From a virus (lineage: Duplodnaviria > Heunggongvirae > Uroviricota > Caudoviricetes), in the IMG/VR virus record IMGVR_UViG_2923307698_000001, positions 1 through 28,744 of that record: 28,744 nucleotides of DNA; one strand, written 5' to 3'. The notes under the pieces were generated by a model that saw only the letters and a list, made by a program, of their open reading frames with translations, searched no databases and was not told the origin of the DNA. The number at the start of each line of letters is the position of its first letter. Positions within the stretch are counted from its first letter, which is position 1. Of the stretch, positions 1 to 28,744 are shown one piece after another. The position numbers were made by a program, and so were the translations under genes.

Positions 1-52
1 CTACGCTTTCACGTAACCCCTTGATTTATTTGTTGAGCTGGCGGTGTCTGAA
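1..52. repeat. Distal att-site direct repeat: degenerate copy of the ssrA 3' end plus terminator region
   Basis: Positions 1..32 are identical to 27655..27686. Positions 33..52 continue the match to the tmRNA 3' end with a 1-bp deletion and a few mismatches (ttgagctggcgg vs tggagctggcgg). The repeat may extend left of the window. Confidence 0.7.
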
Positions 53-217
53 TTGGTGCTGTAATTGGTTGAAATATTTATTCTAATGTCTGGTTCAACT
101 TTCCTTAGCTGCCTGAAAGTTTTTTTGATCTTACCCATCAATAATAGGGTTACGGTACACCACGCCTGACTGATGAACTGCGTGCTCAGGGTTACCTCTT
201 CAACGTAAAACCGTGGC

Positions 218-400
218 AGGAGGTCCGGACTGAAAAAACTGCTCAGGACATTATCGGCGGTGGACGCACGGGTAGTCTGTAAACCGAACCGACTGGGGCG
301 CAGTATGTGGCATCTTGTCGTGCTGTTGGAGGAGCTGTGCAAACGTGGTATTAACTTTCGTGCTCTGGCCCAATCTATATTTGCCCAACAATGGGGGGAC
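218..400 (+). pseudogene. Serine recombinase (Pin/Hin/Gin-type DNA invertase) internal fragment
   Basis: Translation KKLLRTLSA..RLGRSMWHLVVLLEELCKRGINFRALAQSI aligns with the middle of the intact Pin at 19219..19785 (KKLLRTLSAGDTLVVWKLDRLGRSMRHLVTLIEELRQRGVNFRSLTDSI). No N-terminal catalytic region or C-terminal HTH is present. Confidence 0.6.
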
Positions 401-777
401 GAATGCTGTAAAAGTAAAAGAATCTGCGATCTCAAAGTTATTGTGTTATTTTTATGTGAGCAGAAGATATTCATCAGAAACGATTATGTAAATCATTTTA
501 TTTTGCCGACGGCCTGATTGTCGAAAGAAAAGAATACCCCCGTATTCCCTGAATAGATTGACTTTTTTATCCAACCATACTTCAGCGCACTGCGTTTAAA
601 AAATGCTTCTTTCTTATGTGGAATATCATCATTTCATCATGATGTCTTTGATGAGCGGTGAACACAATACACTTGCGCTGTCTCTTCAGGATGAATCCCC
701 TGGTCTGGTGCCTGTGGGCTGATGTTGCAGCAGAGCTAAGGTCGCTTAAACGCTACTCAGTATTCACTTTTCAGAGG

Positions 778-1218
778 ATGAAATTTATGAACAGGACCAG
801 TCCCCATTATTGTCGCCGCTCAGTACTTTCCTTATTGATATCTGCCTTGATATATGCCCCGCCTGGGATGACGGCCTTCACTCCTGATGTTATTGGTGTG
901 GTAAACGATGAGACTGTAGATGGCAGCCAAAGAGTAGATGAACGAGGTACAACAAATAACACTCATATTATCAACCATGGCCAGCAGAATGTTCATGGCG
1001 GGGTATCTAATGGAAGTCTTATTGAATCGGGTGGATATCAAGATGTAGGAAGTCATAACAATTTTGTGGGGCAGGCTAATAATACAACCATTAACGGAGG
1101 AAGACAGACAATTCATGACGGGGGCATTTCCGCCGGTACGATAATCGACAGTGGCAATCAGGACGTTTATACAGGTGGTATCAGCAATGGAACGACAATT
1201 AAGGGTGGTAATTCACAC
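778..1218 (+). pseudogene. Autotransporter adhesin (AIDA-I/Ag43-like passenger) N-terminal fragment, truncated by IS insertion
   Basis: ATG at 778 preceded by agagga. Hydrophobic signal-like N-terminus (RRSVLSLLISALIYAPPGMTA) followed by degenerate Gly/Asn/Thr-rich repeats of the form GG.S.GT.I..GNQ.V. The frame runs straight into the IS end at 1219. Confidence 0.5.
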
Positions 1219-1226
1219 TGTAGTGG

Positions 1227-3495
<2,269 letters not shown>

Positions 3496-3518
<23 letters not shown>

Positions 3519-4146
3519 TGTACCGCTGAGTCTGAAATCTGTCAGTGACTCCGGTGAGTTTGAAGGGTATGGCTCCGTCTTTGGTGTAAAGGACAGCCAC
3601 GATGATGTGGTGATGTCCGGGGCATTTGCTGCTTCCCTGCGGGCGTGGAGTGACAGAAAAGCGTTACCTGCGCTGCTCTGGCAGCACCGCATGGATGAAC
3701 CCATCGGTGTTTACACCGAAATGAAGGAAGACGATGTCGGGCTTTACGTCAGGGGACGGTTGCTTATTGATGATGATCCCCTCGCAAAACGCGCACATGC
3801 ACACATGAAGGCCGGTTCGTTAACCGGCCTTTCTATTGGGTACGTCCTGAAAGACTGGGAATACGACCGGAGCAAAGAAGCCTTTCTGCTGAAAGAAATC
3901 GACCTCTGGGAAGTCAGCCTGGTGACGTTCCCGTCTAACGACGAGGCGCGGATCAGCGACGTCAAGAACGCACTGGCCCGCGGGGAAATCCCCGAACAGA
4001 AAAAAATCGAAAGAGTCCTGCGTGATGTCGGACTCTCCCGTACCCAGGCCAAAGCATTCATGGCCGGGGGCTATGGCGCACTGTCCCTGCGCGACGCTGA
4101 GGATGTGGGCTCTGCACTGAATGCACTGAAAAATCTGAACTTCTAA
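3496..4146 (+). CDS. Prohead protease (HK97 gp4-like)
   Basis: MQTKQRLDVPLSLKSVSDSGEFEGYGSVFGVKDSHDDVVMSGAFAASL is a typical protease N-terminus. ATG at 3496 follows gaagga at 3483..3488; the ORF-track start at 3460 has no RBS. It sits between portal and capsid. Confidence 0.75.
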
Positions 4147-4160
4147 TCAGGAGAAATACG

Positions 4161-5366
4161 ATGGCGGTTGATATTAAAGATGTCGAACAGGTCGCGCAGG
4201 AGCTGCAGCAGAAGTTTGACGACTTCAAAGCAAAGAACGACAAGCGCGTGGATGCGATTGAGCAGGAAAAAGGCAAGCTTGCCGGGCAGGTGGAAACCCT
4301 GAACGGGAAACTCAGCGAGCTGGAAAATCTCAAAAGCGACCTTGAAAAAGAGCTGCTTGAGCTGAAACGTCCGGCTGGTGGAGCGCAAAATAAACTGGCC
4401 ACCGAGCATAAAGAGGCGTTTGTGGGCTTCCTGCGTAAAGGCCGTGAAGACGGTCTGCGCGATCTGGAGCGTAAGGCATTGCAGGTGGGTACCGATGAAG
4501 ACGGTGGCTACGCCGTGCCGGAAGAACTGGATCGCAACATTCTTAACCTGCTGAAAGATGAAGTGGTGATGCGTCAGGAAGCCACGGTGATCACCGTTGG
4601 CGGTTCCGACTACAAAAAACTGGTGAATCTGGGCGGTACGGCTTCCGGATGGGTGGGGGAAACGGATACGCGATCCCAGACTGCCACCTCCAGACTGGAG
4701 CTGATTGAACCTCTCATGGGGGAAATTTACGGCAACCCGCAGGCTACCCAGAAAATGCTGGACGATGCCTTCTTCAACGTGGAGGCCTGGATCAACAGCG
4801 AGCTGGCAACCGAATTTGCCGAACAGGAAGAAATTGCCTTTACCTCAGGCGATGGCACCAAGAAGCCGAAAGGGTTCCTGGCGTATGAATCCACTGATGA
4901 AACCGACAAGGTCCGGGCGTTCGGCAAACTTCAGCATATTGTATCCGGCGAAGCGACCGCGGTGACCGCAGACGCCATTATCAAACTGATTTACACGCTG
5001 CGTAAGGCACACCGCACTGGCGCGAAGTTCATGATGAACAACAACAGCCTGTTTGCCATCCGTCTGCTGAAAGACACCGAGGGTAACTATCTGTGGCGTC
5101 CGGGGCTGGAACTGGGGCAGCCGTCCTCTCTGGCGGGTTACGGTATCGCTGAAAACGAACAGATGCCGGATATCGCCGCTGATGCGAAAGCCATTGCATT
5201 TGGTAACTTCAAACGGGGTTACACCATCGTTGACCGTATCGGCACCCGCATTCTGCGTGACCCGTACACCAATAAACCGTTTGTCGGTTTTTATACCACC
5301 AAGCGCACCGGCGGGATGCTGGTCGATTCGCAGGCCATCAAACTGCTGAAGATTGCAGCGGCGTAA
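4161..5366 (+). CDS. Major capsid protein (HK97 fold) with N-terminal coiled-coil delta/scaffold domain
   Basis: 401 aa. RBS aggag before ATG 4161. N-terminal charged coiled coil (KLSELENLKSDLEKELLELK) then a capsid-like body. Position is right after the protease. Confidence 0.8.
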   Translation: MAVDIKDVEQVAQELQQKFDDFKAKNDKRVDAIEQEKGKLAGQVETLNGKLSELENLKSDLEKELLELKRPAGGAQNKLATEHKEAFVGFLRKGREDGLRDLERKALQVGTDEDGGYAVPEELDRNILNLLKDEVVMRQEATVITVGGSDYKKLVNLGGTASGWVGETDTRSQTATSRLELIEPLMGEIYGNPQATQKMLDDAFFNVEAWINSELATEFAEQEEIAFTSGDGTKKPKGFLAYESTDETDKVRAFGKLQHIVSGEATAVTADAIIKLIYTLRKAHRTGAKFMMNNNSLFAIRLLKDTEGNYLWRPGLELGQPSSLAGYGIAENEQMPDIAADAKAIAFGNFKRGYTIVDRIGTRILRDPYTNKPFVGFYTTKRTGGMLVDSQAIKLLKIAAA

Positions 5367-5369
5367 TCA

Positions 5370-5393
5370 CTCAGGGGCGCGGAACCGCGCCCC
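5370..5393 (+). terminator. GC-rich stem-loop downstream of the capsid gene (attenuator or mRNA-stabilising hairpin)
   Basis: ggggcgcgg aacc gcgcccct is a perfect GC stem. No clear T-tract follows, so it is probably not a strong intrinsic terminator. Confidence 0.35.
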
Positions 5394-5415
5394 CTGTTCT
5401 GACGGGTGAAGAATC

Positions 5416-5616
5416 ATGATCCTGAAACAAGATCTGAAATGGTCACCGGACGGTATGCGTGTTGAGGTCATTCGGGCCGGTGAGTATGACGACGGGGCGC
5501 TTCCTGCCCGGGTGCAGGAGATTGCACTTCAGGCCGGTTTAGCAGAGCGCGGAACCAGTGCAAAAAGCAGTAAAGCGGCAAAAGAGAAAAAAGCCACGGC
5601 CAGTAAAGAGGGCTGA
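5416..5616 (+). CDS. Small hypothetical head-module protein, Lys-rich C-terminus
   Basis: 66-aa ORF with ATG start in the capsid-to-connector gap. C-terminal SAKSSKAAKEKKATASKEG. No recognisable family. Confidence 0.4.
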   Translation: MILKQDLKWSPDGMRVEVIRAGEYDDGALPARVQEIALQAGLAERGTSAKSSKAAKEKKATASKEG

Positions 5617-5618
5617 GT

Positions 5619-5942
5619 ATGCTTCTGACAATGGAAGAGATTAAAGCCCAACTCCGGCTGGATGAGGATTTCGATGCTGATGACCGCCATCTGCAACTGC
5701 TGGCCTGTGCGGCGCAAAAGCGGACGGAAACGTATCTGAACCGGAAGCTCTATGCACCGGATGAAACCATTCCGGACAGCGATCCGGACGGACTGCACCT
5801 GCCGGATGATATTCGCCTGGGGATGCTGATGCTTATCAGCCATTTTTACGAAAACCGCTCGTCGGTTACGGAAGTGGAGAAACTCGACATGCCGCAGAGT
5901 TTTGGCTGGCTTGTTGGCCCGTACAGGTACTTTCCGCAATGA
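5619..5942 (+). CDS. Head-tail connector (gp6-like) protein
   Basis: 107 aa immediately after the capsid cluster; size and position are typical. Start overlaps the upstream stop. Confidence 0.55.
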   Translation: MLLTMEEIKAQLRLDEDFDADDRHLQLLACAAQKRTETYLNRKLYAPDETIPDSDPDGLHLPDDIRLGMLMLISHFYENRSSVTEVEKLDMPQSFGWLVGPYRYFPQ

Positions 5943-6349
5943 AAATTCGTCAGGCGCAGACCAGCGCAACCTACATTCTGCCGGACCCCGGCGAACTGAA
6001 TAAACGCGTCCTGATCCGCCAGCGGGTGGATATGCCCGCGGATAACTTTGGCGTGGAGCCTCAATACCCGGTTATGTTCCGGACATGGGCGAGGGTTATC
6101 CAGACCAGTGCCACCACCTGGCAGGAAACCGCGCAGACCGGAGACGCCATCACCCATTACATCACCATTCGCTACCGCCGGGGGATCACTGCTGATTATG
6201 AGGTGGTCTGTGATGACAGTGTGTACCGGGTGAAACGTCAGCGCGATCTGAACGGGGCGCGGCGCTTTCTGCTGCTGGAGTGTACGGAGCTGGGCGAATG
6301 TAGGCAGAGTCACGGAGGCAACAATGACGACTTCCTTTTTGCACGTTGA
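5939..6349 (+). CDS. Head closure / head-tail adaptor protein
   Basis: 136 aa, translationally coupled (start overlaps stop of the previous gene). Call rests on gene order. Confidence 0.5.
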   Translation: MKIRQAQTSATYILPDPGELNKRVLIRQRVDMPADNFGVEPQYPVMFRTWARVIQTSATTWQETAQTGDAITHYITIRYRRGITADYEVVCDDSVYRVKRQRDLNGARRFLLLECTELGECRQSHGGNNDDFLFAR

Positions 6350-6830
6350 TTTTCAGCAGCCCGCGGAGATGCGCTTTAACCGCGCCCGTGTCCGGCGGGC
6401 GTTTGTCACGATTGGTCAGCGTCATATGCGTGATGCCCGTCGGCTGGTGATGCGCCGTGCGCGGTCGGCACCGGGTGAAAACCCCGGTTATCAGACCGGA
6501 CGCCTGGCTCGTTCGATTGGTTACATGGTACCCAGAGCCAGTAAAAAGCGAGCCGGTTTTATGACACGCATTGCCCCTAACCAGCACAACGGGAAGGGGA
6601 ACCGGATGATCTCTGGTGACTTCTATCCGGCGTTTCTGTTTTTTGGTGTCCGGGGAGGAGCAAGACGTCGTCGTAGTCATCATCGTGGTGCATCCGGTGG
6701 CAGCGGCTGGCGACTGGCTCCACGTAATAACTTCATGGTGGAAACGCTTGAAAAGAACCGCAGCTGGACACGCTATTTTCTGGCGCGGGAATTGCGTAAA
6801 TCACTGAAGCCGGAGCGACGACACAGATGA
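6324..6830 (+). CDS. Neck / tail completion protein (HK97 gp10-like), Arg-rich
   Basis: 168 aa. ATG 6324 preceded by ggagg. Call rests on position and composition. Confidence 0.5.
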   Translation: MTTSFLHVDFQQPAEMRFNRARVRRAFVTIGQRHMRDARRLVMRRARSAPGENPGYQTGRLARSIGYMVPRASKKRAGFMTRIAPNQHNGKGNRMISGDFYPAFLFFGVRGGARRRRSHHRGASGGSGWRLAPRNNFMVETLEKNRSWTRYFLARELRKSLKPERRHR

Positions 6831-7387
6831 AACTGACGCCTGTTATTGCTGCACTGCGTGCCCGCTGTCAGTATTTTGAAAACCGGGTTGCAGGCGCGGC
6901 CCAGTTCAAAAATCTGCCGGAGGTCGGAAAGCTGAAACTCCCGGCGGCATATGTGGTACCGGGGGATGATTCTCCGGGAGAAAACAAAAGCCAGACCGAC
7001 TACTGGCAGGAGCTGAAAGAGGGCTTCTCCGTGGTTGTCATACTGAGTAACGGGCGTGATGAGCGCGGTCAGTTTGCTTCGTATGATGTGGTGGACGATG
7101 TCCGGCAGATGCTCTTTAAAGCCCTGCTGGGCTGGAACCCGGAAGCGTGCGGTAACCCGATTACCTATGACGGCGGCACGCTGCTGGATCTGAATCGTCA
7201 TGAGCTGATTTATCAGTTCGATTTTTCGGTCATCAGCGAGCTGACCGAAGACGATACCCGCCAGCAGGATGAGCTGAACAGTCTGGATGAACTGCGAACG
7301 CTGGCGATTGATGTTGATTATCTCGATCCCGGTAACGGGCCTGACGGCGATATCGAACATCACACCGAAATAACCCTTCCTTCCTGA
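6827..7387 (+). CDS. Mu gp37-like (DUF1834-type) tail-proximal virion protein
   Basis: 186 aa, coupled start. Lies just upstream of the small protein and sheath, as in Mu-like tail modules. Confidence 0.5.
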   Translation: MKLTPVIAALRARCQYFENRVAGAAQFKNLPEVGKLKLPAAYVVPGDDSPGENKSQTDYWQELKEGFSVVVILSNGRDERGQFASYDVVDDVRQMLFKALLGWNPEACGNPITYDGGTLLDLNRHELIYQFDFSVISELTEDDTRQQDELNSLDELRTLAIDVDYLDPGNGPDGDIEHHTEITLPS

Positions 7388-7395
7388 GGATCCTC

Positions 7396-7566
7396 ATGTT
7401 TGTCAAACCTGTTAAAGGGCGGTCAGTGCCTGACCCTGCCCGCGGCGACCTTTTGCCCGCCGAAGGGCGAAATGTTGACGAGAACAACTACTGGCTGCGC
7501 CGTGAAGCAGCGGGTGATATCCGGCGCGTGAATAAAAAGGTGAACACCGATGACGATAAGCTTTAA
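7396..7566 (+). CDS. Small conserved protein preceding the sheath (DUF2635-like)
   Basis: 56-aa ORF missing from the ORF track: MFVKPVKGRSVPDPARGDLLPAEGRNVDENNYWLRREAAGDIRRVNKKVNTDDDKL. RBS gagga precedes it; its 3' end overlaps the sheath start. Confidence 0.45.
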   Translation: MFVKPVKGRSVPDPARGDLLPAEGRNVDENNYWLRREAAGDIRRVNKKVNTDDDKL

Positions 7567-9046
7567 CACCATTCCGTCGAATACGCTGGTTCCGTTGTTT
7601 TATGCGGAAATGGATAACCAGGCGGCGAATACTGCACAGGACAGCGGAGCATCGCTGCTGATTGGTCATGCCAATAACGGTGCAGAGATTGTTGCCAACA
7701 GTCTGGTACTGATGCCGTCGGCAGACTATGCACGCCAGATTTGTGGTGCGGGAAGTCAGCTGGCGCGTATGGTCGAGGCTTATCGCCAGACTGACCCGTT
7801 TGGCGAGCTGTATGTGATTGCCGTTCCTGAATCCACAGGCGCGGCGGCAACGGTTACGCTGACGGTGACCGGGGAAGCAACCGAAAGCGGCACGGTGAAT
7901 GTCTATGTGGGACGTACCCGCGTGCAGGCTCCGGTGACCAACGGCGATAACGTCACGACGATTGCCAGCAGTATCCAGGATGCCATCAATGCCGTTCCGA
8001 CTCTGCCGTTTACAGCTTCATCTTCGGCTGGTGTTGTCACGCTGACCGCGCGTCATAAGGGGCTTTGCGGGAATGAAATTCCTGTCAGCCTCAATTACTA
8101 CGGCTTCGGTGGGGGTGAAGTGCTGCCAGCGGGCGTACAGATTGCCGTGGCGACGGGGACCGCCGGAACGGGCGCTCCGGTTCTCACCGGCGCGGTGGCT
8201 GCAATGGGGGATGAGCCGTTTGATTATATCGGTCTGCCGTTCAACGACACGGCCTCCGTTAACACGCTGGTGACCGAGATGAACGATACCAGCGGTCGCT
8301 GGAGCTATGCGCGTCAGCTGTATGGTCATGTGTATACGGCAAAGACCGGCACACTGTCAGAACTGGTGAACGCAGGTGACCAGTTTAACCAGCAGCACAT
8401 CACCCTGGCGGGGTACGAAAAAGAGACCCAGACGCCTGCCGACGAGCTGGCGGCAAGCCGTACCGCCCGCGCAGCGGTGTTTATCCGCAACGATCCGGCA
8501 CGTCCCACGCAGACCGGTGAGCTGGTGGGTATGCTGCCTGCGCCGAAGGGGAAACGGTTCACGATGACCGAGCAGCAGACCCTGCTGTCTCATGGCGTGG
8601 CAACGGCGTATGTCGAAAGCGGGGGGCTGCGCATTCAGCGTGATGTCACCACGTACAGGAAAAATGCTTACGGGGTTGCGGATAACAGCTACCTCGACAG
8701 CGAGACGCTGCATACCAGTGCGTATGTACTGCGCAAACTGAAATCCGTCATTACCAGTAAGTACGGGCGTCACAAGCTTGCCAGCGACGGTACCCGCTTT
8801 GGTCCCGGTCAGGCGATTGTCACCCCGGCGGTAATCAAAGGGGAACTGCTGGCAACCTACCGTCAGCTTGAGCGTGCGGGGATCGTGGAAAACTACGAAC
8901 TGTTTAAGCAGTACCTGGTTGTTGAGCGTGATGCCAGCGATCCGAACCGCCTGAACACGCTGTTCCCGCCTGACTATGTTAACCAGTTGCGTGTTTTTGC
9001 CGTGGTTAACCAGTTCCGTCTTCAGTATTCAGAGGAGTCTGCATAA
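7550..9046 (+). CDS. Contractile tail sheath protein (Mu L-like)
   Basis: 498 aa, followed directly by a 118-aa tube gene. Stop and start overlap (taATG). Confidence 0.8.
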   Translation: MTISFNTIPSNTLVPLFYAEMDNQAANTAQDSGASLLIGHANNGAEIVANSLVLMPSADYARQICGAGSQLARMVEAYRQTDPFGELYVIAVPESTGAAATVTLTVTGEATESGTVNVYVGRTRVQAPVTNGDNVTTIASSIQDAINAVPTLPFTASSSAGVVTLTARHKGLCGNEIPVSLNYYGFGGGEVLPAGVQIAVATGTAGTGAPVLTGAVAAMGDEPFDYIGLPFNDTASVNTLVTEMNDTSGRWSYARQLYGHVYTAKTGTLSELVNAGDQFNQQHITLAGYEKETQTPADELAASRTARAAVFIRNDPARPTQTGELVGMLPAPKGKRFTMTEQQTLLSHGVATAYVESGGLRIQRDVTTYRKNAYGVADNSYLDSETLHTSAYVLRKLKSVITSKYGRHKLASDGTRFGPGQAIVTPAVIKGELLATYRQLERAGIVENYELFKQYLVVERDASDPNRLNTLFPPDYVNQLRVFAVVNQFRLQYSEESA

Positions 9047-9402
9047 TGGCCCGTATCGGGGGAACCTGTTATTTCAAAATTGACGGTCAGCAGCTATCGC
9101 TGACCGGCGGCATTGAGGTGCCCATGAACAGGACGGTCAATGATGACATCATCGGCCTGGACGGTTCAGTGGACCGCAAGGAAACTCACCGTGCGCCTTA
9201 TGTCAAAGGGACCTTCAAGGTGCCGAAGAATTTTCCGGTGAGCAAAATCACCTCGTCTGATGAGATGACCATCACTGCCGAGCTGGCGAACGGTCAGGTC
9301 TATGTATTGTCGTCCGCCTGGCTGCACGGCGAAGCGAACCATAATGCCGAAGAAGGCACGGTTGATCTTGAGTTCCACGGTGAAGAAGGGGATTACCAGT
9401 AA
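9046..9402 (+). CDS. Tail tube protein (Mu M-like)
   Basis: 118 aa immediately downstream of the sheath. Confidence 0.7.
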   Translation: MARIGGTCYFKIDGQQLSLTGGIEVPMNRTVNDDIIGLDGSVDRKETHRAPYVKGTFKVPKNFPVSKITSSDEMTITAELANGQVYVLSSAWLHGEANHNAEEGTVDLEFHGEEGDYQ

Positions 9403-9671
9403 TGAAAGAGCTTGAGTTAAAGAAACCGATTATCGCTCATGGTGAGACACTCTCCGTACTGGAGTTTGATGAACCCACCGGGAAGGATGTCCGCGAGCTG
9501 GGGTATCCCTACCAGATGAATCAGGATGAGTCCGTCAGACTTCTGGCGCATGTGGTGTCGAAATACATTGTGCGGCTGGCGAAAGTGCCGCAAAGCTCTG
9601 TCGACCAGATGTCTCCGGCAGACCTGAATGCAGCGGCGTGGCTTGTGGCTGGTTTTTTCCTCCAGGCCTGA
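9402..9671 (+). CDS. Tail assembly chaperone (G-like); a -1 frameshift gives an extended GT-like product reaching 9820
   Basis: 89-aa ORF between tube and tape measure. The zero frame contains T TTT TTC at 9653..9659; the -1 frame stays open to 9820 and overlaps the tape-measure start. Confidence 0.6.
   Translation: MKELELKKPIIAHGETLSVLEFDEPTGKDVRELGYPYQMNQDESVRLLAHVVSKYIVRLAKVPQSSVDQMSPADLNAAAWLVAGFFLQA
9653..9659 (+). other. Programmed -1 ribosomal frameshift slippery heptamer T TTT TTC
   Basis: Codons GGT TTT TTC in the chaperone frame. A -1 slip enters the frame of ORF 9638..9820 (FFPPGLTAEY...). Confidence 0.55.
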
Positions 9672-9812
9672 CGGCTGAATACCTCACTGATCGCTTCTTT
9701 GACTGCGCCAGCTACTGGCGCATTAATCCCTTCGAATTGCTGAATATGCCGATCAGTGAAATTCCCTTGCTGGTCAGTCAGGCAAACAGGATAGAGCAGG
9801 AGAAACGCACAC

Positions 9813-11645
9813 ATGGCTGAATTTGAGCTTAAGGCGTTGATCACCGGTGTCGACAGGCTTTCTCCCGCGCTGTCGAAAATGCAAAAGAAAATCCGGGGAT
9901 TTAAACGCCAGGCGGAAGAAGCGTCACAGGGTGGGCTGGCGCTTGGTGGCGGACTGGCAGCGGGGCTGACGCTTTCCCTGAAATCTTATGCCGATCAGGA
10001 AAACGCCGCTACCGGGCTGAAAGTCGCCATGATGGATGCGAACGGCGAGGTTGGAAAGAGCTTTCAGGACATCAATAAACTGGCTATTGGCCTGGGTAAC
10101 CAGCTACCCGGTACAACGGCTGATTTCCAGAACATGATGCAGATGCTGGTGCGTCAGGGGATCCCGGCAGAAAACATTCTGGGTGGTGTGGGTAAAGCGA
10201 CAGCTTATCTTGCGGTACAACTGAAAAAAACACCGGAAGCGGCTGCCGAGTTTGCCGCAAAGATGCAGGATGCTACCGGAACGGCCTCAGAAGACATGAT
10301 GGGGCTGTTCGACACAATTCAGAAGGCGTTTTATCTGGGCGTTGACGACACCAACATGCTGTCATTCTTCACTAAAACCAGCTCTGTTCTGAAGATGGTG
10401 AACAAGGACGGTCTTCAGGCTGCACAGAGCCTTGCCCCCATCAGCGTCATGATGGATCAGATGGGGATGAACGGGGAGTCGGCAGGTAACGCCCTGCGAA
10501 AAGTTATCCAGTCCGGATTAAGCGTTAAGAAAATCAGGGACGTCAATAAAATCATGGCCCGCCAGAAACTCGGGGTACAGCTCGATTTTACTGACGGCAA
10601 AGGGAGTTTTGGCGGTCTTGATAACATGTTCAGGCAACTGGCAAAGCTGCGAAAACTGACCGACGTTAAACGAACTGGTGTACTTAAGGCAATATTTGGT
10701 GATGATGCCGAAACCCTTCAGGTGGTCAATGCGCTGATCGATAAAGGAAAGGATGGCTACGATCAGATCCAGCAGAAGATGAATAAACAGGCCAGCCTGA
10801 ATAAACATGTTCAGGCACAGCTTGGTACGCTGTCCAACCTGTGGGAGGCAATGACGGGGACCGCAACTAACGGCCTTGCGGCTATTGGCGGCGCATTTTC
10901 TGGTGACGCCAAAAATATCACGCAATGGCTGGGGGAGTTAGGGGAAAAATTCACGAAGTTTGCGGATGAAAATCCCCGGGTTATTCGCGGCGTCGTCGGG
11001 CTTGCTGCCGGTCTTGCGATTCTGAAACTGGGATTGATGGGCGTGGGCAGTGCCATCAGTATCGTCAGCAGGATCATGTCGATGACGCCGATTGGCATGA
11101 TTGCGACGGCGATTGCCTTGGCTGCGGGATTAATTATCACTAACTGGGATGTTGTCGGACCTTATTTTAAGAAACTCTGGGAAACCATTAGTCCTTATTT
11201 TGAGGCTGGCTGGGAACTTCTGAAGAAGGTTTTTGCCTGGTCGCCGCTGGGGATGGTGATCAATAACTGGGGACCGGTTGTTAAGTGGTTTCAGGATATG
11301 TGGGATAAGCTGAAGCCGATTATTGAATGGTTTACCGACAGTTCCGGTGACACGGTCGATGCCATTAACTCGGCGCAGTGGGGCGCGGGTGCTTATGATG
11401 CTTATGGGACGGGAATACCGCCACGGGGATACACTCCTTATCCGGAGGTGGATCCGGCTCAGGCAAACAACGCCTCCGGTGCCACAGGCCCGAATCCTTT
11501 CATGATTAATAAAGCTACCGCGCCAAAAGTTGATGGTGAGATCAAGGTATCATTTATAAATATGCCATCAGGTATGCGGGTTACGGAAACACGCTCCAGT
11601 GGCATTGATATAAATCACGATGTTGGCTATACCCGATTTTGGTAG
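9813..11645 (+). CDS. Tail tape measure protein (Mu-like module)
   Basis: 610 aa, largely alpha-helical composition with a C-terminal hydrophobic stretch (VVGLAAGLAILKLGLMGVGSAISIV). Standard position after the chaperone. Confidence 0.8.
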   Translation: MAEFELKALITGVDRLSPALSKMQKKIRGFKRQAEEASQGGLALGGGLAAGLTLSLKSYADQENAATGLKVAMMDANGEVGKSFQDINKLAIGLGNQLPGTTADFQNMMQMLVRQGIPAENILGGVGKATAYLAVQLKKTPEAAAEFAAKMQDATGTASEDMMGLFDTIQKAFYLGVDDTNMLSFFTKTSSVLKMVNKDGLQAAQSLAPISVMMDQMGMNGESAGNALRKVIQSGLSVKKIRDVNKIMARQKLGVQLDFTDGKGSFGGLDNMFRQLAKLRKLTDVKRTGVLKAIFGDDAETLQVVNALIDKGKDGYDQIQQKMNKQASLNKHVQAQLGTLSNLWEAMTGTATNGLAAIGGAFSGDAKNITQWLGELGEKFTKFADENPRVIRGVVGLAAGLAILKLGLMGVGSAISIVSRIMSMTPIGMIATAIALAAGLIITNWDVVGPYFKKLWETISPYFEAGWELLKKVFAWSPLGMVINNWGPVVKWFQDMWDKLKPIIEWFTDSSGDTVDAINSAQWGAGAYDAYGTGIPPRGYTPYPEVDPAQANNASGATGPNPFMINKATAPKVDGEIKVSFINMPSGMRVTETRSSGIDINHDVGYTRFW

Positions 11646-11736
11646 CCAGGATTCCCCTCACAGGTATTGCTGGTTGTAAGTCATAAATAGAGTGATAGAA
11701 TTAATGCACATTTAGAAAAATGTTAATAGGCGAAAA
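11646..11736 (+). promoter_or_regulatory. Putative sigma70 promoter and operator-like palindrome for the moron
   Basis: -35-like TTGTAA (11674..11679), 16-bp spacer, extended -10 TGaTAGAAT (11693..11701). Perfect palindrome ACATTT-N4-AAATGT at 11707..11722, just before ATG 11737. Confidence 0.3.
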
Positions 11737-12268
11737 ATGAAAGGCTATATCACAGCAAGTGTAATTCTTGGAGCAGCGGCTATTTTTTTCATCTCTCATA
11801 ATCTCTGGCAACATCTCCTTTAAAGATGAACATATTATTCAGTTATCTGGAGGAGCCATAAAACTTGGTGATGTTTATAAAGAAAATAAATTGATAAGTG
11901 CAAAGATTATTTTTCCAGATAATCAGGGTGAACAGATTCTTGTTGTCGACGGCAATCCTGAAAACTTTAAGGAGGATTTTCAGGAGAAATTAAATAAAGT
12001 AATAAAAACTTTAAATGCGTCAAAGAAAAAAGATGAAGAGAAAGTTAGCCTGGATAATTTAAGTGTTATTGAAGAGTCTAAACTAGAGCTCGTTTCTGCG
12101 GTGCGTTACTCTGCTCAGTATGTTCCTATGTTTACTCTGACGCTGGACAAAAAAGAAATTACCATGCCTAAAAATACGGTAATATTTCCATTTGCCAGCG
12201 ATGAAACAGCTAAGTATTTAAATGAACAACAGCAAAAGTATAAAGATTCGTTGTTTCTGACTCGCTAA
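11737..12268 (+). CDS. AT-rich moron: hypothetical protein with hydrophobic N-terminus, frame split at a T7 tract
   Basis: ATG 11737 encodes MKGYITASVILGAAAIFF..., which stops after 28 codons. The +1 frame continues from the T7 run (11783..11789) as ...SSLIISGNISFKDEH... to 12268 (the ORF-track entry 11768..12268 uses a TTG start). AT-rich relative to flanking tail genes. Own terminator follows. Confidence 0.5.
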
Positions 12269-12287
12269 TTAATAAAATTCATTACAA

Positions 12288-12318
12288 GGCCACCTTCTAA
12301 TAGGTGGCTTTTTTATTT
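12288..12318 (+). terminator. Rho-independent terminator after the moron
   Basis: Stem gccacct / aggtggc with loop tctaat, followed by ttttttatttt. Confidence 0.6.
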
Positions 12319-12329
12319 TCGGAGTGTAT

Positions 12330-13658
12330 ATGACGTGGAAAGACAGGCTTCAGGATGCGTCATTTCGAGGTGTGCCGTTTAAGGTTGAAGAAGAAAGTGC
12401 GGGAACCGGTCGCCGTGTGGAAACACATGAATACCCGAACCGCGACAAACCCTATACCGAAGACCTGGGGAAAATCACTTTTCGCCCGTCCATCACGGCT
12501 TATGTGGTGGGAGATGACTGCTTTGACCAGCGCGATCGCCTGATTGACGCGCTGAATAAACCCGGTCCCGGCACGCTTGTCCATCCGACATACGGTGAGC
12601 TGAAAGTCTGTGTTGACGGGGAAGTTCGGGTCAGCACATCGAAAAGTGAAGGGCGTATTGTCCGCTTTGACCTGAAGTTTGTCGAAGCAGGAGAACTCTC
12701 TTACCCCACATCAGGTGCGGCGACGGCGCAGACGCTGATGTCATCCTGTTCTGCATTGGATAACTGCATCAGTGACAGCTTCAGCGGTTTCAGTATCGAT
12801 GGCGTGGCGGATTTTGTGCAGAACGACGTTATCGGTAATGCCAGCACAATGCTTGGGTATGTTTCTGATGCGATGAAAGTGGTGGATTCTGCCGTATCGG
12901 ATGCTGCCAGGCTGTTGCAGGGGGATATCTCGGTACTTCTGCCGCCACCATCGTCAGGCAAAAATTTCGTTGAGCAGGTGCAGAAAATGTGGCGTACCGG
13001 GAAACGCCTTTATGGTAACGCCAGCGACCTGGTCACCATGATCAAAACGCTTTCCGGTGTCAGCCTCGGCAGCGATCTGCAACCGCGCGGCGTCTGGAAA
13101 ACGGACAGTAAAACCACCGCCACGGCGACGCAGCAGCGTAACGTGGTTGCCAGCACCCTTCGTACGACCGCAATCAGCGAAGCGGCGTATGCCGTCACCC
13201 GATTGCCTGCGCCAACAACTTCCGCGGTGATGCAGAATGCCGCAGTGGGGCAGGCAACAACAGCTGCGCAGAGCACCGGCTGGCCTTCCGTCACGCATCC
13301 GGCACTGAACAATGCACCGGCGGTGAAAAACACGGTTGATCTGCCGACGTGGGAAGAACTGACTGACATTCGCGACACACTGAATACGGCAATTGATAAG
13401 GAGTTGTCCCGTACAACCAGTGATGCGCTGTTTCTGGCGCTGCGCCGGGTGAAAGCAGATCTGAATGCGGATATCAACACGCGCCTTGAACAGTCTGCAC
13501 GGATCATTCAGCGCACACCGGATGAGGTTTTACCCGCGCTGGTGCTGGCGGCGACCTGGTTTGATAACGCGGCGCGTGACGCGGACATTATCCGGCGTAA
13601 TGCCATTACGCATCCCGGCTTTGTGCCGGTGATCCCTCTGAAGGTGCCAGTGCAATGA
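12330..13658 (+). CDS. DNA circularisation protein (Mu N/gp43-like)
   Basis: N-terminus MTWKDRLQDASFRGVPFKVEEE fits the family N-terminal motif. ATG 12330 with RBS ggag 5 nt upstream; the ORF-track start at GTG 12324 is less likely. Confidence 0.7.
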   Translation: MTWKDRLQDASFRGVPFKVEEESAGTGRRVETHEYPNRDKPYTEDLGKITFRPSITAYVVGDDCFDQRDRLIDALNKPGPGTLVHPTYGELKVCVDGEVRVSTSKSEGRIVRFDLKFVEAGELSYPTSGAATAQTLMSSCSALDNCISDSFSGFSIDGVADFVQNDVIGNASTMLGYVSDAMKVVDSAVSDAARLLQGDISVLLPPPSSGKNFVEQVQKMWRTGKRLYGNASDLVTMIKTLSGVSLGSDLQPRGVWKTDSKTTATATQQRNVVASTLRTTAISEAAYAVTRLPAPTTSAVMQNAAVGQATTAAQSTGWPSVTHPALNNAPAVKNTVDLPTWEELTDIRDTLNTAIDKELSRTTSDALFLALRRVKADLNADINTRLEQSARIIQRTPDEVLPALVLAATWFDNAARDADIIRRNAITHPGFVPVIPLKVPVQ

Positions 13659-14734
13659 ACGATAACGTCACGCTACGGGTAAATGGCCGGGAGTGGAATG
13701 GCTGGACATCGGTGCGCATCGGTGCCGGTATTGAACGGCTGGCGCGGGATTTCAGTGTGGAGATCACCCGCCAGTGGCCGGGAGATGAGGGTATCACCAC
13801 GCTTCAGCCGCGCATTAAAAACGGTTCAAAAGTGGAAGTGCTGATTGGTGATGAGCTGGTGATCACCGGCTGGGTGGAGGCGACTCCCGTTCGTTACGAT
13901 GCCCGTTCGGTCAGCACCGGTATTGCCGGACGCAGTCTGACCGCTGACCTGATTGACTGTGCAGCCGAACCGACACAGTTTAACGGACGATCGCTGGTAC
14001 AGATTGCGCAGGCGCTTACTGCGCCTTTCGGCATTGAGGTGGTGAACAGCGGTGCGCCGTCGGGTGTTATTCCTGATGTCCAGCCTGATCACGGTGAAAC
14101 GGTGATCGAGGTGATCAACAAAATACTCGGTCAGCAGCAGGCACTGGCTTACGACGATCCGCACGGCAGGCTGGTGATTGGCGGTATTGGCTCAACGCGG
14201 GCACATACCGCGCTGGTACTTGGGGAAAACATCCTTTCCTGCGATACGGAGAAGAGTATCCGGGAGCGGTTTTCAGTTTACCAGGTGGCGGGGCAGCGTG
14301 CCGGAAACGACGATGATTTCGGTGAGGCCACCACCACCGCGCTGCGGGCCCGCACAGAGGACGCATTTATTGCCCGTTACCGTCCGATGTATATCAGGCA
14401 GACAGGGCAGGCCACGGGGGCTGGCTGTATTGCGCGTGCTGACTTTGAAGCCCGGCAACGGGCGGCGCGGACGGATGAAACCACCTATGTGGTGCAGGGC
14501 TGGCGACAGGGTAACGGTACGCTGTGGCAGCCCAACCAGCGGGTGATTGTCTTTGATCCGGTCTGTGGTTTCGACAATACCGAACTGCTTGTTTCGGAAG
14601 TCACGTTTACTCAGGACCAGAACGGCACCCTGACGGAAATCCGTGTCGGCCCGCCTGATGCTTATCTGCCTGAACCCGAAGCCCCCGGCGCGCGGAAAAA
14701 GAAAAAAGCCAGAGTACAGGAGGACCCGTTCTGA
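13655..14734 (+). CDS. Baseplate hub / tail protein (Mu P/gp44-like, late control D family)
   Basis: 359 aa, coupled start, position after N. Confidence 0.7.
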   Translation: MNDNVTLRVNGREWNGWTSVRIGAGIERLARDFSVEITRQWPGDEGITTLQPRIKNGSKVEVLIGDELVITGWVEATPVRYDARSVSTGIAGRSLTADLIDCAAEPTQFNGRSLVQIAQALTAPFGIEVVNSGAPSGVIPDVQPDHGETVIEVINKILGQQQALAYDDPHGRLVIGGIGSTRAHTALVLGENILSCDTEKSIRERFSVYQVAGQRAGNDDDFGEATTTALRARTEDAFIARYRPMYIRQTGQATGAGCIARADFEARQRAARTDETTYVVQGWRQGNGTLWQPNQRVIVFDPVCGFDNTELLVSEVTFTQDQNGTLTEIRVGPPDAYLPEPEAPGARKKKKARVQEDPF

Positions 14735-15282
14735 TGAGGACGATTGAAGCCATGCAGCGACAACTCCTCGGCCTGATTGGGCGGGCCGTGGTGAAAAGCA
14801 TCAGTGCCGCCACGAAATGTCAGACCGTGGATGTGTCCCTGATTGCCGGTGAACCCAAAGCCGGGGTTGAACATCTTGAACCCTACGGTTTTACCGCAAG
14901 GGCAAACAGCGGTGCGGAAGCGGTTGTGTTGTTTCCGGATGGCGACCGTTCTCATGCGGTGGTTGTTACGGTGTCGGACCGTCGCTACCGCCTGAAAGGG
15001 CTGCAGACGGGCGAGGTGGCTGTCTATGACGATCAGGGGCAGTCCGTGACGCTGACCCGGGAGGGGATCGTGGTGGACGGTGCAGGTAAAACGATCACGT
15101 TTCGCAATGCACCTGAAGCACGTTTTGAAATGGACCTGGAAGTGACCGGACAGGTGAAAGACCTGTGCGACTCCGGCGGCACCACCATGTCAGCGATGCG
15201 GCTTGCCTATAACGGGCATCGTCACAGAGAGAACGGTCAGGGCAGTAACACCGACAAACCGGATAAAGCGATGGAGGCATGA
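14734..15282 (+). CDS. Baseplate assembly protein V-like (Mu gp45-like spike)
   Basis: 182 aa with C-terminal DSGGTTMS motif reminiscent of V-family proteins. Coupled start. Confidence 0.6.
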   Translation: MRTIEAMQRQLLGLIGRAVVKSISAATKCQTVDVSLIAGEPKAGVEHLEPYGFTARANSGAEAVVLFPDGDRSHAVVVTVSDRRYRLKGLQTGEVAVYDDQGQSVTLTREGIVVDGAGKTITFRNAPEARFEMDLEVTGQVKDLCDSGGTTMSAMRLAYNGHRHRENGQGSNTDKPDKAMEA

Positions 15283-15707
15283 TGGAACTGTGGCTGACGG
15301 TGAACGGTAAACGCACCTGCGCCAGCGCACCGCTGGATCCGCTGACCCGCTCCGTGGTGATTTCCCTGTTTACCTGGCGGCGGGCGGAGCCTGATGACAA
15401 CGCCGACGTCCCGATGGGATGGTGGGGGGATACCTGGCCTGCGGTACAGAATGACCGTTACGGCTCCCGACTGTGGCTGCTTCAGCGCAGCAAACTGACC
15501 AATCAGCTGGTGCAGACGGTAAGGGGGTATATCCGCGAATGCCTGCAATGGATGATTGATGATTGCGTGGTGTCCCGTATTGATCTGGATATCCGCCGCA
15601 CCGGGATTAATGAACTGGGTAACAGTATCACTCTCTGGCGTCGTGACGGACCGGTAATGATTTCTTTTGATGATCTGTGGAGTGCGATAACGCATGGCGG
15701 ACAGTGA
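15279..15707 (+). CDS. Baseplate wedge protein (Mu gp46 / gp25-like)
   Basis: 142 aa between the V-like and J-like genes. Confidence 0.55.
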   Translation: MMELWLTVNGKRTCASAPLDPLTRSVVISLFTWRRAEPDDNADVPMGWWGDTWPAVQNDRYGSRLWLLQRSKLTNQLVQTVRGYIRECLQWMIDDCVVSRIDLDIRRTGINELGNSITLWRRDGPVMISFDDLWSAITHGGQ

Positions 15708-16752
15708 ATTTCAGCGCCCGACGCTGGCAGAAAATATCAGTATGCTCCGTAACGATTTATTCGCCAGGCTGGACGTCAGCGACACGCTCCGGCGCATGGA
15801 TGAAGACGTGCGGGCAAAGGTGTATGCGGCGGCGCTGCATACGGTTTACGGTTACATCGATTATCTGGCAATGAACATGCTGCCTGACCTGTGCGATGAG
15901 TCCTGGCTGGCGCGACATGCTGCGATGAAACGGTGTCCGCGCAAGGGGGCCACGGCTGCCAGCGGGTATATGCGCTGGGAAGGTGTCAGCGATGGCCTGA
16001 AGGTGACCGCCGGGAGTGTTATTCAGCGCGATGACCTGGTTCAGTACACGGCAACTGCCGATGCAACCAGCTCCGGTGGTGTCCTGCGCGTGCCGATCGC
16101 CTGCTCAAGTTCAGGCGCGGTCGGTAACGCTGACGACGGTACGTCATTAATCCTGGTCACGCCGGTGAATGGTCTGCCGTCTTCCGGTGTGGCTGACACC
16201 CTGACAGGCGGATTTGATACTGAAGATCTGGAAACGTGGCGCGCCCGCATCATTGAGCGGTATTACTGGACGCCGCAGGGCGGGGCTGACGTGGACTATG
16301 TCGTCTGGGCTAAAGAAGTGCCCGGCATTACCCGCGCATGGACATACCGTCACTGGATGGGAACGGGAACTGTCGGTGTGATGATTGCCAGCAGTGACCT
16401 GATTAATCCCATTCCGGAAGAATCAACGGAAACGGCGGCAAGACAACACATTGAGCCACTGGCCCCGGTGGCAGGCTCTGATTTGTATGTATTCAGGCCG
16501 GTGGCGCATAAAGTGGATTTTCATATCCGCGTGACGCCGGACACACCGGAAATACGGGCTGCCATCACCGCCGAGTTGCGTTCGTTCCTGCTGCGTGATG
16601 GTTATCCGCAGGGAGAACTGAAGGTGTCGCGTATCAGTGAGGCGATTTCCGGTGCGAACGGGGAATACAGCCATCAGTTGCTTGCACCGGCAGACAATAT
16701 CTCCATTGCAAAAAATGAACTGGCGGTACTGGGGACGATTTCATGGACGTGA
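15694..16752 (+). CDS. Baseplate J-like protein (Mu gp47-like)
   Basis: 352 aa in conserved position before the gp48-like and tail fibre genes. Confidence 0.7.
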
Positions 16753-17327
16753 CAAACGATGATTACATCCGTCTGTTGTCGGCACTGTTGCCCCCCGGTC
16801 CGGCGTGGTCAGCCAGCGATCCGGCGATTGCCGGTGCGGCACCGTCATTAACCCGCGTTCATCAGCGTGCGGATGCCCTGATGCGGGAGCTGGATCCGCG
16901 CACCACCACCGAACTGATAAATCGCTGGGAGCGTCTGTGCGGCCTGCCGGATGAATGTATTCCCGCAGGGACACAGACCCTTCGCCAGCGTCAGCAACGG
17001 CTGGATGCGAAGGTTAACCTGGCGGGCGGCATCAACGAGGATTTTTATCTTGCACAGCTTGCTGCCCTGGGCAGACCAGATGCCACCATCGCGCGATACG
17101 ACAAAAGCACGTTCACCTGCTCATCGGCCTGTACTGACGCTGTGAACGCGCCTGAATGGCGGTATTACTGGCAGGTCAACATGCCAGCCGCCACCAACAC
17201 CACCTGGATGACATGTGGCGATCCCTGTGATTCCGCACTGCGTATCTGGGGCGACACAGTTGTCGAATGTGTGCTTAACAAACTCTGCCCGTCGCATACC
17301 TACGTAATTTTTAAATATCCGGAGTAA
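16743..17327 (+). CDS. Tail protein (Mu gp48 / YmfQ-like, DUF2313-type)
   Basis: 194 aa, Cys-rich C-terminus, directly upstream of the tail fibre. Confidence 0.6.
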
Positions 17328-17330
17328 TCC

Positions 17331-17993
17331 ATGCATCGTATAGACACGAAAACCGCGCAGAAGGATAAGTTCGGCGCGGGTAAGAACGGTTTTACCCGTG
17401 GTAACCCCCAGACCGGCACGCCTGCCACCGATCTGGATGATGACTACTTTGACATGTTGCAGGAGGAGCTTTGCAGCGTTGTGGAGGCGTCCGGTGCCAG
17501 CCTGGAGAAGGGGCGGCACGACCAGCTACTTACCGCGCTTCGCGCGCTGCTGTTAAGCCGCAAGAATCCGTTTGGCGATATCAAATCGGATGGCACGGTG
17601 AAAACGGCTCTCGAAAACCTTGGTTTGGGAGAAGCGGCAAAACGGGACGTGGGAACAGGGGAAAATCAGATACCGGATATGGTTTCATTTAGTGGTGTGA
17701 GGGATTTTTATGGAAAACAACTTTTGCCAGGAGGGTTGATACTCCAGTGGCTGACGATTCCATCAAGTGCAGCAGTCAAAGCTGTAACACTGGATAATGG
17801 TAATTATCAGCTGTCAGGCTATAAATGGCCCCAGTCATTTGGTGTCCTGTTTGCTGTGTTTGCCACAAAAGTTTCTGGCTCGACTAACGAAGCATACGCA
17901 ATCTCAGTTAATCGTCACTCTACCGATGTAATTGTCACCTGGAATGCCCGTAAGGCTGATGATGTCCATATTTTAGGAATTGGGAAATTATGA
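17331..17993 (+). CDS. Tail fibre protein: constant N-terminal part plus currently expressed variable C-terminus
   Basis: 220 aa. The constant region ends at ...[22 protein letters not shown], which reappears on the opposite strand at 18784..19191 ([22 protein letters not shown]). Confidence 0.65.
17620..17644 (+). repeat. Left inverted repeat / recombination site of the invertible segment
   Basis: ttggtttgggagaagcggcaaaacg is the exact reverse complement of 19127..19151. The hix/gix-like core AAACC-TT-GGTTT is at 17615..17626. Confidence 0.75.
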
Positions 17994-18409
17994 AAATGAA
18001 ATGGTCCCCATCTGTTCAGGGATTTTTCTCTGAAAACAACAGCGATATTCCCGATGATGCTTTCGATATTGAAGATGCTCTTTATTATGAACTTATGAAT
18101 GGTCAGAGTACGGGGAAAATTATTATCAATAGCCCGGATAACTACCCTGTACTTACTGAATATCCAGCGAAGACACATGAACAGGAAATAGCTGAAGCGG
18201 AGGGAATGAAAAATATACTTATTGAACAGGCCAACGATTATATGAACAGTAAACAATGGCCTGGTAAAGCGGCTATTGGCCGGCTGAAAGGTGAGGAACT
18301 GGCACAATATAATTTGTGGCTGGATTACCTGGACGCACTGGAACTGGTCGATACTTCCGGTGCGCCAGATATTGAATGGCCTACACCTCCGGTAACTCAG
18401 GCCAGCTAA
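17990..18409 (+). CDS. Tail fibre assembly protein (expressed orientation)
   Basis: 139 aa, coupled to the tail-fibre stop. Confidence 0.65.
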
Positions 18410-18417
18410 TCTCAGGA

Positions 18418-18441
18418 GCCGTCGAAGTGTCGACGGCTTTT
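18418..18441. terminator. Hairpin terminator between the convergent tail-fibre assembly genes
   Basis: gccgtcga agtg tcgacggc is a perfect 8-bp stem, followed by tttt. Confidence 0.5.
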
Positions 18442-18775
18442 ACTTCTTTTTGTAGTCCATCCAGGCAGATAGTTTTTCTTTATCTGTACTGCTGATATCA
18501 CCAAGCATTAATTCCACCCGCCTGTCAGCTGTGACATTATCGGCATGAGCAAGTAACTGCATTCGCTGATTTTCAGCACGTGCGACATAATCAATCGCCG
18601 GAGATTTCAGTACCGGTAAACCATTTTCATCTGACGTGATTAATTTCCCCCCTTCCTGCTGTCCGGCAATTAATTCATTGTATAAGTCTGTACTTATCTC
18701 AACAATGTCAGCAGGCATGTCGCTGTTTATACCATCAAAGAAAAAACCATTAGTCGATTTTGAGAAATAAATCAT
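18440..18775 (-). CDS. Alternative tail fibre assembly protein (silent orientation)
   Basis: Begins MIYFSKSTNGFFFDGINSD, a typical tail-fibre-assembly N-terminus. Lies inside the invertible segment on the opposite strand. Confidence 0.6.
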   Translation of the reverse strand: MIYFSKSTNGFFFDGINSDMPADIVEISTDLYNELIAGQQEGGKLITSDENGLPVLKSPAIDYVARAENQRMQLLAHADNVTADRRVELMLGDISSTDKEKLSAWMDYKKK

Positions 18776-18783
18776 AGATATAC

Positions 18784-19126
18784 CTATACACCGATTGCTA
18801 CCCAAAAACAGGACCTTTCATATTTGACAATTTCTCCCTGAGATATACCGCCAACAATTATATAGAACTGTGATTTGCTGATATCAGAACAGTTCGCTAT
18901 GCCCATTGCAGATATACCAGCCACCGACGTTGTATGTGGCACAGCCAACAGCGCAAGTGAACGATTTGGGAATGTTACCGGGTAAGTCACCGTATAGTTT
19001 GATGCTCCACTGACAATACCCCACTGAATAATCAGACCTGAAGGGAGTTTTTGAAAACCCGTTGATGAAAGTGAACTGGCAAACGCCGCCATATCCGGAA
19101 TTTGGTTTTGCTCGTTACCCACATTT
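18784..19126 (-). CDS. Alternative tail-fibre C-terminal cassette (promoterless, fused to the constant region after inversion)
   Basis: Translation continues in frame from the right inverted repeat ([20 protein letters not shown]...). It is similar to, but distinct from, the expressed C-terminus. Confidence 0.6.
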
Positions 19127-19151
19127 CGTTTTGCCGCTTCTCCCAAACCAA
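19127..19151 (-). repeat. Right inverted repeat / recombination site of the invertible segment
   Basis: Reverse complement is identical to 17620..17644. Outer half-site AAACC AA CGTTT at 19145..19156. Confidence 0.75.
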
Positions 19152-19218
19152 CGTTTATGAAAATGCAGAGATAACGGCTAACTGGCATCATCTCCGGTTT
19201 TTATTCAGGGGGATGATC

Positions 19219-19785
19219 ATGCTTATTGGCTATGTACGCGTGTCAACAAATGACCAGAACACCGATTTGCAACGTAATGCACTGAACTGCGCGGGATGTG
19301 AGCGGATTTTTGAGGATAAAATCAGTGGCACTAAGTCCGACAGACCGGGGCTGAAAAAGCTGCTCAGGACACTATCGGCAGGAGACACGCTGGTTGTCTG
19401 GAAGCTGGACAGGTTGGGGCGCAGTATGCGGCATCTTGTTACGCTGATAGAGGAGTTGCGCCAGCGTGGTGTGAATTTCCGAAGCCTGACTGACAGTATT
19501 GATACCAGTACCCCAATGGGCCGTTTCTTTTTTCATGTCATGGGTGCCCTGGCTGAAATGGAACGCGAACTGATAGTTGAACGTACCAGGGCAGGGCTGG
19601 CTGCAGCTCGTGCCAAAGGCAGAGTAGGTGGACGCCGTCCTAAGTTGACCACCGAACAGTGGGCACAGATTGGGCGTTTACTCGAGGCCGGAGAATCAAG
19701 ACAGCGTATTGCACTGATTTTTGATGTGGGTGTTTCCACAATTTATAGAAAATTTCCGGCAAATAAGAGTAATGAATCCCCCTGA
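19219..19785 (+). CDS. pin: Serine recombinase DNA invertase (Pin/Gin/Hin family)
   Basis: MLIGYVRVSTNDQNTDLQRNAL...DTLVVWKLDRLGRSM...GRFFFHVMGALAEMERELIVERT...RRPKLT...STIYRKFPA carries the catalytic Ser and C-terminal HTH seen in Hin/Gin/Pin invertases. RBS aggggga precedes ATG 19219. Confidence 0.85.
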   Translation: MLIGYVRVSTNDQNTDLQRNALNCAGCERIFEDKISGTKSDRPGLKKLLRTLSAGDTLVVWKLDRLGRSMRHLVTLIEELRQRGVNFRSLTDSIDTSTPMGRFFFHVMGALAEMERELIVERTRAGLAAARAKGRVGGRRPKLTTEQWAQIGRLLEAGESRQRIALIFDVGVSTIYRKFPANKSNESP

Positions 19786-19833
19786 ATCAGCATTATTTTG
19801 ATTATCCCTGCAAGTAGACAAATACCGTCATTT

Positions 19834-19851
19834 TGTGTGAATAACGGTACA
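19834..19851 (+). promoter_or_regulatory. TGT-N12-ACA dyad (Ogr/Delta-type late-promoter activator site) upstream of FI
   Basis: TGTgtgaataacggtACA lies ~75 bp upstream of the FI ATG (19928), which has RBS aggagg. Ogr-like activator is encoded at 26834..27052. Confidence 0.4.
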
Positions 19852-19927
19852 ACTGCGCTTAGCTGTTTGTCAGGCACAATCACTTCAACATAGGGCGAAG
19901 CCTAATCCAATCAGGAGGTTCGCCACT

Positions 19928-21100
19928 ATGGCTCAGGATTACCACCACGGGGTGCGCGTTGTTGAAGTCAACGAAGGCACCCGATCCATTACCACGGTGA
20001 GCACCGCCATCGTGGGCATGGTCTGCACGGGCGATGATGCCGATGCAAAAATGTTTCCTCTTAACAAACCTGTGCTGATCACTGATGTGCTGACTGCCAG
20101 CGGTAAAGCGGGTGAGTCCGGCACGCTGGCCCGTTCGCTGGATGCCATCGCTGACCAGGCAAAACCCGTGACCGTTGTTGTGCGTGTGCCGCAGGGTGAA
20201 ACGGAAGAAGAAACCACGACCAATATCATCGGCGCAGTGACTGCTGAAGGTAAAAAAACAGGCATGAAAGCTCTGTTATCTGCCCAGTCACAGCTCGGCG
20301 TTAAACCGCGCATTCTCGGCGTGCCAGGTCACGATAACAAAGCCGTTGCGACTGAGTTGCTGAGCGTGGCGCAAAGCCTGCGTGGGTTTGCTTACCTGTC
20401 AGCGTATGGCTGCAAGACGGTACAGGAGGCGATCACTTACCGTGAAAACTTCAGCCAGCGCGAAGGAATGCTGATCTGGCCCGACTTTACTGGCTGGGAC
20501 ACGGTGCTGAATGCCGAAGCAACGGCATATGCCACCGCCCGTGCACTTGGTCTGCGTGCCAAAATTGATGAGCAGACCGGGTGGCACAAAAGCCTGTCCA
20601 ACGTGGGCGTGAACGGTGTCACCGGAATTTCTGCAGATGTGTTCTGGGATCTGCAGGACCCGGCAACCGATGCAGGTCTGCTGAACCAGAACGACGTCAC
20701 CACGCTTGTGCGTAAAGACGGTTTCCGCTTCTGGGGTTCCCGCTGTCTGAGCGATGATCCGCTTTTTGCCTTCGAAAACTACACCCGCACGGCGCAGGTG
20801 CTGACGGACACAATGGCAGAAGCACACATGTGGGCGGTGGATAAACCGCTTAACCCGTCGCTGGCCCGCGACATTATCGAAGGTATCCGCGCCAAAATAC
20901 GCAGCCTGGTCAGTCAGGGCTATCTCATTGGTGGTGATTGCTGGCTGGATGAGTCGGTGAACGACAAAGACACGCTGAAAGCCGGAAAACTCACCATCGA
21001 CTATGACTACACGCCAGTGCCGCCACTTGAAAATCTGATGCTGCGCCAGCGCATCACCGATCAGTACCTGGTGAATTTCGCCAGCCAGGTCAGCGCGTAA
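19928..21100 (+). CDS. FI: P2-type tail sheath protein FI
   Basis: 390 aa. N-terminus [40 protein letters not shown] and C-terminus ...[27 protein letters not shown] match P2 FI as I recall it. Confidence 0.85.
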
Positions 21101-21109
21101 GGGGACAAC

Positions 21110-21625
21110 ATGGCTTTACCACGCAAATTAAAACATCTGAACCTGTTTAACGACGGGAACAACTGGCAGGGGATCGTTGAGTCGCTGACGCTGCCGAAAT
21201 TCACCCGCAAATATGAGAAGTATCGCGGCGGCGGAATGCCGGGTGCAGTGGATGTGGATCTGGGGCTTGATGACAGTGCGCTGGACACAGAATTTTCCAT
21301 TGGTGGTACTGAACTGCTGCTGTTTAAGCAGATGGGCAAAGCCACGGTAGATGGCATTCAGCTGCGCTTTACCGGCTCTATCCAGCGTGACGATACCGGG
21401 GAAGTGCAGGCCGTGGAGCTTGTGGTGCGTGGACGTCACAAAGAAGTGGATTCCGGCGAGTGGAAGACGGGCGAAAGCAACACCACCAAAGTGACCAGTA
21501 CCAACAGCTACGCGAAGCTGACCATCAATGGTGAGGTGCTCTATGAAGTGGACCTTATCAACATGGTGGAAATTGTGGACGGTGTGGACCTGATGGAAGC
21601 GCACCGCAACGCCCTCGGCCTCTGA
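21110..21625 (+). CDS. FII: P2-type tail tube protein FII
   Basis: 171 aa, MALPRKLKHLNLFNDGNNWQG..., directly after FI. Confidence 0.8.
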   Translation: MALPRKLKHLNLFNDGNNWQGIVESLTLPKFTRKYEKYRGGGMPGAVDVDLGLDDSALDTEFSIGGTELLLFKQMGKATVDGIQLRFTGSIQRDDTGEVQAVELVVRGRHKEVDSGEWKTGESNTTKVTSTNSYAKLTINGEVLYEVDLINMVEIVDGVDLMEAHRNALGL

Positions 21626-21636
21626 TGTATCTGAAC

Positions 21637-21654
21637 GGCGCGGGATACCGCGCC
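21637..21654 (+). other. GC stem-loop between FII and E
   Basis: ggcgcgg gata ccgcgcc is a perfect 7-bp stem with no T-tract. Likely an mRNA processing or attenuation element. Confidence 0.3.
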
Positions 21655-21679
21655 AGAACCCAATTTACAGGACAGCAAA

Positions 21680-21982
21680 ATGAGCGATAAGCAGACTGAA
21701 AAGACTATTCAACTGGATACCCCCATCAAGCGCGGTAAAACAGAAATCACCGAAATTGTGCTGCGTAAACCGCAGTCCGGTGCGCTGCGCGGTACACGCC
21801 TGCAGGCCATTATGGATATGGATGTGAACGCGATGATGACCGTGATCCCCCGTATCTCCAGTCCGGCACTGACTGCACAGGAAATTGCAGAGATGGACCC
21901 GGCAGATCTCACTGCCATGTCGGTTGAGGTTGTCACTTTTTTGTTGAAGAAGTCGGTGCTTGCCGGTTTACCGACAGCCTGA
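21680..21982 (+). CDS. E: P2-type tail assembly chaperone E
   Basis: 100 aa between tube and tape measure. Contains the slippery site T TTT TTG. Confidence 0.7.
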   Translation: MSDKQTEKTIQLDTPIKRGKTEITEIVLRKPQSGALRGTRLQAIMDMDVNAMMTVIPRISSPALTAQEIAEMDPADLTAMSVEVVTFLLKKSVLAGLPTA

Positions 21983-22116
21983 CGGTTGACGATCTGGTGG
22001 CTGATATCGCCACCATCTTTCACTGGCCGCCATCCGTTACTGACGTTATGCCGCTGACCGAAGTGCTGGAATGGCGGTATAAAGCGATTCAGAGAAGCGG
22101 GGCCAACGATGAGTGA
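21680..22116 (+). CDS. E+E' frameshift product (-1 shift at 21937..21943)
   Basis: Zero-frame codons ACT TTT TTG give the heptamer T TTT TTG at 21937..21943. The -1 frame reads VEEVGACRFTDSL...RYKAIQRSGANDE to TGA at 22114..22116, overlapping the T start at 22109. Confidence 0.6.
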
Positions 22117-25100
22117 TAACAACCTGCGGCTGCAGGTCATTCTTAATGCGGTTGACAAACTCACCCGCCCATTCCGTGTTGCACAGGCCAGTTCGAAAGA
22201 GCTGGCTGGCGCAATTCAGAATACCCGAAACAGCCTCAAAGAACTGAATAAGCAGGCTGGCAGAATTGATGAATTTCGCAAGACGCGCTCGCAACTAGCC
22301 ATAACAGCCAACAACCTGAACGCAGCCCGCGAAGAGGCGGCAAAACTCGCCACACAATTTGCTGCCACTAACAGGCCAACCGCCGCGCAGGCAAAGTTAT
22401 TCAGTCAGGCCAAAACACGAGTACAGGAACTTCAGCAGACCTATAACGGCTTGTTGGGGGCGGTCCAGAGACAACGTCAGGCACTTAAAGAATCAGGGAT
22501 TGATACCAGACAACTCAGTAGTGCCCAGCGAGAACTTAAGAAAAATGCTGAAGAAACAAGGCAGGCAATGGAGGGCCAGCAAAAAGCACTTAAACGTCTG
22601 GGTGAACAACAGGCACGGATGAACGCTGCCAGAGAACAATACTCAAGACGGCTTGAAGTGCGCGATCGCATCGCAGGAGCCGGAGCCACTACCACGGCTG
22701 CAGGGCTGGCAATGGGTGCGCCAGTGATGGCAGCAGTAAAAAGCTATACCAGCATGGAAGATGCCATGAAAGGTGTGGCAAAGCAGGTCAATGGTCTGCG
22801 TGATGATAATGGCAACCGCACTGCGCGTTTTTACGAAATGCAGGATGCCATCAAGGCTGCCAGCGAACAGTTGCCGATGGAAAACGGTGCTGTGGACTTT
22901 GCCGCACTGGTTGAAGGTGGTGCGCGCATGAACGTCGCAAATCCTGACGACAGCTGGGAAGACCAGAAACGTGACCTGCTGGCCTTCGCCAGCACGGCAG
23001 CAAAGGCGGCAACAGCCTTTGAGCTGCCAGCGGATGAACTGTCAGAAAGTCTGGGGAAAATCGCCCAGCTCTACAAAATCCCTACCCGCAATATTGAACA
23101 GCTCGGTGATGCGCTGAACTATCTGGATGATAACGCCATGTCGAAAGGGTCAGACATCATTGATGTCATGCAACGCCTGGGCGGTGTGGCAGATCGTCTG
23201 GATTATCGTAAAGCGGCGGCGCTGGGTTCCACCTTCCTGACACTGGGCGCTGCGCCGGAGGTTGCTGCCAGTGCAGCAAACGCGATGGTGCGTGAATTGT
23301 CCATTGCCACCATGCAAAGTAAGAGTTTCTTTGAAGGGATGAATCTGCTGAAACTCAATCCTGAAGTGATTGAAAAGCAGATGACGAAGGATGCGATGGG
23401 AACTATCCAGCGTGTGCTGGAGAAGGTGAACGCACTGCCGCAGGACAAGCGTCTGTCTGCCATGACCATGTTGTTTGGTAAAGAGTTTGGTGATGATGCA
23501 GCGAAACTGGCAAACAACCTTCCGGAACTGCAGCGCCAGCTAAAACTGACAGCGGGCAATGATGCGCTCGGTTCCATGCAGAAAGAATCCGACATCAACA
23601 AAGACTCACTTTCCGCTCAGTGGTTGCTGGTCAAAACCGGAGCGCAGAACACCTTCAGCAGCCTGGGCGAAACGCTGCGCCAGCCGCTGATGGATATTCT
23701 GTACACGGTAAAAAGCATCACGGGGGCGTTGCGCCGCTGGGTGGAAGCTAACCCGGAACTGACAGGCACACTGATGAAAGTAGCGGCTGTTGTGGCTGCG
23801 GTTACCGTAGGCCTCGGCACCTTAGCGGTGGCGCTGGCTGCAGTGCTGGGGCCGCTGGCAGTCATCCGTCTGGGATTCTCTGTGCTGGGTATCAAAACGT
23901 TACCTTCCGTTACGGCAGCAGTAACACGAACCAGCAGCGCGTTGTCCTGGTTAGCTGGCGCTCCACTGGCACTGCTGCGACGCGGGCTTGCTTCATCGGG
24001 CAACGCAGCGGGTTTACTTACTGCGCCGTTGTCGTCTTTGCGCCGCACCGCATCACTGACGGGGAATGTCCTGAAAACTGTAGCAGGTGTGCCGGTTGCA
24101 CTGTTGCGGTCTGGATTATCCGGTTTACGTGCGGTTGCTGTGATGTTTATGAATCCACTGGCAGCACTACGCGGTGGACTGGCTGCCGCAGGCGCGGTGC
24201 TGCGTGTGCTGGCATCCGGTCCGCTGGCGATGCTGCGCGTTGCCCTGTATGCCGTATCTGGTCTGTTAGGTGCTCTGCTCAGTCCGATAGGTCTTGTGGT
24301 TACTGCACTGGCGGGCGTGGCGCTGGTTGTCTGGAAATACTGGCAACCCATCACCGCATTTCTCGGTGGCGTGGTGGAAGGATTCAAAGCGGCGGCAGGT
24401 CCCATCAGTGCTGCATTCGAACCGCTTAAGCCCGTGTTCCAGTGGATTGGCGACAAAGTACAGGCGTTGTGGGGCTGGTTTACTGATCTGCTGACGCCTG
24501 TTAAGTCGACCTCTGCCGAACTGCAGAGCGCAGCGGCAATGGGGCGACGATTCGGGGAGGCACTGGCGGAAGGGCTGAATATGGTCATGCATCCGTTGGA
24601 CTCCCTGAAATCCGGCGTTTCCTGGTTGCTGGAGAAACTCGGTATTGTCAGTAAAGAGGCTGCAAAGGCGAAACTGCCGGAAAGCGTGACGCGTCAGCAA
24701 CCTGCGACGGTGAATGCAGACGGTAAAGTGATGATGCCATCGGGTGGTTTTCCGTCATGGGGATATGGCTTTGCGGGGATGTATGACAGCGGCGGCTATA
24801 TCCCGCGCGGGCAGTTCGGCATTGTCGGTGAAAACGGGCCTGAAATTGTCAACGGTCCGGCAAACGTGACCAGTCGGAGAAATACAGCTGCACTGGCTGC
24901 CGTTGTTGCCGGAATGATGGGCGTTGCTGCCGCGCCTGCAGAGCTTCCGCCGTTACATCCTTTGGCACTTCCCGCGAAAGGCGGCGAAGCGATGGTGAGT
25001 CGTGCAGCCACTGTGCCGCCCGCTCAACGGATTGAGGCACCGACGCAGATCATCATCCAGACGCAGCCAGGACAAAGTGCGCAGGATATTGCGCGGGAGG

Positions 25101-25186
25101 TGGCACGCCAGCTTGATGAACGTGAACGCAGGCTGAAGGCAAAAGCCAGGAGTAACTACAGCGATCAGGGGGGATACGACGCATGA
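22109..25186 (+). CDS. T: P2-type tail tape measure protein T
   Basis: 1025 aa. Long helical N-terminal half, Ala/Leu/Gly-rich hydrophobic repeats in the middle. Lies between E/E' and U. Confidence 0.8.
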   Translation: MSDNNLRLQVILNAVDKLTRPFRVAQASSKELAGAIQNTRNSLKELNKQAGRIDEFRKTRSQLAITANNLNAAREEAAKLATQFAATNRPTAAQAKLFSQAKTRVQELQQTYNGLLGAVQRQRQALKESGIDTRQLSSAQRELKKNAEETRQAMEGQQKALKRLGEQQARMNAAREQYSRRLEVRDRIAGAGATTTAAGLAMGAPVMAAVKSYTSMEDAMKGVAKQVNGLRDDNGNRTARFYEMQDAIKAASEQLPMENGAVDFAALVEGGARMNVANPDDSWEDQKRDLLAFASTAAKAATAFELPADELSESLGKIAQLYKIPTRNIEQLGDALNYLDDNAMSKGSDIIDVMQRLGGVADRLDYRKAAALGSTFLTLGAAPEVAASAANAMVRELSIATMQSKSFFEGMNLLKLNPEVIEKQMTKDAMGTIQRVLEKVNALPQDKRLSAMTMLFGKEFGDDAAKLANNLPELQRQLKLTAGNDALGSMQKESDINKDSLSAQWLLVKTGAQNTFSSLGETLRQPLMDILYTVKSITGALRRWVEANPELTGTLMKVAAVVAAVTVGLGTLAVALAAVLGPLAVIRLGFSVLGIKTLPSVTAAVTRTSSALSWLAGAPLALLRRGLASSGNAAGLLTAPLSSLRRTASLTGNVLKTVAGVPVALLRSGLSGLRAVAVMFMNPLAALRGGLAAAGAVLRVLASGPLAMLRVALYAVSGLLGALLSPIGLVVTALAGVALVVWKYWQPITAFLGGVVEGFKAAAGPISAAFEPLKPVFQWIGDKVQALWGWFTDLLTPVKSTSAELQSAAAMGRRFGEALAEGLNMVMHPLDSLKSGVSWLLEKLGIVSKEAAKAKLPESVTRQQPATVNADGKVMMPSGGFPSWGYGFAGMYDSGGYIPRGQFGIVGENGPEIVNGPANVTSRRNTAALAAVVAGMMGVAAAPAELPPLHPLALPAKGGEAMVSRAATVPPAQRIEAPTQIIIQTQPGQSAQDIAREVARQLDERERRLKAKARSNYSDQGGYDA

Positions 25187-25668
25187 TGATGGTGCTGGGA
25201 TTGTACGTGTTTATGCTGCGCACTGTGCCGTATCAGGAACTGCAGTATCAACGCAGCTGGCGACATGCGGCAAACAGCCGGGTCAACCGACGTCCGTCCA
25301 CGCAGTTTCTGGGACCGGACAACGACATGCTGACGCTTTCTGGTGTTCTTATGCCGGAGATAACAGGCGGCAGGCTGTCGTTGCTGGTACTGGAGCAGAT
25401 GGCAGAGCAGGGGAAAGCATGGCCCCTGATTGAAGGCAGCGGCACGATTTACGGCATGTATGTGATTGAGGGACTGAATCAGACTAAAACGGAGTTTTTC
25501 CGCGACGGTATGCCGCGCCGGATTGAGTTCACCCTGTCGCTCAAACGGGTGGATGAATCCCTGTCCGATATGTTCGGTGATCTCAGTGCGCAACTGAATA
25601 ATCTGCAGGACACGGCAACGTCTGCCTTAAGCGATATCAGTAAAACGGTGGGAGGGCTGCTGTCGTGA
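25183..25668 (+). CDS. U: P2-type tail protein U
   Basis: 161 aa, coupled start (ATGATGATG), between T and D. Confidence 0.7.
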   Translation: MMMVLGLYVFMLRTVPYQELQYQRSWRHAANSRVNRRPSTQFLGPDNDMLTLSGVLMPEITGGRLSLLVLEQMAEQGKAWPLIEGSGTIYGMYVIEGLNQTKTEFFRDGMPRRIEFTLSLKRVDESLSDMFGDLSAQLNNLQDTATSALSDISKTVGGLLS

Positions 25669-26765
25669 ATTTCAGCTCTGAACTGCTTAACAAAGGCAAC
25701 AAAACTCCCGCATTCAGCATCAGTATTGAGGGCAGGGATATCACCACTGTGCTGGATAACCGCCTGATGAGTTTGACGCTGACGGATAATCGGGGCTTTG
25801 AAGCAGACCAGCTTGATCTGGAGCTGGACGACGCCGACGGAAAAATCGTGCTGCCGCGCCGTGGTGCGGTTATTACGCTGGCGCTGGGCTGGAAGGGGCA
25901 GCCGCTTTTCCCGAAAGGGGCATTCACGGTGGACGAGATTGAACACACTGGCGCACCGGACCGCCTGACTATCCGGGCGCGAAGTGCTGATTTTCGTGAA
26001 ACGCTGAATACCCGCCGTGAAAAGTCGTGGCACAAGACCACCGTTGGGGAAGTGGTGAAGGAAATAGCTGCGCGGCACAAACTGAAGATGGCATTGGGTA
26101 AAGACCTGTCAGATAAACCCGTGGAACATATAGACCAGACCAATGAGAGTGACGGCAGTTTTCTGATGCGACTGGCGCGCCAGTACGGTGCTATTGCGTC
26201 GGTGAAAAATGGCAATCTGTTATTCATCCGGCAGGGACAGGGCAAAAGCGCCAGCGGTAAACCACTGCCGGTGATCACTATCACGCGTAAGGACGGCGAC
26301 AGTCACCGCTTTACCCTGGCAGATCGCGGAGCCTATACGGGCGTCATTGCCAGCTGGTTGCATACCCGCGAACCCGCGAAGAAAGAAAGCACCACGGTGA
26401 AGCGTAAGCGCAGAACTAAGAAGCAGAAGAAAGAGCCGGAAGCGAAGCAGGGCGATTACCTGGTGGGGACGGATGAAAACGTGCTGGTACTTAATCGCAC
26501 TTATGCCAACCGGAGCAACGCCGAACGAGCGGCGAAAATGCAGTGGGAACGCCTGCAACGCGGTGTTGCGTCATTCTCGCTACAACTGGCGGAAGGTCGG
26601 GCAGATCTCTACACGGAAATGCCTGTGAAGGTCAGTGGCTTTAAACAGCCAATAGATGATGCGGAATGGACCATTACGACTCTGACACATACCGTCAGCC
26701 CGGATAACGGTTTTACGACCAGTATTGAACTTGAAGTGAAAATTGGTGATCTTGAAATGGAGTAA
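25665..26765 (+). CDS. D: P2-type tail protein D (late control D family)
   Basis: 366 aa. GTG start overlaps the U stop (GTGA), RBS ggtgggaggg. Lys-rich internal segment. Last gene before ogr. Confidence 0.75.
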   Translation: MNFSSELLNKGNKTPAFSISIEGRDITTVLDNRLMSLTLTDNRGFEADQLDLELDDADGKIVLPRRGAVITLALGWKGQPLFPKGAFTVDEIEHTGAPDRLTIRARSADFRETLNTRREKSWHKTTVGEVVKEIAARHKLKMALGKDLSDKPVEHIDQTNESDGSFLMRLARQYGAIASVKNGNLLFIRQGQGKSASGKPLPVITITRKDGDSHRFTLADRGAYTGVIASWLHTREPAKKESTTVKRKRRTKKQKKEPEAKQGDYLVGTDENVLVLNRTYANRSNAERAAKMQWERLQRGVASFSLQLAEGRADLYTEMPVKVSGFKQPIDDAEWTITTLTHTVSPDNGFTTSIELEVKIGDLEME

Positions 26766-26833
26766 ATGGTTCTCAATATTGATATTTTGTGTATCATTGC
26801 AATGATTCTGATAGCAAAGGTAGGGATCTGGAT

Positions 26834-27052
26834 ATGATGAATTGTCCAAAGTGTGGTCATGCGGCGCACACAAGGAGCAGTTTTCAAGTAACAGAAAGCA
26901 CCAAAGAGCGTTACTGCCAGTGCCAAAATATTAACTGCGGGAGCACTTTTGTTACCCATGAAACAGTGGTCCGGTTTATTGTGACACCTGCAGTGATTGC
27001 CACAGCCCCTCCACATCCATTGCCAGGTGGTCAGGGCCATATGAATTTTTAA
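26834..27052 (+). CDS. ogr: Ogr/Delta-family zinc-finger late transcription activator
   Basis: MMNCPKCGHAAHTRSS...KERYCQCQNINCGSTF...: C-X2-C-X22-C-X4-C spacing and ~72 aa length match P2 Ogr. Position at the prophage right end next to att, as in P2. Confidence 0.8.
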   Translation: MMNCPKCGHAAHTRSSFQVTESTKERYCQCQNINCGSTFVTHETVVRFIVTPAVIATAPPHPLPGGQGHMNF

Positions 27053-27056
27053 GAAA

Positions 27057-27083
27057 GAGAACCTGCTACGGCAGGTTTTTATT
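27057..27083. terminator. Bidirectional hairpin terminator between ogr and the convergent orphan gene
   Basis: Stem aacctgc / gcaggtt with loop tacg, flanked by an A-rich run upstream and tttttatt downstream. Confidence 0.5.
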
Positions 27084-27561
27084 CATCTGGGATCTCACCC
27101 GTTTCAAGAAAATGTATAAAGCCAGGCTCATCTATGATGATAGTGCCTTTCATCCTGGCTGCCGATACTTTTGATGGGCCTGCATTGTAACCGCAACAGA
27201 GCATCTGAAGGTTTTGGGTTACAGATGTTCTTACCGTTAATCCTTGTTCATTCGCCTTATCAACCAACCTTTCTTTATCTGCTTTCTTAAATCCGGTGAA
27301 ACACACATCGAATGTATTTTTTTTCGGACCTGACTGCTTAGTGAGATGTGAGTAGTTTTCGGGGAGGAATGACGCGCATTCCTGAATGGCTTGTTCTTGT
27401 GAATCGTATTGTTTAAGAATGCGGTCTTTTCGGAAGGTTTTTATTCGATCGGTGTTCTTACAAATGCCCTGTATGTGATTTTCGCTATAACTGATGCTCT
27501 GTATTGAGTGAACACCGATACGACCATTTGCATTGATGTAAACAAAGTGAAGTTCTTCCAT
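27079..27561 (-). CDS. Orphan cargo gene: WYL-like N-terminal motif plus C-terminal BRCT-like domain
   Basis: 160 aa. ATG at 27561..27559 with RBS aagagg 7 nt upstream. N-terminus LHFVYINANGRIGVHSIQ...RIKTFRKDRIL resembles the WYL-domain R-x-F-R-x-D-R-I signature. C-terminus FDVCFTGFKKADKERLVDKANEQGLTVRTSVTQNLQMLCCGYNAGPSKVSAARMKGTIIIDEPGFIHFL resembles a LigA-type BRCT. Region is AT-rich relative to the P2-like genes. Confidence 0.55.
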   Translation of the reverse strand: MEELHFVYINANGRIGVHSIQSISYSENHIQGICKNTDRIKTFRKDRILKQYDSQEQAIQECASFLPENYSHLTKQSGPKKNTFDVCFTGFKKADKERLVDKANEQGLTVRTSVTQNLQMLCCGYNAGPSKVSAARMKGTIIIDEPGFIHFLETGEIPDE

Positions 27562-27587
27562 GTCAAACCTCTTTGCATGATTTCAAG

Positions 27588-27626
27588 ATGGCGACAGGCA
27601 AGATGGACGCAAAAGTCTGTCGCCAT
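27588..27626. promoter_or_regulatory. 10-bp perfect inverted repeat upstream of the orphan gene (possible operator or hairpin)
   Basis: atggcgacag (27588..27597) and ctgtcgccat (27617..27626) with a 19-bp spacer. Direct repeat caagatgg at 27584 and 27599. Confidence 0.3.
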
Positions 27627-27652
27627 TTTGCCGCCACTACCTAAGAAAAAGG

Positions 27653-27680
27653 GGCTACGCTTTCACGTAACCCCTTGATT
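27653..27680 (-). terminator. ssrA intrinsic terminator
   Basis: On the minus strand: GGGGUUACG ugaaag CGUAGCCCC followed by UUUUUCUU, immediately 3' of the tmRNA CCA end. Confidence 0.6.
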
Positions 27681-27707
27681 TATTTGGTGGAGCTGGCGGG
27701 AGTTGAA
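27655..27707. repeat. Proximal att-site direct repeat (ssrA 3' end plus terminator), partner of 1..52
   Basis: Identical to window 1..32 over 27655..27686, with a degenerate match beyond. Confidence 0.7.
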
Positions 27708-28047
27708 CCCGCGTCCGAAATTCCTACATCCTCGGTACTACATGCTTAGTCAGTCTTTACATTCGCTTGCCAGCTGCGGACGGACACGCCACTAACAAAC
27801 TAGCCTGATTAAGTTTTAACGCTTCAACCCCAGGCAGGGCTTCCACGCGATCTCTTTTGGGTTTGACCTCTCTTGATCCCCGTCCTAAGAGCGGAGGCTA
27901 GGGAGAGAGGGCTCTAAGCAGGTTATTAAGCTGCTAAAGCGTAGTTTTCGTCGTTTGCGACTATTTTTTGCGGCTTTTTACGAGGCCAACCGCCCCTCGG
28001 CATGCACCTTGGGTTTCGCAAATCCCGTCGAATCCAGAATCAGCCCC
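27685..28047 (-). ncRNA. ssrA: tmRNA (transfer-messenger RNA, SsrA)
   Basis: Reverse complement reads GGGGCTGATTCTGGATTCGACGGG...CCCGCCAGCTCCACCA, 363 nt. Tag reading frame GCA AAC GAC GAA AAC TAC GCT TTA GCA GCT TAA (ANDENYALAA) at 27926..27958. Matches the enterobacterial tmRNA as I recall it. Confidence 0.97.
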
Positions 28048-28261
28048 AATGTGTAAAGGTAAGTATACCAGATTTATGAGCGCCATGACCAGCCTCAATG
28101 GCGTTATCGTTAAAGATTTAGCACCCATGTAGCCTGATTTTTATTCGATTAAGCAATGGGATGGCAACATTTGTGTCGGATGTGATAGCCAATAAGATGT
28201 TGATTCGCGCCGCCGGAGAGGGAGGCGCGGTGAGGAACTGGTCAATAATTGGAGTGCAGGT

Positions 28262-28744
28262 TTAACGGTGGGCGTTTTTCATGATACGTGCTTTATCCAC
28301 CTGCCATTCGCGTTCTTTGATATCTGAACGTTTATCGTGCTGTTTTTTACCTTTGGCGACGCCGATTTTCACTTTGCACCAGGCATTTTTCCAGTACAGG
28401 GAGAGCGCCACTACGGTATAGCCTTCTCGATTGACGCGACCGTACAATGAGTCCAGTTCGCGCTGGTTGAGAAGTAACTTGCGGGTACGGGTAGGATCGC
28501 ACACCACATGCGTGGAGGCCACGGCCATTGGCGTGATGTTAGCGCCAAACAGAAATGCCTCTCCGTCACGCAGAAGGACGTAGCTGTCGCTGATATTGGC
28601 TTTTCCTGCGCGCAGGGATTTAACCTCCCAGCCTTGCAGGGCAAGTCCCGCTTCGAACTCTTCTTCGATAAAGTATTCGTGACGGGCGCGCTTGTTAAGC
28701 GCGATGGTCGCTGAACCAGGTTTATGTGCTTTTTTCTTCGTCAT
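28262..28744 (-). CDS. smpB: SsrA-binding protein SmpB
   Basis: 160 aa, [56 protein letters not shown].... Start codon is the last three bases of the window. Canonical smpB-ssrA arrangement. Confidence 0.97.

Follow-up and report, generated by a model that had tools for sequence, protein, structure and literature searches.

Two contractile-tail modules at ssrA: a probable chimeric, defective prophage of SfV-like and Cartapus-like parentage

The 28,744-nucleotide stretch of viral DNA analyzed in this study (IMGVR_UViG_2923307698_000001:1-28744, referred to as the window) very probably contains a chimeric, defective prophage derived from two ssrA-integrating temperate phages, with its tail genes facing ssrA (Table 1). 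Sequence comparisons show the two parents to be an SfV-like lambdoid myovirus, featuring an HK97-type head and a Mu-like tail, and a P2-like phage almost identical to Cartapus, a spontaneously induced prophage of Escherichia coli LF82 (PMC9928086). Positions 2477-17616 represent the late region of the SfV-like phage, with head genes and the complete Mu-like tail, and positions 17617-27684 the right arm of Cartapus (fibre tip, two chaperones, pin, FI, FII, E/E', T, U, D, and ogr). Pfam domain searches located two contractile-tail cores where the initial annotation had placed them. Since no similarity between the Mu-like and the P2-like sheath was detectable by BLASTP (E = 0.19), the two cores represent separate lineages and not a duplication. 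Overall, the evidence supports ordinary prophage decay (a "recombinant graveyard"), and not a domesticated tail weapon, as the nature of the hybrid.

Table 1. Features of the window, in order of position.
Feature	Position	Strand	Evidence or remark
Degenerate copy of the ssrA 3' end (~12 nt) with ssrA terminator hairpin	1..44	-	95.6% self-match to 27655-27699
pinH-like invertase gene fragment, conserved chromosomal flank	221..361	+	83% identical to L001 pinE; partial recombinase in L005 annotation
5' fragment of autotransporter adhesin gene ypjA/ehaD, cut by IS	787..1218	+	Pfam AIDA
IS3-family element, 1,258 bp	1219..2476	-	rve and HTH_Tnp_1; right end adjoins truncated portal
Portal gene, SfV-like	2477..3518	+	First ~200 bp gone (to codon ~67); Phage_portal domain split over two ORFs
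SfV-like head/neck genes, intact	3496..6830	+	Pfam, PHROGs; no indels vs L001 or L015
Complete Mu-like tail module, SfV-like parent	6827..17327	+	Pfam; identity to SfV group
Mu-like sheath	7550-9046	+	PF04984 1.8e-35, PF17482, PF17481
Mu-like tube	9046-9402	+	PF10618 2.4e-33
Mu-like tail chaperone	9402-9671	+	PF10109
Mu-like tape measure	9813-11645	+	PF10145
Accessory ORF in Mu-like module	11768-12268	+	
Tail fibre gene (220 aa)	17331..17993	+	Alignment and tblastn with Cartapus H
Left invertase crossover site, CTCTCGAAAACC-TT-GGTTTGGGAGAA	17608..17633	+	Outer half SfV-type, inner half shared
Interval containing the joint, 1,495 bp	17617..19111	n/a	Mismatch maps vs LF82 and L011
Fibre assembly chaperone, currently expressed orientation	17990..18409	+	Caudo_TAP 3e-22
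Alternate fibre assembly chaperone, frameshifted	18381..18775	-	Caudo_TAP
Alternate fibre C-terminal (receptor-binding) segment	18784..19191	-	Gp53-like_C 2.2e-15
Right invertase crossover site, TTCTCCCAAACC-AA-CGTTTATGAAAA	19138..19163	+	Inverted repeat and sequence
pin, serine DNA invertase, 188 aa, Cartapus-type	19219..19785	+	PF00239 (Resolvase) 3.9e-53, PF02796 (HTH_7) 2.1e-15
TGT-N12-ACA dyad, candidate Ogr-dependent late promoter element	19834..19851	+	~85 bp upstream of FI start codon
P2-like right arm, FI to ogr	19928..27052	+	Pfam; Cartapus/LF82 annotation
FI sheath	19928-21100	+	
FII tube	21110-21625	+	PF04985 8.8e-60
E	21680-21982	+	
E'	21997-22116	+	
T tape measure	22109-25186	+	
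U	25183-25668	+	
D hub	25665-26765	+	
ogr	26834-27052	+	
Cartapus accessory gene CARTA_32, annotated 'putative exonuclease'	27079..27561	-	Cartapus/LF82 annotation, PHROGs
Cartapus-type attR flank	27562..27684	-	Supplies ssrA terminator hairpin 27649-27676
ssrA (tmRNA), integration target	27685..28047	-	ARAGORN; Rfam RF00023, 295.8 bits
smpB	28262..28744	-	Pfam SmpB 1.5e-57

The head and tail genes of the left block shared 97-98% nucleotide identity with SfV, SfII, and SfI (97.0-97.6% over 7396-17689). Identity amounted to 98.3% with L001, an intact, ssrA-resident SfV-like prophage, and to 99.73% with L015, an intact prophage found elsewhere that corresponds to the left block but has another fibre cassette. 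When one mosaic patch was excluded, five substitutions in approximately 13 kb separated the block from an intact prophage. The predicted Mu-like character of the set at 7550-11645 and of the following baseplate and fibre genes was confirmed by the Pfam domains. The module comprises tail terminator, DUF2635, sheath, tube, chaperone, tape measure, accessory ORF, DNA-circularisation protein, GpP hub, Gp45 spike, Gp46, Gp47, and Gp48, keeping the Mu gene order from the sheath through Gp48; DNA_circ_N, GpP hub, Gp45, GP46, and Baseplate_J domains were found downstream of the tape measure, followed by Gp48, the fibre, and two opposed Caudo_TAP chaperones.

The initial annotation described head, lysis, replication, and integrase functions as absent or broken, which proved correct for the latter three and wrong for the head. 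The S78 prohead protease, the major capsid protein (4161-5366, PF05065), orf66, the head-tail connector, the head closure protein, and the neck/tail-completion protein are intact, and head damage is limited to the truncated, frameshifted portal and the missing terminase. The alignment to L001 begins at L001 position 4677, the portal coding sequence of that prophage starting at 4478, and places the frameshift at a 1-base deletion (window position 2904), which is shared by the sibling assembly L019 described below. Both L001 and another SfV-like prophage, L023, have a lambdoid early/regulatory region, a lysis cassette, a terminase, and an integrase, none of which occurs in the window. No replication, integrase, or terminase genes were detected in the island, and searches of the ORFs between the IS and ssrA (2477-27684; Pfam, PHROGs, tblastn) revealed no holin, endolysin, spanin, or regulator other than ogr. 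Since the IS adjoins the portal at codon ~67 and the phage genes upstream of it are missing, the left block is a remnant and not a complete SfV-like phage. The IS/portal joint showed no sigma-70-like promoter, and the Mu-like tail genes are presumably transcriptionally silent because the lambdoid late promoter region has been lost.

On the right-hand side, the block from pin to ogr was correctly recognized beforehand as a P2-like right arm, matching Cartapus and LF82 in order and sequence: FI, FII, E, E', T, U, D, and ogr are followed by attR. Positions 19928-27052 show zero differences from LF82. The larger block 17617-28056 (10.4 kb) differs from LF82 at two positions and from Cartapus by one substitution, with 99.96% identity to the Cartapus record. 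However, the blastn match is limited to record positions 13342-23463, about one third of the phage, so that the genes Q, P, O, N, M, L, and A are missing as well, and Cartapus X, R, S, V, W, J, I, holin, endolysin, int, and cI gave no tblastn match in the window. The P2-like set lacks baseplate and tail-completion genes; judged as a tail module with baseplate and fibres, it is incomplete, and the Mu-like set is complete. The dyad upstream of FI is suggestive by its position only, as the count of this motif in the window was not above chance. A Cartapus gene bearing the exonuclease annotation of the accessory gene was reported to be expressed in LF82 lysogens (PMC9928086).

The two blocks meet in an invertible fibre cassette, bounded by the inverted repeat 17615-17682/19089-19156 and by 26-bp crossover sites in inverted orientation flanking opposed pairs of fibre tip and chaperone. 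The fibre gene itself is chimeric: its N-terminal ~96 codons are SfV-type, and its C-terminal 117 codons correspond to residues 357-473 of Cartapus H (100% in tblastn over 17640-17990). An identical 220-aa fibre protein also occurs in ordinary SfV-like prophages. Likewise, the chaperone in the currently expressed orientation carries the same WP accession in LF82 and in strain DAM, whose SfV-like prophage shares its chaperone accessions with LF82. The earlier statement that all tail ORFs are intact holds for the Mu-like module, which shows no indels relative to its relatives, but not for the alternate fibre chaperone. The latter is frameshifted by one missing T at 18447, within a T homopolymer; this change is private to the window, the T being kept in all six other sequences compared, including two sibling hybrids. 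The pin gene is identical to that of LF82 and approximately 83% identical to pinE of SfV-like prophages.

Mismatch maps confirmed the suggested crossover in the fibre/invertase region and confined it to 17617-19111, with SfV-type markers at 17614 and 17616 (the only mismatches of the left crossover site to LF82) and Cartapus-type sequence from 19112 onward. The joint is thus not at the invertase gene, as proposed initially, but in the cassette just upstream, pin being wholly Cartapus-type. Over 17617-19111, Cartapus is identical to SfV-like prophages of the type represented by L011. The latter, whose contig starts at window position 17259, equals the window over 17259-19111 except for two window-private changes. 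Both phage types can thus carry one identical 1.5-kb invertible fibre cassette.

The hybrid arrangement was absent from all 5,426 complete E. coli genomes searched. It was, however, recovered from two sibling draft assemblies. L006 (85-kb contig) equals the window over 7331-27992 except for the T at 18447. In L019, whose contig ends inside the IS, both flanks are collinear with the window and 17615-19156 lies on the opposite strand; the window and L006 share the other orientation. As the cassette flipped between sibling hybrids, Pin has acted after the fusion. These assemblies also bear on whether two separate prophages were misjoined through the shared 1.5-kb cassette, which would be a repeat if one genome harbored both complete prophages. 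Such an artefact is extremely improbable, because the same joint recurs in two other assemblies (85-kb contigs) and in both cassette orientations, and because the window forms one collinear stretch between the ypjA::IS border of the hot-spot and ssrA itself, as expected for a single locus; moreover, short-read assemblers normally break at such repeats instead of bridging them. The hybrid is real, since sibling assemblies carry the joint and the window is collinear from the ypjA side to ssrA.

Both parental types integrate at the 3' end of ssrA in the same orientation. The right ends of L001 and L011 read fibre, cassette, pinE, cargo, and ssrA, and that of LF82 reads ogr, orf160, ssrA, and smpB, the same order as in the window. 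Furthermore, Cartapus attP contains the last ~45 nt of ssrA, and L023 features a 33-nt ssrA repeat at the integrase side of its SfV-like prophage. At the opposite end of the window, the segment 1..44, which also matches Cartapus attP, is the relic of a distal att-type site, located where the ssrA hot-spot has its outer border. Window positions 1-2476 are 100% identical in about 198 complete genomes, and homology to other genomes ends at 2476, the right end of the IS with its 26-bp terminal inverted repeats (1219-1244 and 2451-2476). The interrupted ypjA/ehaD gene is likewise annotated as incomplete (YpjA/EhaD) in L005.

Given these observations, homologous, RecA-type recombination inside the identical cassette, which in both phage types has the layout fibre tip, chaperone, and then opposed chaperone and fibre tip, would have linked the late region of the SfV-like phage with the right arm of Cartapus. 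This could have occurred by deletion between tandem prophages, Cartapus being adjacent to ssrA and the SfV-like prophage distal to it, or by a single crossover through which the circular genome of an SfV-like phage entered a resident Cartapus prophage; either event would yield an identical product, and the sequence does not discriminate between them. None of the 5,426 complete genomes contained the predicted tandem intermediate (SfV-like right end, att core, Cartapus integrase end), with either of two right-end types. Alternatively, Pin or the SfV-like pinE may have recombined the left crossover sites of tandem prophages, lying in direct orientation, and thereby removed the intervening DNA. 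Cartapus-type sequence reaches leftward as far as the crossover site, as such a fusion would also produce: the switch starts at the core of the 26-bp site, the outer half-site being SfV-type and the sequence inward Cartapus-type, and the flipped cassette attests Pin activity in the lineage. This alternative is nevertheless unlikely, as the boundary also marks where the homology of any SfV-type fibre gene to Cartapus begins, and homologous exchange anywhere in the 1,495 bp common to L011 and LF82 would look the same. In addition, invertases of the Gin/Hin/Cin/Pin family strongly prefer inversion between inverted sites within one supercoiled domain, deletion between distant direct repeats being rare. 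Following homologous recombination, an IS3-family element in ypjA would mark a second event, by which all sequence preceding codon ~67 of the SfV-like portal gene was lost or recombined away, probably including the integrase(s), immunity/early genes, late-gene antiterminator, lysis genes, and terminase.

The initial annotation also considered selective retention of a tail-like particle. On such a reading, the host would keep the Mu-like tail with the Cartapus receptor-binding switch, and possibly the P2-like core, for headless killing particles. The Mu-like module is indeed complete from the terminator to the fibres and free of indels relative to intact relatives, and Pin and both fibre alternatives are in frame with the SfV-type fibre stem. 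Moreover, Pseudomonas harbors tailocins that descend from Mu/SfV-like tails (PMC4542187). However, the tailocin described there is devoid of any head genes, whereas the island still encodes intact capsid, protease, and connector genes. A lysis cassette is missing, the P2-like set is without V, W, J, I, R, S, and X, and the arrangement, seen in sibling drafts and in no complete genome, shows no conservation at a fixed locus. As both halves are nearly identical to intact prophages in other strains, intact ORFs reflect youth and not selection; too little time has passed for decay. Domestication is therefore highly improbable. Very unlikely, too, is continued expression of the Mu-like tail with its Cartapus-derived switch, for instance by read-through or in trans while another lambdoid prophage is being induced, yielding tail-like particles or donating fibres and tails to co-resident phages. 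If true, tailocin formation from two phage families would here be caught at a very early stage.

Prophage mosaicism, IS-linked decay, and the role of ssrA as an integration hot-spot are well established, and the island adds nothing new in kind. It provides, however, a clean, base-level example of how a portable invertible fibre cassette, common to unrelated phage families with one integration site, can serve as a recombination bridge by which two prophages become fused. It also illustrates that domestication should not be deduced from two tail modules with intact tail ORFs if only a few substitutions separate each half from intact prophages.

Compared to known systems, window positions 2477-17616 follow the gene order of the SfV-like lambdoid myoviruses (SfV, SfII, SfI, and SfIV), but all early, regulatory, lysis, terminase, and integrase genes have been lost, the portal gene is left truncated and frameshifted, and, to the right of the fibre stem, the DNA originates from another phage family. 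Cartapus (Peduoviridae, Elveevirus cartapus), a P2/Fels-2-like prophage of LF82 at ssrA, occupies the same chromosomal site, and the likeness begins in the variable part of fibre gene H and extends past ogr and the accessory gene to include the attR flank (17617-27684); unlike Cartapus, the window lacks head, lysis, tail-completion, baseplate, integrase, immunity, and replication genes of this phage. The serine invertase, the 26-bp imperfect-dyad sites, and the two opposed sets of fibre tip and chaperone, observed in both orientations, resemble the Gin/Cin/Pin/Hin cassettes (Mu G segment, P1 C segment, and e14 P segment), except that here a P2-like cassette and invertase now serve an SfV-like fibre stem. 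R-type tailocins, such as the R/F pyocin cluster of P. aeruginosa and the Mu/SfV-related R-syringacin, are likewise chromosomal contractile-tail genes from which no infectious phage can arise, and the R/F pyocin locus also features two tail modules side by side. In contrast to these, the island lacks lysis genes, dedicated regulators, and conservation among strains, retains head genes, and contains one incomplete module. Finally, the same general process, namely recombination between co-resident prophages and IS-linked deletion leading to non-inducible mosaics, is described in reports on chimeric or defective E. coli prophages (the O157 Sakai pool, PMC2669165; prophages in prophages, PMC8112680). 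Those cases apparently involve mostly exchange among lambdoid phages, whereas the partners in the island represent two different families and the exchange runs by way of a portable fibre cassette.

The two contractile-tail cores that the initial annotation had placed in the island, one Mu-like and one P2-like, were both confirmed by Pfam searches. The Mu-like set opens with the tail terminator, continues through sheath, tube, chaperone, tape measure, DNA-circularisation protein, GpP hub, Gp45, Gp46, Gp47, and Gp48, and ends with a short fibre followed by two opposed fibre chaperones, while the P2-like set consists of FI, FII, E/E', T, U, D, and ogr. No similarity between the two sheaths was detectable by BLASTP, and identity between the two chaperones is 23%, indicating two lineages and not a duplication. 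The best explanation for the island is a chimeric defective prophage formed by recombination through a common invertible fibre cassette at the ssrA hot-spot. Since only phage DNA lies between the IS element and ssrA, the whole island is contained in the window, and its gene inventory is complete.

Features of the island and its chromosomal flanks (positions in the window)
Feature	Position	Strand	Remarks
Left chromosomal end	1-2476		pinH-like invertase fragment, 5' piece of autotransporter gene ypjA/ehaD, IS3-family element
IS3-family element	1219-2476		in left chromosomal flank
Mu-like tail terminator	6827-7387		start of Mu-like set (Pfam)
Accessory ORF, 166 aa (probable)	11768-12268		low GC (about 38%), between tape measure and DNA-circularisation genes; matches phrog_5485 (unknown function)
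Invertase crossover sites, 26 bp	17608-17633 and 19138-19163		within 68-nt inverted repeat
Cartapus accessory gene CARTA_32, 'putative exonuclease'	27079-27561	minus	matches PHROG 2561 'DNA ligase'; weak BRCT hit
ssrA (tmRNA)	27685-28047	minus	chromosomal right end
smpB	28262-28744		chromosomal right end

The left half was found to share 97-98% identity with Shigella phages SfV, SfII, and SfI, which belong to the "SfV-like" lambdoid myoviruses (PMC3603311). Its identity is 98.3% to L001, an intact prophage that E. coli LZYWN_4 carries at ssrA, and 99.73% to another intact prophage, L015. The left block and L015, its closest intact SfV-like prophage, are separated by 40 substitutions, 35 of them located within a 1.6-kb stretch (14682-16302) covering the gpP 3' end, gp45, gp46, and the 5' half of gp47. 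This clustering points to a mosaic patch originating from another SfV-like lineage; outside it, five substitutions were counted in approximately 13 kb. The initial annotation regarded every tail ORF as intact. This holds for the ORF at 11768-12268, which is probably an accessory gene inside the tail operon, being present in many SfV-like prophages and absent from that of strain DAM. Because of an apparent frameshift relative to L001, it was considered as a pseudogene, but the 166-aa form is the common allele of many intact prophages (255 blocks). The silent alternate chaperone, however, is frameshifted at 18447; this frameshift is confined to the window and falls in a run of T, so that a recent slippage event or an error of sequencing may account for it.

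The right half matches the deposited Cartapus genome at 99.96% identity; Cartapus is the P2/Fels-2-like prophage of E. coli LF82 and features low-level spontaneous induction (PMC9928086). Positions 17617-28056 differ from LF82 at two positions; over 10.4 kb, the right block and Cartapus are separated by one substitution and a single homopolymer indel. Moreover, the order ogr, 160-aa ORF, ssrA, and smpB at the end of the prophage is the same in LF82 and in the window. CARTA_32 is retained beside ssrA in the hybrid; for a Cartapus gene carrying the same annotation, LF82_783, expression was reported to be 15-fold above background in LF82 lysogens (PMC9928086). In contrast to the phage DNA, the smpB-ssrA spacer (28057-28257) shows about 45 differences to LF82 in 200 bp, and is nearly identical to those of LZYWN_4 and of L011, an SfV-like prophage at ssrA. 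Hence, the host backbone differs and only the phage is common; the Cartapus-like phage is found in different host backgrounds. A scar of an earlier SfV-like occupant in LF82 was suspected from a match of ~156 nt extending past the att core into the sequence adjoining ssrA in SfV-like prophages, but this stretch is present in 4,170 out of 5,426 genomes, K-12 and O157:H7 among them, and is therefore not diagnostic.

Both phage types integrate at the 3' end of ssrA with their fibre genes oriented toward ssrA, and both carry a Pin-type invertible cassette. At the left crossover site, the outer half is of the SfV type (17614, 17616), and all sequence inward matches Cartapus. The ordinary SfV-like prophage L011 encodes an identical 220-aa fibre and is identical to the window and LF82 over 17259-19111. 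Its first SfV-specific differences are located at 19112, 19120, and 19126; at each of these positions, the window follows Cartapus. Since the identity of the three sequences extends to 19111, the exchange took place somewhere in 17617-19111. Placing the crossover firmly at the invertase site was dropped, because L011 reveals 1.5 kb of perfect parental identity; given these 1,495 bp, plain homologous recombination would be sufficient. The crossover initially proposed for the fibre/invertase region thus falls within the fibre cassette, as deduced from alignment to LF82 and L011, and not within the invertase gene.

Within the island, the SfV-like DNA is distal, and the Cartapus DNA, its own attR flank included, lies beside ssrA. 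This order fits two routes, namely tandem prophages followed by a deletion between them, or a single crossover by which an SfV-like genome in circular form entered a Cartapus prophage already present. The two routes could not be told apart, because the IS-linked deletion took the distinguishing DNA. Searches for a tandem lysogen were performed with two synthetic junctions, each joining the Cartapus integrase end to the right end of an SfV-like prophage, of the L001 type in one and of the L011 type in the other, and neither was found in one place in any of 5,426 complete genomes.

On the left side, SfV-like homology begins at 2477, directly past the IS terminal repeat and 199 bp into the portal gene. 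In about 198 other genomes, this end of the IS is joined to a CP4-57-like island instead. A boundary of this kind is the hallmark of a deletion next to an IS, or of two IS copies having recombined. The event, either before or after the cassette recombination, took out the integrase, immunity and early genes, the antiterminator, the lysis genes, and the terminase, which are all found in L001 and in L023, a record likewise from E. coli LZYWN_4. The remaining portal carries a 1-base deletion at 2904, common to the window and the sibling assembly L019. An Rfam match to isrC, an Hfq-binding sRNA, was also obtained (150 bits, 2286-2408, minus strand); it lies wholly within the IS element and overlaps the 5' end of the first transposase ORF.

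Positions 1-2476 were recovered with 100% identity from about 198 complete E. coli genomes, in which they adjoin ileY-ypjC, at the border of the integration hot-spot that lies away from ssrA. Positions 1-44, continued leftward in a genome with the ypjA-side flank (L005, 19975-20044), comprise a degenerate repeat of the ~12 nt at the ssrA 3' end and the same terminator hairpin as that from the Cartapus attR flank at 27649-27676. By sequence, this looks like a displaced distal att repeat that marks the outer limit of the hot-spot; in that case, pinH', ypjA', and the IS would be older layers of inserted DNA. In L023, a second integrase-domain gene (13506-14934) just past the 33-nt ssrA repeat bounding the SfV-like prophage suggests another, older element integrated in series at this hot-spot.

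The same hybrid was detected in two sibling draft assemblies. L006, an 85-kb contig of GCA_038435545.1, is one T apart from the window over 7331-27992, and L019 (GCA_038435605.1) has the same flanks, its contig stopping inside the IS. Both contigs are 85,467 bp long, but their fibre cassettes point in opposite directions, 17615-19156 being on the opposite strand in L019 (15216-16758). Accordingly, the structure exists in independent assemblies, and the cassette has been flipped by the invertase since the fusion. At the level of the assemblies, this represents direct evidence that Pin has recently inverted a segment of a defective prophage. Whichever way the cassette lies, the called fibre gene stays in the reading frame of the SfV-type stem. 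The SfV/Cartapus joint was found in none of the 5,426 complete E. coli genomes searched, which marks the hybrid as a rare, lineage-restricted arrangement.

Selective retention of a tail-like particle, i.e., tailocin-like domestication, was the other reading initially offered; the evidence points the other way. Lysis and integrase functions are indeed lacking. The absence of holin, endolysin, and spanin, with ogr as the only regulator, speaks against a domesticated tail. Head genes, believed to be absent or broken, are instead mostly intact (protease, capsid, connector, and head-closure), whereas the Pseudomonas tailocin derived from Mu/SfV has lost all head genes (PMC4542187). Furthermore, the P2-like set is without X, R, S, V, W, J, and I, and of H only the last 117 residues are left, so that no tail can be assembled from this set alone. 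The lambdoid late promoter region of the Mu-like genes has been lost, and the IS joint yielded no sigma-70-like site. Considering the few substitutions accumulated on either side (left, outside the patch; right, 1 plus the indel), the intactness of the ORFs has no evidential value. The proposed dN/dS check was run against L015 (30 synonymous and 10 nonsynonymous substitutions), but was uninformative on retention, because the differences arose as functional phages diverged and exchanged DNA, and not after the death of the element.

Nevertheless, some function of the island could remain. Pin is evidently active, as deduced from the inverted cassette. Ogr and promoter-like sites before ogr are retained, and a TGT-N12-ACA dyad is kept at the expected distance upstream of FI in the FI-D operon. 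As this motif occurs five times in the window compared to 7.75 expected, the copy in front of FI is of note for its location alone, and its role as an Ogr box is suggestive. The accessory gene by ssrA, matching a Cartapus gene with reported expression in LF82 lysogens, may represent a further leftover function. As a chimera of two phage lineages, the island represents a fresh instance of a well-known kind of event.

Follow-up and report, generated by a model that had tools for sequence, protein, structure and literature searches.

The AT-rich segment at positions 11646-12318 of the window (the whole stretch of DNA analysed here, 28,744 nucleotides long) raises two questions, namely, whether this segment is an accessory cassette (moron) inserted into a phage tail operon, and why its potential gene is split by a run of seven T residues. 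The window corresponds to Escherichia coli FORC_042 (NZ_CP025318.1), starting from position 1209608, with an exact match over the stretches compared. It appears very likely that a true moron occupies a slot in which cargo is readily exchanged and that the copy of its gene in the window is a pseudogene. The features are listed in Table 1.

Table 1. Features of the segment and of the flanking genes (window coordinates)
Feature	Position	Strand	Basis and remarks
Tail tape-measure gene	9813..11645	+	PGAP; PhageMin_Tail Pfam matches on homologues; stop codon is the left edge of the slot
91-nt upstream spacer of the cassette	11646..11736	+	Sigma-70-like site and weak Shine-Dalgarno sequence (AGGCGA) ahead of the ATG
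Sigma-70-like site TTGTAA-16-TGaTAGAAT	11674-11701	+	9/12 matches plus TG (extended -10-like)
Perfect 6-bp inverted repeat ACATTT-N4-AAATGT	11709..11724
Probable frameshifted pseudogene of a predicted 176-aa bitopic membrane protein	11737..12268	+	PHROG 5485; intact allele WP_000679479.1
5' fragment, 28-codon ORF from the ATG	11737..11823	+	Most of the predicted transmembrane helix, then out of frame
3' fragment, +1 frame	11768..12268	+	PGAP 166-aa TTG-start protein WP_243037782.1
T7 run	11783..11789	+	Likely ancestral T6 is ATT TTT TCA (Ile16-Phe17-Ser18); extra T is the probable inactivating lesion
Intrinsic-terminator-like hairpin (10-bp stem, 6-nt loop) plus TTTTTTATTTT	12286..12321	+	Abuts the ribosome-binding site that serves the following gene
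DNA-circularisation (Mu gpN-like baseplate hub) gene	12330..13658	+	PGAP; DNA_circ_N Pfam matches on homologues; right edge of the slot

The split reading frame and the T tract

The organization of the reading frames is as described in the earlier note: the ORF that starts with the ATG terminates after 28 codons, and the +1 frame remains open beyond the T run. Deletion of a single T yields an ORF of 531 nt that encodes 176 aa (about 175 had been anticipated), with an N-terminal hydrophobic anchor, and is identical to WP_000679479.1 as annotated in strain EC1515. The 741-nt segment is found in 183 E. coli records, with at least 99% identity in all but one. When the tract was compared in 177 E. 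coli records, an 80-nt probe carrying T7 perfectly matched only FORC_042 and JNE132847; the other 175 records fall into the one-difference band and, among the matches listed, all span 79 nt. The corresponding 79-mer with T6 is identical in 141 of the 177 records, with the rest in the 95-99% band; the twelve non-identical matches sampled all retain the 79-nt span and so reflect substitutions. Thus, the count of T residues in related genomes, which the earlier note had proposed as a check, is compatible with T6 in all but the two T7 records, and no T5 or T8 variants were detected among the E. coli matches sampled. The PGAP calls follow the same division, with the 176-aa protein in T6 strains and the 166-aa TTG-start protein in both T7 strains. 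T6 is present at the same codons in the homologues from Leclercia, Citrobacter and Edwardsiella, the tract being conserved because the conserved Ile/Val-Phe-Ser residues are read with AT-rich codons. Judging from this distribution, T6 is the ancestral state of the tract.

Of the three explanations of the split frame offered in the earlier note, a recent inactivating mutation is the one that agrees with the data, given that T6 prevails in nearly all of the remaining copies from E. coli as well as in the homologues from other genera. The nearest relative of the FORC_042 prophage is that of JNE132847, with 99.7% identity over 17.6 kb, compared with at most 98.3% for the next one, and the two share a chromosomal junction in which a truncated ypjA gene is followed by IS3 and the prophage; T7 therefore appears to be a real mutation inherited by descent. 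The alternative that the gene is a phase-variable contingency locus, in which frequent slipped-strand mispairing at the T tract would have evolved as a means to turn expression ON (T6) and OFF (T7), draws on the location of the homopolymer inside an ORF, on the retention of T6 at the same codons in other genera and on the existence of one OFF allele. However, that allele occurs in only two of the 177 records; these two, with their common IS3 junction, represent a single lineage, so that there is no common ON/OFF length polymorphism, and T5 and T8 are missing from the matches sampled. The tract, be it T6 or T7, is also below the length of classical phase-variable homopolymers, which are usually eight or more nucleotides long, and its conservation is accounted for by the encoded residues and the codons used. 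Phase variation is, accordingly, extremely improbable.

An artefact, with T6 as the true tract and an intact gene in FORC_042, could be envisaged given that homopolymer length errors are common in long-read assemblies, and the circular phage contig of strain CX04 is indeed full of such frameshifts. This explanation is nevertheless very unlikely because T7 is present in two independent assemblies (from Korea and Japan) that are mutual closest relatives among the 177 carriers and share the ypjA-IS3 junction. Furthermore, in the stretch of FORC_042 that was examined, frameshifts are flagged only in the ypjCB pseudogene and in the IS3-truncated portal remnant, and all other phage genes are annotated as intact.

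It also has to be considered whether the T7 allele retains function, either as a soluble protein translated from the TTG or through +1 slippage on U UUU UUU C that would restore the full-length product. The +1 frame is open and intact over the whole predicted periplasmic domain, and, judging from the sequence, Ile-Phe-Ser would be regenerated exactly if tRNA-Phe moved by +1 from one UUU codon onto the UUU that overlaps it. However, the TTG at 11768 is not preceded by an evident ribosome-binding site, the product would lack the anchor that is present in 68 of the 70 family members, and no stimulatory element is apparent. Because the next zero-frame codon, UUC, uses the same abundant tRNA, slippage should stay at the background level. 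Retained function thus seems highly improbable, and the 166-aa TTG-start ORF was rejected as a real gene given the conservation of the N-terminal anchor across the family.

The most plausible scenario is that the extra T terminates the anchor ORF after 28 codons and leaves the periplasmic domain, which the 3' fragment encodes in its entirety but without the membrane anchor, devoid of an export signal. T7 would then be a null or near-null allele that was fixed by descent in a prophage remnant already truncated by IS3. As far as can be judged from comparative evidence, T7 represents ordinary gene decay and neither phase variation nor an assembly error.

Other disrupted alleles of this gene are found in E. 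coli in the public protein sets (P0002, P0003, P0004, P0013 and P0022) but are rare compared with the intact cluster of 524 members. Among them are alleles that have lost 10 or 36 aa in frame, one that is frameshifted at the A6 run, a fusion with the portal gene and a replacement of the N-terminal part with the break immediately after the T tract.

The prophage and the variable slot in its tail operon

By gene content and order, the phage is a temperate myovirus of the SfI/SfV type that combines an HK97-type head with a Mu-like contractile tail. The HK97-type portal, protease and capsid genes are followed by the Mu-type tail genes (PGAP, Pfam), including those for the sheath, tube, tape measure, gpN, gpP, gp45, gp46, gp47 and gp48. 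The designation of the operon as Mu-like in the earlier note holds for the tail but not for the rest of the phage, which is of the SfI/SfV type and, besides the HK97-type head, has a terminase of the P27 type and a late antiterminator. In FORC_042, an IS3 element cuts the portal gene, and the terminase, lysis, antiterminator and early genes to the left of it are gone; in JNE132847, those late genes are retained, and the early region is broken by IS3 and IS30. The frameshift thus resides in a decaying element, given that both T7 prophages carry IS insertions.

Several other features of this region deserve mention. At about 787-2404, a truncated ypjA/ehaD autotransporter gene abuts the IS3-family element that truncates the portal gene; JNE132847 has the same junction with approximately 13 kb more of the prophage. 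Downstream, at 19928-27052, there is a second, P2-like tail remnant (sheath, tube, E/E', a 1025-aa tape measure, U, D and ogr) that adjoins ssrA (27685-28047) and smpB, so that remnants of two prophages are combined in this region. Between 18440 and 19785, a gene for a Pin-type serine recombinase (19219-19785) lies next to oppositely oriented fragments of tail-fibre and tail-fibre-assembly genes, an arrangement that resembles an invertible host-range segment. The tail-assembly-chaperone gene ends just past a T TTT TTC heptamer (9653-9659; ORFs 9402-9671 and 9638-9820), from which a -1-frame ORF extends to the start of the tape-measure gene. This looks like a canonical programmed -1 frameshift of the G/GT type and would be a likely functional T-run frameshift site in the same operon. 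Finally, strain CX04 contains the moron-bearing phage both in the chromosome and as a 37.7-kb circle, 'plasmid unnamed3' (NZ_CP081716.1, locus L025), in which a dusA fragment lies beside the integrase gene and the assembly is rich in frameshifts.

The assertion that the segment is a moron-type insert in the tail operon is supported by comparison with relatives of the phage. In phages SfI and YeP3, the slot is empty, with the tape-measure and circularisation genes directly adjacent and only 45-60 nt apart. The circularisation protein of SfI is 98% identical to that encoded in the window, and the one from YeP3 is 58% identical; for SfI and SKA5 taken together, the identity to the protein encoded in the window is 98-99%. 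A probe consisting only of the flanks retrieved 1,101 records from E. coli, and the flanks are thus present in about 1,100 of the 5,426 complete genomes; 46 loci with both flanks were sampled evenly. The slot is empty in about 29 of these 46 (663-nt span, 63-nt spacer) and carries the cassette found in the window in 10 (1,283-nt span). The remaining states include unrelated cargo, namely, a protein of 164-170 aa with a cleavable signal peptide and GC 0.31, as in SKA5 and M8 (3/46 loci), a protein with an OB fold and an N-terminal transmembrane helix encoded on the opposite strand (3/46) and a 125-aa protein with a bPH domain (1/46). Cargo genes were mapped at 2398-2910 in L019, 632-1018 in L022, 633-1079 in L023, 656-1033 in L024 and 1000-1494 in L027. 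The assumption that all slots of about 1,284 nt contain the cassette present in the window was rejected because, as the example of strain M8 showed, the slots with 91-92% flank identity have the SKA5-type cargo; the occurrence of this cassette in backbones diverged by more than 8% was dropped for the same reason.

On the left, the boundary of the slot is the stop codon of the tape-measure gene, with the relatives diverging at the last 2-3 codons; on the right, it falls inside a hairpin stem, and the T-run and ribosome-binding site beyond belong to the shared backbone. All cargos are AT-rich, and the greater AT content claimed for the segment in the earlier note is readily apparent: GC is 0.33-0.37 across 11550-12300, and likewise in the segment as such, compared with 0.48-0.63 in the flanks. 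For the T6-repaired gene, GC is 0.343, compared with 0.516 for the tape-measure gene and 0.559 for the circularisation gene, and the low GC is preserved in all homologue loci examined (0.34-0.39 vs 0.49-0.57 in the flanks). The segment thus shows two of the hallmarks of a moron, namely, extra DNA between genes that are adjacent in close relatives and composition unlike that of the neighbours. No match to the cassette was detected in 50,697 deposited phage genomes by a distant-mode DNA search and tblastn, and it has so far been found only in prophages and metagenomes.

The encoded protein and the flanking control elements

Along its full length (176/176 positions, E = 3.8e-108), the T6-repaired protein matches PHROG 5485; the repaired gene is identical to WP_000679479.1, from which the copy in the window differs by the frameshifting extra T. 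In agreement with the statement that the product belongs to no recognised family, there is no match to it in Pfam, NCBIfam or PADLOC; Pfam searches with 70 family members yielded only scattered single-member noise, and a PDB profile search returned a single chance match (E = 0.87). The closest homologues, with 52-58% identity and 173-174 aa, come from Leclercia and Lelliottia, where they occupy the same slot. A profile search of 1.84 billion representative proteins identified 80 relatives, nearly all of about 175 aa; PHROG 5485 and its relatives form roughly 80 clusters at 50% identity. The homologues with 30-58% identity retain the full length (173-176 aa), and the gene appears to be subject to purifying selection because synonymous sites are saturated (approximately 0.75), while the non-synonymous difference is only 0.26-0.50 per site.

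A 19-residue hydrophobic stretch (Kyte-Doolittle score of at least 1.6) is present at the N-terminus of 68 of the 70 family members, with a net charge of about +1 on its N-terminal side and of about -0.7 on its C-terminal side. With regard to the choice between an anchor and a signal sequence, which the earlier note had left to topology prediction, a transmembrane helix is predicted; a lipobox-like motif is found in only two of the 70 members, and the mature part is almost free of cysteines. The AlphaFold model built from the 70-sequence alignment (pLDDT 90.7) consists of a helix at residues 2-23 that is joined by a short linker to four strands and a helix, followed by two more strands and another helix. 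The intact gene is thus predicted to encode an inner-membrane protein with a cytoplasmic N-terminus, the anchoring helix 2-23 and a periplasmic alpha/beta domain of about 145 aa. The conserved positions (G39, L43, G44, E49, N93, Y124 and L134) give no indication of catalysis. The best structural neighbour among predicted viral structures, detected by Foldseek with the first, lower-confidence model as the query, is BFVD A0A2H4P829, a 'lipoprotein' of Pseudomonas phage ventosus (E = 8e-6, TM-score of about 0.5, 15% identity), likewise a small phage protein targeted to the envelope.

The family is repeatedly found near tail genes. A homologue with 30% identity (locus L013) occupies the same slot, between the tape-measure and DNA_circ_N genes, with an upstream gap of 34 nt, and a member with 29% identity is located inside an unrelated baseplate operon of the Pam3/E217 type (L015, L016). 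In locus L017, the homologue is convergent to the TMP_3 tape-measure gene, so that it must form its own transcription unit. Distant members also occur without recognisable tail genes nearby, as in L014 and in the case of P0064, which is beside a thioredoxin gene. A profile derived from the alignment of close homologues produced matches in only two genomes.

The control elements attributed to the segment are all present, but to different extents distinguishable from chance. The sigma-70-like site exists, but a promoter scan of the region found 5 sites compared with 4.4 expected in shuffles, which is the chance level, and the upstream regions of the homologues show no clearly conserved -35/-10 elements. 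The palindrome said to mark the transcript start is perfect but no better than expected by chance, with such an inverted repeat appearing in 18% of the dinucleotide shuffles of the 91-nt spacer, and was therefore rejected as a significant operator; the upstream regions of the homologues contain other, unrelated inverted repeats. The hairpin at 12286-12311 followed by TTTTTTATTTT is a far stronger element (-15.6 kcal/mol, z = -4.1; 0/200 shuffles fold as well). It is, however, found at the same position in all relatives, including those with empty slots, although the stem sequence differs between cassettes. The terminator is thus not exclusively the cassette's own and may serve the late operon instead, as a conserved internal terminator or attenuator of the tail genes. 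Similar GC-rich hairpins with a T-run, just 5' of the ribosome-binding site of the circularisation gene, lie at 2960-2990 in L020 and about 2965-2990 in L021.

Possible function of the intact gene

In the lysogenic state, transcription of the gene in an intact prophage could start at a weak sigma-70 promoter of the cassette and stop at the hairpin, and during lytic growth a late antiterminator would let transcription pass; the presence of a gene for a late antitermination protein in the moron-bearing phages fits such read-through. The protein would act in the envelope, most likely by hindering the tail of an infecting phage on its way through the periplasm and the inner membrane, and the outcome might be superinfection exclusion at the DNA-injection step. 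The assignment of the moron product specifically as a superinfection-exclusion protein is tentative, with the chances somewhat below even, and is made by analogy. It is suggested by the observations that three of the four slot cargos are exported or membrane-anchored, that tape-measure and hub genes are recurrent neighbours of the family, that the direction of transcription is opposite to that of the late operon in one alternative cargo and in one homologue, and by the precedent of HK97 gp15.

The gp15 moron of phage HK97 (Juhala et al. 2000; Cumby et al. 2012) lies in the tail operon by the tape-measure gene, and its inner-membrane product blocks genome injection (reviewed in PMC3594210). Similarly to the cassette described here, it is a small gene with composition unlike that of its neighbours, promoter-like and terminator-like elements and an inner-membrane product with a single N-terminal helix (predicted in the present case), and is absent from close relatives. 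However, gp15 belongs to the YebO family and shows no sequence similarity to the protein encoded in the window, which is without a match in Pfam and PADLOC and, unlike gp15, is predicted to contain a folded periplasmic domain. HK97 is a siphovirus whereas the phage considered here is a myovirus with a Mu-like tail; the exclusion phenotype is that known for gp15.

A second comparison involves two injection blockers from prophages of Gram-positive bacteria, the lactococcal Sie2009 and the Ltp protein of Streptococcus thermophilus, which, as predicted for the moron product, are prophage proteins of about 150-170 aa tethered to the cytoplasmic membrane on its outer side. The target of Ltp is the tape-measure protein. 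Ltp is described as a surface-exposed lipoprotein involved in superinfection exclusion (PMC3952083). The anchor thus differs from that of the PHROG 5485 family, with its near lack of lipobox-like motifs, and the genes for Sie2009 and Ltp are located in the lysogeny module, in contrast to the tail operon here. No fold shared with blockers of the Sie2009/Ltp type was detected. More generally, no sequence or fold homology was found to known superinfection-exclusion and defence proteins (PADLOC families, YebO/gp15, Imm, Sp, SieA, Cor and Ltp).

The predicted topology is equally compatible with a host-fitness or virulence factor and with a role in lytic growth. Under the first of these alternatives, the protein would serve lysogenic conversion or the fitness of the host, through adhesion or resistance to serum or stress, rather than act against phages; lambda Lom and Bor provide the comparison. 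This would be in line with the location in the envelope, the encoding by a moron of a temperate enterobacterial phage, the lack of a PADLOC defence-family match and the diverse origins of the carriers, which come from many hosts and include ETEC H10407. This possibility nonetheless appears unlikely because the predicted anchor places the protein in the inner membrane, facing the periplasm rather than the cell surface, and because the family recurs in or beside the tail and baseplate modules of two unrelated myovirus types, which hints at a link to tail function. Under the second alternative, the protein could, for example, be a periplasmic helper of tail penetration or release, or keep the progeny from adsorbing to debris, and would be expressed late by read-through of the operon, not from the prophage. 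The orientation of the gene, which is that of the late operon in four lineages, the short upstream gap in L013 and the weak promoter evidence can be considered compatible with such a role. However, the gene is dispensable, being missing from the complete deposited genomes of SfI, YeP3 and SKA5, and the slot is empty in most of the E. coli relatives; in addition, the convergent homologue in L017 and the opposite strand of the OB-fold cargo are difficult to reconcile with late expression. A late lytic function is hence quite improbable, and interference with incoming phages remains the preferred, if tentative, reading.

It is a more speculative and, at present, doubtful proposition that PHROG 5485 and its relatives comprise a new class of periplasm-facing superinfection-exclusion proteins that are linked to the tape-measure and hub genes of contractile-tailed temperate phages and target incoming tails at the inner membrane, with the slot being an unrecognised hotspot of envelope defence. 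If this is the case, the tape-measure/gpN junction would be a hotspot with at least four alternative cassettes, three of these encoding exported or membrane-anchored proteins.

The literature searches on the accession and on the slot returned nothing specific. As far as these searches show, the function of the PHROG 5485 family and the multi-state tape-measure/gpN slot of SfI-type prophages are apparently undescribed, although elements of this kind are well known, and the frameshift represents ordinary decay. The copy of the gene in the window appears to be a dead accessory gene in a dying prophage, mis-annotated by PGAP as a 166-aa TTG-start protein. The slot itself, a single short junction, belongs to a type of prophage that is very common in E. 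coli and exists in at least five states, and the family combines a confidently predicted fold that has no solved relative with recurrence next to tape-measure and baseplate genes in unrelated myoviruses. Together, the slot and the family present a concrete, cheap target for the discovery of new prophage-encoded exclusion or envelope-modifying functions.

Follow-up and report, generated by a model that had tools for sequence, protein, structure and literature searches.

The invertible element in the window, by which we mean the whole 28,744-nucleotide stretch of viral DNA that was analysed, is best explained as a Pin-type tail-fibre inversion switch of the Hin/Gin/Cin/Pin family, dependent on Fis and located at the joint of an e14-like/P2-type prophage chimera. 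We put the probability of this reading at roughly 85%. The switch itself is a known and well-understood system, found here where two decayed E. coli prophages have been fused. Judged by sequence, its parts appear intact, with the exception of a possible frameshift in the second chaperone gene. The main use of the analysis lies in correct annotation of the two fibre tips, the two chaperones, pin, the crossover sites and the enhancer.

Crossover sites and fibre cassettes

The original prediction described 25-bp repeats at 17620-17644 (TTGGTTTGGGAGAAGCGGCAAAACG) and 19127-19151 as exact reverse complements, and our sequence check confirmed both their coordinates and their exactness. The chance expectation for a perfect 25-bp inverted repeat within 28.7 kb is approximately 4e-7. 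These repeats bound an invertible segment of 1,532 bp (17620..19151) with a GC content of 43%, compared with 54-57% in the flanks. A weaker complementarity of 82% over 68 nt extends beyond the repeats (17615-17682 with 19089-19156), because similar codons open both fibre tips. The left 26-bp crossover site, of pix/gix type, occupies 17608..17633 on the plus strand and reads CTCTCGAAAACC-TT-GGTTTGGGAGAA, with its central TT at 17620-17621. The right 26-bp site lies at 19138..19163 on the minus strand and, as the reverse complement, reads TTTTCATAAACG-TT-GGTTTGGGAGAA; its central dinucleotide appears as AA at 19150-19151 on the plus strand. Both sites consist of two imperfect 12-bp half-sites around the common 2-bp core TT/AA and are in inverted orientation, and identity between left and right sets in exactly at this core (17620-21, 19150-51). 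Across the window, AAACCNNGGTTTGGGAGAA at up to 3 mismatches was matched by these two sites only, plus the left site's own palindromic overlap, with 0.03 matches expected by chance.

Each site is identical at 26 of 26 positions to its left or right counterpart in the P segment of K-12 e14. The outer half of the left site is of e14 type, LF82 differing at 17614 and 17616, and the right-site sequence is also present in LF82/Cartapus. Both sites align with the similar Mu gix and P7 cix sites, to all of which AAACC-NN-GGTTT is common, and the central dinucleotide corresponds by homology to the annotated crossover of P7 cixL, which is placed at the same central TT. This match bears out the earlier assignment of a hix/gix-type invertible tail-fibre switch, as well as the position given for its crossover dinucleotide. 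The AAACC-NN-GGTTT core that had been ascribed to each site needs one small correction: AAACG stands in the outer half of the right one, as it does in K-12 e14.

The genes follow the layout of a host-range switch, with a constant 5′ part outside the segment and two opposed 3′ tips inside it, each accompanied by a chaperone and both in frame. The constant N-terminal part of the tail-fibre gene (17331..17619, plus strand, ~96 codons) is of the e14/StfP type; it is 100% identical to that of the e14-like prophages JNE132847 and L010. The constant part of the LF82/Cartapus fibre, 349 codons long, bears no relation to it. The tip now in frame (Sv; 17620..17993, plus strand), which has a weak Gp53-like_C match, completes a fibre ORF of 220 aa (17331-17993), and an identical 220-aa protein is also encoded by ordinary e14-like prophages. 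It is followed by its assembly chaperone of 139 aa (17990..18409, plus strand; Pfam Caudo_TAP, E 3e-22). A terminator-like element at 18414..18441, composed of a GC-rich 12-pair hairpin and then a T-run, separates the convergent chaperone genes. On the minus strand are the chaperone of the alternative tip (18440..18775, ~110 aa; Caudo_TAP, E 5.5e-13) and the alternative tip itself (Sv′; 18784..19151; Gp53-like_C, E 2e-15), whose ORF extends past the segment to an ATG at 19191.

Inversion of the segment in silico joins Sv′ to the constant part in frame and yields a fibre of 218 aa. The alternative chaperone is frameshifted by a T6-to-T5 deletion at 18441-18446 that is private to the window; in the sibling assembly L005 the T6 run at this gene is intact. 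The Caudo_TAP profile accordingly ends at position 111 of 131 in the window's copy, and the LF82 homologue is 131 aa long. Of the earlier claim that inversion would swap the fibre C-terminus together with its assembly protein, the in-frame exchange therefore stands in silico, whereas the alternative chaperone is truncated here.

The Pin invertase and probable inversion of the segment

The pin gene (19219..19785, plus strand) encodes a 188-aa small serine DNA invertase with matches to Pfam Resolvase (E 2e-53) and HTH_7 (E 1e-15). Its match to the Mu Gin structures PDB 3UJ3/4M6F covers residues 1-184 with ~79% identity and E 8e-93, and the active-site residues Ser9, Arg7 and D64-R-L-G-R68 are all present. 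A mutated catalytic serine had been named as evidence against an active switch; Ser9 is in place and carries no mutation. Residues Q150-I-G-R153-L154 align with the Q-I-S-R-L motif of Hin (PDB 1HCR). In invertases, Fis is contacted by helix 1 of the DNA-binding domain, through Gln151, Arg154 and Leu155 in the case of Hin (PMC3798978).

A search for a Fis-type enhancer in the 5′ end of pin, which the original prediction had proposed as a check, revealed an enhancer-like element of 64 bp at 19240..19303, a candidate recombinational enhancer. Fis-type 15-mers (G-N13-C) are located at both of its ends (19240-19254 and 19289-19303), with GATTTG...GTAATG between them. The distal 15-mer, kept in gin, pinE and cin, agrees with the Fis consensus at 7 of 7 positions; for the proximal 15-mer the agreement is 3 of 7. 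By the assignment made here, 49 nt separate the starts of the two Fis-like cores; the Fis core spacing in Hin is 48 bp, and our core assignment may be off by one relative to Hin. The candidate is colinear with nt 19-86 of P7 cin, where an enhancer is annotated; its distance to the centre of the right site is 96.5 bp, and its size and layout equal those described for the Hin enhancer (PMC3798978). From these features we infer that 19240-19303 would bind Fis and function as an enhancer.

Following the family mechanism, the two inverted 26-bp sites would be bound by Pin dimers, and Fis on the ~64-bp enhancer in the 5′ end of pin would bring about an invertasome on supercoiled DNA. Ser9 would cut all four strands at the central TT/AA, and a single 180-degree subunit rotation would invert the 1,532-bp segment. 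According to the in silico inversion, the opposed cassette would then replace the last ~124 fibre codons and the chaperone gene after them.

Both orientations of the segment are found among related genomes. The window's orientation also occurs in LF82, N17, N64 and others, and the opposite one in G3, FDAARGOS_1372, H15, LD91-1, MS20657 and N24. Between N17 and N24 the flanks are colinear and a 1,536-bp segment is inverted from the central TT, at 99.94% identity; other genomes likewise contain near-identical copies in both orientations (98.7-99.9% identity). Switches of this type therefore flip, and Pin-type switches near-identical to the window's do so in nature. A finding of one orientation only, which had been set out in advance as refuting evidence, did not emerge from these relatives. 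By extension from them, the segment probably flips at the window's own locus as well.

Could the switch nonetheless be a frozen relic, with sites and pin kept and a segment that no longer inverts meaningfully here, for instance because pin is unexpressed? The window and L005, the two available sequences of the chimera, share one and the same orientation, a promoter scan found no consensus sigma-70 promoter between the right site and pin, and the prophage around the switch is defective, each of which would suit such a relic. Nevertheless, we consider it unlikely. The pin stretch has zero differences from LF82 and is thus the same allele as in the active phage Cartapus/LF82, copies of this allele are seen in both orientations, and both crossover sites and the enhancer-like element are intact. 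Moreover, Pin paralogues of other cryptic prophages in K-12 invert the e14 segment in trans (PMC12529663), so that a silent pin need not lock the segment.

A joint between two prophages at ssrA

To the left of the switch, the window carries a complete e14/Mu-type contractile-tail module (7550..17327, plus strand) with sheath, tube, tape measure and a Gp44-48-type baseplate including ymfQ, in which all ORF lengths are equal to those of JNE132847. The left boundary of this e14-like remnant is an IS3-family element (1227..2476, minus strand), to the right of which the portal gene is frameshifted and has lost its 5′ end. To the right of the switch, the right arm of a P2-type (Cartapus-like) prophage stands as an orphan (19928..27053, plus strand; FI, FII, E, T, U, D and ogr), without accompanying P2 baseplate or fibre genes. 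This arm is followed by ssrA (tmRNA; 27685..28047, minus strand), the attachment locus of the P2-type prophage, and, beyond it, by smpB (28262-28744).

This arrangement overturns two earlier claims. The rest of the tail module had been taken to look intact, but the switch proves to be the joint of an e14-like late-gene remnant and an orphan P2-type FI-to-ogr arm. Inversion had also been expected to change host range. Terminase, lysis, regulatory, replication and integrase genes are all absent from the remnant in the window; with terminase and lysis genes missing, the portal broken by IS3 and a frameshift, and one chaperone truncated, there is no infectious phage and therefore no host range to change. 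The window's switch accordingly does not belong to a phage able to make virions. Inversion can still exchange coding sequences, though no infectious phage remains.

The left flank shares 99.6-100% identity with e14-like prophages and the right flank 99.5-99.9% with P2-type prophages at ssrA, and the parental markers change between 17617 and 19111. The cassette in this exchange interval is 100% identical in the e14-like and P2-type phages. The window begins with the pinH′-ypjA′-IS3 side of the ssrA island. JNE132847 possesses the same IS3 boundary and the same e14-like prophage, then a second prophage before ssrA. Together, JNE132847 and the left flank suggest that prophages once stood in tandem at ssrA and that an internal deletion then took place. 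An analogous tandem exists in 07-4299, where an older island is combined with a P2-type prophage, as it does in JNE132847, whose second prophage is lambdoid; these two cases suggest a tandem ancestor for the window. A search for an intact tandem of e14-like and Cartapus-like prophages found none in a complete genome. The chimera was sought in 5,426 complete E. coli genomes with a query that omitted the invertible segment, so that orientation was irrelevant; none contained it, and the best coverage (66%) came from ordinary e14-like loci. It was located only through exact-protein look-up in draft assemblies.

The absence of the joint from all 5,426 complete genomes, and the identity of the cassette in both phage types, might indicate an assembly artefact in which two copies of the common 1.5-kb cassette were collapsed at the e14/P2 joint. 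This is very improbable: the independent NCBI draft GCA_038435545.1 contains the same joint, at 99.995% identity, within one contig of 85 kb, and a short-read contig would ordinarily end there if the genome had two copies of the cassette. The contig is reported for 2 samples, and one further place is similar.

In the mechanism that we favour, the e14-like remnant between ypjA′-IS3 and ssrA would have been fused to the right arm of a Cartapus-like prophage at ssrA, most likely by RecA-dependent recombination between the identical, directly oriented fibre cassettes of the two phages. The pinE end of e14 itself would have been lost in the fusion, as would the left two-thirds of the P2-type prophage. 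A perfect direct repeat of 1.5 kb is a good substrate for RecA, and the cassette pair suits this route better than one in which Pin or a paralogue made the chimera by recombining the directly oriented left sites of the tandem prophages and deleting what lay between them. We regard the latter as improbable, even though the left core falls within the exchange interval (17617-19111) and comparison with the DAM and JNE parents gives an e14-type outer half-site with P2-type sequence everywhere inward of it. For an L010-type parent a right-core crossover is excluded because 19112, 19120 and 19126 are P2-type. However, with L010, the closest e14-like parent, the whole 1.5-kb segment is identical and the core is not singled out. 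In addition, the Fis/enhancer invertasome makes intramolecular inversion exclusive for wild-type invertases (PMC3798978). With JNE, DAM and LF82 as parents, the breakpoint had seemed to fall within 17617-17634, on the left site's central TT; this placement was rejected because, against L010, the whole segment up to 19111 is uninformative. With 100% identity between the parents throughout the exchange interval, deletion by homologous recombination and site-specific deletion are indistinguishable by sequence. Were the invertase responsible, its sites would serve as portable points of recombination between elements, by which fibre cassettes pass from one phage family to an unrelated one and prophages are driven into chimerism and decay; fusion at the sites would also account for 100% cassette identity up to the site boundaries.

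An exchange at the invertase sites between a distant e14-like prophage (e.g. at icd) and the P2-type prophage at ssrA would make the joint one end of a megabase inversion. The JNE and LF82 parents do overlap exactly on the 26-bp left site, and in K-12 e14 is at icd, far from ssrA. We rejected this barely credible scenario on the basis of local context. The ssrA island normally has pinH′-ypjA′-IS3, the window's left end, as its far side, the e14-like prophage of JNE132847 abuts the same IS3 in the same interval and orientation, and in L010 the e14-like prophage directly adjoins smpB/ssrA; all this makes the window colinear with an ordinary chromosome.

RecA-dependent fusion of tandem prophages, as preferred here, would have made use of a fibre cassette that is bounded by invertase sites and 100% identical across unrelated families, those with e14/Mu-type and those with P2-type tails. 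A common cassette of this kind can act as a crossover region at which tandem prophages are fused and most of one is deleted. An apparently working invertase switch may also outlive its phage. Inversion-made fibre fragments of the cryptic prophage e14 have been claimed to block phage T2 adsorption (PMC12529663), and by this analogy host-beneficial phase variation is a reasonable role to propose for a switch that a dead prophage has kept.

Relation to known inversion systems

The closest experimental precedent is e14 of K-12, whose P segment was shown to invert at the repeat TTGGTTTGGGAGAAGG under PinE, PinQ and PinR (PMC12529663); the window's inverted repeat matches this published sequence at 15 of 16 positions. 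The two loci have the same fibre constant part and a common layout of ymfQ, StfP-type fibre, chaperone, opposed chaperone, opposed tip and pin. They differ in their cassettes and in segment length, which is 1,532 bp in the window and 1,797 bp in e14. The window's 188-aa invertase is a P2-type allele with ~82% DNA identity to a pinE, whereas e14 encodes the 184-aa PinE. Downstream of pin, the window continues into P2 tail genes and e14 into mcrA/icd.

Escherichia phage Cartapus (Peduoviridae, Elveevirus), which resides at ssrA in E. coli LF82 as a P2-like prophage, shares the window's right-hand chromosomal junction. DNA identity between the two is 99.8-99.9% over a stretch that starts at the left site, takes in the segment, pin and the sheath gene, and continues past them. 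The Cartapus segment is attached to a 349-codon P2 H-type constant part to afford a 473-aa fibre, whereas the window's constant part and upstream region are e14-type. Cartapus is an active, complete and inducible prophage of LF82, as described in a report that makes no mention of an invertase or any inversion (PMC9928086).

The Mu G/Gin and P1/P7 C/Cin systems share with the window the order of parts Sc, Sv, U, opposed U′, opposed Sv′ and invertase. An enhancer in the 5′ end of the invertase gene is annotated in P7 cin and is a candidate in the window. The window's segment is shorter than the ~3-kb G segment of Mu and the ~4-kb C segment of P1/P7, its fibre is much shorter, and its half-site flanks differ from those of Mu and P1/P7. 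The invertase gene of P1/P7, cin, flanks the segment on the side opposite to that of the window's pin and has cixL at its 3′ end. Hin of Salmonella enterica and the window's Pin belong to the same recombinase subfamily, with the Fis-contact motif kept, and the Hin enhancer and the window's candidate have the same size and two-Fis-site layout at roughly 100 bp from a crossover site. The outcome of recombination differs, as Hin inverts a promoter for flagellin genes, whereas the window's switch exchanges fibre-gene coding cassettes.

Crossover sites and the invertible segment

As the original prediction had it, 17620-17644 (TTGGTTTGGGAGAAGCGGCAAAACG) is the exact reverse complement of 19127-19151; about 4e-7 perfect 25-bp inverted repeats would be expected by chance in DNA of the window's size. 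The repeat forms the inner part of two 26-bp crossover sites, a left site at 17608-17633 (CTCTCGAAAACC-TT-GGTTTGGGAGAA) and a right site at 19138-19163 (as reverse complement, TTTTCATAAACG-TT-GGTTTGGGAGAA). Arm-to-arm identity starts exactly at the central dinucleotide (17620-21 and 19150-51), as expected where strand exchange takes place there. A pattern search of the whole window allowing up to three mismatches returned these two sites only, versus 0.03 expected. The proposed AAACC-type half-sites hold in general, except in the outer half of the right site, where the sequence is AAACG.

The fibre gene (17331-17993, +) encodes 220 aa, with its first ~96 codons outside the segment, and is followed by a Caudo_TAP chaperone gene (17990-18409, +), a strong terminator-like hairpin (18414-18441), a second Caudo_TAP chaperone gene (18440-18775, -) and a Gp53-like fibre tip (18784-19151, -). 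In silico inversion of 17622-19149 joins the constant part to the second tip in frame, giving a 218-aa fibre. The silent-tip ORF (18784-19191, -) has an ATG start 40 nt beyond the right site, and after inversion this ATG at 19191 would read into another chimeric ORF. The arrangement resembles StfE/StfE2, which Kirigo et al. 2025 (PMC12529663) associate with a block to T2 adsorption. A T6-to-T5 change at 18441-18446, private to the window, shortens the second chaperone from 131 to ~110 aa; it may be a homopolymer sequencing error, since the otherwise identical sibling draft assembly L005 has T6. A substitution at 18523 (Arg in the window, Trp in LF82) sets the window apart from LF82, DAM and the covering e14-like loci.

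Orientation, invertase and candidate enhancer

Both orientations of the segment, rather than one only, were observed among near-identical relatives in other genomes. Among near-identical P2-type copies in complete E. coli genomes, the window's orientation occurs in LF82, N17, N64, MS 57-2, GPEC709 and others, and the reverse orientation, running unbroken into pin at 98.7-99.9% identity, in G3, FDAARGOS_1372, H15, LD91-1, MS20657 and N24. N17 and N24 carry the prophage at one chromosomal position with colinear flanks, and differ by inversion of a 1,536-bp segment (99.94% identity) from the central TT. Orientation also differs between the e14-type pair DAM and ANT. Inversion thus does occur in nature in switches of precisely this type, and this one is real and was correctly recognised; the chimera itself is in one orientation in both its sequences, the window and L005.

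The adjoining invertase gene pin (19219-19785, +) encodes a 188-aa protein with Resolvase and HTH_7 domains and ~79% identity to Mu Gin (PDB 3UJ3/4M6F) over its whole length (E ~1e-92). Its catalytic serine, Ser9, is in place, as are Arg7 and the D-R-L-G-R motif. Pin Q150-x-x-R153-L154 aligns with Hin Gln151/Arg154/Leu155; according to McLean et al. 2013 (PMC3798978), these residues contact Fis and their conservation is unique to DNA invertases. A 12-bp perfect inverted repeat (19203-19214, ATTCAGGGGGAT; 19776-19787, ATCCCCCTGAAT) flanks the pin ORF from ribosome-binding region to stop codon, a length that chance alone would roughly account for in a 5-kb region.

The 5' end of pin, where an enhancer-type element had been anticipated, holds a candidate at 19240-19303. 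This end aligns without gaps with those of Mu gin, K-12 pinE and P7 cin, the last with an enhancer annotated at nt 19-86 of cin in its GenBank record. Of two G-N13-C 15-mers in pin, that at nt 71-85 (19289-19303, GCGCGGGATGTGAGC) matches the degenerate Fis consensus at 7/7 positions in all four genes, and that at nt 22-36 (19240-19254, GTGTCAACAAATGAC) at just 3/7. Between them lie ATTTG and TAATG tracts, where the Hin enhancer has ATTTA and TAATG. The candidate spans 64 bp, and 96.5 bp separate the midpoint of its proximal Fis-like site from that of the right crossover site. It thus appears, by sequence, to agree in size, Fis-site layout and distance from the crossover site with the Hin enhancer, which is ~65 bp long with a Fis site at either end, ~100 bp from hix (PMC3798978). 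Overall, the window's switch is almost certainly mechanistically competent.

A joint between two prophage families

Tail genes in the window form two modules. Left of the switch lies an e14/Mu-type module (sheath at 7550-9046, tube, tape measure, DNA-circulation protein, Gp44-48-type baseplate and ymfQ), 99.6% identical to the e14-like prophage of JNE132847. Right of pin lies a P2-type right arm (FI, FII, E, T, U, D and ogr), 99.5-99.9% identical to prophages of 07-4299 and LF82 and followed by ssrA and smpB. This joint was absent from all 5,426 complete E. coli genomes searched. It is present on one 85-kb contig (99.995% identity) of L005 (GCA_038435545.1), an independent draft, which argues against an assembly artefact and makes that explanation highly improbable.

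L010, an e14-like locus, encodes an identical 220-aa fibre. The window matches L010 perfectly over 17259-19111, and LF82 from 17617 onward, save the same two window-private changes. Because it matches both parents there, sequence comparison places the parental exchange somewhere within 17617-19111. An identity switch at the left core, drawn from JNE132847, DAM and LF82 as parents, was given up when the closer parent L010 widened the interval; the P2-type bases at 19112, 19120 and 19126 exclude a crossover at the right core if the parent was L010-type. The cassette 17617-19111 is 100% identical between L010 and the P2-like Cartapus/LF82 prophage, is joined to unrelated fibre constant parts (220-aa versus 473-aa fibres) and has 43% GC versus 54-57% in its flanks. 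It acts like a portable module with an invertase site at either end.

The first hypothesis for the chimera, in which e14 at icd and an ssrA prophage had recombined to invert a megabase of chromosome, was rejected on three findings. In its leftmost 2.5 kb, the window has the pinH relic, ypjA fragment and IS3 that normally bound the ssrA island on its far side; JNE132847 has, in the same interval and orientation, ypjC, pinH', ypjA', IS3, an e14-like prophage, a lambdoid prophage, ssrA and smpB; and the e14-like prophage of L010 abuts smpB directly, with the P2-type prophage of 07-4299 lying between an older integrase-bearing island and ssrA. In the simplest history, an e14-like and then a Cartapus-like prophage would have stood in tandem at ssrA, both late-gene sets towards ssrA; deletion between their identical, directly oriented cassettes would have followed, with a separate IS3-adjacent deletion reaching into the portal gene. 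RecA works well on a perfect direct repeat of 1.5 kb, which favours homologous recombination as the deletion route. So does the finding that wild-type invertasomes yield inversion exclusively (PMC3798978), which makes invertase-catalysed deletion at the left cores an unlikely origin.

The IS3-family element (1227-~2476, -) adjoins a portal gene whose 5' end is missing and which a frameshift divides into two ORFs, 2425-2955 and 2907-3518. The boundary of this IS3 with the e14-like prophage lies ~10 kb further upstream in JNE132847, suggesting that the window's lineage underwent a deletion next to the IS3. The pinH-like relic of a third invertase gene (221-379, +; 53 aa, 70% identity to Pin residues 42-94, E 1e-17) lacks the catalytic serine region and the DNA-binding domain. 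It likewise adjoins a ypjA fragment in B4103-1 and JNE132847, suggesting that an earlier invertase-bearing prophage once sat in this hot-spot. e14-like prophages with the identical fibre occupy different chromosomal sites, beside an integrase and dusA/pspG in L006 (GCA_049813385.1) and at the ssrA island in others. Prophages at ssrA stack in tandem in JNE132847 (L015/L022), e14-like then lambdoid with nleG7.

Consequences and known relatives

The tail module had been described as looking intact, which is true of the e14-type tail genes, every ORF having the same length as in JNE132847, and not of the rest of the phage: within the window the remnant carries no terminase, lysis, antiterminator, replication or integrase genes, and truncation and a frameshift have disrupted its portal gene. 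The P2-type FI, FII, E, T, U, D and ogr genes (19928-27053) are full-length orphans; the P2 baseplate, fibre, head and lysis genes that they would work with are absent. With virion-essential genes missing and the portal broken, the suggestion that inversion changes host range therefore fails at this locus; it is valid for the family and for Cartapus, the intact parent. Host use of the e14 switch via StfE2 has been claimed (PMC12529663).

What is new is where the switch lies, at a joint formed by recombination of two prophage families. This is a tidy, if not surprising, illustration of how shared cassettes mediate mosaicism and decay in prophages. The switch itself is an already known system. 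Its sites equal those flanking the e14 P segment of E. coli K-12 at 26/26 positions each, and inversion of that segment at the repeat TTGGTTTGGGAGAAGG by PinE, PinQ and PinR has been shown experimentally (Kirigo et al. 2025, PMC12529663). Starting at the left site and going right, the window shares 99.8-99.9% identity with the LF82 P2-like prophage, deposited as phage Cartapus and spontaneously induced in LF82 (PMC9928086). The window's switch thus combines the e14 P-segment sites with the Cartapus invertase allele.

Follow-up and report, generated by a model that had tools for sequence, protein, structure and literature searches.

A predicted Ogr-activated late promoter of the P2 PF/186 pJ type in a composite prophage remnant at ssrA

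The 142-nt gap between a DNA invertase gene and the tail sheath gene FI in a P2-like prophage segment holds a TGT-N12-ACA inverted repeat, TGTgtgaataacggtACA (TGTGTGAATAACGGTACA), which lies at 19834-19851, begins 49 nt past the invertase stop and matches the pattern perfectly. Judged from its sequence context, this dyad is very probably the Ogr-activated late promoter site of a P2/186-like phage, equivalent to P2 PF and 186 pJ. The assignment is based on an architecture that matches the mapped P2 PF and 186 pJ promoters and on a fixed position in relatives, as well as on paralogous dyads at the late promoters of Escherichia phage Cartapus and on an intact Ogr. Throughout, the window is the whole stretch of DNA that was analysed, 28,744 nt (IMG/VR record IMGVR_UViG_2923307698_000001). 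The original prediction had placed a dyad at 19834..19851, in the gap 19786-19927 before FI, and all of these coordinates hold. The element itself is of a textbook kind and already known, being an orthologue of mapped promoters whose sequence is public in Cartapus. Its setting is mildly unusual, in that an intact late operon and its activator gene are orphaned in a two-phage fusion remnant at ssrA.

The gap and its immediate surroundings contain the following elements, in window coordinates:

19219 to 19785, plus strand: Gin/Pin-type DNA invertase gene, the upstream neighbour, outside the promoter (Pfam Resolvase and HTH_7; LF82 and Cartapus annotation)
19786 to 19927, plus strand: intergenic region with the predicted PF-type late promoter, from the invertase stop at 19785 to the FI ATG at 19928
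19834 to 19851, no strand assigned: TGT-N12-ACA dyad, predicted Ogr binding site, extended form tTTGTGtgaataacggtACAAc
19863 to 19868, plus strand: -35 position, CTGTTT (2/6 match), 17 nt upstream of the -10-like hexamer, with TG invariant in relatives
19886 to 19891, plus strand: -10-like hexamer CAACAT; the relatives' columns +52 to +57 read xA(A/C)CAT, and A.CATA is invariant across representatives
19899 to 19901, plus strand: predicted transcription start, its offset carried over from the P2 PF and 186 pJ starts
19913 to 19918, plus strand: Shine-Dalgarno AGGAGG of FI, read from the sequence

The site joins a dyad, a -10-like hexamer with a poor -35, a place at the head of a late operon and a fixed position in relatives. 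The two mapped promoters supply the registers. In the P2 record, the activator site of PF is placed at 17555-17583, the start at 17626-17628 and FI at 17652; within PF (TTGTGctgtcgattagCCAAC), GAAAAT lies at +53 to +58 and the start at +65 to +67, counted from the T of TGT. In the 186 record, the B-protein site for pJ comes first, followed by the initiation point and then by sheath gene J; within pJ (TTGTgccagacatcatCCA), GACAAT lies at +52 to +57 and the start at +66. In the window site (TTGTGtgaataacggtACAAC), CAACAT occupies +52 to +57 from the T of TGT, and with the predicted start the dyad would be centred near -57 and the leader, AGGAGG included, would be 27-29 nt long. The spacing had been claimed to suit an Ogr/Delta-dependent late promoter, and this is supported, both the -10 offset and the order of elements being those of mapped P2 PF and 186 pJ. 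The comparison with P2 PF was anchored on annotated features; a pairwise MAFFT alignment of the gap mis-registered the dyads.

Like P2 PF, the window site stands directly upstream of FI, heads an FI-FII-E-T-U-D(-ogr) operon and has a poor -35, with an activator dyad that begins TTGTG and ends CAAC and a -10-like hexamer 52-53 nt from the T of TGT; the extended dyad, TTGTG...ACAAC, resembles the P2 PF and 186 pJ sites alike. It differs from P2 PF in its right half-site (ACA, where P2 has CCA), in its upstream neighbour (the invertase gene, where P2 has fun(Z)) and in its intergenic sequence, which is unalignable outside the motifs. With 186 pJ it shares the offsets, a -10 at +52 to +57 implying a start at +66, and a dyad placed before the sheath gene, whereas 186 has CCA as its right half-site and the terminator t45 ahead of the site, where none is predicted in the window. 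A simple sigma-70 scan of the gap returned no plus-strand promoter, and a -35 this poor would be typical of an activator-dependent promoter.

Two other arrangements within the gap were considered and set aside. With CCTAAT (19901-19906) as the -10, the start would fall about 72 nt from the dyad centre and the leader would be about 15 nt long; the hexamer that is conserved is instead the one at +52 to +57. A shorter dyad, TGT-N5-ACA at 19868-19878, is altered in relatives (GGCGCAA, GGACACA) and falls in the spacer of the predicted promoter.

Delta, the other activator named in the spacing claim, is an Ogr-like protein in tandem duplicate. The inverted repeats to which Ogr binds are centred at about -55, and its action depends on the alpha subunit of RNA polymerase (PMC3152322); both the TGT-N12-ACA consensus common to P2's four late promoters and the CX2CX22CX4C motif have been described (PMC3931495). 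P4 Psid and PLL, and other Delta-, Pag- or NucC-dependent promoters, share TGT-N12-ACA centred near -55 and belong with the same activator family (PMC3931495, PMC3152322), but the genes downstream of them differ from those in the window.

The significance of the dyad rests on its position and its conservation, and the pattern count alone gives it no support. TGT-N12-ACA occurs five times in the window against 7.75 +/- 2.7 expected, with no enrichment, and eight times in Cartapus against 8.8 expected. At a chance rate of about 2.7e-4 per position, a gap of 142 nt holds a match about 3% of the time, and the chance of one at a given +/-4-nt position is about 0.2%. The original prediction had proposed a scan for further dyads, and four more were indeed found (at 13958, 16956, 21144 and 23139), but all four lie within coding ORFs, which leaves 19834 as the sole intergenic match.

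Conservation was assessed in 82 loci, comprising 80 from IMG/VR (FI protein at least 90% identical), Cartapus and the LF82 prophage. Every one of them (82/82) carries TGT-N12-ACA, starting 87-94 nt before the FI ATG. Both the 12-nt spacer and the upstream flank vary among these loci, and the upstream gene is either an invertase gene or a tail-fibre-assembly gene with a terminator. In an ungapped alignment, from the dyad, of 21 representatives less than 80% identical, TTGT (-1 to +2) and ACA (+15 to +17) are invariant, the TGT and ACA columns partly by construction, as the sequences were anchored on the pattern. Invariant at the same offsets in these representatives are also TG (+30/31) and A.CATA (+53 to +58), while the upstream flank is almost without information and the distance from dyad to ATG varies. 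The independent evidence is the presence of the pattern in every locus within a 12-nt range, together with its fixed, gap-free spacing to the -10 block.

A position weight matrix built only from PF sites with a spacer unlike that of the window (independent families) finds its best match in the window in the dyad, which scores 16.5 bits in one orientation and 9.6 in the opposite one; across 100 shuffles the maxima had a mean of 10.3, and the largest, 18.5, was above the dyad's 16.5. The second-best score in the window, 14.2, belongs to TGCgtcattctcgctACA in gene D, which has PF-like flanks. As a site, this near-dyad (TGC-N12-ACA, 26567-26584) was rejected: there is no -10-like hexamer at the required offset, and the match is probably due to chance.

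These data bear on two readings in which the dyad would be no promoter element. The unremarkable pattern counts in the window and in Cartapus are what a chance match without a regulatory role would produce, but such a match is effectively refuted by conservation, since the position is kept in all 82 loci despite divergent spacers and flanks; the fixed spacing to a conserved -10, the paralogous sites at V and P/O and the geometry shared with the P2 and 186 promoters likewise speak against it, and we consider it extremely improbable. We give equally little credence to the dyad being a recombination or accessory site of the invertase, or the terminator hairpin of the invertase gene. Its closeness to the invertase stop and a weak 5-bp stem (ACCGT...ACGGT) that spans it would fit such a role, but relatives without the invertase, in which a tail-fibre-assembly gene and a strong terminator precede the dyad, keep its spacing to the -10 and to FI, and variants among the relatives break the stem without compensation. 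Moreover, no terminator was detected, and the invertase has its real crossover sites elsewhere, in the inverted repeats 17615-17682 and 19089-19156. The PF-type late promoter is the reading that we carry forward.

Because the scan of the gap predicted no terminator between the invertase gene and FI, Ogr-independent read-through from the one into the other could be possible. The stretch 19786-19833 is without a predicted intrinsic terminator; in the relatives that lack the invertase, a strong GC hairpin and T-run lie right before the dyad.

Cartapus is a Fels-2-like P2 relative in E. coli LF82 with low-level virion release (PMC9928086). Positions 19700-20000 of the window (301 nt, with the whole gap inside) are 100% identical to Cartapus, and, as Cartapus yields virions, a module identical to that of the window works in a phage. 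Three of the eight Cartapus pattern matches are those of its three late-promoter gaps, in Cartapus coordinates:

3716 (3716-3733): dyad of the P/O gap, TGTGTGGTTGTCGGTACA
9817: dyad of the V gap, TGTGTCATTTACCACACA
15568: dyad of the FI gap, identical to that of the window

The V dyad has its centre 55.5 nt from the V ATG. P2 shows the same distance, and its V transcript begins at the ATG. Among distinct sequences of relatives, 42 of 45 have a dyad 64-66 nt before V, in 37 different dyad sequences. The window holds the FI promoter dyad only, the P/O and V promoters lying outside it. In the P/O gap of Cartapus, the divergent genes P and O have a single dyad between them, and the offset rule would put the P-side start at about 3666-3669. 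This coincides with the annotated P start codon (3669), which would make the transcript leaderless like that of P2 V, or else the start codon is mis-annotated.

Downstream of the predicted promoter, the window retains the whole F operon and the activator gene:

19928 to 21100, plus strand: FI, tail sheath (Pfam Phage_sheath_1, Phage_sheath_1C and Gp18_domIII_N; 68% identical to P2 FI)
21110 to 26765, plus strand: rest of the F operon, FII to D (ORFs; annotation of the near-identical LF82 and Cartapus loci)
21110 to 21625, plus strand: FII
21680 to 21982, plus strand: E, with E' (plus strand) reaching to about 22116
22109 to 25186, plus strand: T
25183 to 25668, plus strand: U
25665 to 26765, plus strand: D
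26770 to 26797, plus strand: predicted sigma-70-type promoter of ogr, TTCTCA-16-TATCAT, with TATCAT conserved in almost all relatives
26834 to 27052, plus strand: ogr, zinc-finger late activator, 72 aa (Pfam Ogr_Delta PF04606)
27060 to 27077, no strand assigned: hairpin and T-run terminator for the F operon and ogr transcripts

The ogr gene had been called intact, and its product bears this out. The 72-aa protein scores 74 bits with PF04606 (cut-off 26.3), shares 56% identity with P2 Ogr over 70 aa, and keeps CX2CX22CX4C with all four cysteines (C4, C7, C30 and C35). An ogr homologue is found in every related locus that reaches the ogr position (69/84), the other loci of the 84 either ending too early or being the SfII-like control locus. 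The hairpin at 27060-27077 stands where 186 has tB and where P2 has a terminator with the annotation 'for ogr transcript and F operon'. With ogr at the distal end of the operon, under its own promoter and with a terminator shared with the operon, the layout matches those of P2 and 186.

Between ogr and ssrA lies a 160-aa ORF on the minus strand (27079-27561), a 'putative exonuclease' in the Cartapus annotation, whose sole Pfam signal is a sub-threshold match to BRCT (19.9 bits against a cut-off of 21.3). It is likely a lysogenic-conversion (moron) gene; the 160-aa ORF of Cartapus is expressed 15-fold above background in LF82 lysogens (PMC9928086).

Taken with the known mode of action of Ogr, this arrangement suggests how the module would work. 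An Ogr dimer or multimer would bind at TGT and ACA, the half-sites of a dyad whose centre lies about 57 nt ahead of the predicted start, and would recruit sigma-70 RNA polymerase through its alpha subunit to the weak CTGTTT -35 and CAACAT. The transcript would run from about 19899-19901 through FI, FII, E/E', T, U, D and ogr to 27060-27077, and Ogr would reinforce its own synthesis through the PF transcript reaching ogr. Ogr binding, the start site and activity in the host are what we infer from these comparisons.

The prophage had been described as defective, and for what the window contains this is confirmed: the P2-like part is a right arm only, fused to an SfII-like remnant that is truncated by IS3. 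The window divides as follows:

1 to 2476: ypjA fragment and IS3-family element, 100% identical to strain JNE132847
2477 to 17634: SfII/SfV-like prophage, head genes and Mu-type tail genes, beginning within the portal gene
17609 to 27683: Cartapus-type right arm, invertase to ogr
27685 to 28047: ssrA (tmRNA), followed by smpB

The SfII-like part (2477-17634) contains no terminase, lysis, early or integration genes, and the window as a whole lacks the P2-type genes int, cI, apl/cox and cII, those for replication and every other early gene, as well as those for head and baseplate. The ypjA fragment and the IS3-family element, whose transposase ORFs are on the minus strand (2093-2440 and 1227-1973), border on the SfII-like prophage within its portal gene; in JNE132847, an extra IS30 and more of the SfII-like prophage are present. 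From 17609 to 28056 the window and the LF82 prophage differ at four places, one of them a single-base indel and all at or before 18523, and from 18524 to 28056 there is no mismatch to LF82, so that this part is base for base the Cartapus prophage. Cartapus (Elveevirus; LF82 prophage 4) uses the same ssrA integration site as the window arm and carries 186-type cI/apl/cII genes; it is complete at 33.4 kb, whereas the window keeps only about 10 kb of the right arm. The ssrA-smpB spacer (28057-28260) departs from LF82 at about 45 places, against none in the neighbouring 9.5 kb of prophage, which points either to a different chromosomal background or to a variable att-associated stretch.

The two phage types are joined within an invertible tail-fibre cassette that they have in common, the shared zone running from 17609 to about 19680 and the inverted repeats of the cassette (17615-17682 and 19089-19156) being its crossover sites. 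Cartapus homology begins at the left inverted repeat, at the crossover site ctcgAAAACCTTGGTTTGGGAGAA, and SfII-like sequence gives way to Cartapus-like sequence at some point from 17609 to about 18650. Strain JNE132847 carries the same SfII-like prophage close by ssrA, in the ypjA/ileY/gabD region, oriented as in the window. A deletion between the directly oriented cassettes of two neighbouring prophages would therefore give the structure of the window; such a deletion could arise by homologous recombination or be mediated by the invertase. Positions 16800-20600 were found in one piece in none of 5426 complete E. coli genomes (0/5426), and a 70-mer across the left edge of the joint is absent from the GTDB representative genomes and from IMG/VR. 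The fusion has arisen either through a genuine deletion between prophages lying side by side at ssrA or through mis-joining in the assembly.

A P2-family right-end remnant with a chromosomal activator gene has a counterpart in E. coli K-12 and B, where a cryptic P2 remnant consists of ogrK and a gene D fragment. That remnant is without the PF promoter or the F operon, whereas the window retains the whole operon and the promoter. The ogrK gene of the K-12 remnant is reportedly a functional late activator gene.

The TATCAT of the predicted ogr promoter is identical to the -10 given for 186 pB, the promoter of activator gene B, which is under direct CI repression according to the 186 record. The ogr -10 is overlapped by a perfect palindrome of 14 bp, ATCATTGCAATGAT (26793-26806). 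Since other lineages have different palindromes at this position, ATCATTGCAATGAT suggests a candidate lineage-specific repressor operator. A search upstream of ogr for words resembling Cartapus CI operators found two 8-mers shared with the cI-apl region and nothing more. While pB is CI-repressed in 186, CI operators at the ogr promoter of the window are candidates. In P2, control of Pogr is reportedly indirect, and late transcription from the phage genome is said to need replication as well, for which reason the behaviour of the module in the window is not predictable from its sequence.

Two further readings accept the promoter and concern the context in which it now stands. The fused context could have come about by mis-joining of the assembly over about 1.5 kb of near-identical repeat, with the promoter coming from a complete Cartapus-type prophage. 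The joint does fall inside the cassette common to both phage types (17609-19680), and its absence from the complete genomes and from the GTDB and IMG/VR collections is what a mis-join would lead one to expect, but the placement of the prophage in JNE132847 means that a simple deletion would give exactly the structure of the window, and the left flank has been rearranged by IS3 in a coherent way; we regard a mis-join as rather unlikely. The chances are about even, in our estimate, that the PF promoter is real and orphaned in the island, where the FI-D genes would not be inducible in the manner of a prophage and would be set only by the sigma-70 promoter of ogr or triggered in trans. Expression would then be either constitutive with positive feedback or repressed by CI made elsewhere, or Ogr or Delta could be supplied by an incoming P2-like phage or P4-like satellite. 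An orphaned promoter agrees with the extent of Cartapus-like sequence (17609-27683 only, everything to the left being SfII-like or IS3), with the conserved TTCTCA-16-TATCAT at ogr and the direct CI repression of the homologous 186 pB, and with the lineage-dependent palindromes over the ogr -10. Against it, a second Cartapus-type prophage or a repressor may exist elsewhere in the genome, and the operator-like match to the Cartapus cI-apl region is limited to the two 8-mers.

In either context, the dyad retains its reading as a PF-type promoter, and the original proposal that the F operon may still be inducible is a reasonable hypothesis: the cis elements and genes of the module are all identical to those of an active phage, although the window offers no P2-type repressor or early gene from which an induction signal could come. 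Should the left arm have taken the cognate repressor with it, ogr and the F operon could be constitutive with positive feedback; if a repressor is present elsewhere in the genome, the module would be inducible. Otherwise, it might be switched on in trans by Ogr or Delta of incoming P2-like phages or P4-like satellites. More speculatively, and with only a slim chance of being right in our view, a deletion between the shared cassettes of two neighbouring prophages at the ssrA hot spot would have freed a self-contained Ogr-PF positive-feedback module, made up of the promoter, the operon for tail sheath, tube and tape measure, and the activator, from all P2-type immunity control, leaving it constitutive or acting as a 'listening post'. 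A listening post would fire on Ogr or Delta from a P2-like phage or P4-like satellite and might hinder or help the incomer.

For this phage group, TGT/ACA combined with an xAxCAT hexamer at a constant offset of 52 nt reliably marks PF/pJ-type promoters, and the present assignments can be used to annotate the promoter, its predicted start and the ogr promoter in Cartapus/Fels-2-type prophages. With its late operon and activator intact and parted from the normal repressor, the remnant offers a natural case for asking what controls ogr.

Follow-up and report, generated by a model that had tools for sequence, protein, structure and literature searches.

WYL folds occur in the regulators PafBC, DriD, CapW and BrxR, which carry a wHTH and a WCX dimerisation domain besides; the 160-aa prophage protein described here has the WYL fold and lacks both of these domains. 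By sequence profile, the C-terminal domain of the protein matched best the BRCT domain of RFC1 (p140) and the C-terminal BRCT of LigA. These have the same fold and belong to proteins with clamp-loader or ligase catalytic modules, whereas the WYL-BRCT protein is a small stand-alone protein for which DNA-end binding is putative. With respect to genomic logic, the closest precedents are lambda rexA/rexB, lactococcal sie2009 and P2 old/tin/fun, as all of them are co-oriented genes beside an immunity repressor. The likeness is positional, without relationship in sequence or fold, although Sie proteins are membrane-anchored, as are many WYL-BRCT relatives. Non-essential genes expressed in lysogens beside repressors, such as lambda rexAB, P2 old/tin/fun and lactococcal sie2009, are typically exclusion genes. 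The genes rexA/rexB lie after cI, and sie2009 lies between the repressor and int.

The family itself has so far appeared as catalogue entries only, namely phrog_2561, UniRef 'BRCT domain-containing protein' and a WYL+BRCT fusion in the list of WYL architectures by Makarova et al. 2014 (PMC4012209). The two-domain architecture had been called unrecognised in the initial annotation, which holds in that no named or characterised system corresponds to it and does not hold in that the fusion had been listed. No function, ligand or genomic association of the family is described in the searchable literature, and no functional study of any member was found in the literature searched.

The window, the whole stretch of 28,744 nt that was analysed, carries the gene on the minus strand as an ATG-to-stop ORF at 27079-27561, with the stop codon at 27079-27081. 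The ORF is convergent with an ogr/Delta-type late activator gene on the plus strand (26834-27052), assigned from the annotation of identical loci in phage Cartapus and E. coli FORC_042, and a terminator scan detected a bidirectional hairpin terminator common to both genes at 27060-27077. Upstream of the ORF and on the same strand, ARAGORN located ssrA (tmRNA) at 27685-28047, and the distance from the ORF start to the ssrA 3' end was 123 nt. Sequence comparison identified the att core as the final 45 nt of ssrA (27685-27729, minus strand), which is present in the phage attP too. The regenerated ssrA 3' end is followed directly by a phage-supplied intrinsic terminator with a 12-bp stem and a T run (27649-27676, minus strand), falling within the stretch identical to Cartapus. 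Identity to this free phage extends for exactly 168 nt before the ATG and no further, and in prophage-free E. coli genomes the match begins only at about 27681-27686 and runs onward from there. Between the terminator and the gene lies a direct repeat, GTGGCGGCA-AAA-TGGCGACAG (27617-27637, minus strand), which is kept upstream of the gene in relatives, even in those using a different tRNA att site. The repeat is similar to the Int arm consensus annotated in phage 186, YAYCGCCAYTY, and probably represents Int arm-type sites of attP with a putative role in binding.

The prophage in the window has neither int nor cI and is a defective composite/hybrid remnant, in which the WYL-BRCT gene is intact with ogr and ssrA as its sole neighbours. 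The initial annotation had described a P2-type prophage with an AT-rich gene convergent with ogr and extra to the P2 plan. The AT-richness of the gene, its convergence with ogr and its absence from P2 agreed with this description, while the state of the prophage as a hybrid remnant did not. The GC content of the gene was 41.0%, compared with 53.2% in the remaining prophage DNA. The gene is additional to the arrangements of P2 and 186, as the order is ogr, terminator and attP in P2 and B, tB and attP in 186, with zero genes between. P2 and 186 were also absent from the 28 phage-collection records found by tblastn with the WYL-BRCT protein.

The ORF is a genuine gene on which purifying selection acts strongly, far beyond a chance ORF. 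The comparison with homologues of 71-74% amino acid identity gave a pN of just 0.16-0.20 and a saturated pS of 0.72-0.88, and the protein matched phrog_2561 (PHROG) over its full length with E=2.5e-77. The identical 160-aa protein was found in at least 1000 public contigs, and 165 of 5426 complete E. coli genomes carried the gene in the present arrangement. As for expression signals, a Shine-Dalgarno sequence AAGAGG (27568-27573, minus strand) was read 6 nt before the ATG. A scan of the interval from the ssrA terminator to the ATG found no sigma-70 promoter, manual inspection revealed no convincing conserved -35/-10 elements upstream of the genes of relatives, and no P2 late-promoter dyad (TGT-N12-ACA) for the gene was seen by eye.

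Structure prediction (AF2) gave a model with a mean pLDDT of 91.6. The N-terminal residues 1-52 (27406-27561, minus strand) were predicted to form a WYL-type, Sm-like five-stranded beta-barrel, beginning at residue 3 and also recovered by fold search, whose nearest WYL structural matches were DNA-damage or ssDNA sensors. The motif RIKTFRKDRIL is located at residues 39-49 and provides a basic R-x-F-R-x-D-R-I-type motif, K41-T42-F43-R44-K45-D46-R47-I48, at the putative ligand site. Within the domain, Y8 and R47 were invariant, and F6, T42, F43 and D46 were conserved in at least 90% of the sequences. The eponymous W-Y-L triad is absent; the aligned residues are H29-I30-Q31, with a family consensus of Y-[IL]-Q, and PafBC/PafC have WYF / SYL. 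The window protein by itself gave zero Pfam WYL (PF13280) matches, and the PADLOC WYL model matched it with E=0.027. At the family level, 24 of 41 N-domains matched PF13280 (best 9.2e-10), the WYL gathering score was passed by the homologues P0152, P0156, P0196, P0202 and P0210, and the family N-domain profile matched the WYL domains of PafBC/PafC with 7e-6 and 1.2e-5. The domain is followed by a two-helix linker, residues 53-80 (27322-27405, minus strand), delimited by the secondary structure and pLDDT of the predicted structure. The pLDDT dropped around residues 70-80, and the linker was the most variable stretch in the family alignment.

The C-terminal residues 81-160 (27082-27321, minus strand) adopted the beta-alpha-beta-beta-alpha-beta-alpha fold of BRCT domains in the structure prediction and fold search. 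With Pfam BRCT (PF00533), the window protein scored 19.9 bits, where the gathering score is 21.3, and many homologues scored above this threshold. The family profile matched the BRCT domain of RFC1 with 1.9e-5 and that of LigA with 6e-5, with the FTG and AGPxK motifs aligned. Among the pocket residues, T89, G90 and K131 were invariant and K96 was conserved in at least 90% of the sequences; T89-G90, K96 and K131 align with FTG and GPKK of RFC1. Kobayashi et al. are said to have found that the T-G, K/R and K positions of the RFC1 BRCT bind the 5' phosphate of DNA. The domain is a BRCT of RFC1/LigA type in which the T-G...K...K residues of the putative phosphate pocket are kept, and such a T/S-G...K pocket equally fits phosphopeptide binding. 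A search of a viral fold library returned mostly LigA BRCTs, plus a handful of small phage proteins named 'BRCT' or 'putative ligase'.

The WYL-like N-terminus and the LigA-type BRCT proposed from the sequence were thereby borne out by predicted structure, fold search and family-level profiles. The absence of an HTH and of an enzymatic domain was also upheld, as the searches of Pfam, NCBIfam and PADLOC found neither. The protein does not belong to the transcription factors of the wHTH-WYL-WCX family, because it has no wHTH or WCX (no HTH hit in Pfam or NCBIfam), shows H-I-Q in place of the W-Y-L triad and has a BRCT domain as the output module at its C-terminus. Its overall charge was neutral: the pI was 6.95 over the full length and 5.8 in the BRCT half, which would be unusual for a protein that binds DNA avidly.

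Enzyme names are attached to the family in databases: 'DNA ligase' in RefSeq phage records and PHROG, and exonuclease in the Cartapus record. The matches to the respective models were confined to the BRCT region. TIGR00575 (LigA) scored 20.9 bits against a cut-off of 444.45, with only model positions 547-650 of 652 matching, and NF004719 (DEDDh exonuclease) scored 26.4 bits against a cut-off of 389, with only positions 229-307 of 331, the C-terminal BRCT part. The adenylation (KxDG), OB, Zn-finger and HhH domains are absent from the 160-aa protein. Judged by domain content, the 'DNA ligase' and 'exonuclease' labels are over-annotations, and the 'DNA ligase' label of PHROG is wrong. PADLOC-DB v2 returned only partial BRCT-level matches (PDC-S48 and SspE) and the weak WYL match, with no full-length match. 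The candidate PDC-S48 has C-terminal 70 residues that match the BRCT region with E=1.7e-7, but the match was confined to positions 334-406 of the 411-residue model and had no WYL correspondence, and the WYL-BRCT protein is not a member.

The gene had been regarded as an orphan inserted as cargo near att, and the family comparison contradicted both points. Searching with the family profile gave 2715 cluster representatives at E<=1e-3; at the stricter cut-off of E<=1e-30 there were 204. The family, phrog_2561, is large, with thousands of relatives. In P2-like prophages of many Proteobacteria, the gene shares its strand with the CI repressor gene and comes right after it. It is a part of the lysogeny module whose synteny is conserved in many P2-like prophages, where it is normally the next gene after cI, rather than a sporadic att insertion. 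In Mannheimia PHL101 and Vibrio PV94 it is the gene directly after cI, and Burkholderia phages have the repressor, one ORF and then the WYL-BRCT gene. Among 29 genome loci, the upstream same-strand neighbour carried Phage_CI_repr at 8 loci, HTH_3 at another count of 8 and Peptidase_S24 at 6, often with gaps of 4-21 nt; a second, viral set of 35 upstream neighbours gave Peptidase_S24 18, HTH_3 17 and Phage_CI_repr 9. The gene is probably co-transcribed with cI across many prophages. Its position immediately after cI in the lysogenic operon means that the family is therefore made in lysogens.

The E. coli/Elveevirus lineage differs in that int and attP lie between cI and the WYL-BRCT gene; in Cartapus the circular gene order is int, a 401-aa 'RES' gene, attP and then the WYL-BRCT gene, and in Yersinia phage MLG42 the gene is present while the interval from int to attP is free of cargo. 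Integration therefore shifts the gene to the far end of the prophage, behind ssrA and the terminator. Cartapus-type phages retain a DinI/Tum-like gene after gpA, which weakened the idea that the WYL-BRCT protein substitutes for the Tum SOS antirepressor.

Relatives of the protein varied in their N-terminal extensions and downstream neighbours. Many relatives carry N-terminal membrane anchors: among the family representatives of at least 200 aa, 43 of 62 had TM-like segments, and TM variants likewise come after cI. Some relatives contain a fused domain of about 230 aa (GYAAGW...WTQGH; phrog_36782/6785), for which zero matches were found in Pfam, NCBIfam and PDB, so that it offered no clue to function. 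The slot downstream of the gene is variable in relatives and harbors AbiTii, PDC-S39/S20/S02, a type IV REase and PifA/QatA-like proteins, all known or candidate defence genes. The expected accumulation of defence-type cargo beside the gene was thus seen in the AbiTii, PDC-type and REase neighbours of relatives. At many loci gpD lies directly downstream, and no constant partner gene was found among the loci surveyed.

We tentatively favor the reading that the WYL-BRCT protein is expressed in lysogens, has no enzymatic activity and senses or binds ssDNA and DNA ends with a 5' phosphate, acting in superinfection exclusion or defence. The WYL barrel belongs to the class sensing ssDNA or other nucleic-acid ligands, as in PafBC, DriD and CapW, and the flexible helical linker joins it to a single RFC1/LigA-class BRCT, whose pocket is of the class recognising 5'-phosphorylated DNA ends and nicks. 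The protein may thus recognise ss/dsDNA junctions or 5'-phosphate ends on foreign DNA, either incoming (e.g. cohesive ends) or replicating, and its stoichiometric binding would keep the DNA from being circularised, ligated or replicated, or would flag it. A protein by which foreign DNA is blocked or flagged in this manner would be a superinfection-exclusion or defence factor. In relatives with a membrane anchor, the module would be displayed at the inner membrane, the site of DNA entry; SNIPE (PMC13190303) shows that a DNA binder anchored in the membrane can act on DNA after its injection. The positional argument for an exclusion role proceeds by precedent from the repressor-linked genes of other phages, and the lack of an effector domain in the protein and of a constant partner gene was counted against the exclusion or defence reading, as were the neutral charge, the equal fit of the pocket to phosphopeptides and the PADLOC similarity limited to the BRCT of PDC-S48. 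The retention of the intact gene in the decayed remnant was counted in its favor, together with the domain matches and conserved pocket residues, the position after cI, the membrane anchors of relatives and the defence genes in the downstream slot. Expression in the integrated E. coli arrangement is putative, because no sigma-70 promoter was found, and it would need read-through of the terminator or an unrecognised promoter.

The main alternative, which we consider somewhat unlikely, is that the protein modulates the lysis-lysogeny switch, with the WYL domain sensing ssDNA from damage or replication stress, as in the RecA-independent responses of PafBC, DriD and CapW, and the BRCT domain signalling to CI or to the integration/excision machinery, so that induction or the establishment of lysogeny would be tuned. 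Lambda RexA, co-transcribed with cI, influences the lysis-lysogeny switch and offers a precedent. The tight linkage to cI, with its probable co-transcription, and the DNA-damage or ssDNA sensors nearest to the WYL fold are consistent with such a role, as is a 2026 preprint reporting that cI/BRCT modules replace quorum-sensing modules in Roseobacter prophages and suggesting damage sensing (PMC13345283). However, the linked repressors are of two unrelated types, 186-type CI_repr/CI_C and LexA-like S24, and the S24 repressors already sense RecA* themselves. The DinI/Tum-like gene kept by Cartapus-type phages also argues against a switch modulator, frequent membrane anchoring would be odd for one, and the gene is separated from cI in the E. 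coli lineage and persists in the window without cI.

The variable downstream neighbours, several of which match defence families, could instead point to a modular system of abortive infection or defence in which the protein is the sensor or adaptor subunit, a reading that we regard as distinctly unlikely. The effector would then be the variable neighbour (AbiTii, KAP NTPase, Mrr or PDC-type; in Cartapus the RES-like gene across attP, as in its circular order) or a host protein recruited by the BRCT domain, and WYL domains are known to regulate defence systems (PMC4012209). The neighbours are not constant, however: gpD follows the gene directly at many loci, MLG42 has the gene without the cargo between int and attP, and the window offers solely ogr and ssrA.

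An action on behalf of the phage against its host is very unlikely. A WYL domain without an output HTH resembles a ligand-binding decoy, which would sequester the ssDNA or nucleotides that serve as ligands for WYL-controlled defence regulators such as BrxR and CapW, and a BRCT nearest to LigA and RFC1 might compete with the host LigA or clamp-loader BRCT at nicks, aiding phage replication or establishment. In the circular phage, the gene comes after the transcription unit of cI and int, and this unit is active during establishment (Cartapus; 186 map). Against these possibilities stand the position in the lysogenic operon rather than an early lytic operon and the existence of membrane-anchored variants; CapW and BrxR are also not known to be ubiquitous in the hosts of these prophages, which speaks against a decoy. 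The identity given by the databases, that of a DNA ligase, ligase subunit or exonuclease, retains hardly any probability and was ruled out, since the phrog_2561 name, certain record annotations and the existence of split phage ligases with a BRCT-bearing B subunit (9hu3_B; phage Eps7 subunit B) are outweighed by matches in the BRCT region alone, a WYL barrel at the N-terminus and the lack of an annotated ligase A subunit in the late/tail, lysogeny, early and replication regions examined in Cartapus.

A broader form of the exclusion reading, which we consider quite unlikely as a whole, is that the WYL-BRCT proteins constitute a widespread, hitherto unrecognised and effector-less class of prophage immunity or sensing proteins wired to CI, which would read ssDNA together with a 5'-phosphate end and neutralise incoming genomes by capping the ends stoichiometrically. 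The targets would be phage cohesive ends, nicks or gaps, and the anchored variants would act at the membrane. For the E. coli lineage that integrates at ssrA, placement across attP would tie expression to the integrated versus circular state, possibly through ssrA read-through. The protein is small, soluble and confidently modelled, and its key residues T89, K96, K131, R44 and R47 are obvious, so that the hypotheses are directly testable. The propagated mis-annotation as 'DNA ligase' or 'exonuclease' is corrected, and the synteny rule of cI, WYL-BRCT gene and variable defence slot could guide the discovery of defence genes in P2-like prophages. If the favored reading is true, a gene of very frequent occurrence would stand for a new function tied to lysogeny, with two sensing domains and zero enzyme, bearing on how prophages exclude rivals or read the status of DNA.

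The ORF at 27079-27561 (minus strand) comprises 160 codons starting with ATG, and 6 nt 5' of this codon a ribosome-binding site, AAGAGG, was read from the sequence (27568-27573, minus strand). A hairpin terminator detected by a terminator scan at 27060-27077 is common to this WYL-BRCT gene and the convergent ogr, and the opposite side is occupied by the tmRNA gene ssrA (27685-28047, minus strand), after which smpB comes. The ORF is a real gene under purifying selection, with pS of 0.72-0.88 (saturated) and pN of 0.16-0.20 against homologues at 71-74% amino-acid identity; the sole computable dN/dS was ~0.07. Its GC content was 41.0%, lower than the 53.2% of the window's prophage DNA, in agreement with the AT-richness pointed out in the initial annotation.

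Domain searches with the single window protein were suggestive only, giving E=9e-4 and 19.9 bits for Pfam BRCT, the gathering score of which (21.3) is slightly higher, and E=0.027 for the PADLOC WYL model at residues 26-61. AlphaFold2, supplied with a 34-sequence family alignment, returned a confident two-domain model (mean pLDDT 91.6). In profile comparison, the family matched BRCT domains from RFC1 at E=1.9e-5 and from LigA at 6e-5, with FTG opposite FTG and AGPxK opposite AGPKK, and the C-terminal domain is a BRCT domain. Across the alignment T89, G90 and K131 were invariant and K96 was kept in at least 90% of the sequences; the equivalent positions of the RFC p140 BRCT (Kobayashi et al.) reportedly make up the pocket with which BRCTs of the DNA-binding class hold a 5' phosphate. 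Since tandem BRCTs bind phosphoserine with the same S/T-G...K geometry, the pocket residues do not settle whether the ligand is DNA or phosphoserine. A separate model of the first 75 residues had a pLDDT of 92.5, a profile of 41 family N-domains matched the PafBC/PafC WYL domain (7e-6 and 1.2e-5), and 24 of the 41 individually matched Pfam WYL. The N-terminal domain is thus predicted to be a WYL barrel, in which H-I-Q replaces the W-Y-L triad in the window protein and the motif RIKTFRKDRIL lies at residues 39-49, as had been quoted. These results bore out both domain calls of the initial annotation, a WYL-like N-terminus and a LigA-type BRCT C-terminus, and its view that HTH and catalytic domains are absent also held; the WCX domain is absent as well. 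The protein shares the WYL barrel with WYL-type sensors, but is small, lacks an HTH and has a BRCT domain attached.

At least 1000 contigs carried the identical protein, variously named 'hypothetical protein', 'BRCT domain-containing protein' or 'NAD-dependent DNA ligase'. It is a full-length member of PHROG phrog_2561, labelled 'DNA ligase' (E=2.5e-77). Scores for the NCBIfam LigA and DEDDh-exonuclease models were far under the cut-offs, and only the C-terminal BRCT parts of these models aligned. The 'DNA ligase' and 'exonuclease' names were refuted, as they had been transferred by BRCT similarity to a protein without a catalytic domain.

The gene is not an orphan as had been proposed: when 1.84 billion cluster representatives were searched, the family profile matched 2715 proteins at E<=1e-3, of which 204 reached E<=1e-30, and most matches spanned the entire two-domain module. 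Of the top representatives, 62 were 200 aa or longer, and 43 of these contained hydrophobic TM-like segments, mostly N-terminal; one to three such N-terminal segments precede the module in many relatives (loci L120, L125 and L141-L153; proteins P0142, P0196, P0210 and others). The BRCT domain or the entire module is duplicated in some relatives. We also observed a recurrent domain of ~230 residues attached at either end of the module, resulting in proteins of ~390-400 aa (phrog_36782/6785; proteins P0122, P0124, P0130, P0162, P0175, P0186 and P0192; loci L154, L160-L166 and L171). This domain contains the motifs GYAAGWRFAV, ALDIK and WTQGH, and had no match among Pfam, NCBIfam or PDB sequences. 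Both domains, the catalogued but mislabelled family and a listing of the fusion are already known. The WYL+BRCT combination was named once within an architecture list by Makarova et al. 2014 (PMC4012209), and a 2026 preprint described cI/BRCT regulatory modules in some Roseobacter prophages with a guess at DNA-damage sensing (PMC13345283). No functional study of WYL-BRCT proteins was found in the literature searched, which also gave no named system for an architecture that the initial annotation had not recognised as one. The searchable literature describes neither this small WYL-BRCT protein without an HTH nor how systematically it is linked to cI, its membrane-anchored forms or its function.

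In the circular map of Escherichia phage Cartapus (Peduoviridae, Elveevirus), which shares 99.9-100% identity with the last 10 kb of prophage DNA in the window, cI and int precede a 401-aa 'RES' gene, attP and the WYL-BRCT gene, after which the convergent ogr and D come. The RES gene, CARTA_33 (Cartapus record L001, 2508-3713; outside the window), is annotated 'RES protein, NAD+ binding', lies between int and attP, in the circular phage directly upstream of the WYL-BRCT gene, and may be defence cargo. Yersinia phage MLG42 showed the same order without the RES gene. On the strand of the repressor, the annotated ribosome-binding site of the homologue in Mannheimia PHL101 is inside the 3' end of cI, the homologue in Vibrio PV94 is immediately 3' of the repressor, and one 750-bp ORF separates the two in Burkholderia P2-like phages. 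Among 29 upstream same-strand neighbours scored in 48 species-level genome loci, Phage_CI_repr (8/29), HTH_3 (8) and Peptidase_S24 (6) were detected, at least 14 being repressor-type proteins, with intergenic gaps of often 4-21 nt. An independent sample of viral contigs retrieved with membrane-anchored relatives gave Peptidase_S24 in 18/35 upstream neighbours, HTH_3 in 17/35 and Phage_CI_repr in 9/35; in P2-like prophages of ~33 kb, these anchored variants likewise come directly 3' of a gene for a CI/S24 repressor.

The downstream neighbours were variable and included integrase and gpD, as well as known or candidate defence-type genes (AbiTii, KAP NTPase/PifA/QatA-like, Mrr/type IV REase, PDC-S39, PDC-S20 and PDC-S02; L087-L134). 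These genes mark the slot 3' of the WYL-BRCT gene as a cargo hotspot of P2-like lysogeny modules. With a repressor upstream and variable genes downstream, the WYL-BRCT gene is the constant element of an arrangement that ends the lysogenic transcription unit, and it points towards the late operon with D and ogr. The gene is absent from P2 and 186, in which P2 ogr and 186 B directly precede the terminator and attP, so the comparison with P2 made previously was correct. The description as inserted cargo understated the conservation of a gene that recurs after repressors in two independent samples. The ogr/WYL-BRCT/ssrA arrangement was detected in 165 of 5426 complete E. coli genomes, and IMG/VR contained 193 related loci.

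The window itself had been labelled a P2-type prophage, and proved to be a defective composite with junctions near 2460 and 17609 (window 1-27729). Host-island remnants, an IS3 transposase (~1227-2404) and a truncated portal pseudogene are followed by SfII/SfI-like genes for an HK97-type head and a Mu-like tail (2477 to ~17608), of which 2477-6000 matches head genes of Shigella phage SfII-type phages, and by a Cartapus-like P2 tail module (17609-27729), the Cartapus identity starting only at ~17609 within the tail-fibre/invertase region. E. coli FORC_042 contains this entire arrangement at 100% identity, annotated as IS3 transposase, truncated portal pseudogene, SfII-like head and tail genes, invertase region, P2-type sheath, tube, tape measure, U, D, ogr, WYL-BRCT gene and ssrA. 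This annotation includes no integrase, repressor (cI) or replication genes in the remnant, where the WYL-BRCT gene is intact with no cI nearby. An invertible tail-fibre region at ~18400-19785 encodes a Cin/Gin-type recombinase (ORF 19102-19785) along with tail-fibre assembly and gp53-like fragments in opposite orientations. Just upstream is the SfII-like/Cartapus-like junction, a location which suggests that it arose by prophage recombination within shared tail-fibre sequence.

Identity to free Cartapus DNA extended over exactly 168 nt upstream of the WYL-BRCT ATG, and the match to prophage-free E. coli genomes started only at ~27681-27686. These limits defined the att core as the last 45 nt of ssrA (27685-27729), also on attP, and indicated that a strong terminator with a 12-bp stem 3' of the regenerated ssrA (27649-27676; terminator scan) and a direct repeat GTGGCGGCAAAATGGCGACAG (TGGCGGCA-AAA-TGGCGACA; 27617-27637) were supplied by the phage. 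As attP carries these 45 nt and the terminator, the 3' end of the host tmRNA gene and its terminator (27649-27729) are phage-derived in the integrated state. The repeat is kept 5' of the gene both in relatives integrated at ssrA and in those using other tRNA-type att sites, and it resembles the annotated 186 Int arm-site consensus; we infer that it represents putative Int arm sites of attP. One copy pairs with 27590-27597 as an 8-bp inverted repeat, which is not conserved in relatives. No sigma-70-type promoter was detected between the ssrA terminator and the ATG, so expression in the integrated state would come from an unrecognised promoter or from read-through of the terminator that follows ssrA, a very strongly transcribed gene. 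When the phage is circular, transcription of the cI-int unit could cross attP into the gene, the route annotated for the 186 lysogenic operon.

The WYL-BRCT protein joins a WYL domain of the ligand/nucleic-acid sensor type to a phosphate-pocket BRCT and has no enzymatic part, its gene is linked to CI repressors, and its relatives are often membrane-anchored. We tentatively favour, at somewhat less than even chance, a factor made in lysogens that would recognise ssDNA and/or 5'-phosphate ends or junctions of foreign DNA and act in superinfection exclusion or defence. The position beside the repressor is the classical place of exclusion genes, such as lambda rexAB and sie2009, with P2 old/tin/fun as precedents of lysogenic conversion, and the adjacent slot gathers defence genes. 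As there are only two ends on an incoming genome, stoichiometric binding would suffice and no enzyme would be needed. Membrane-anchored relatives would act where DNA enters, and anchoring with action at the entry site has been shown for the unrelated protein SNIPE (PMC13190303). The near-neutral pI (6.95 for the whole protein, 5.8 for the BRCT half) counts against the favoured reading. The main rival, in which the protein would sense ssDNA or damage and modulate the lysis-lysogeny switch, is rather unlikely, as the repressors next to the gene fall into two unrelated types, many being self-cleaving S24 proteins, a DinI/Tum-like gene is kept in Cartapus, and many relatives carry membrane anchors. 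Less well supported are a sensor subunit serving the variable neighbouring effectors, which we consider improbable, and an anti-defence or host-takeover role, more improbable still.

These findings do not contradict existing understanding, and the function proposed for the WYL-BRCT protein is conjectural. For phage biologists, the linkage to cI together with the WYL-BRCT architecture is worth testing, and the tests are easy.
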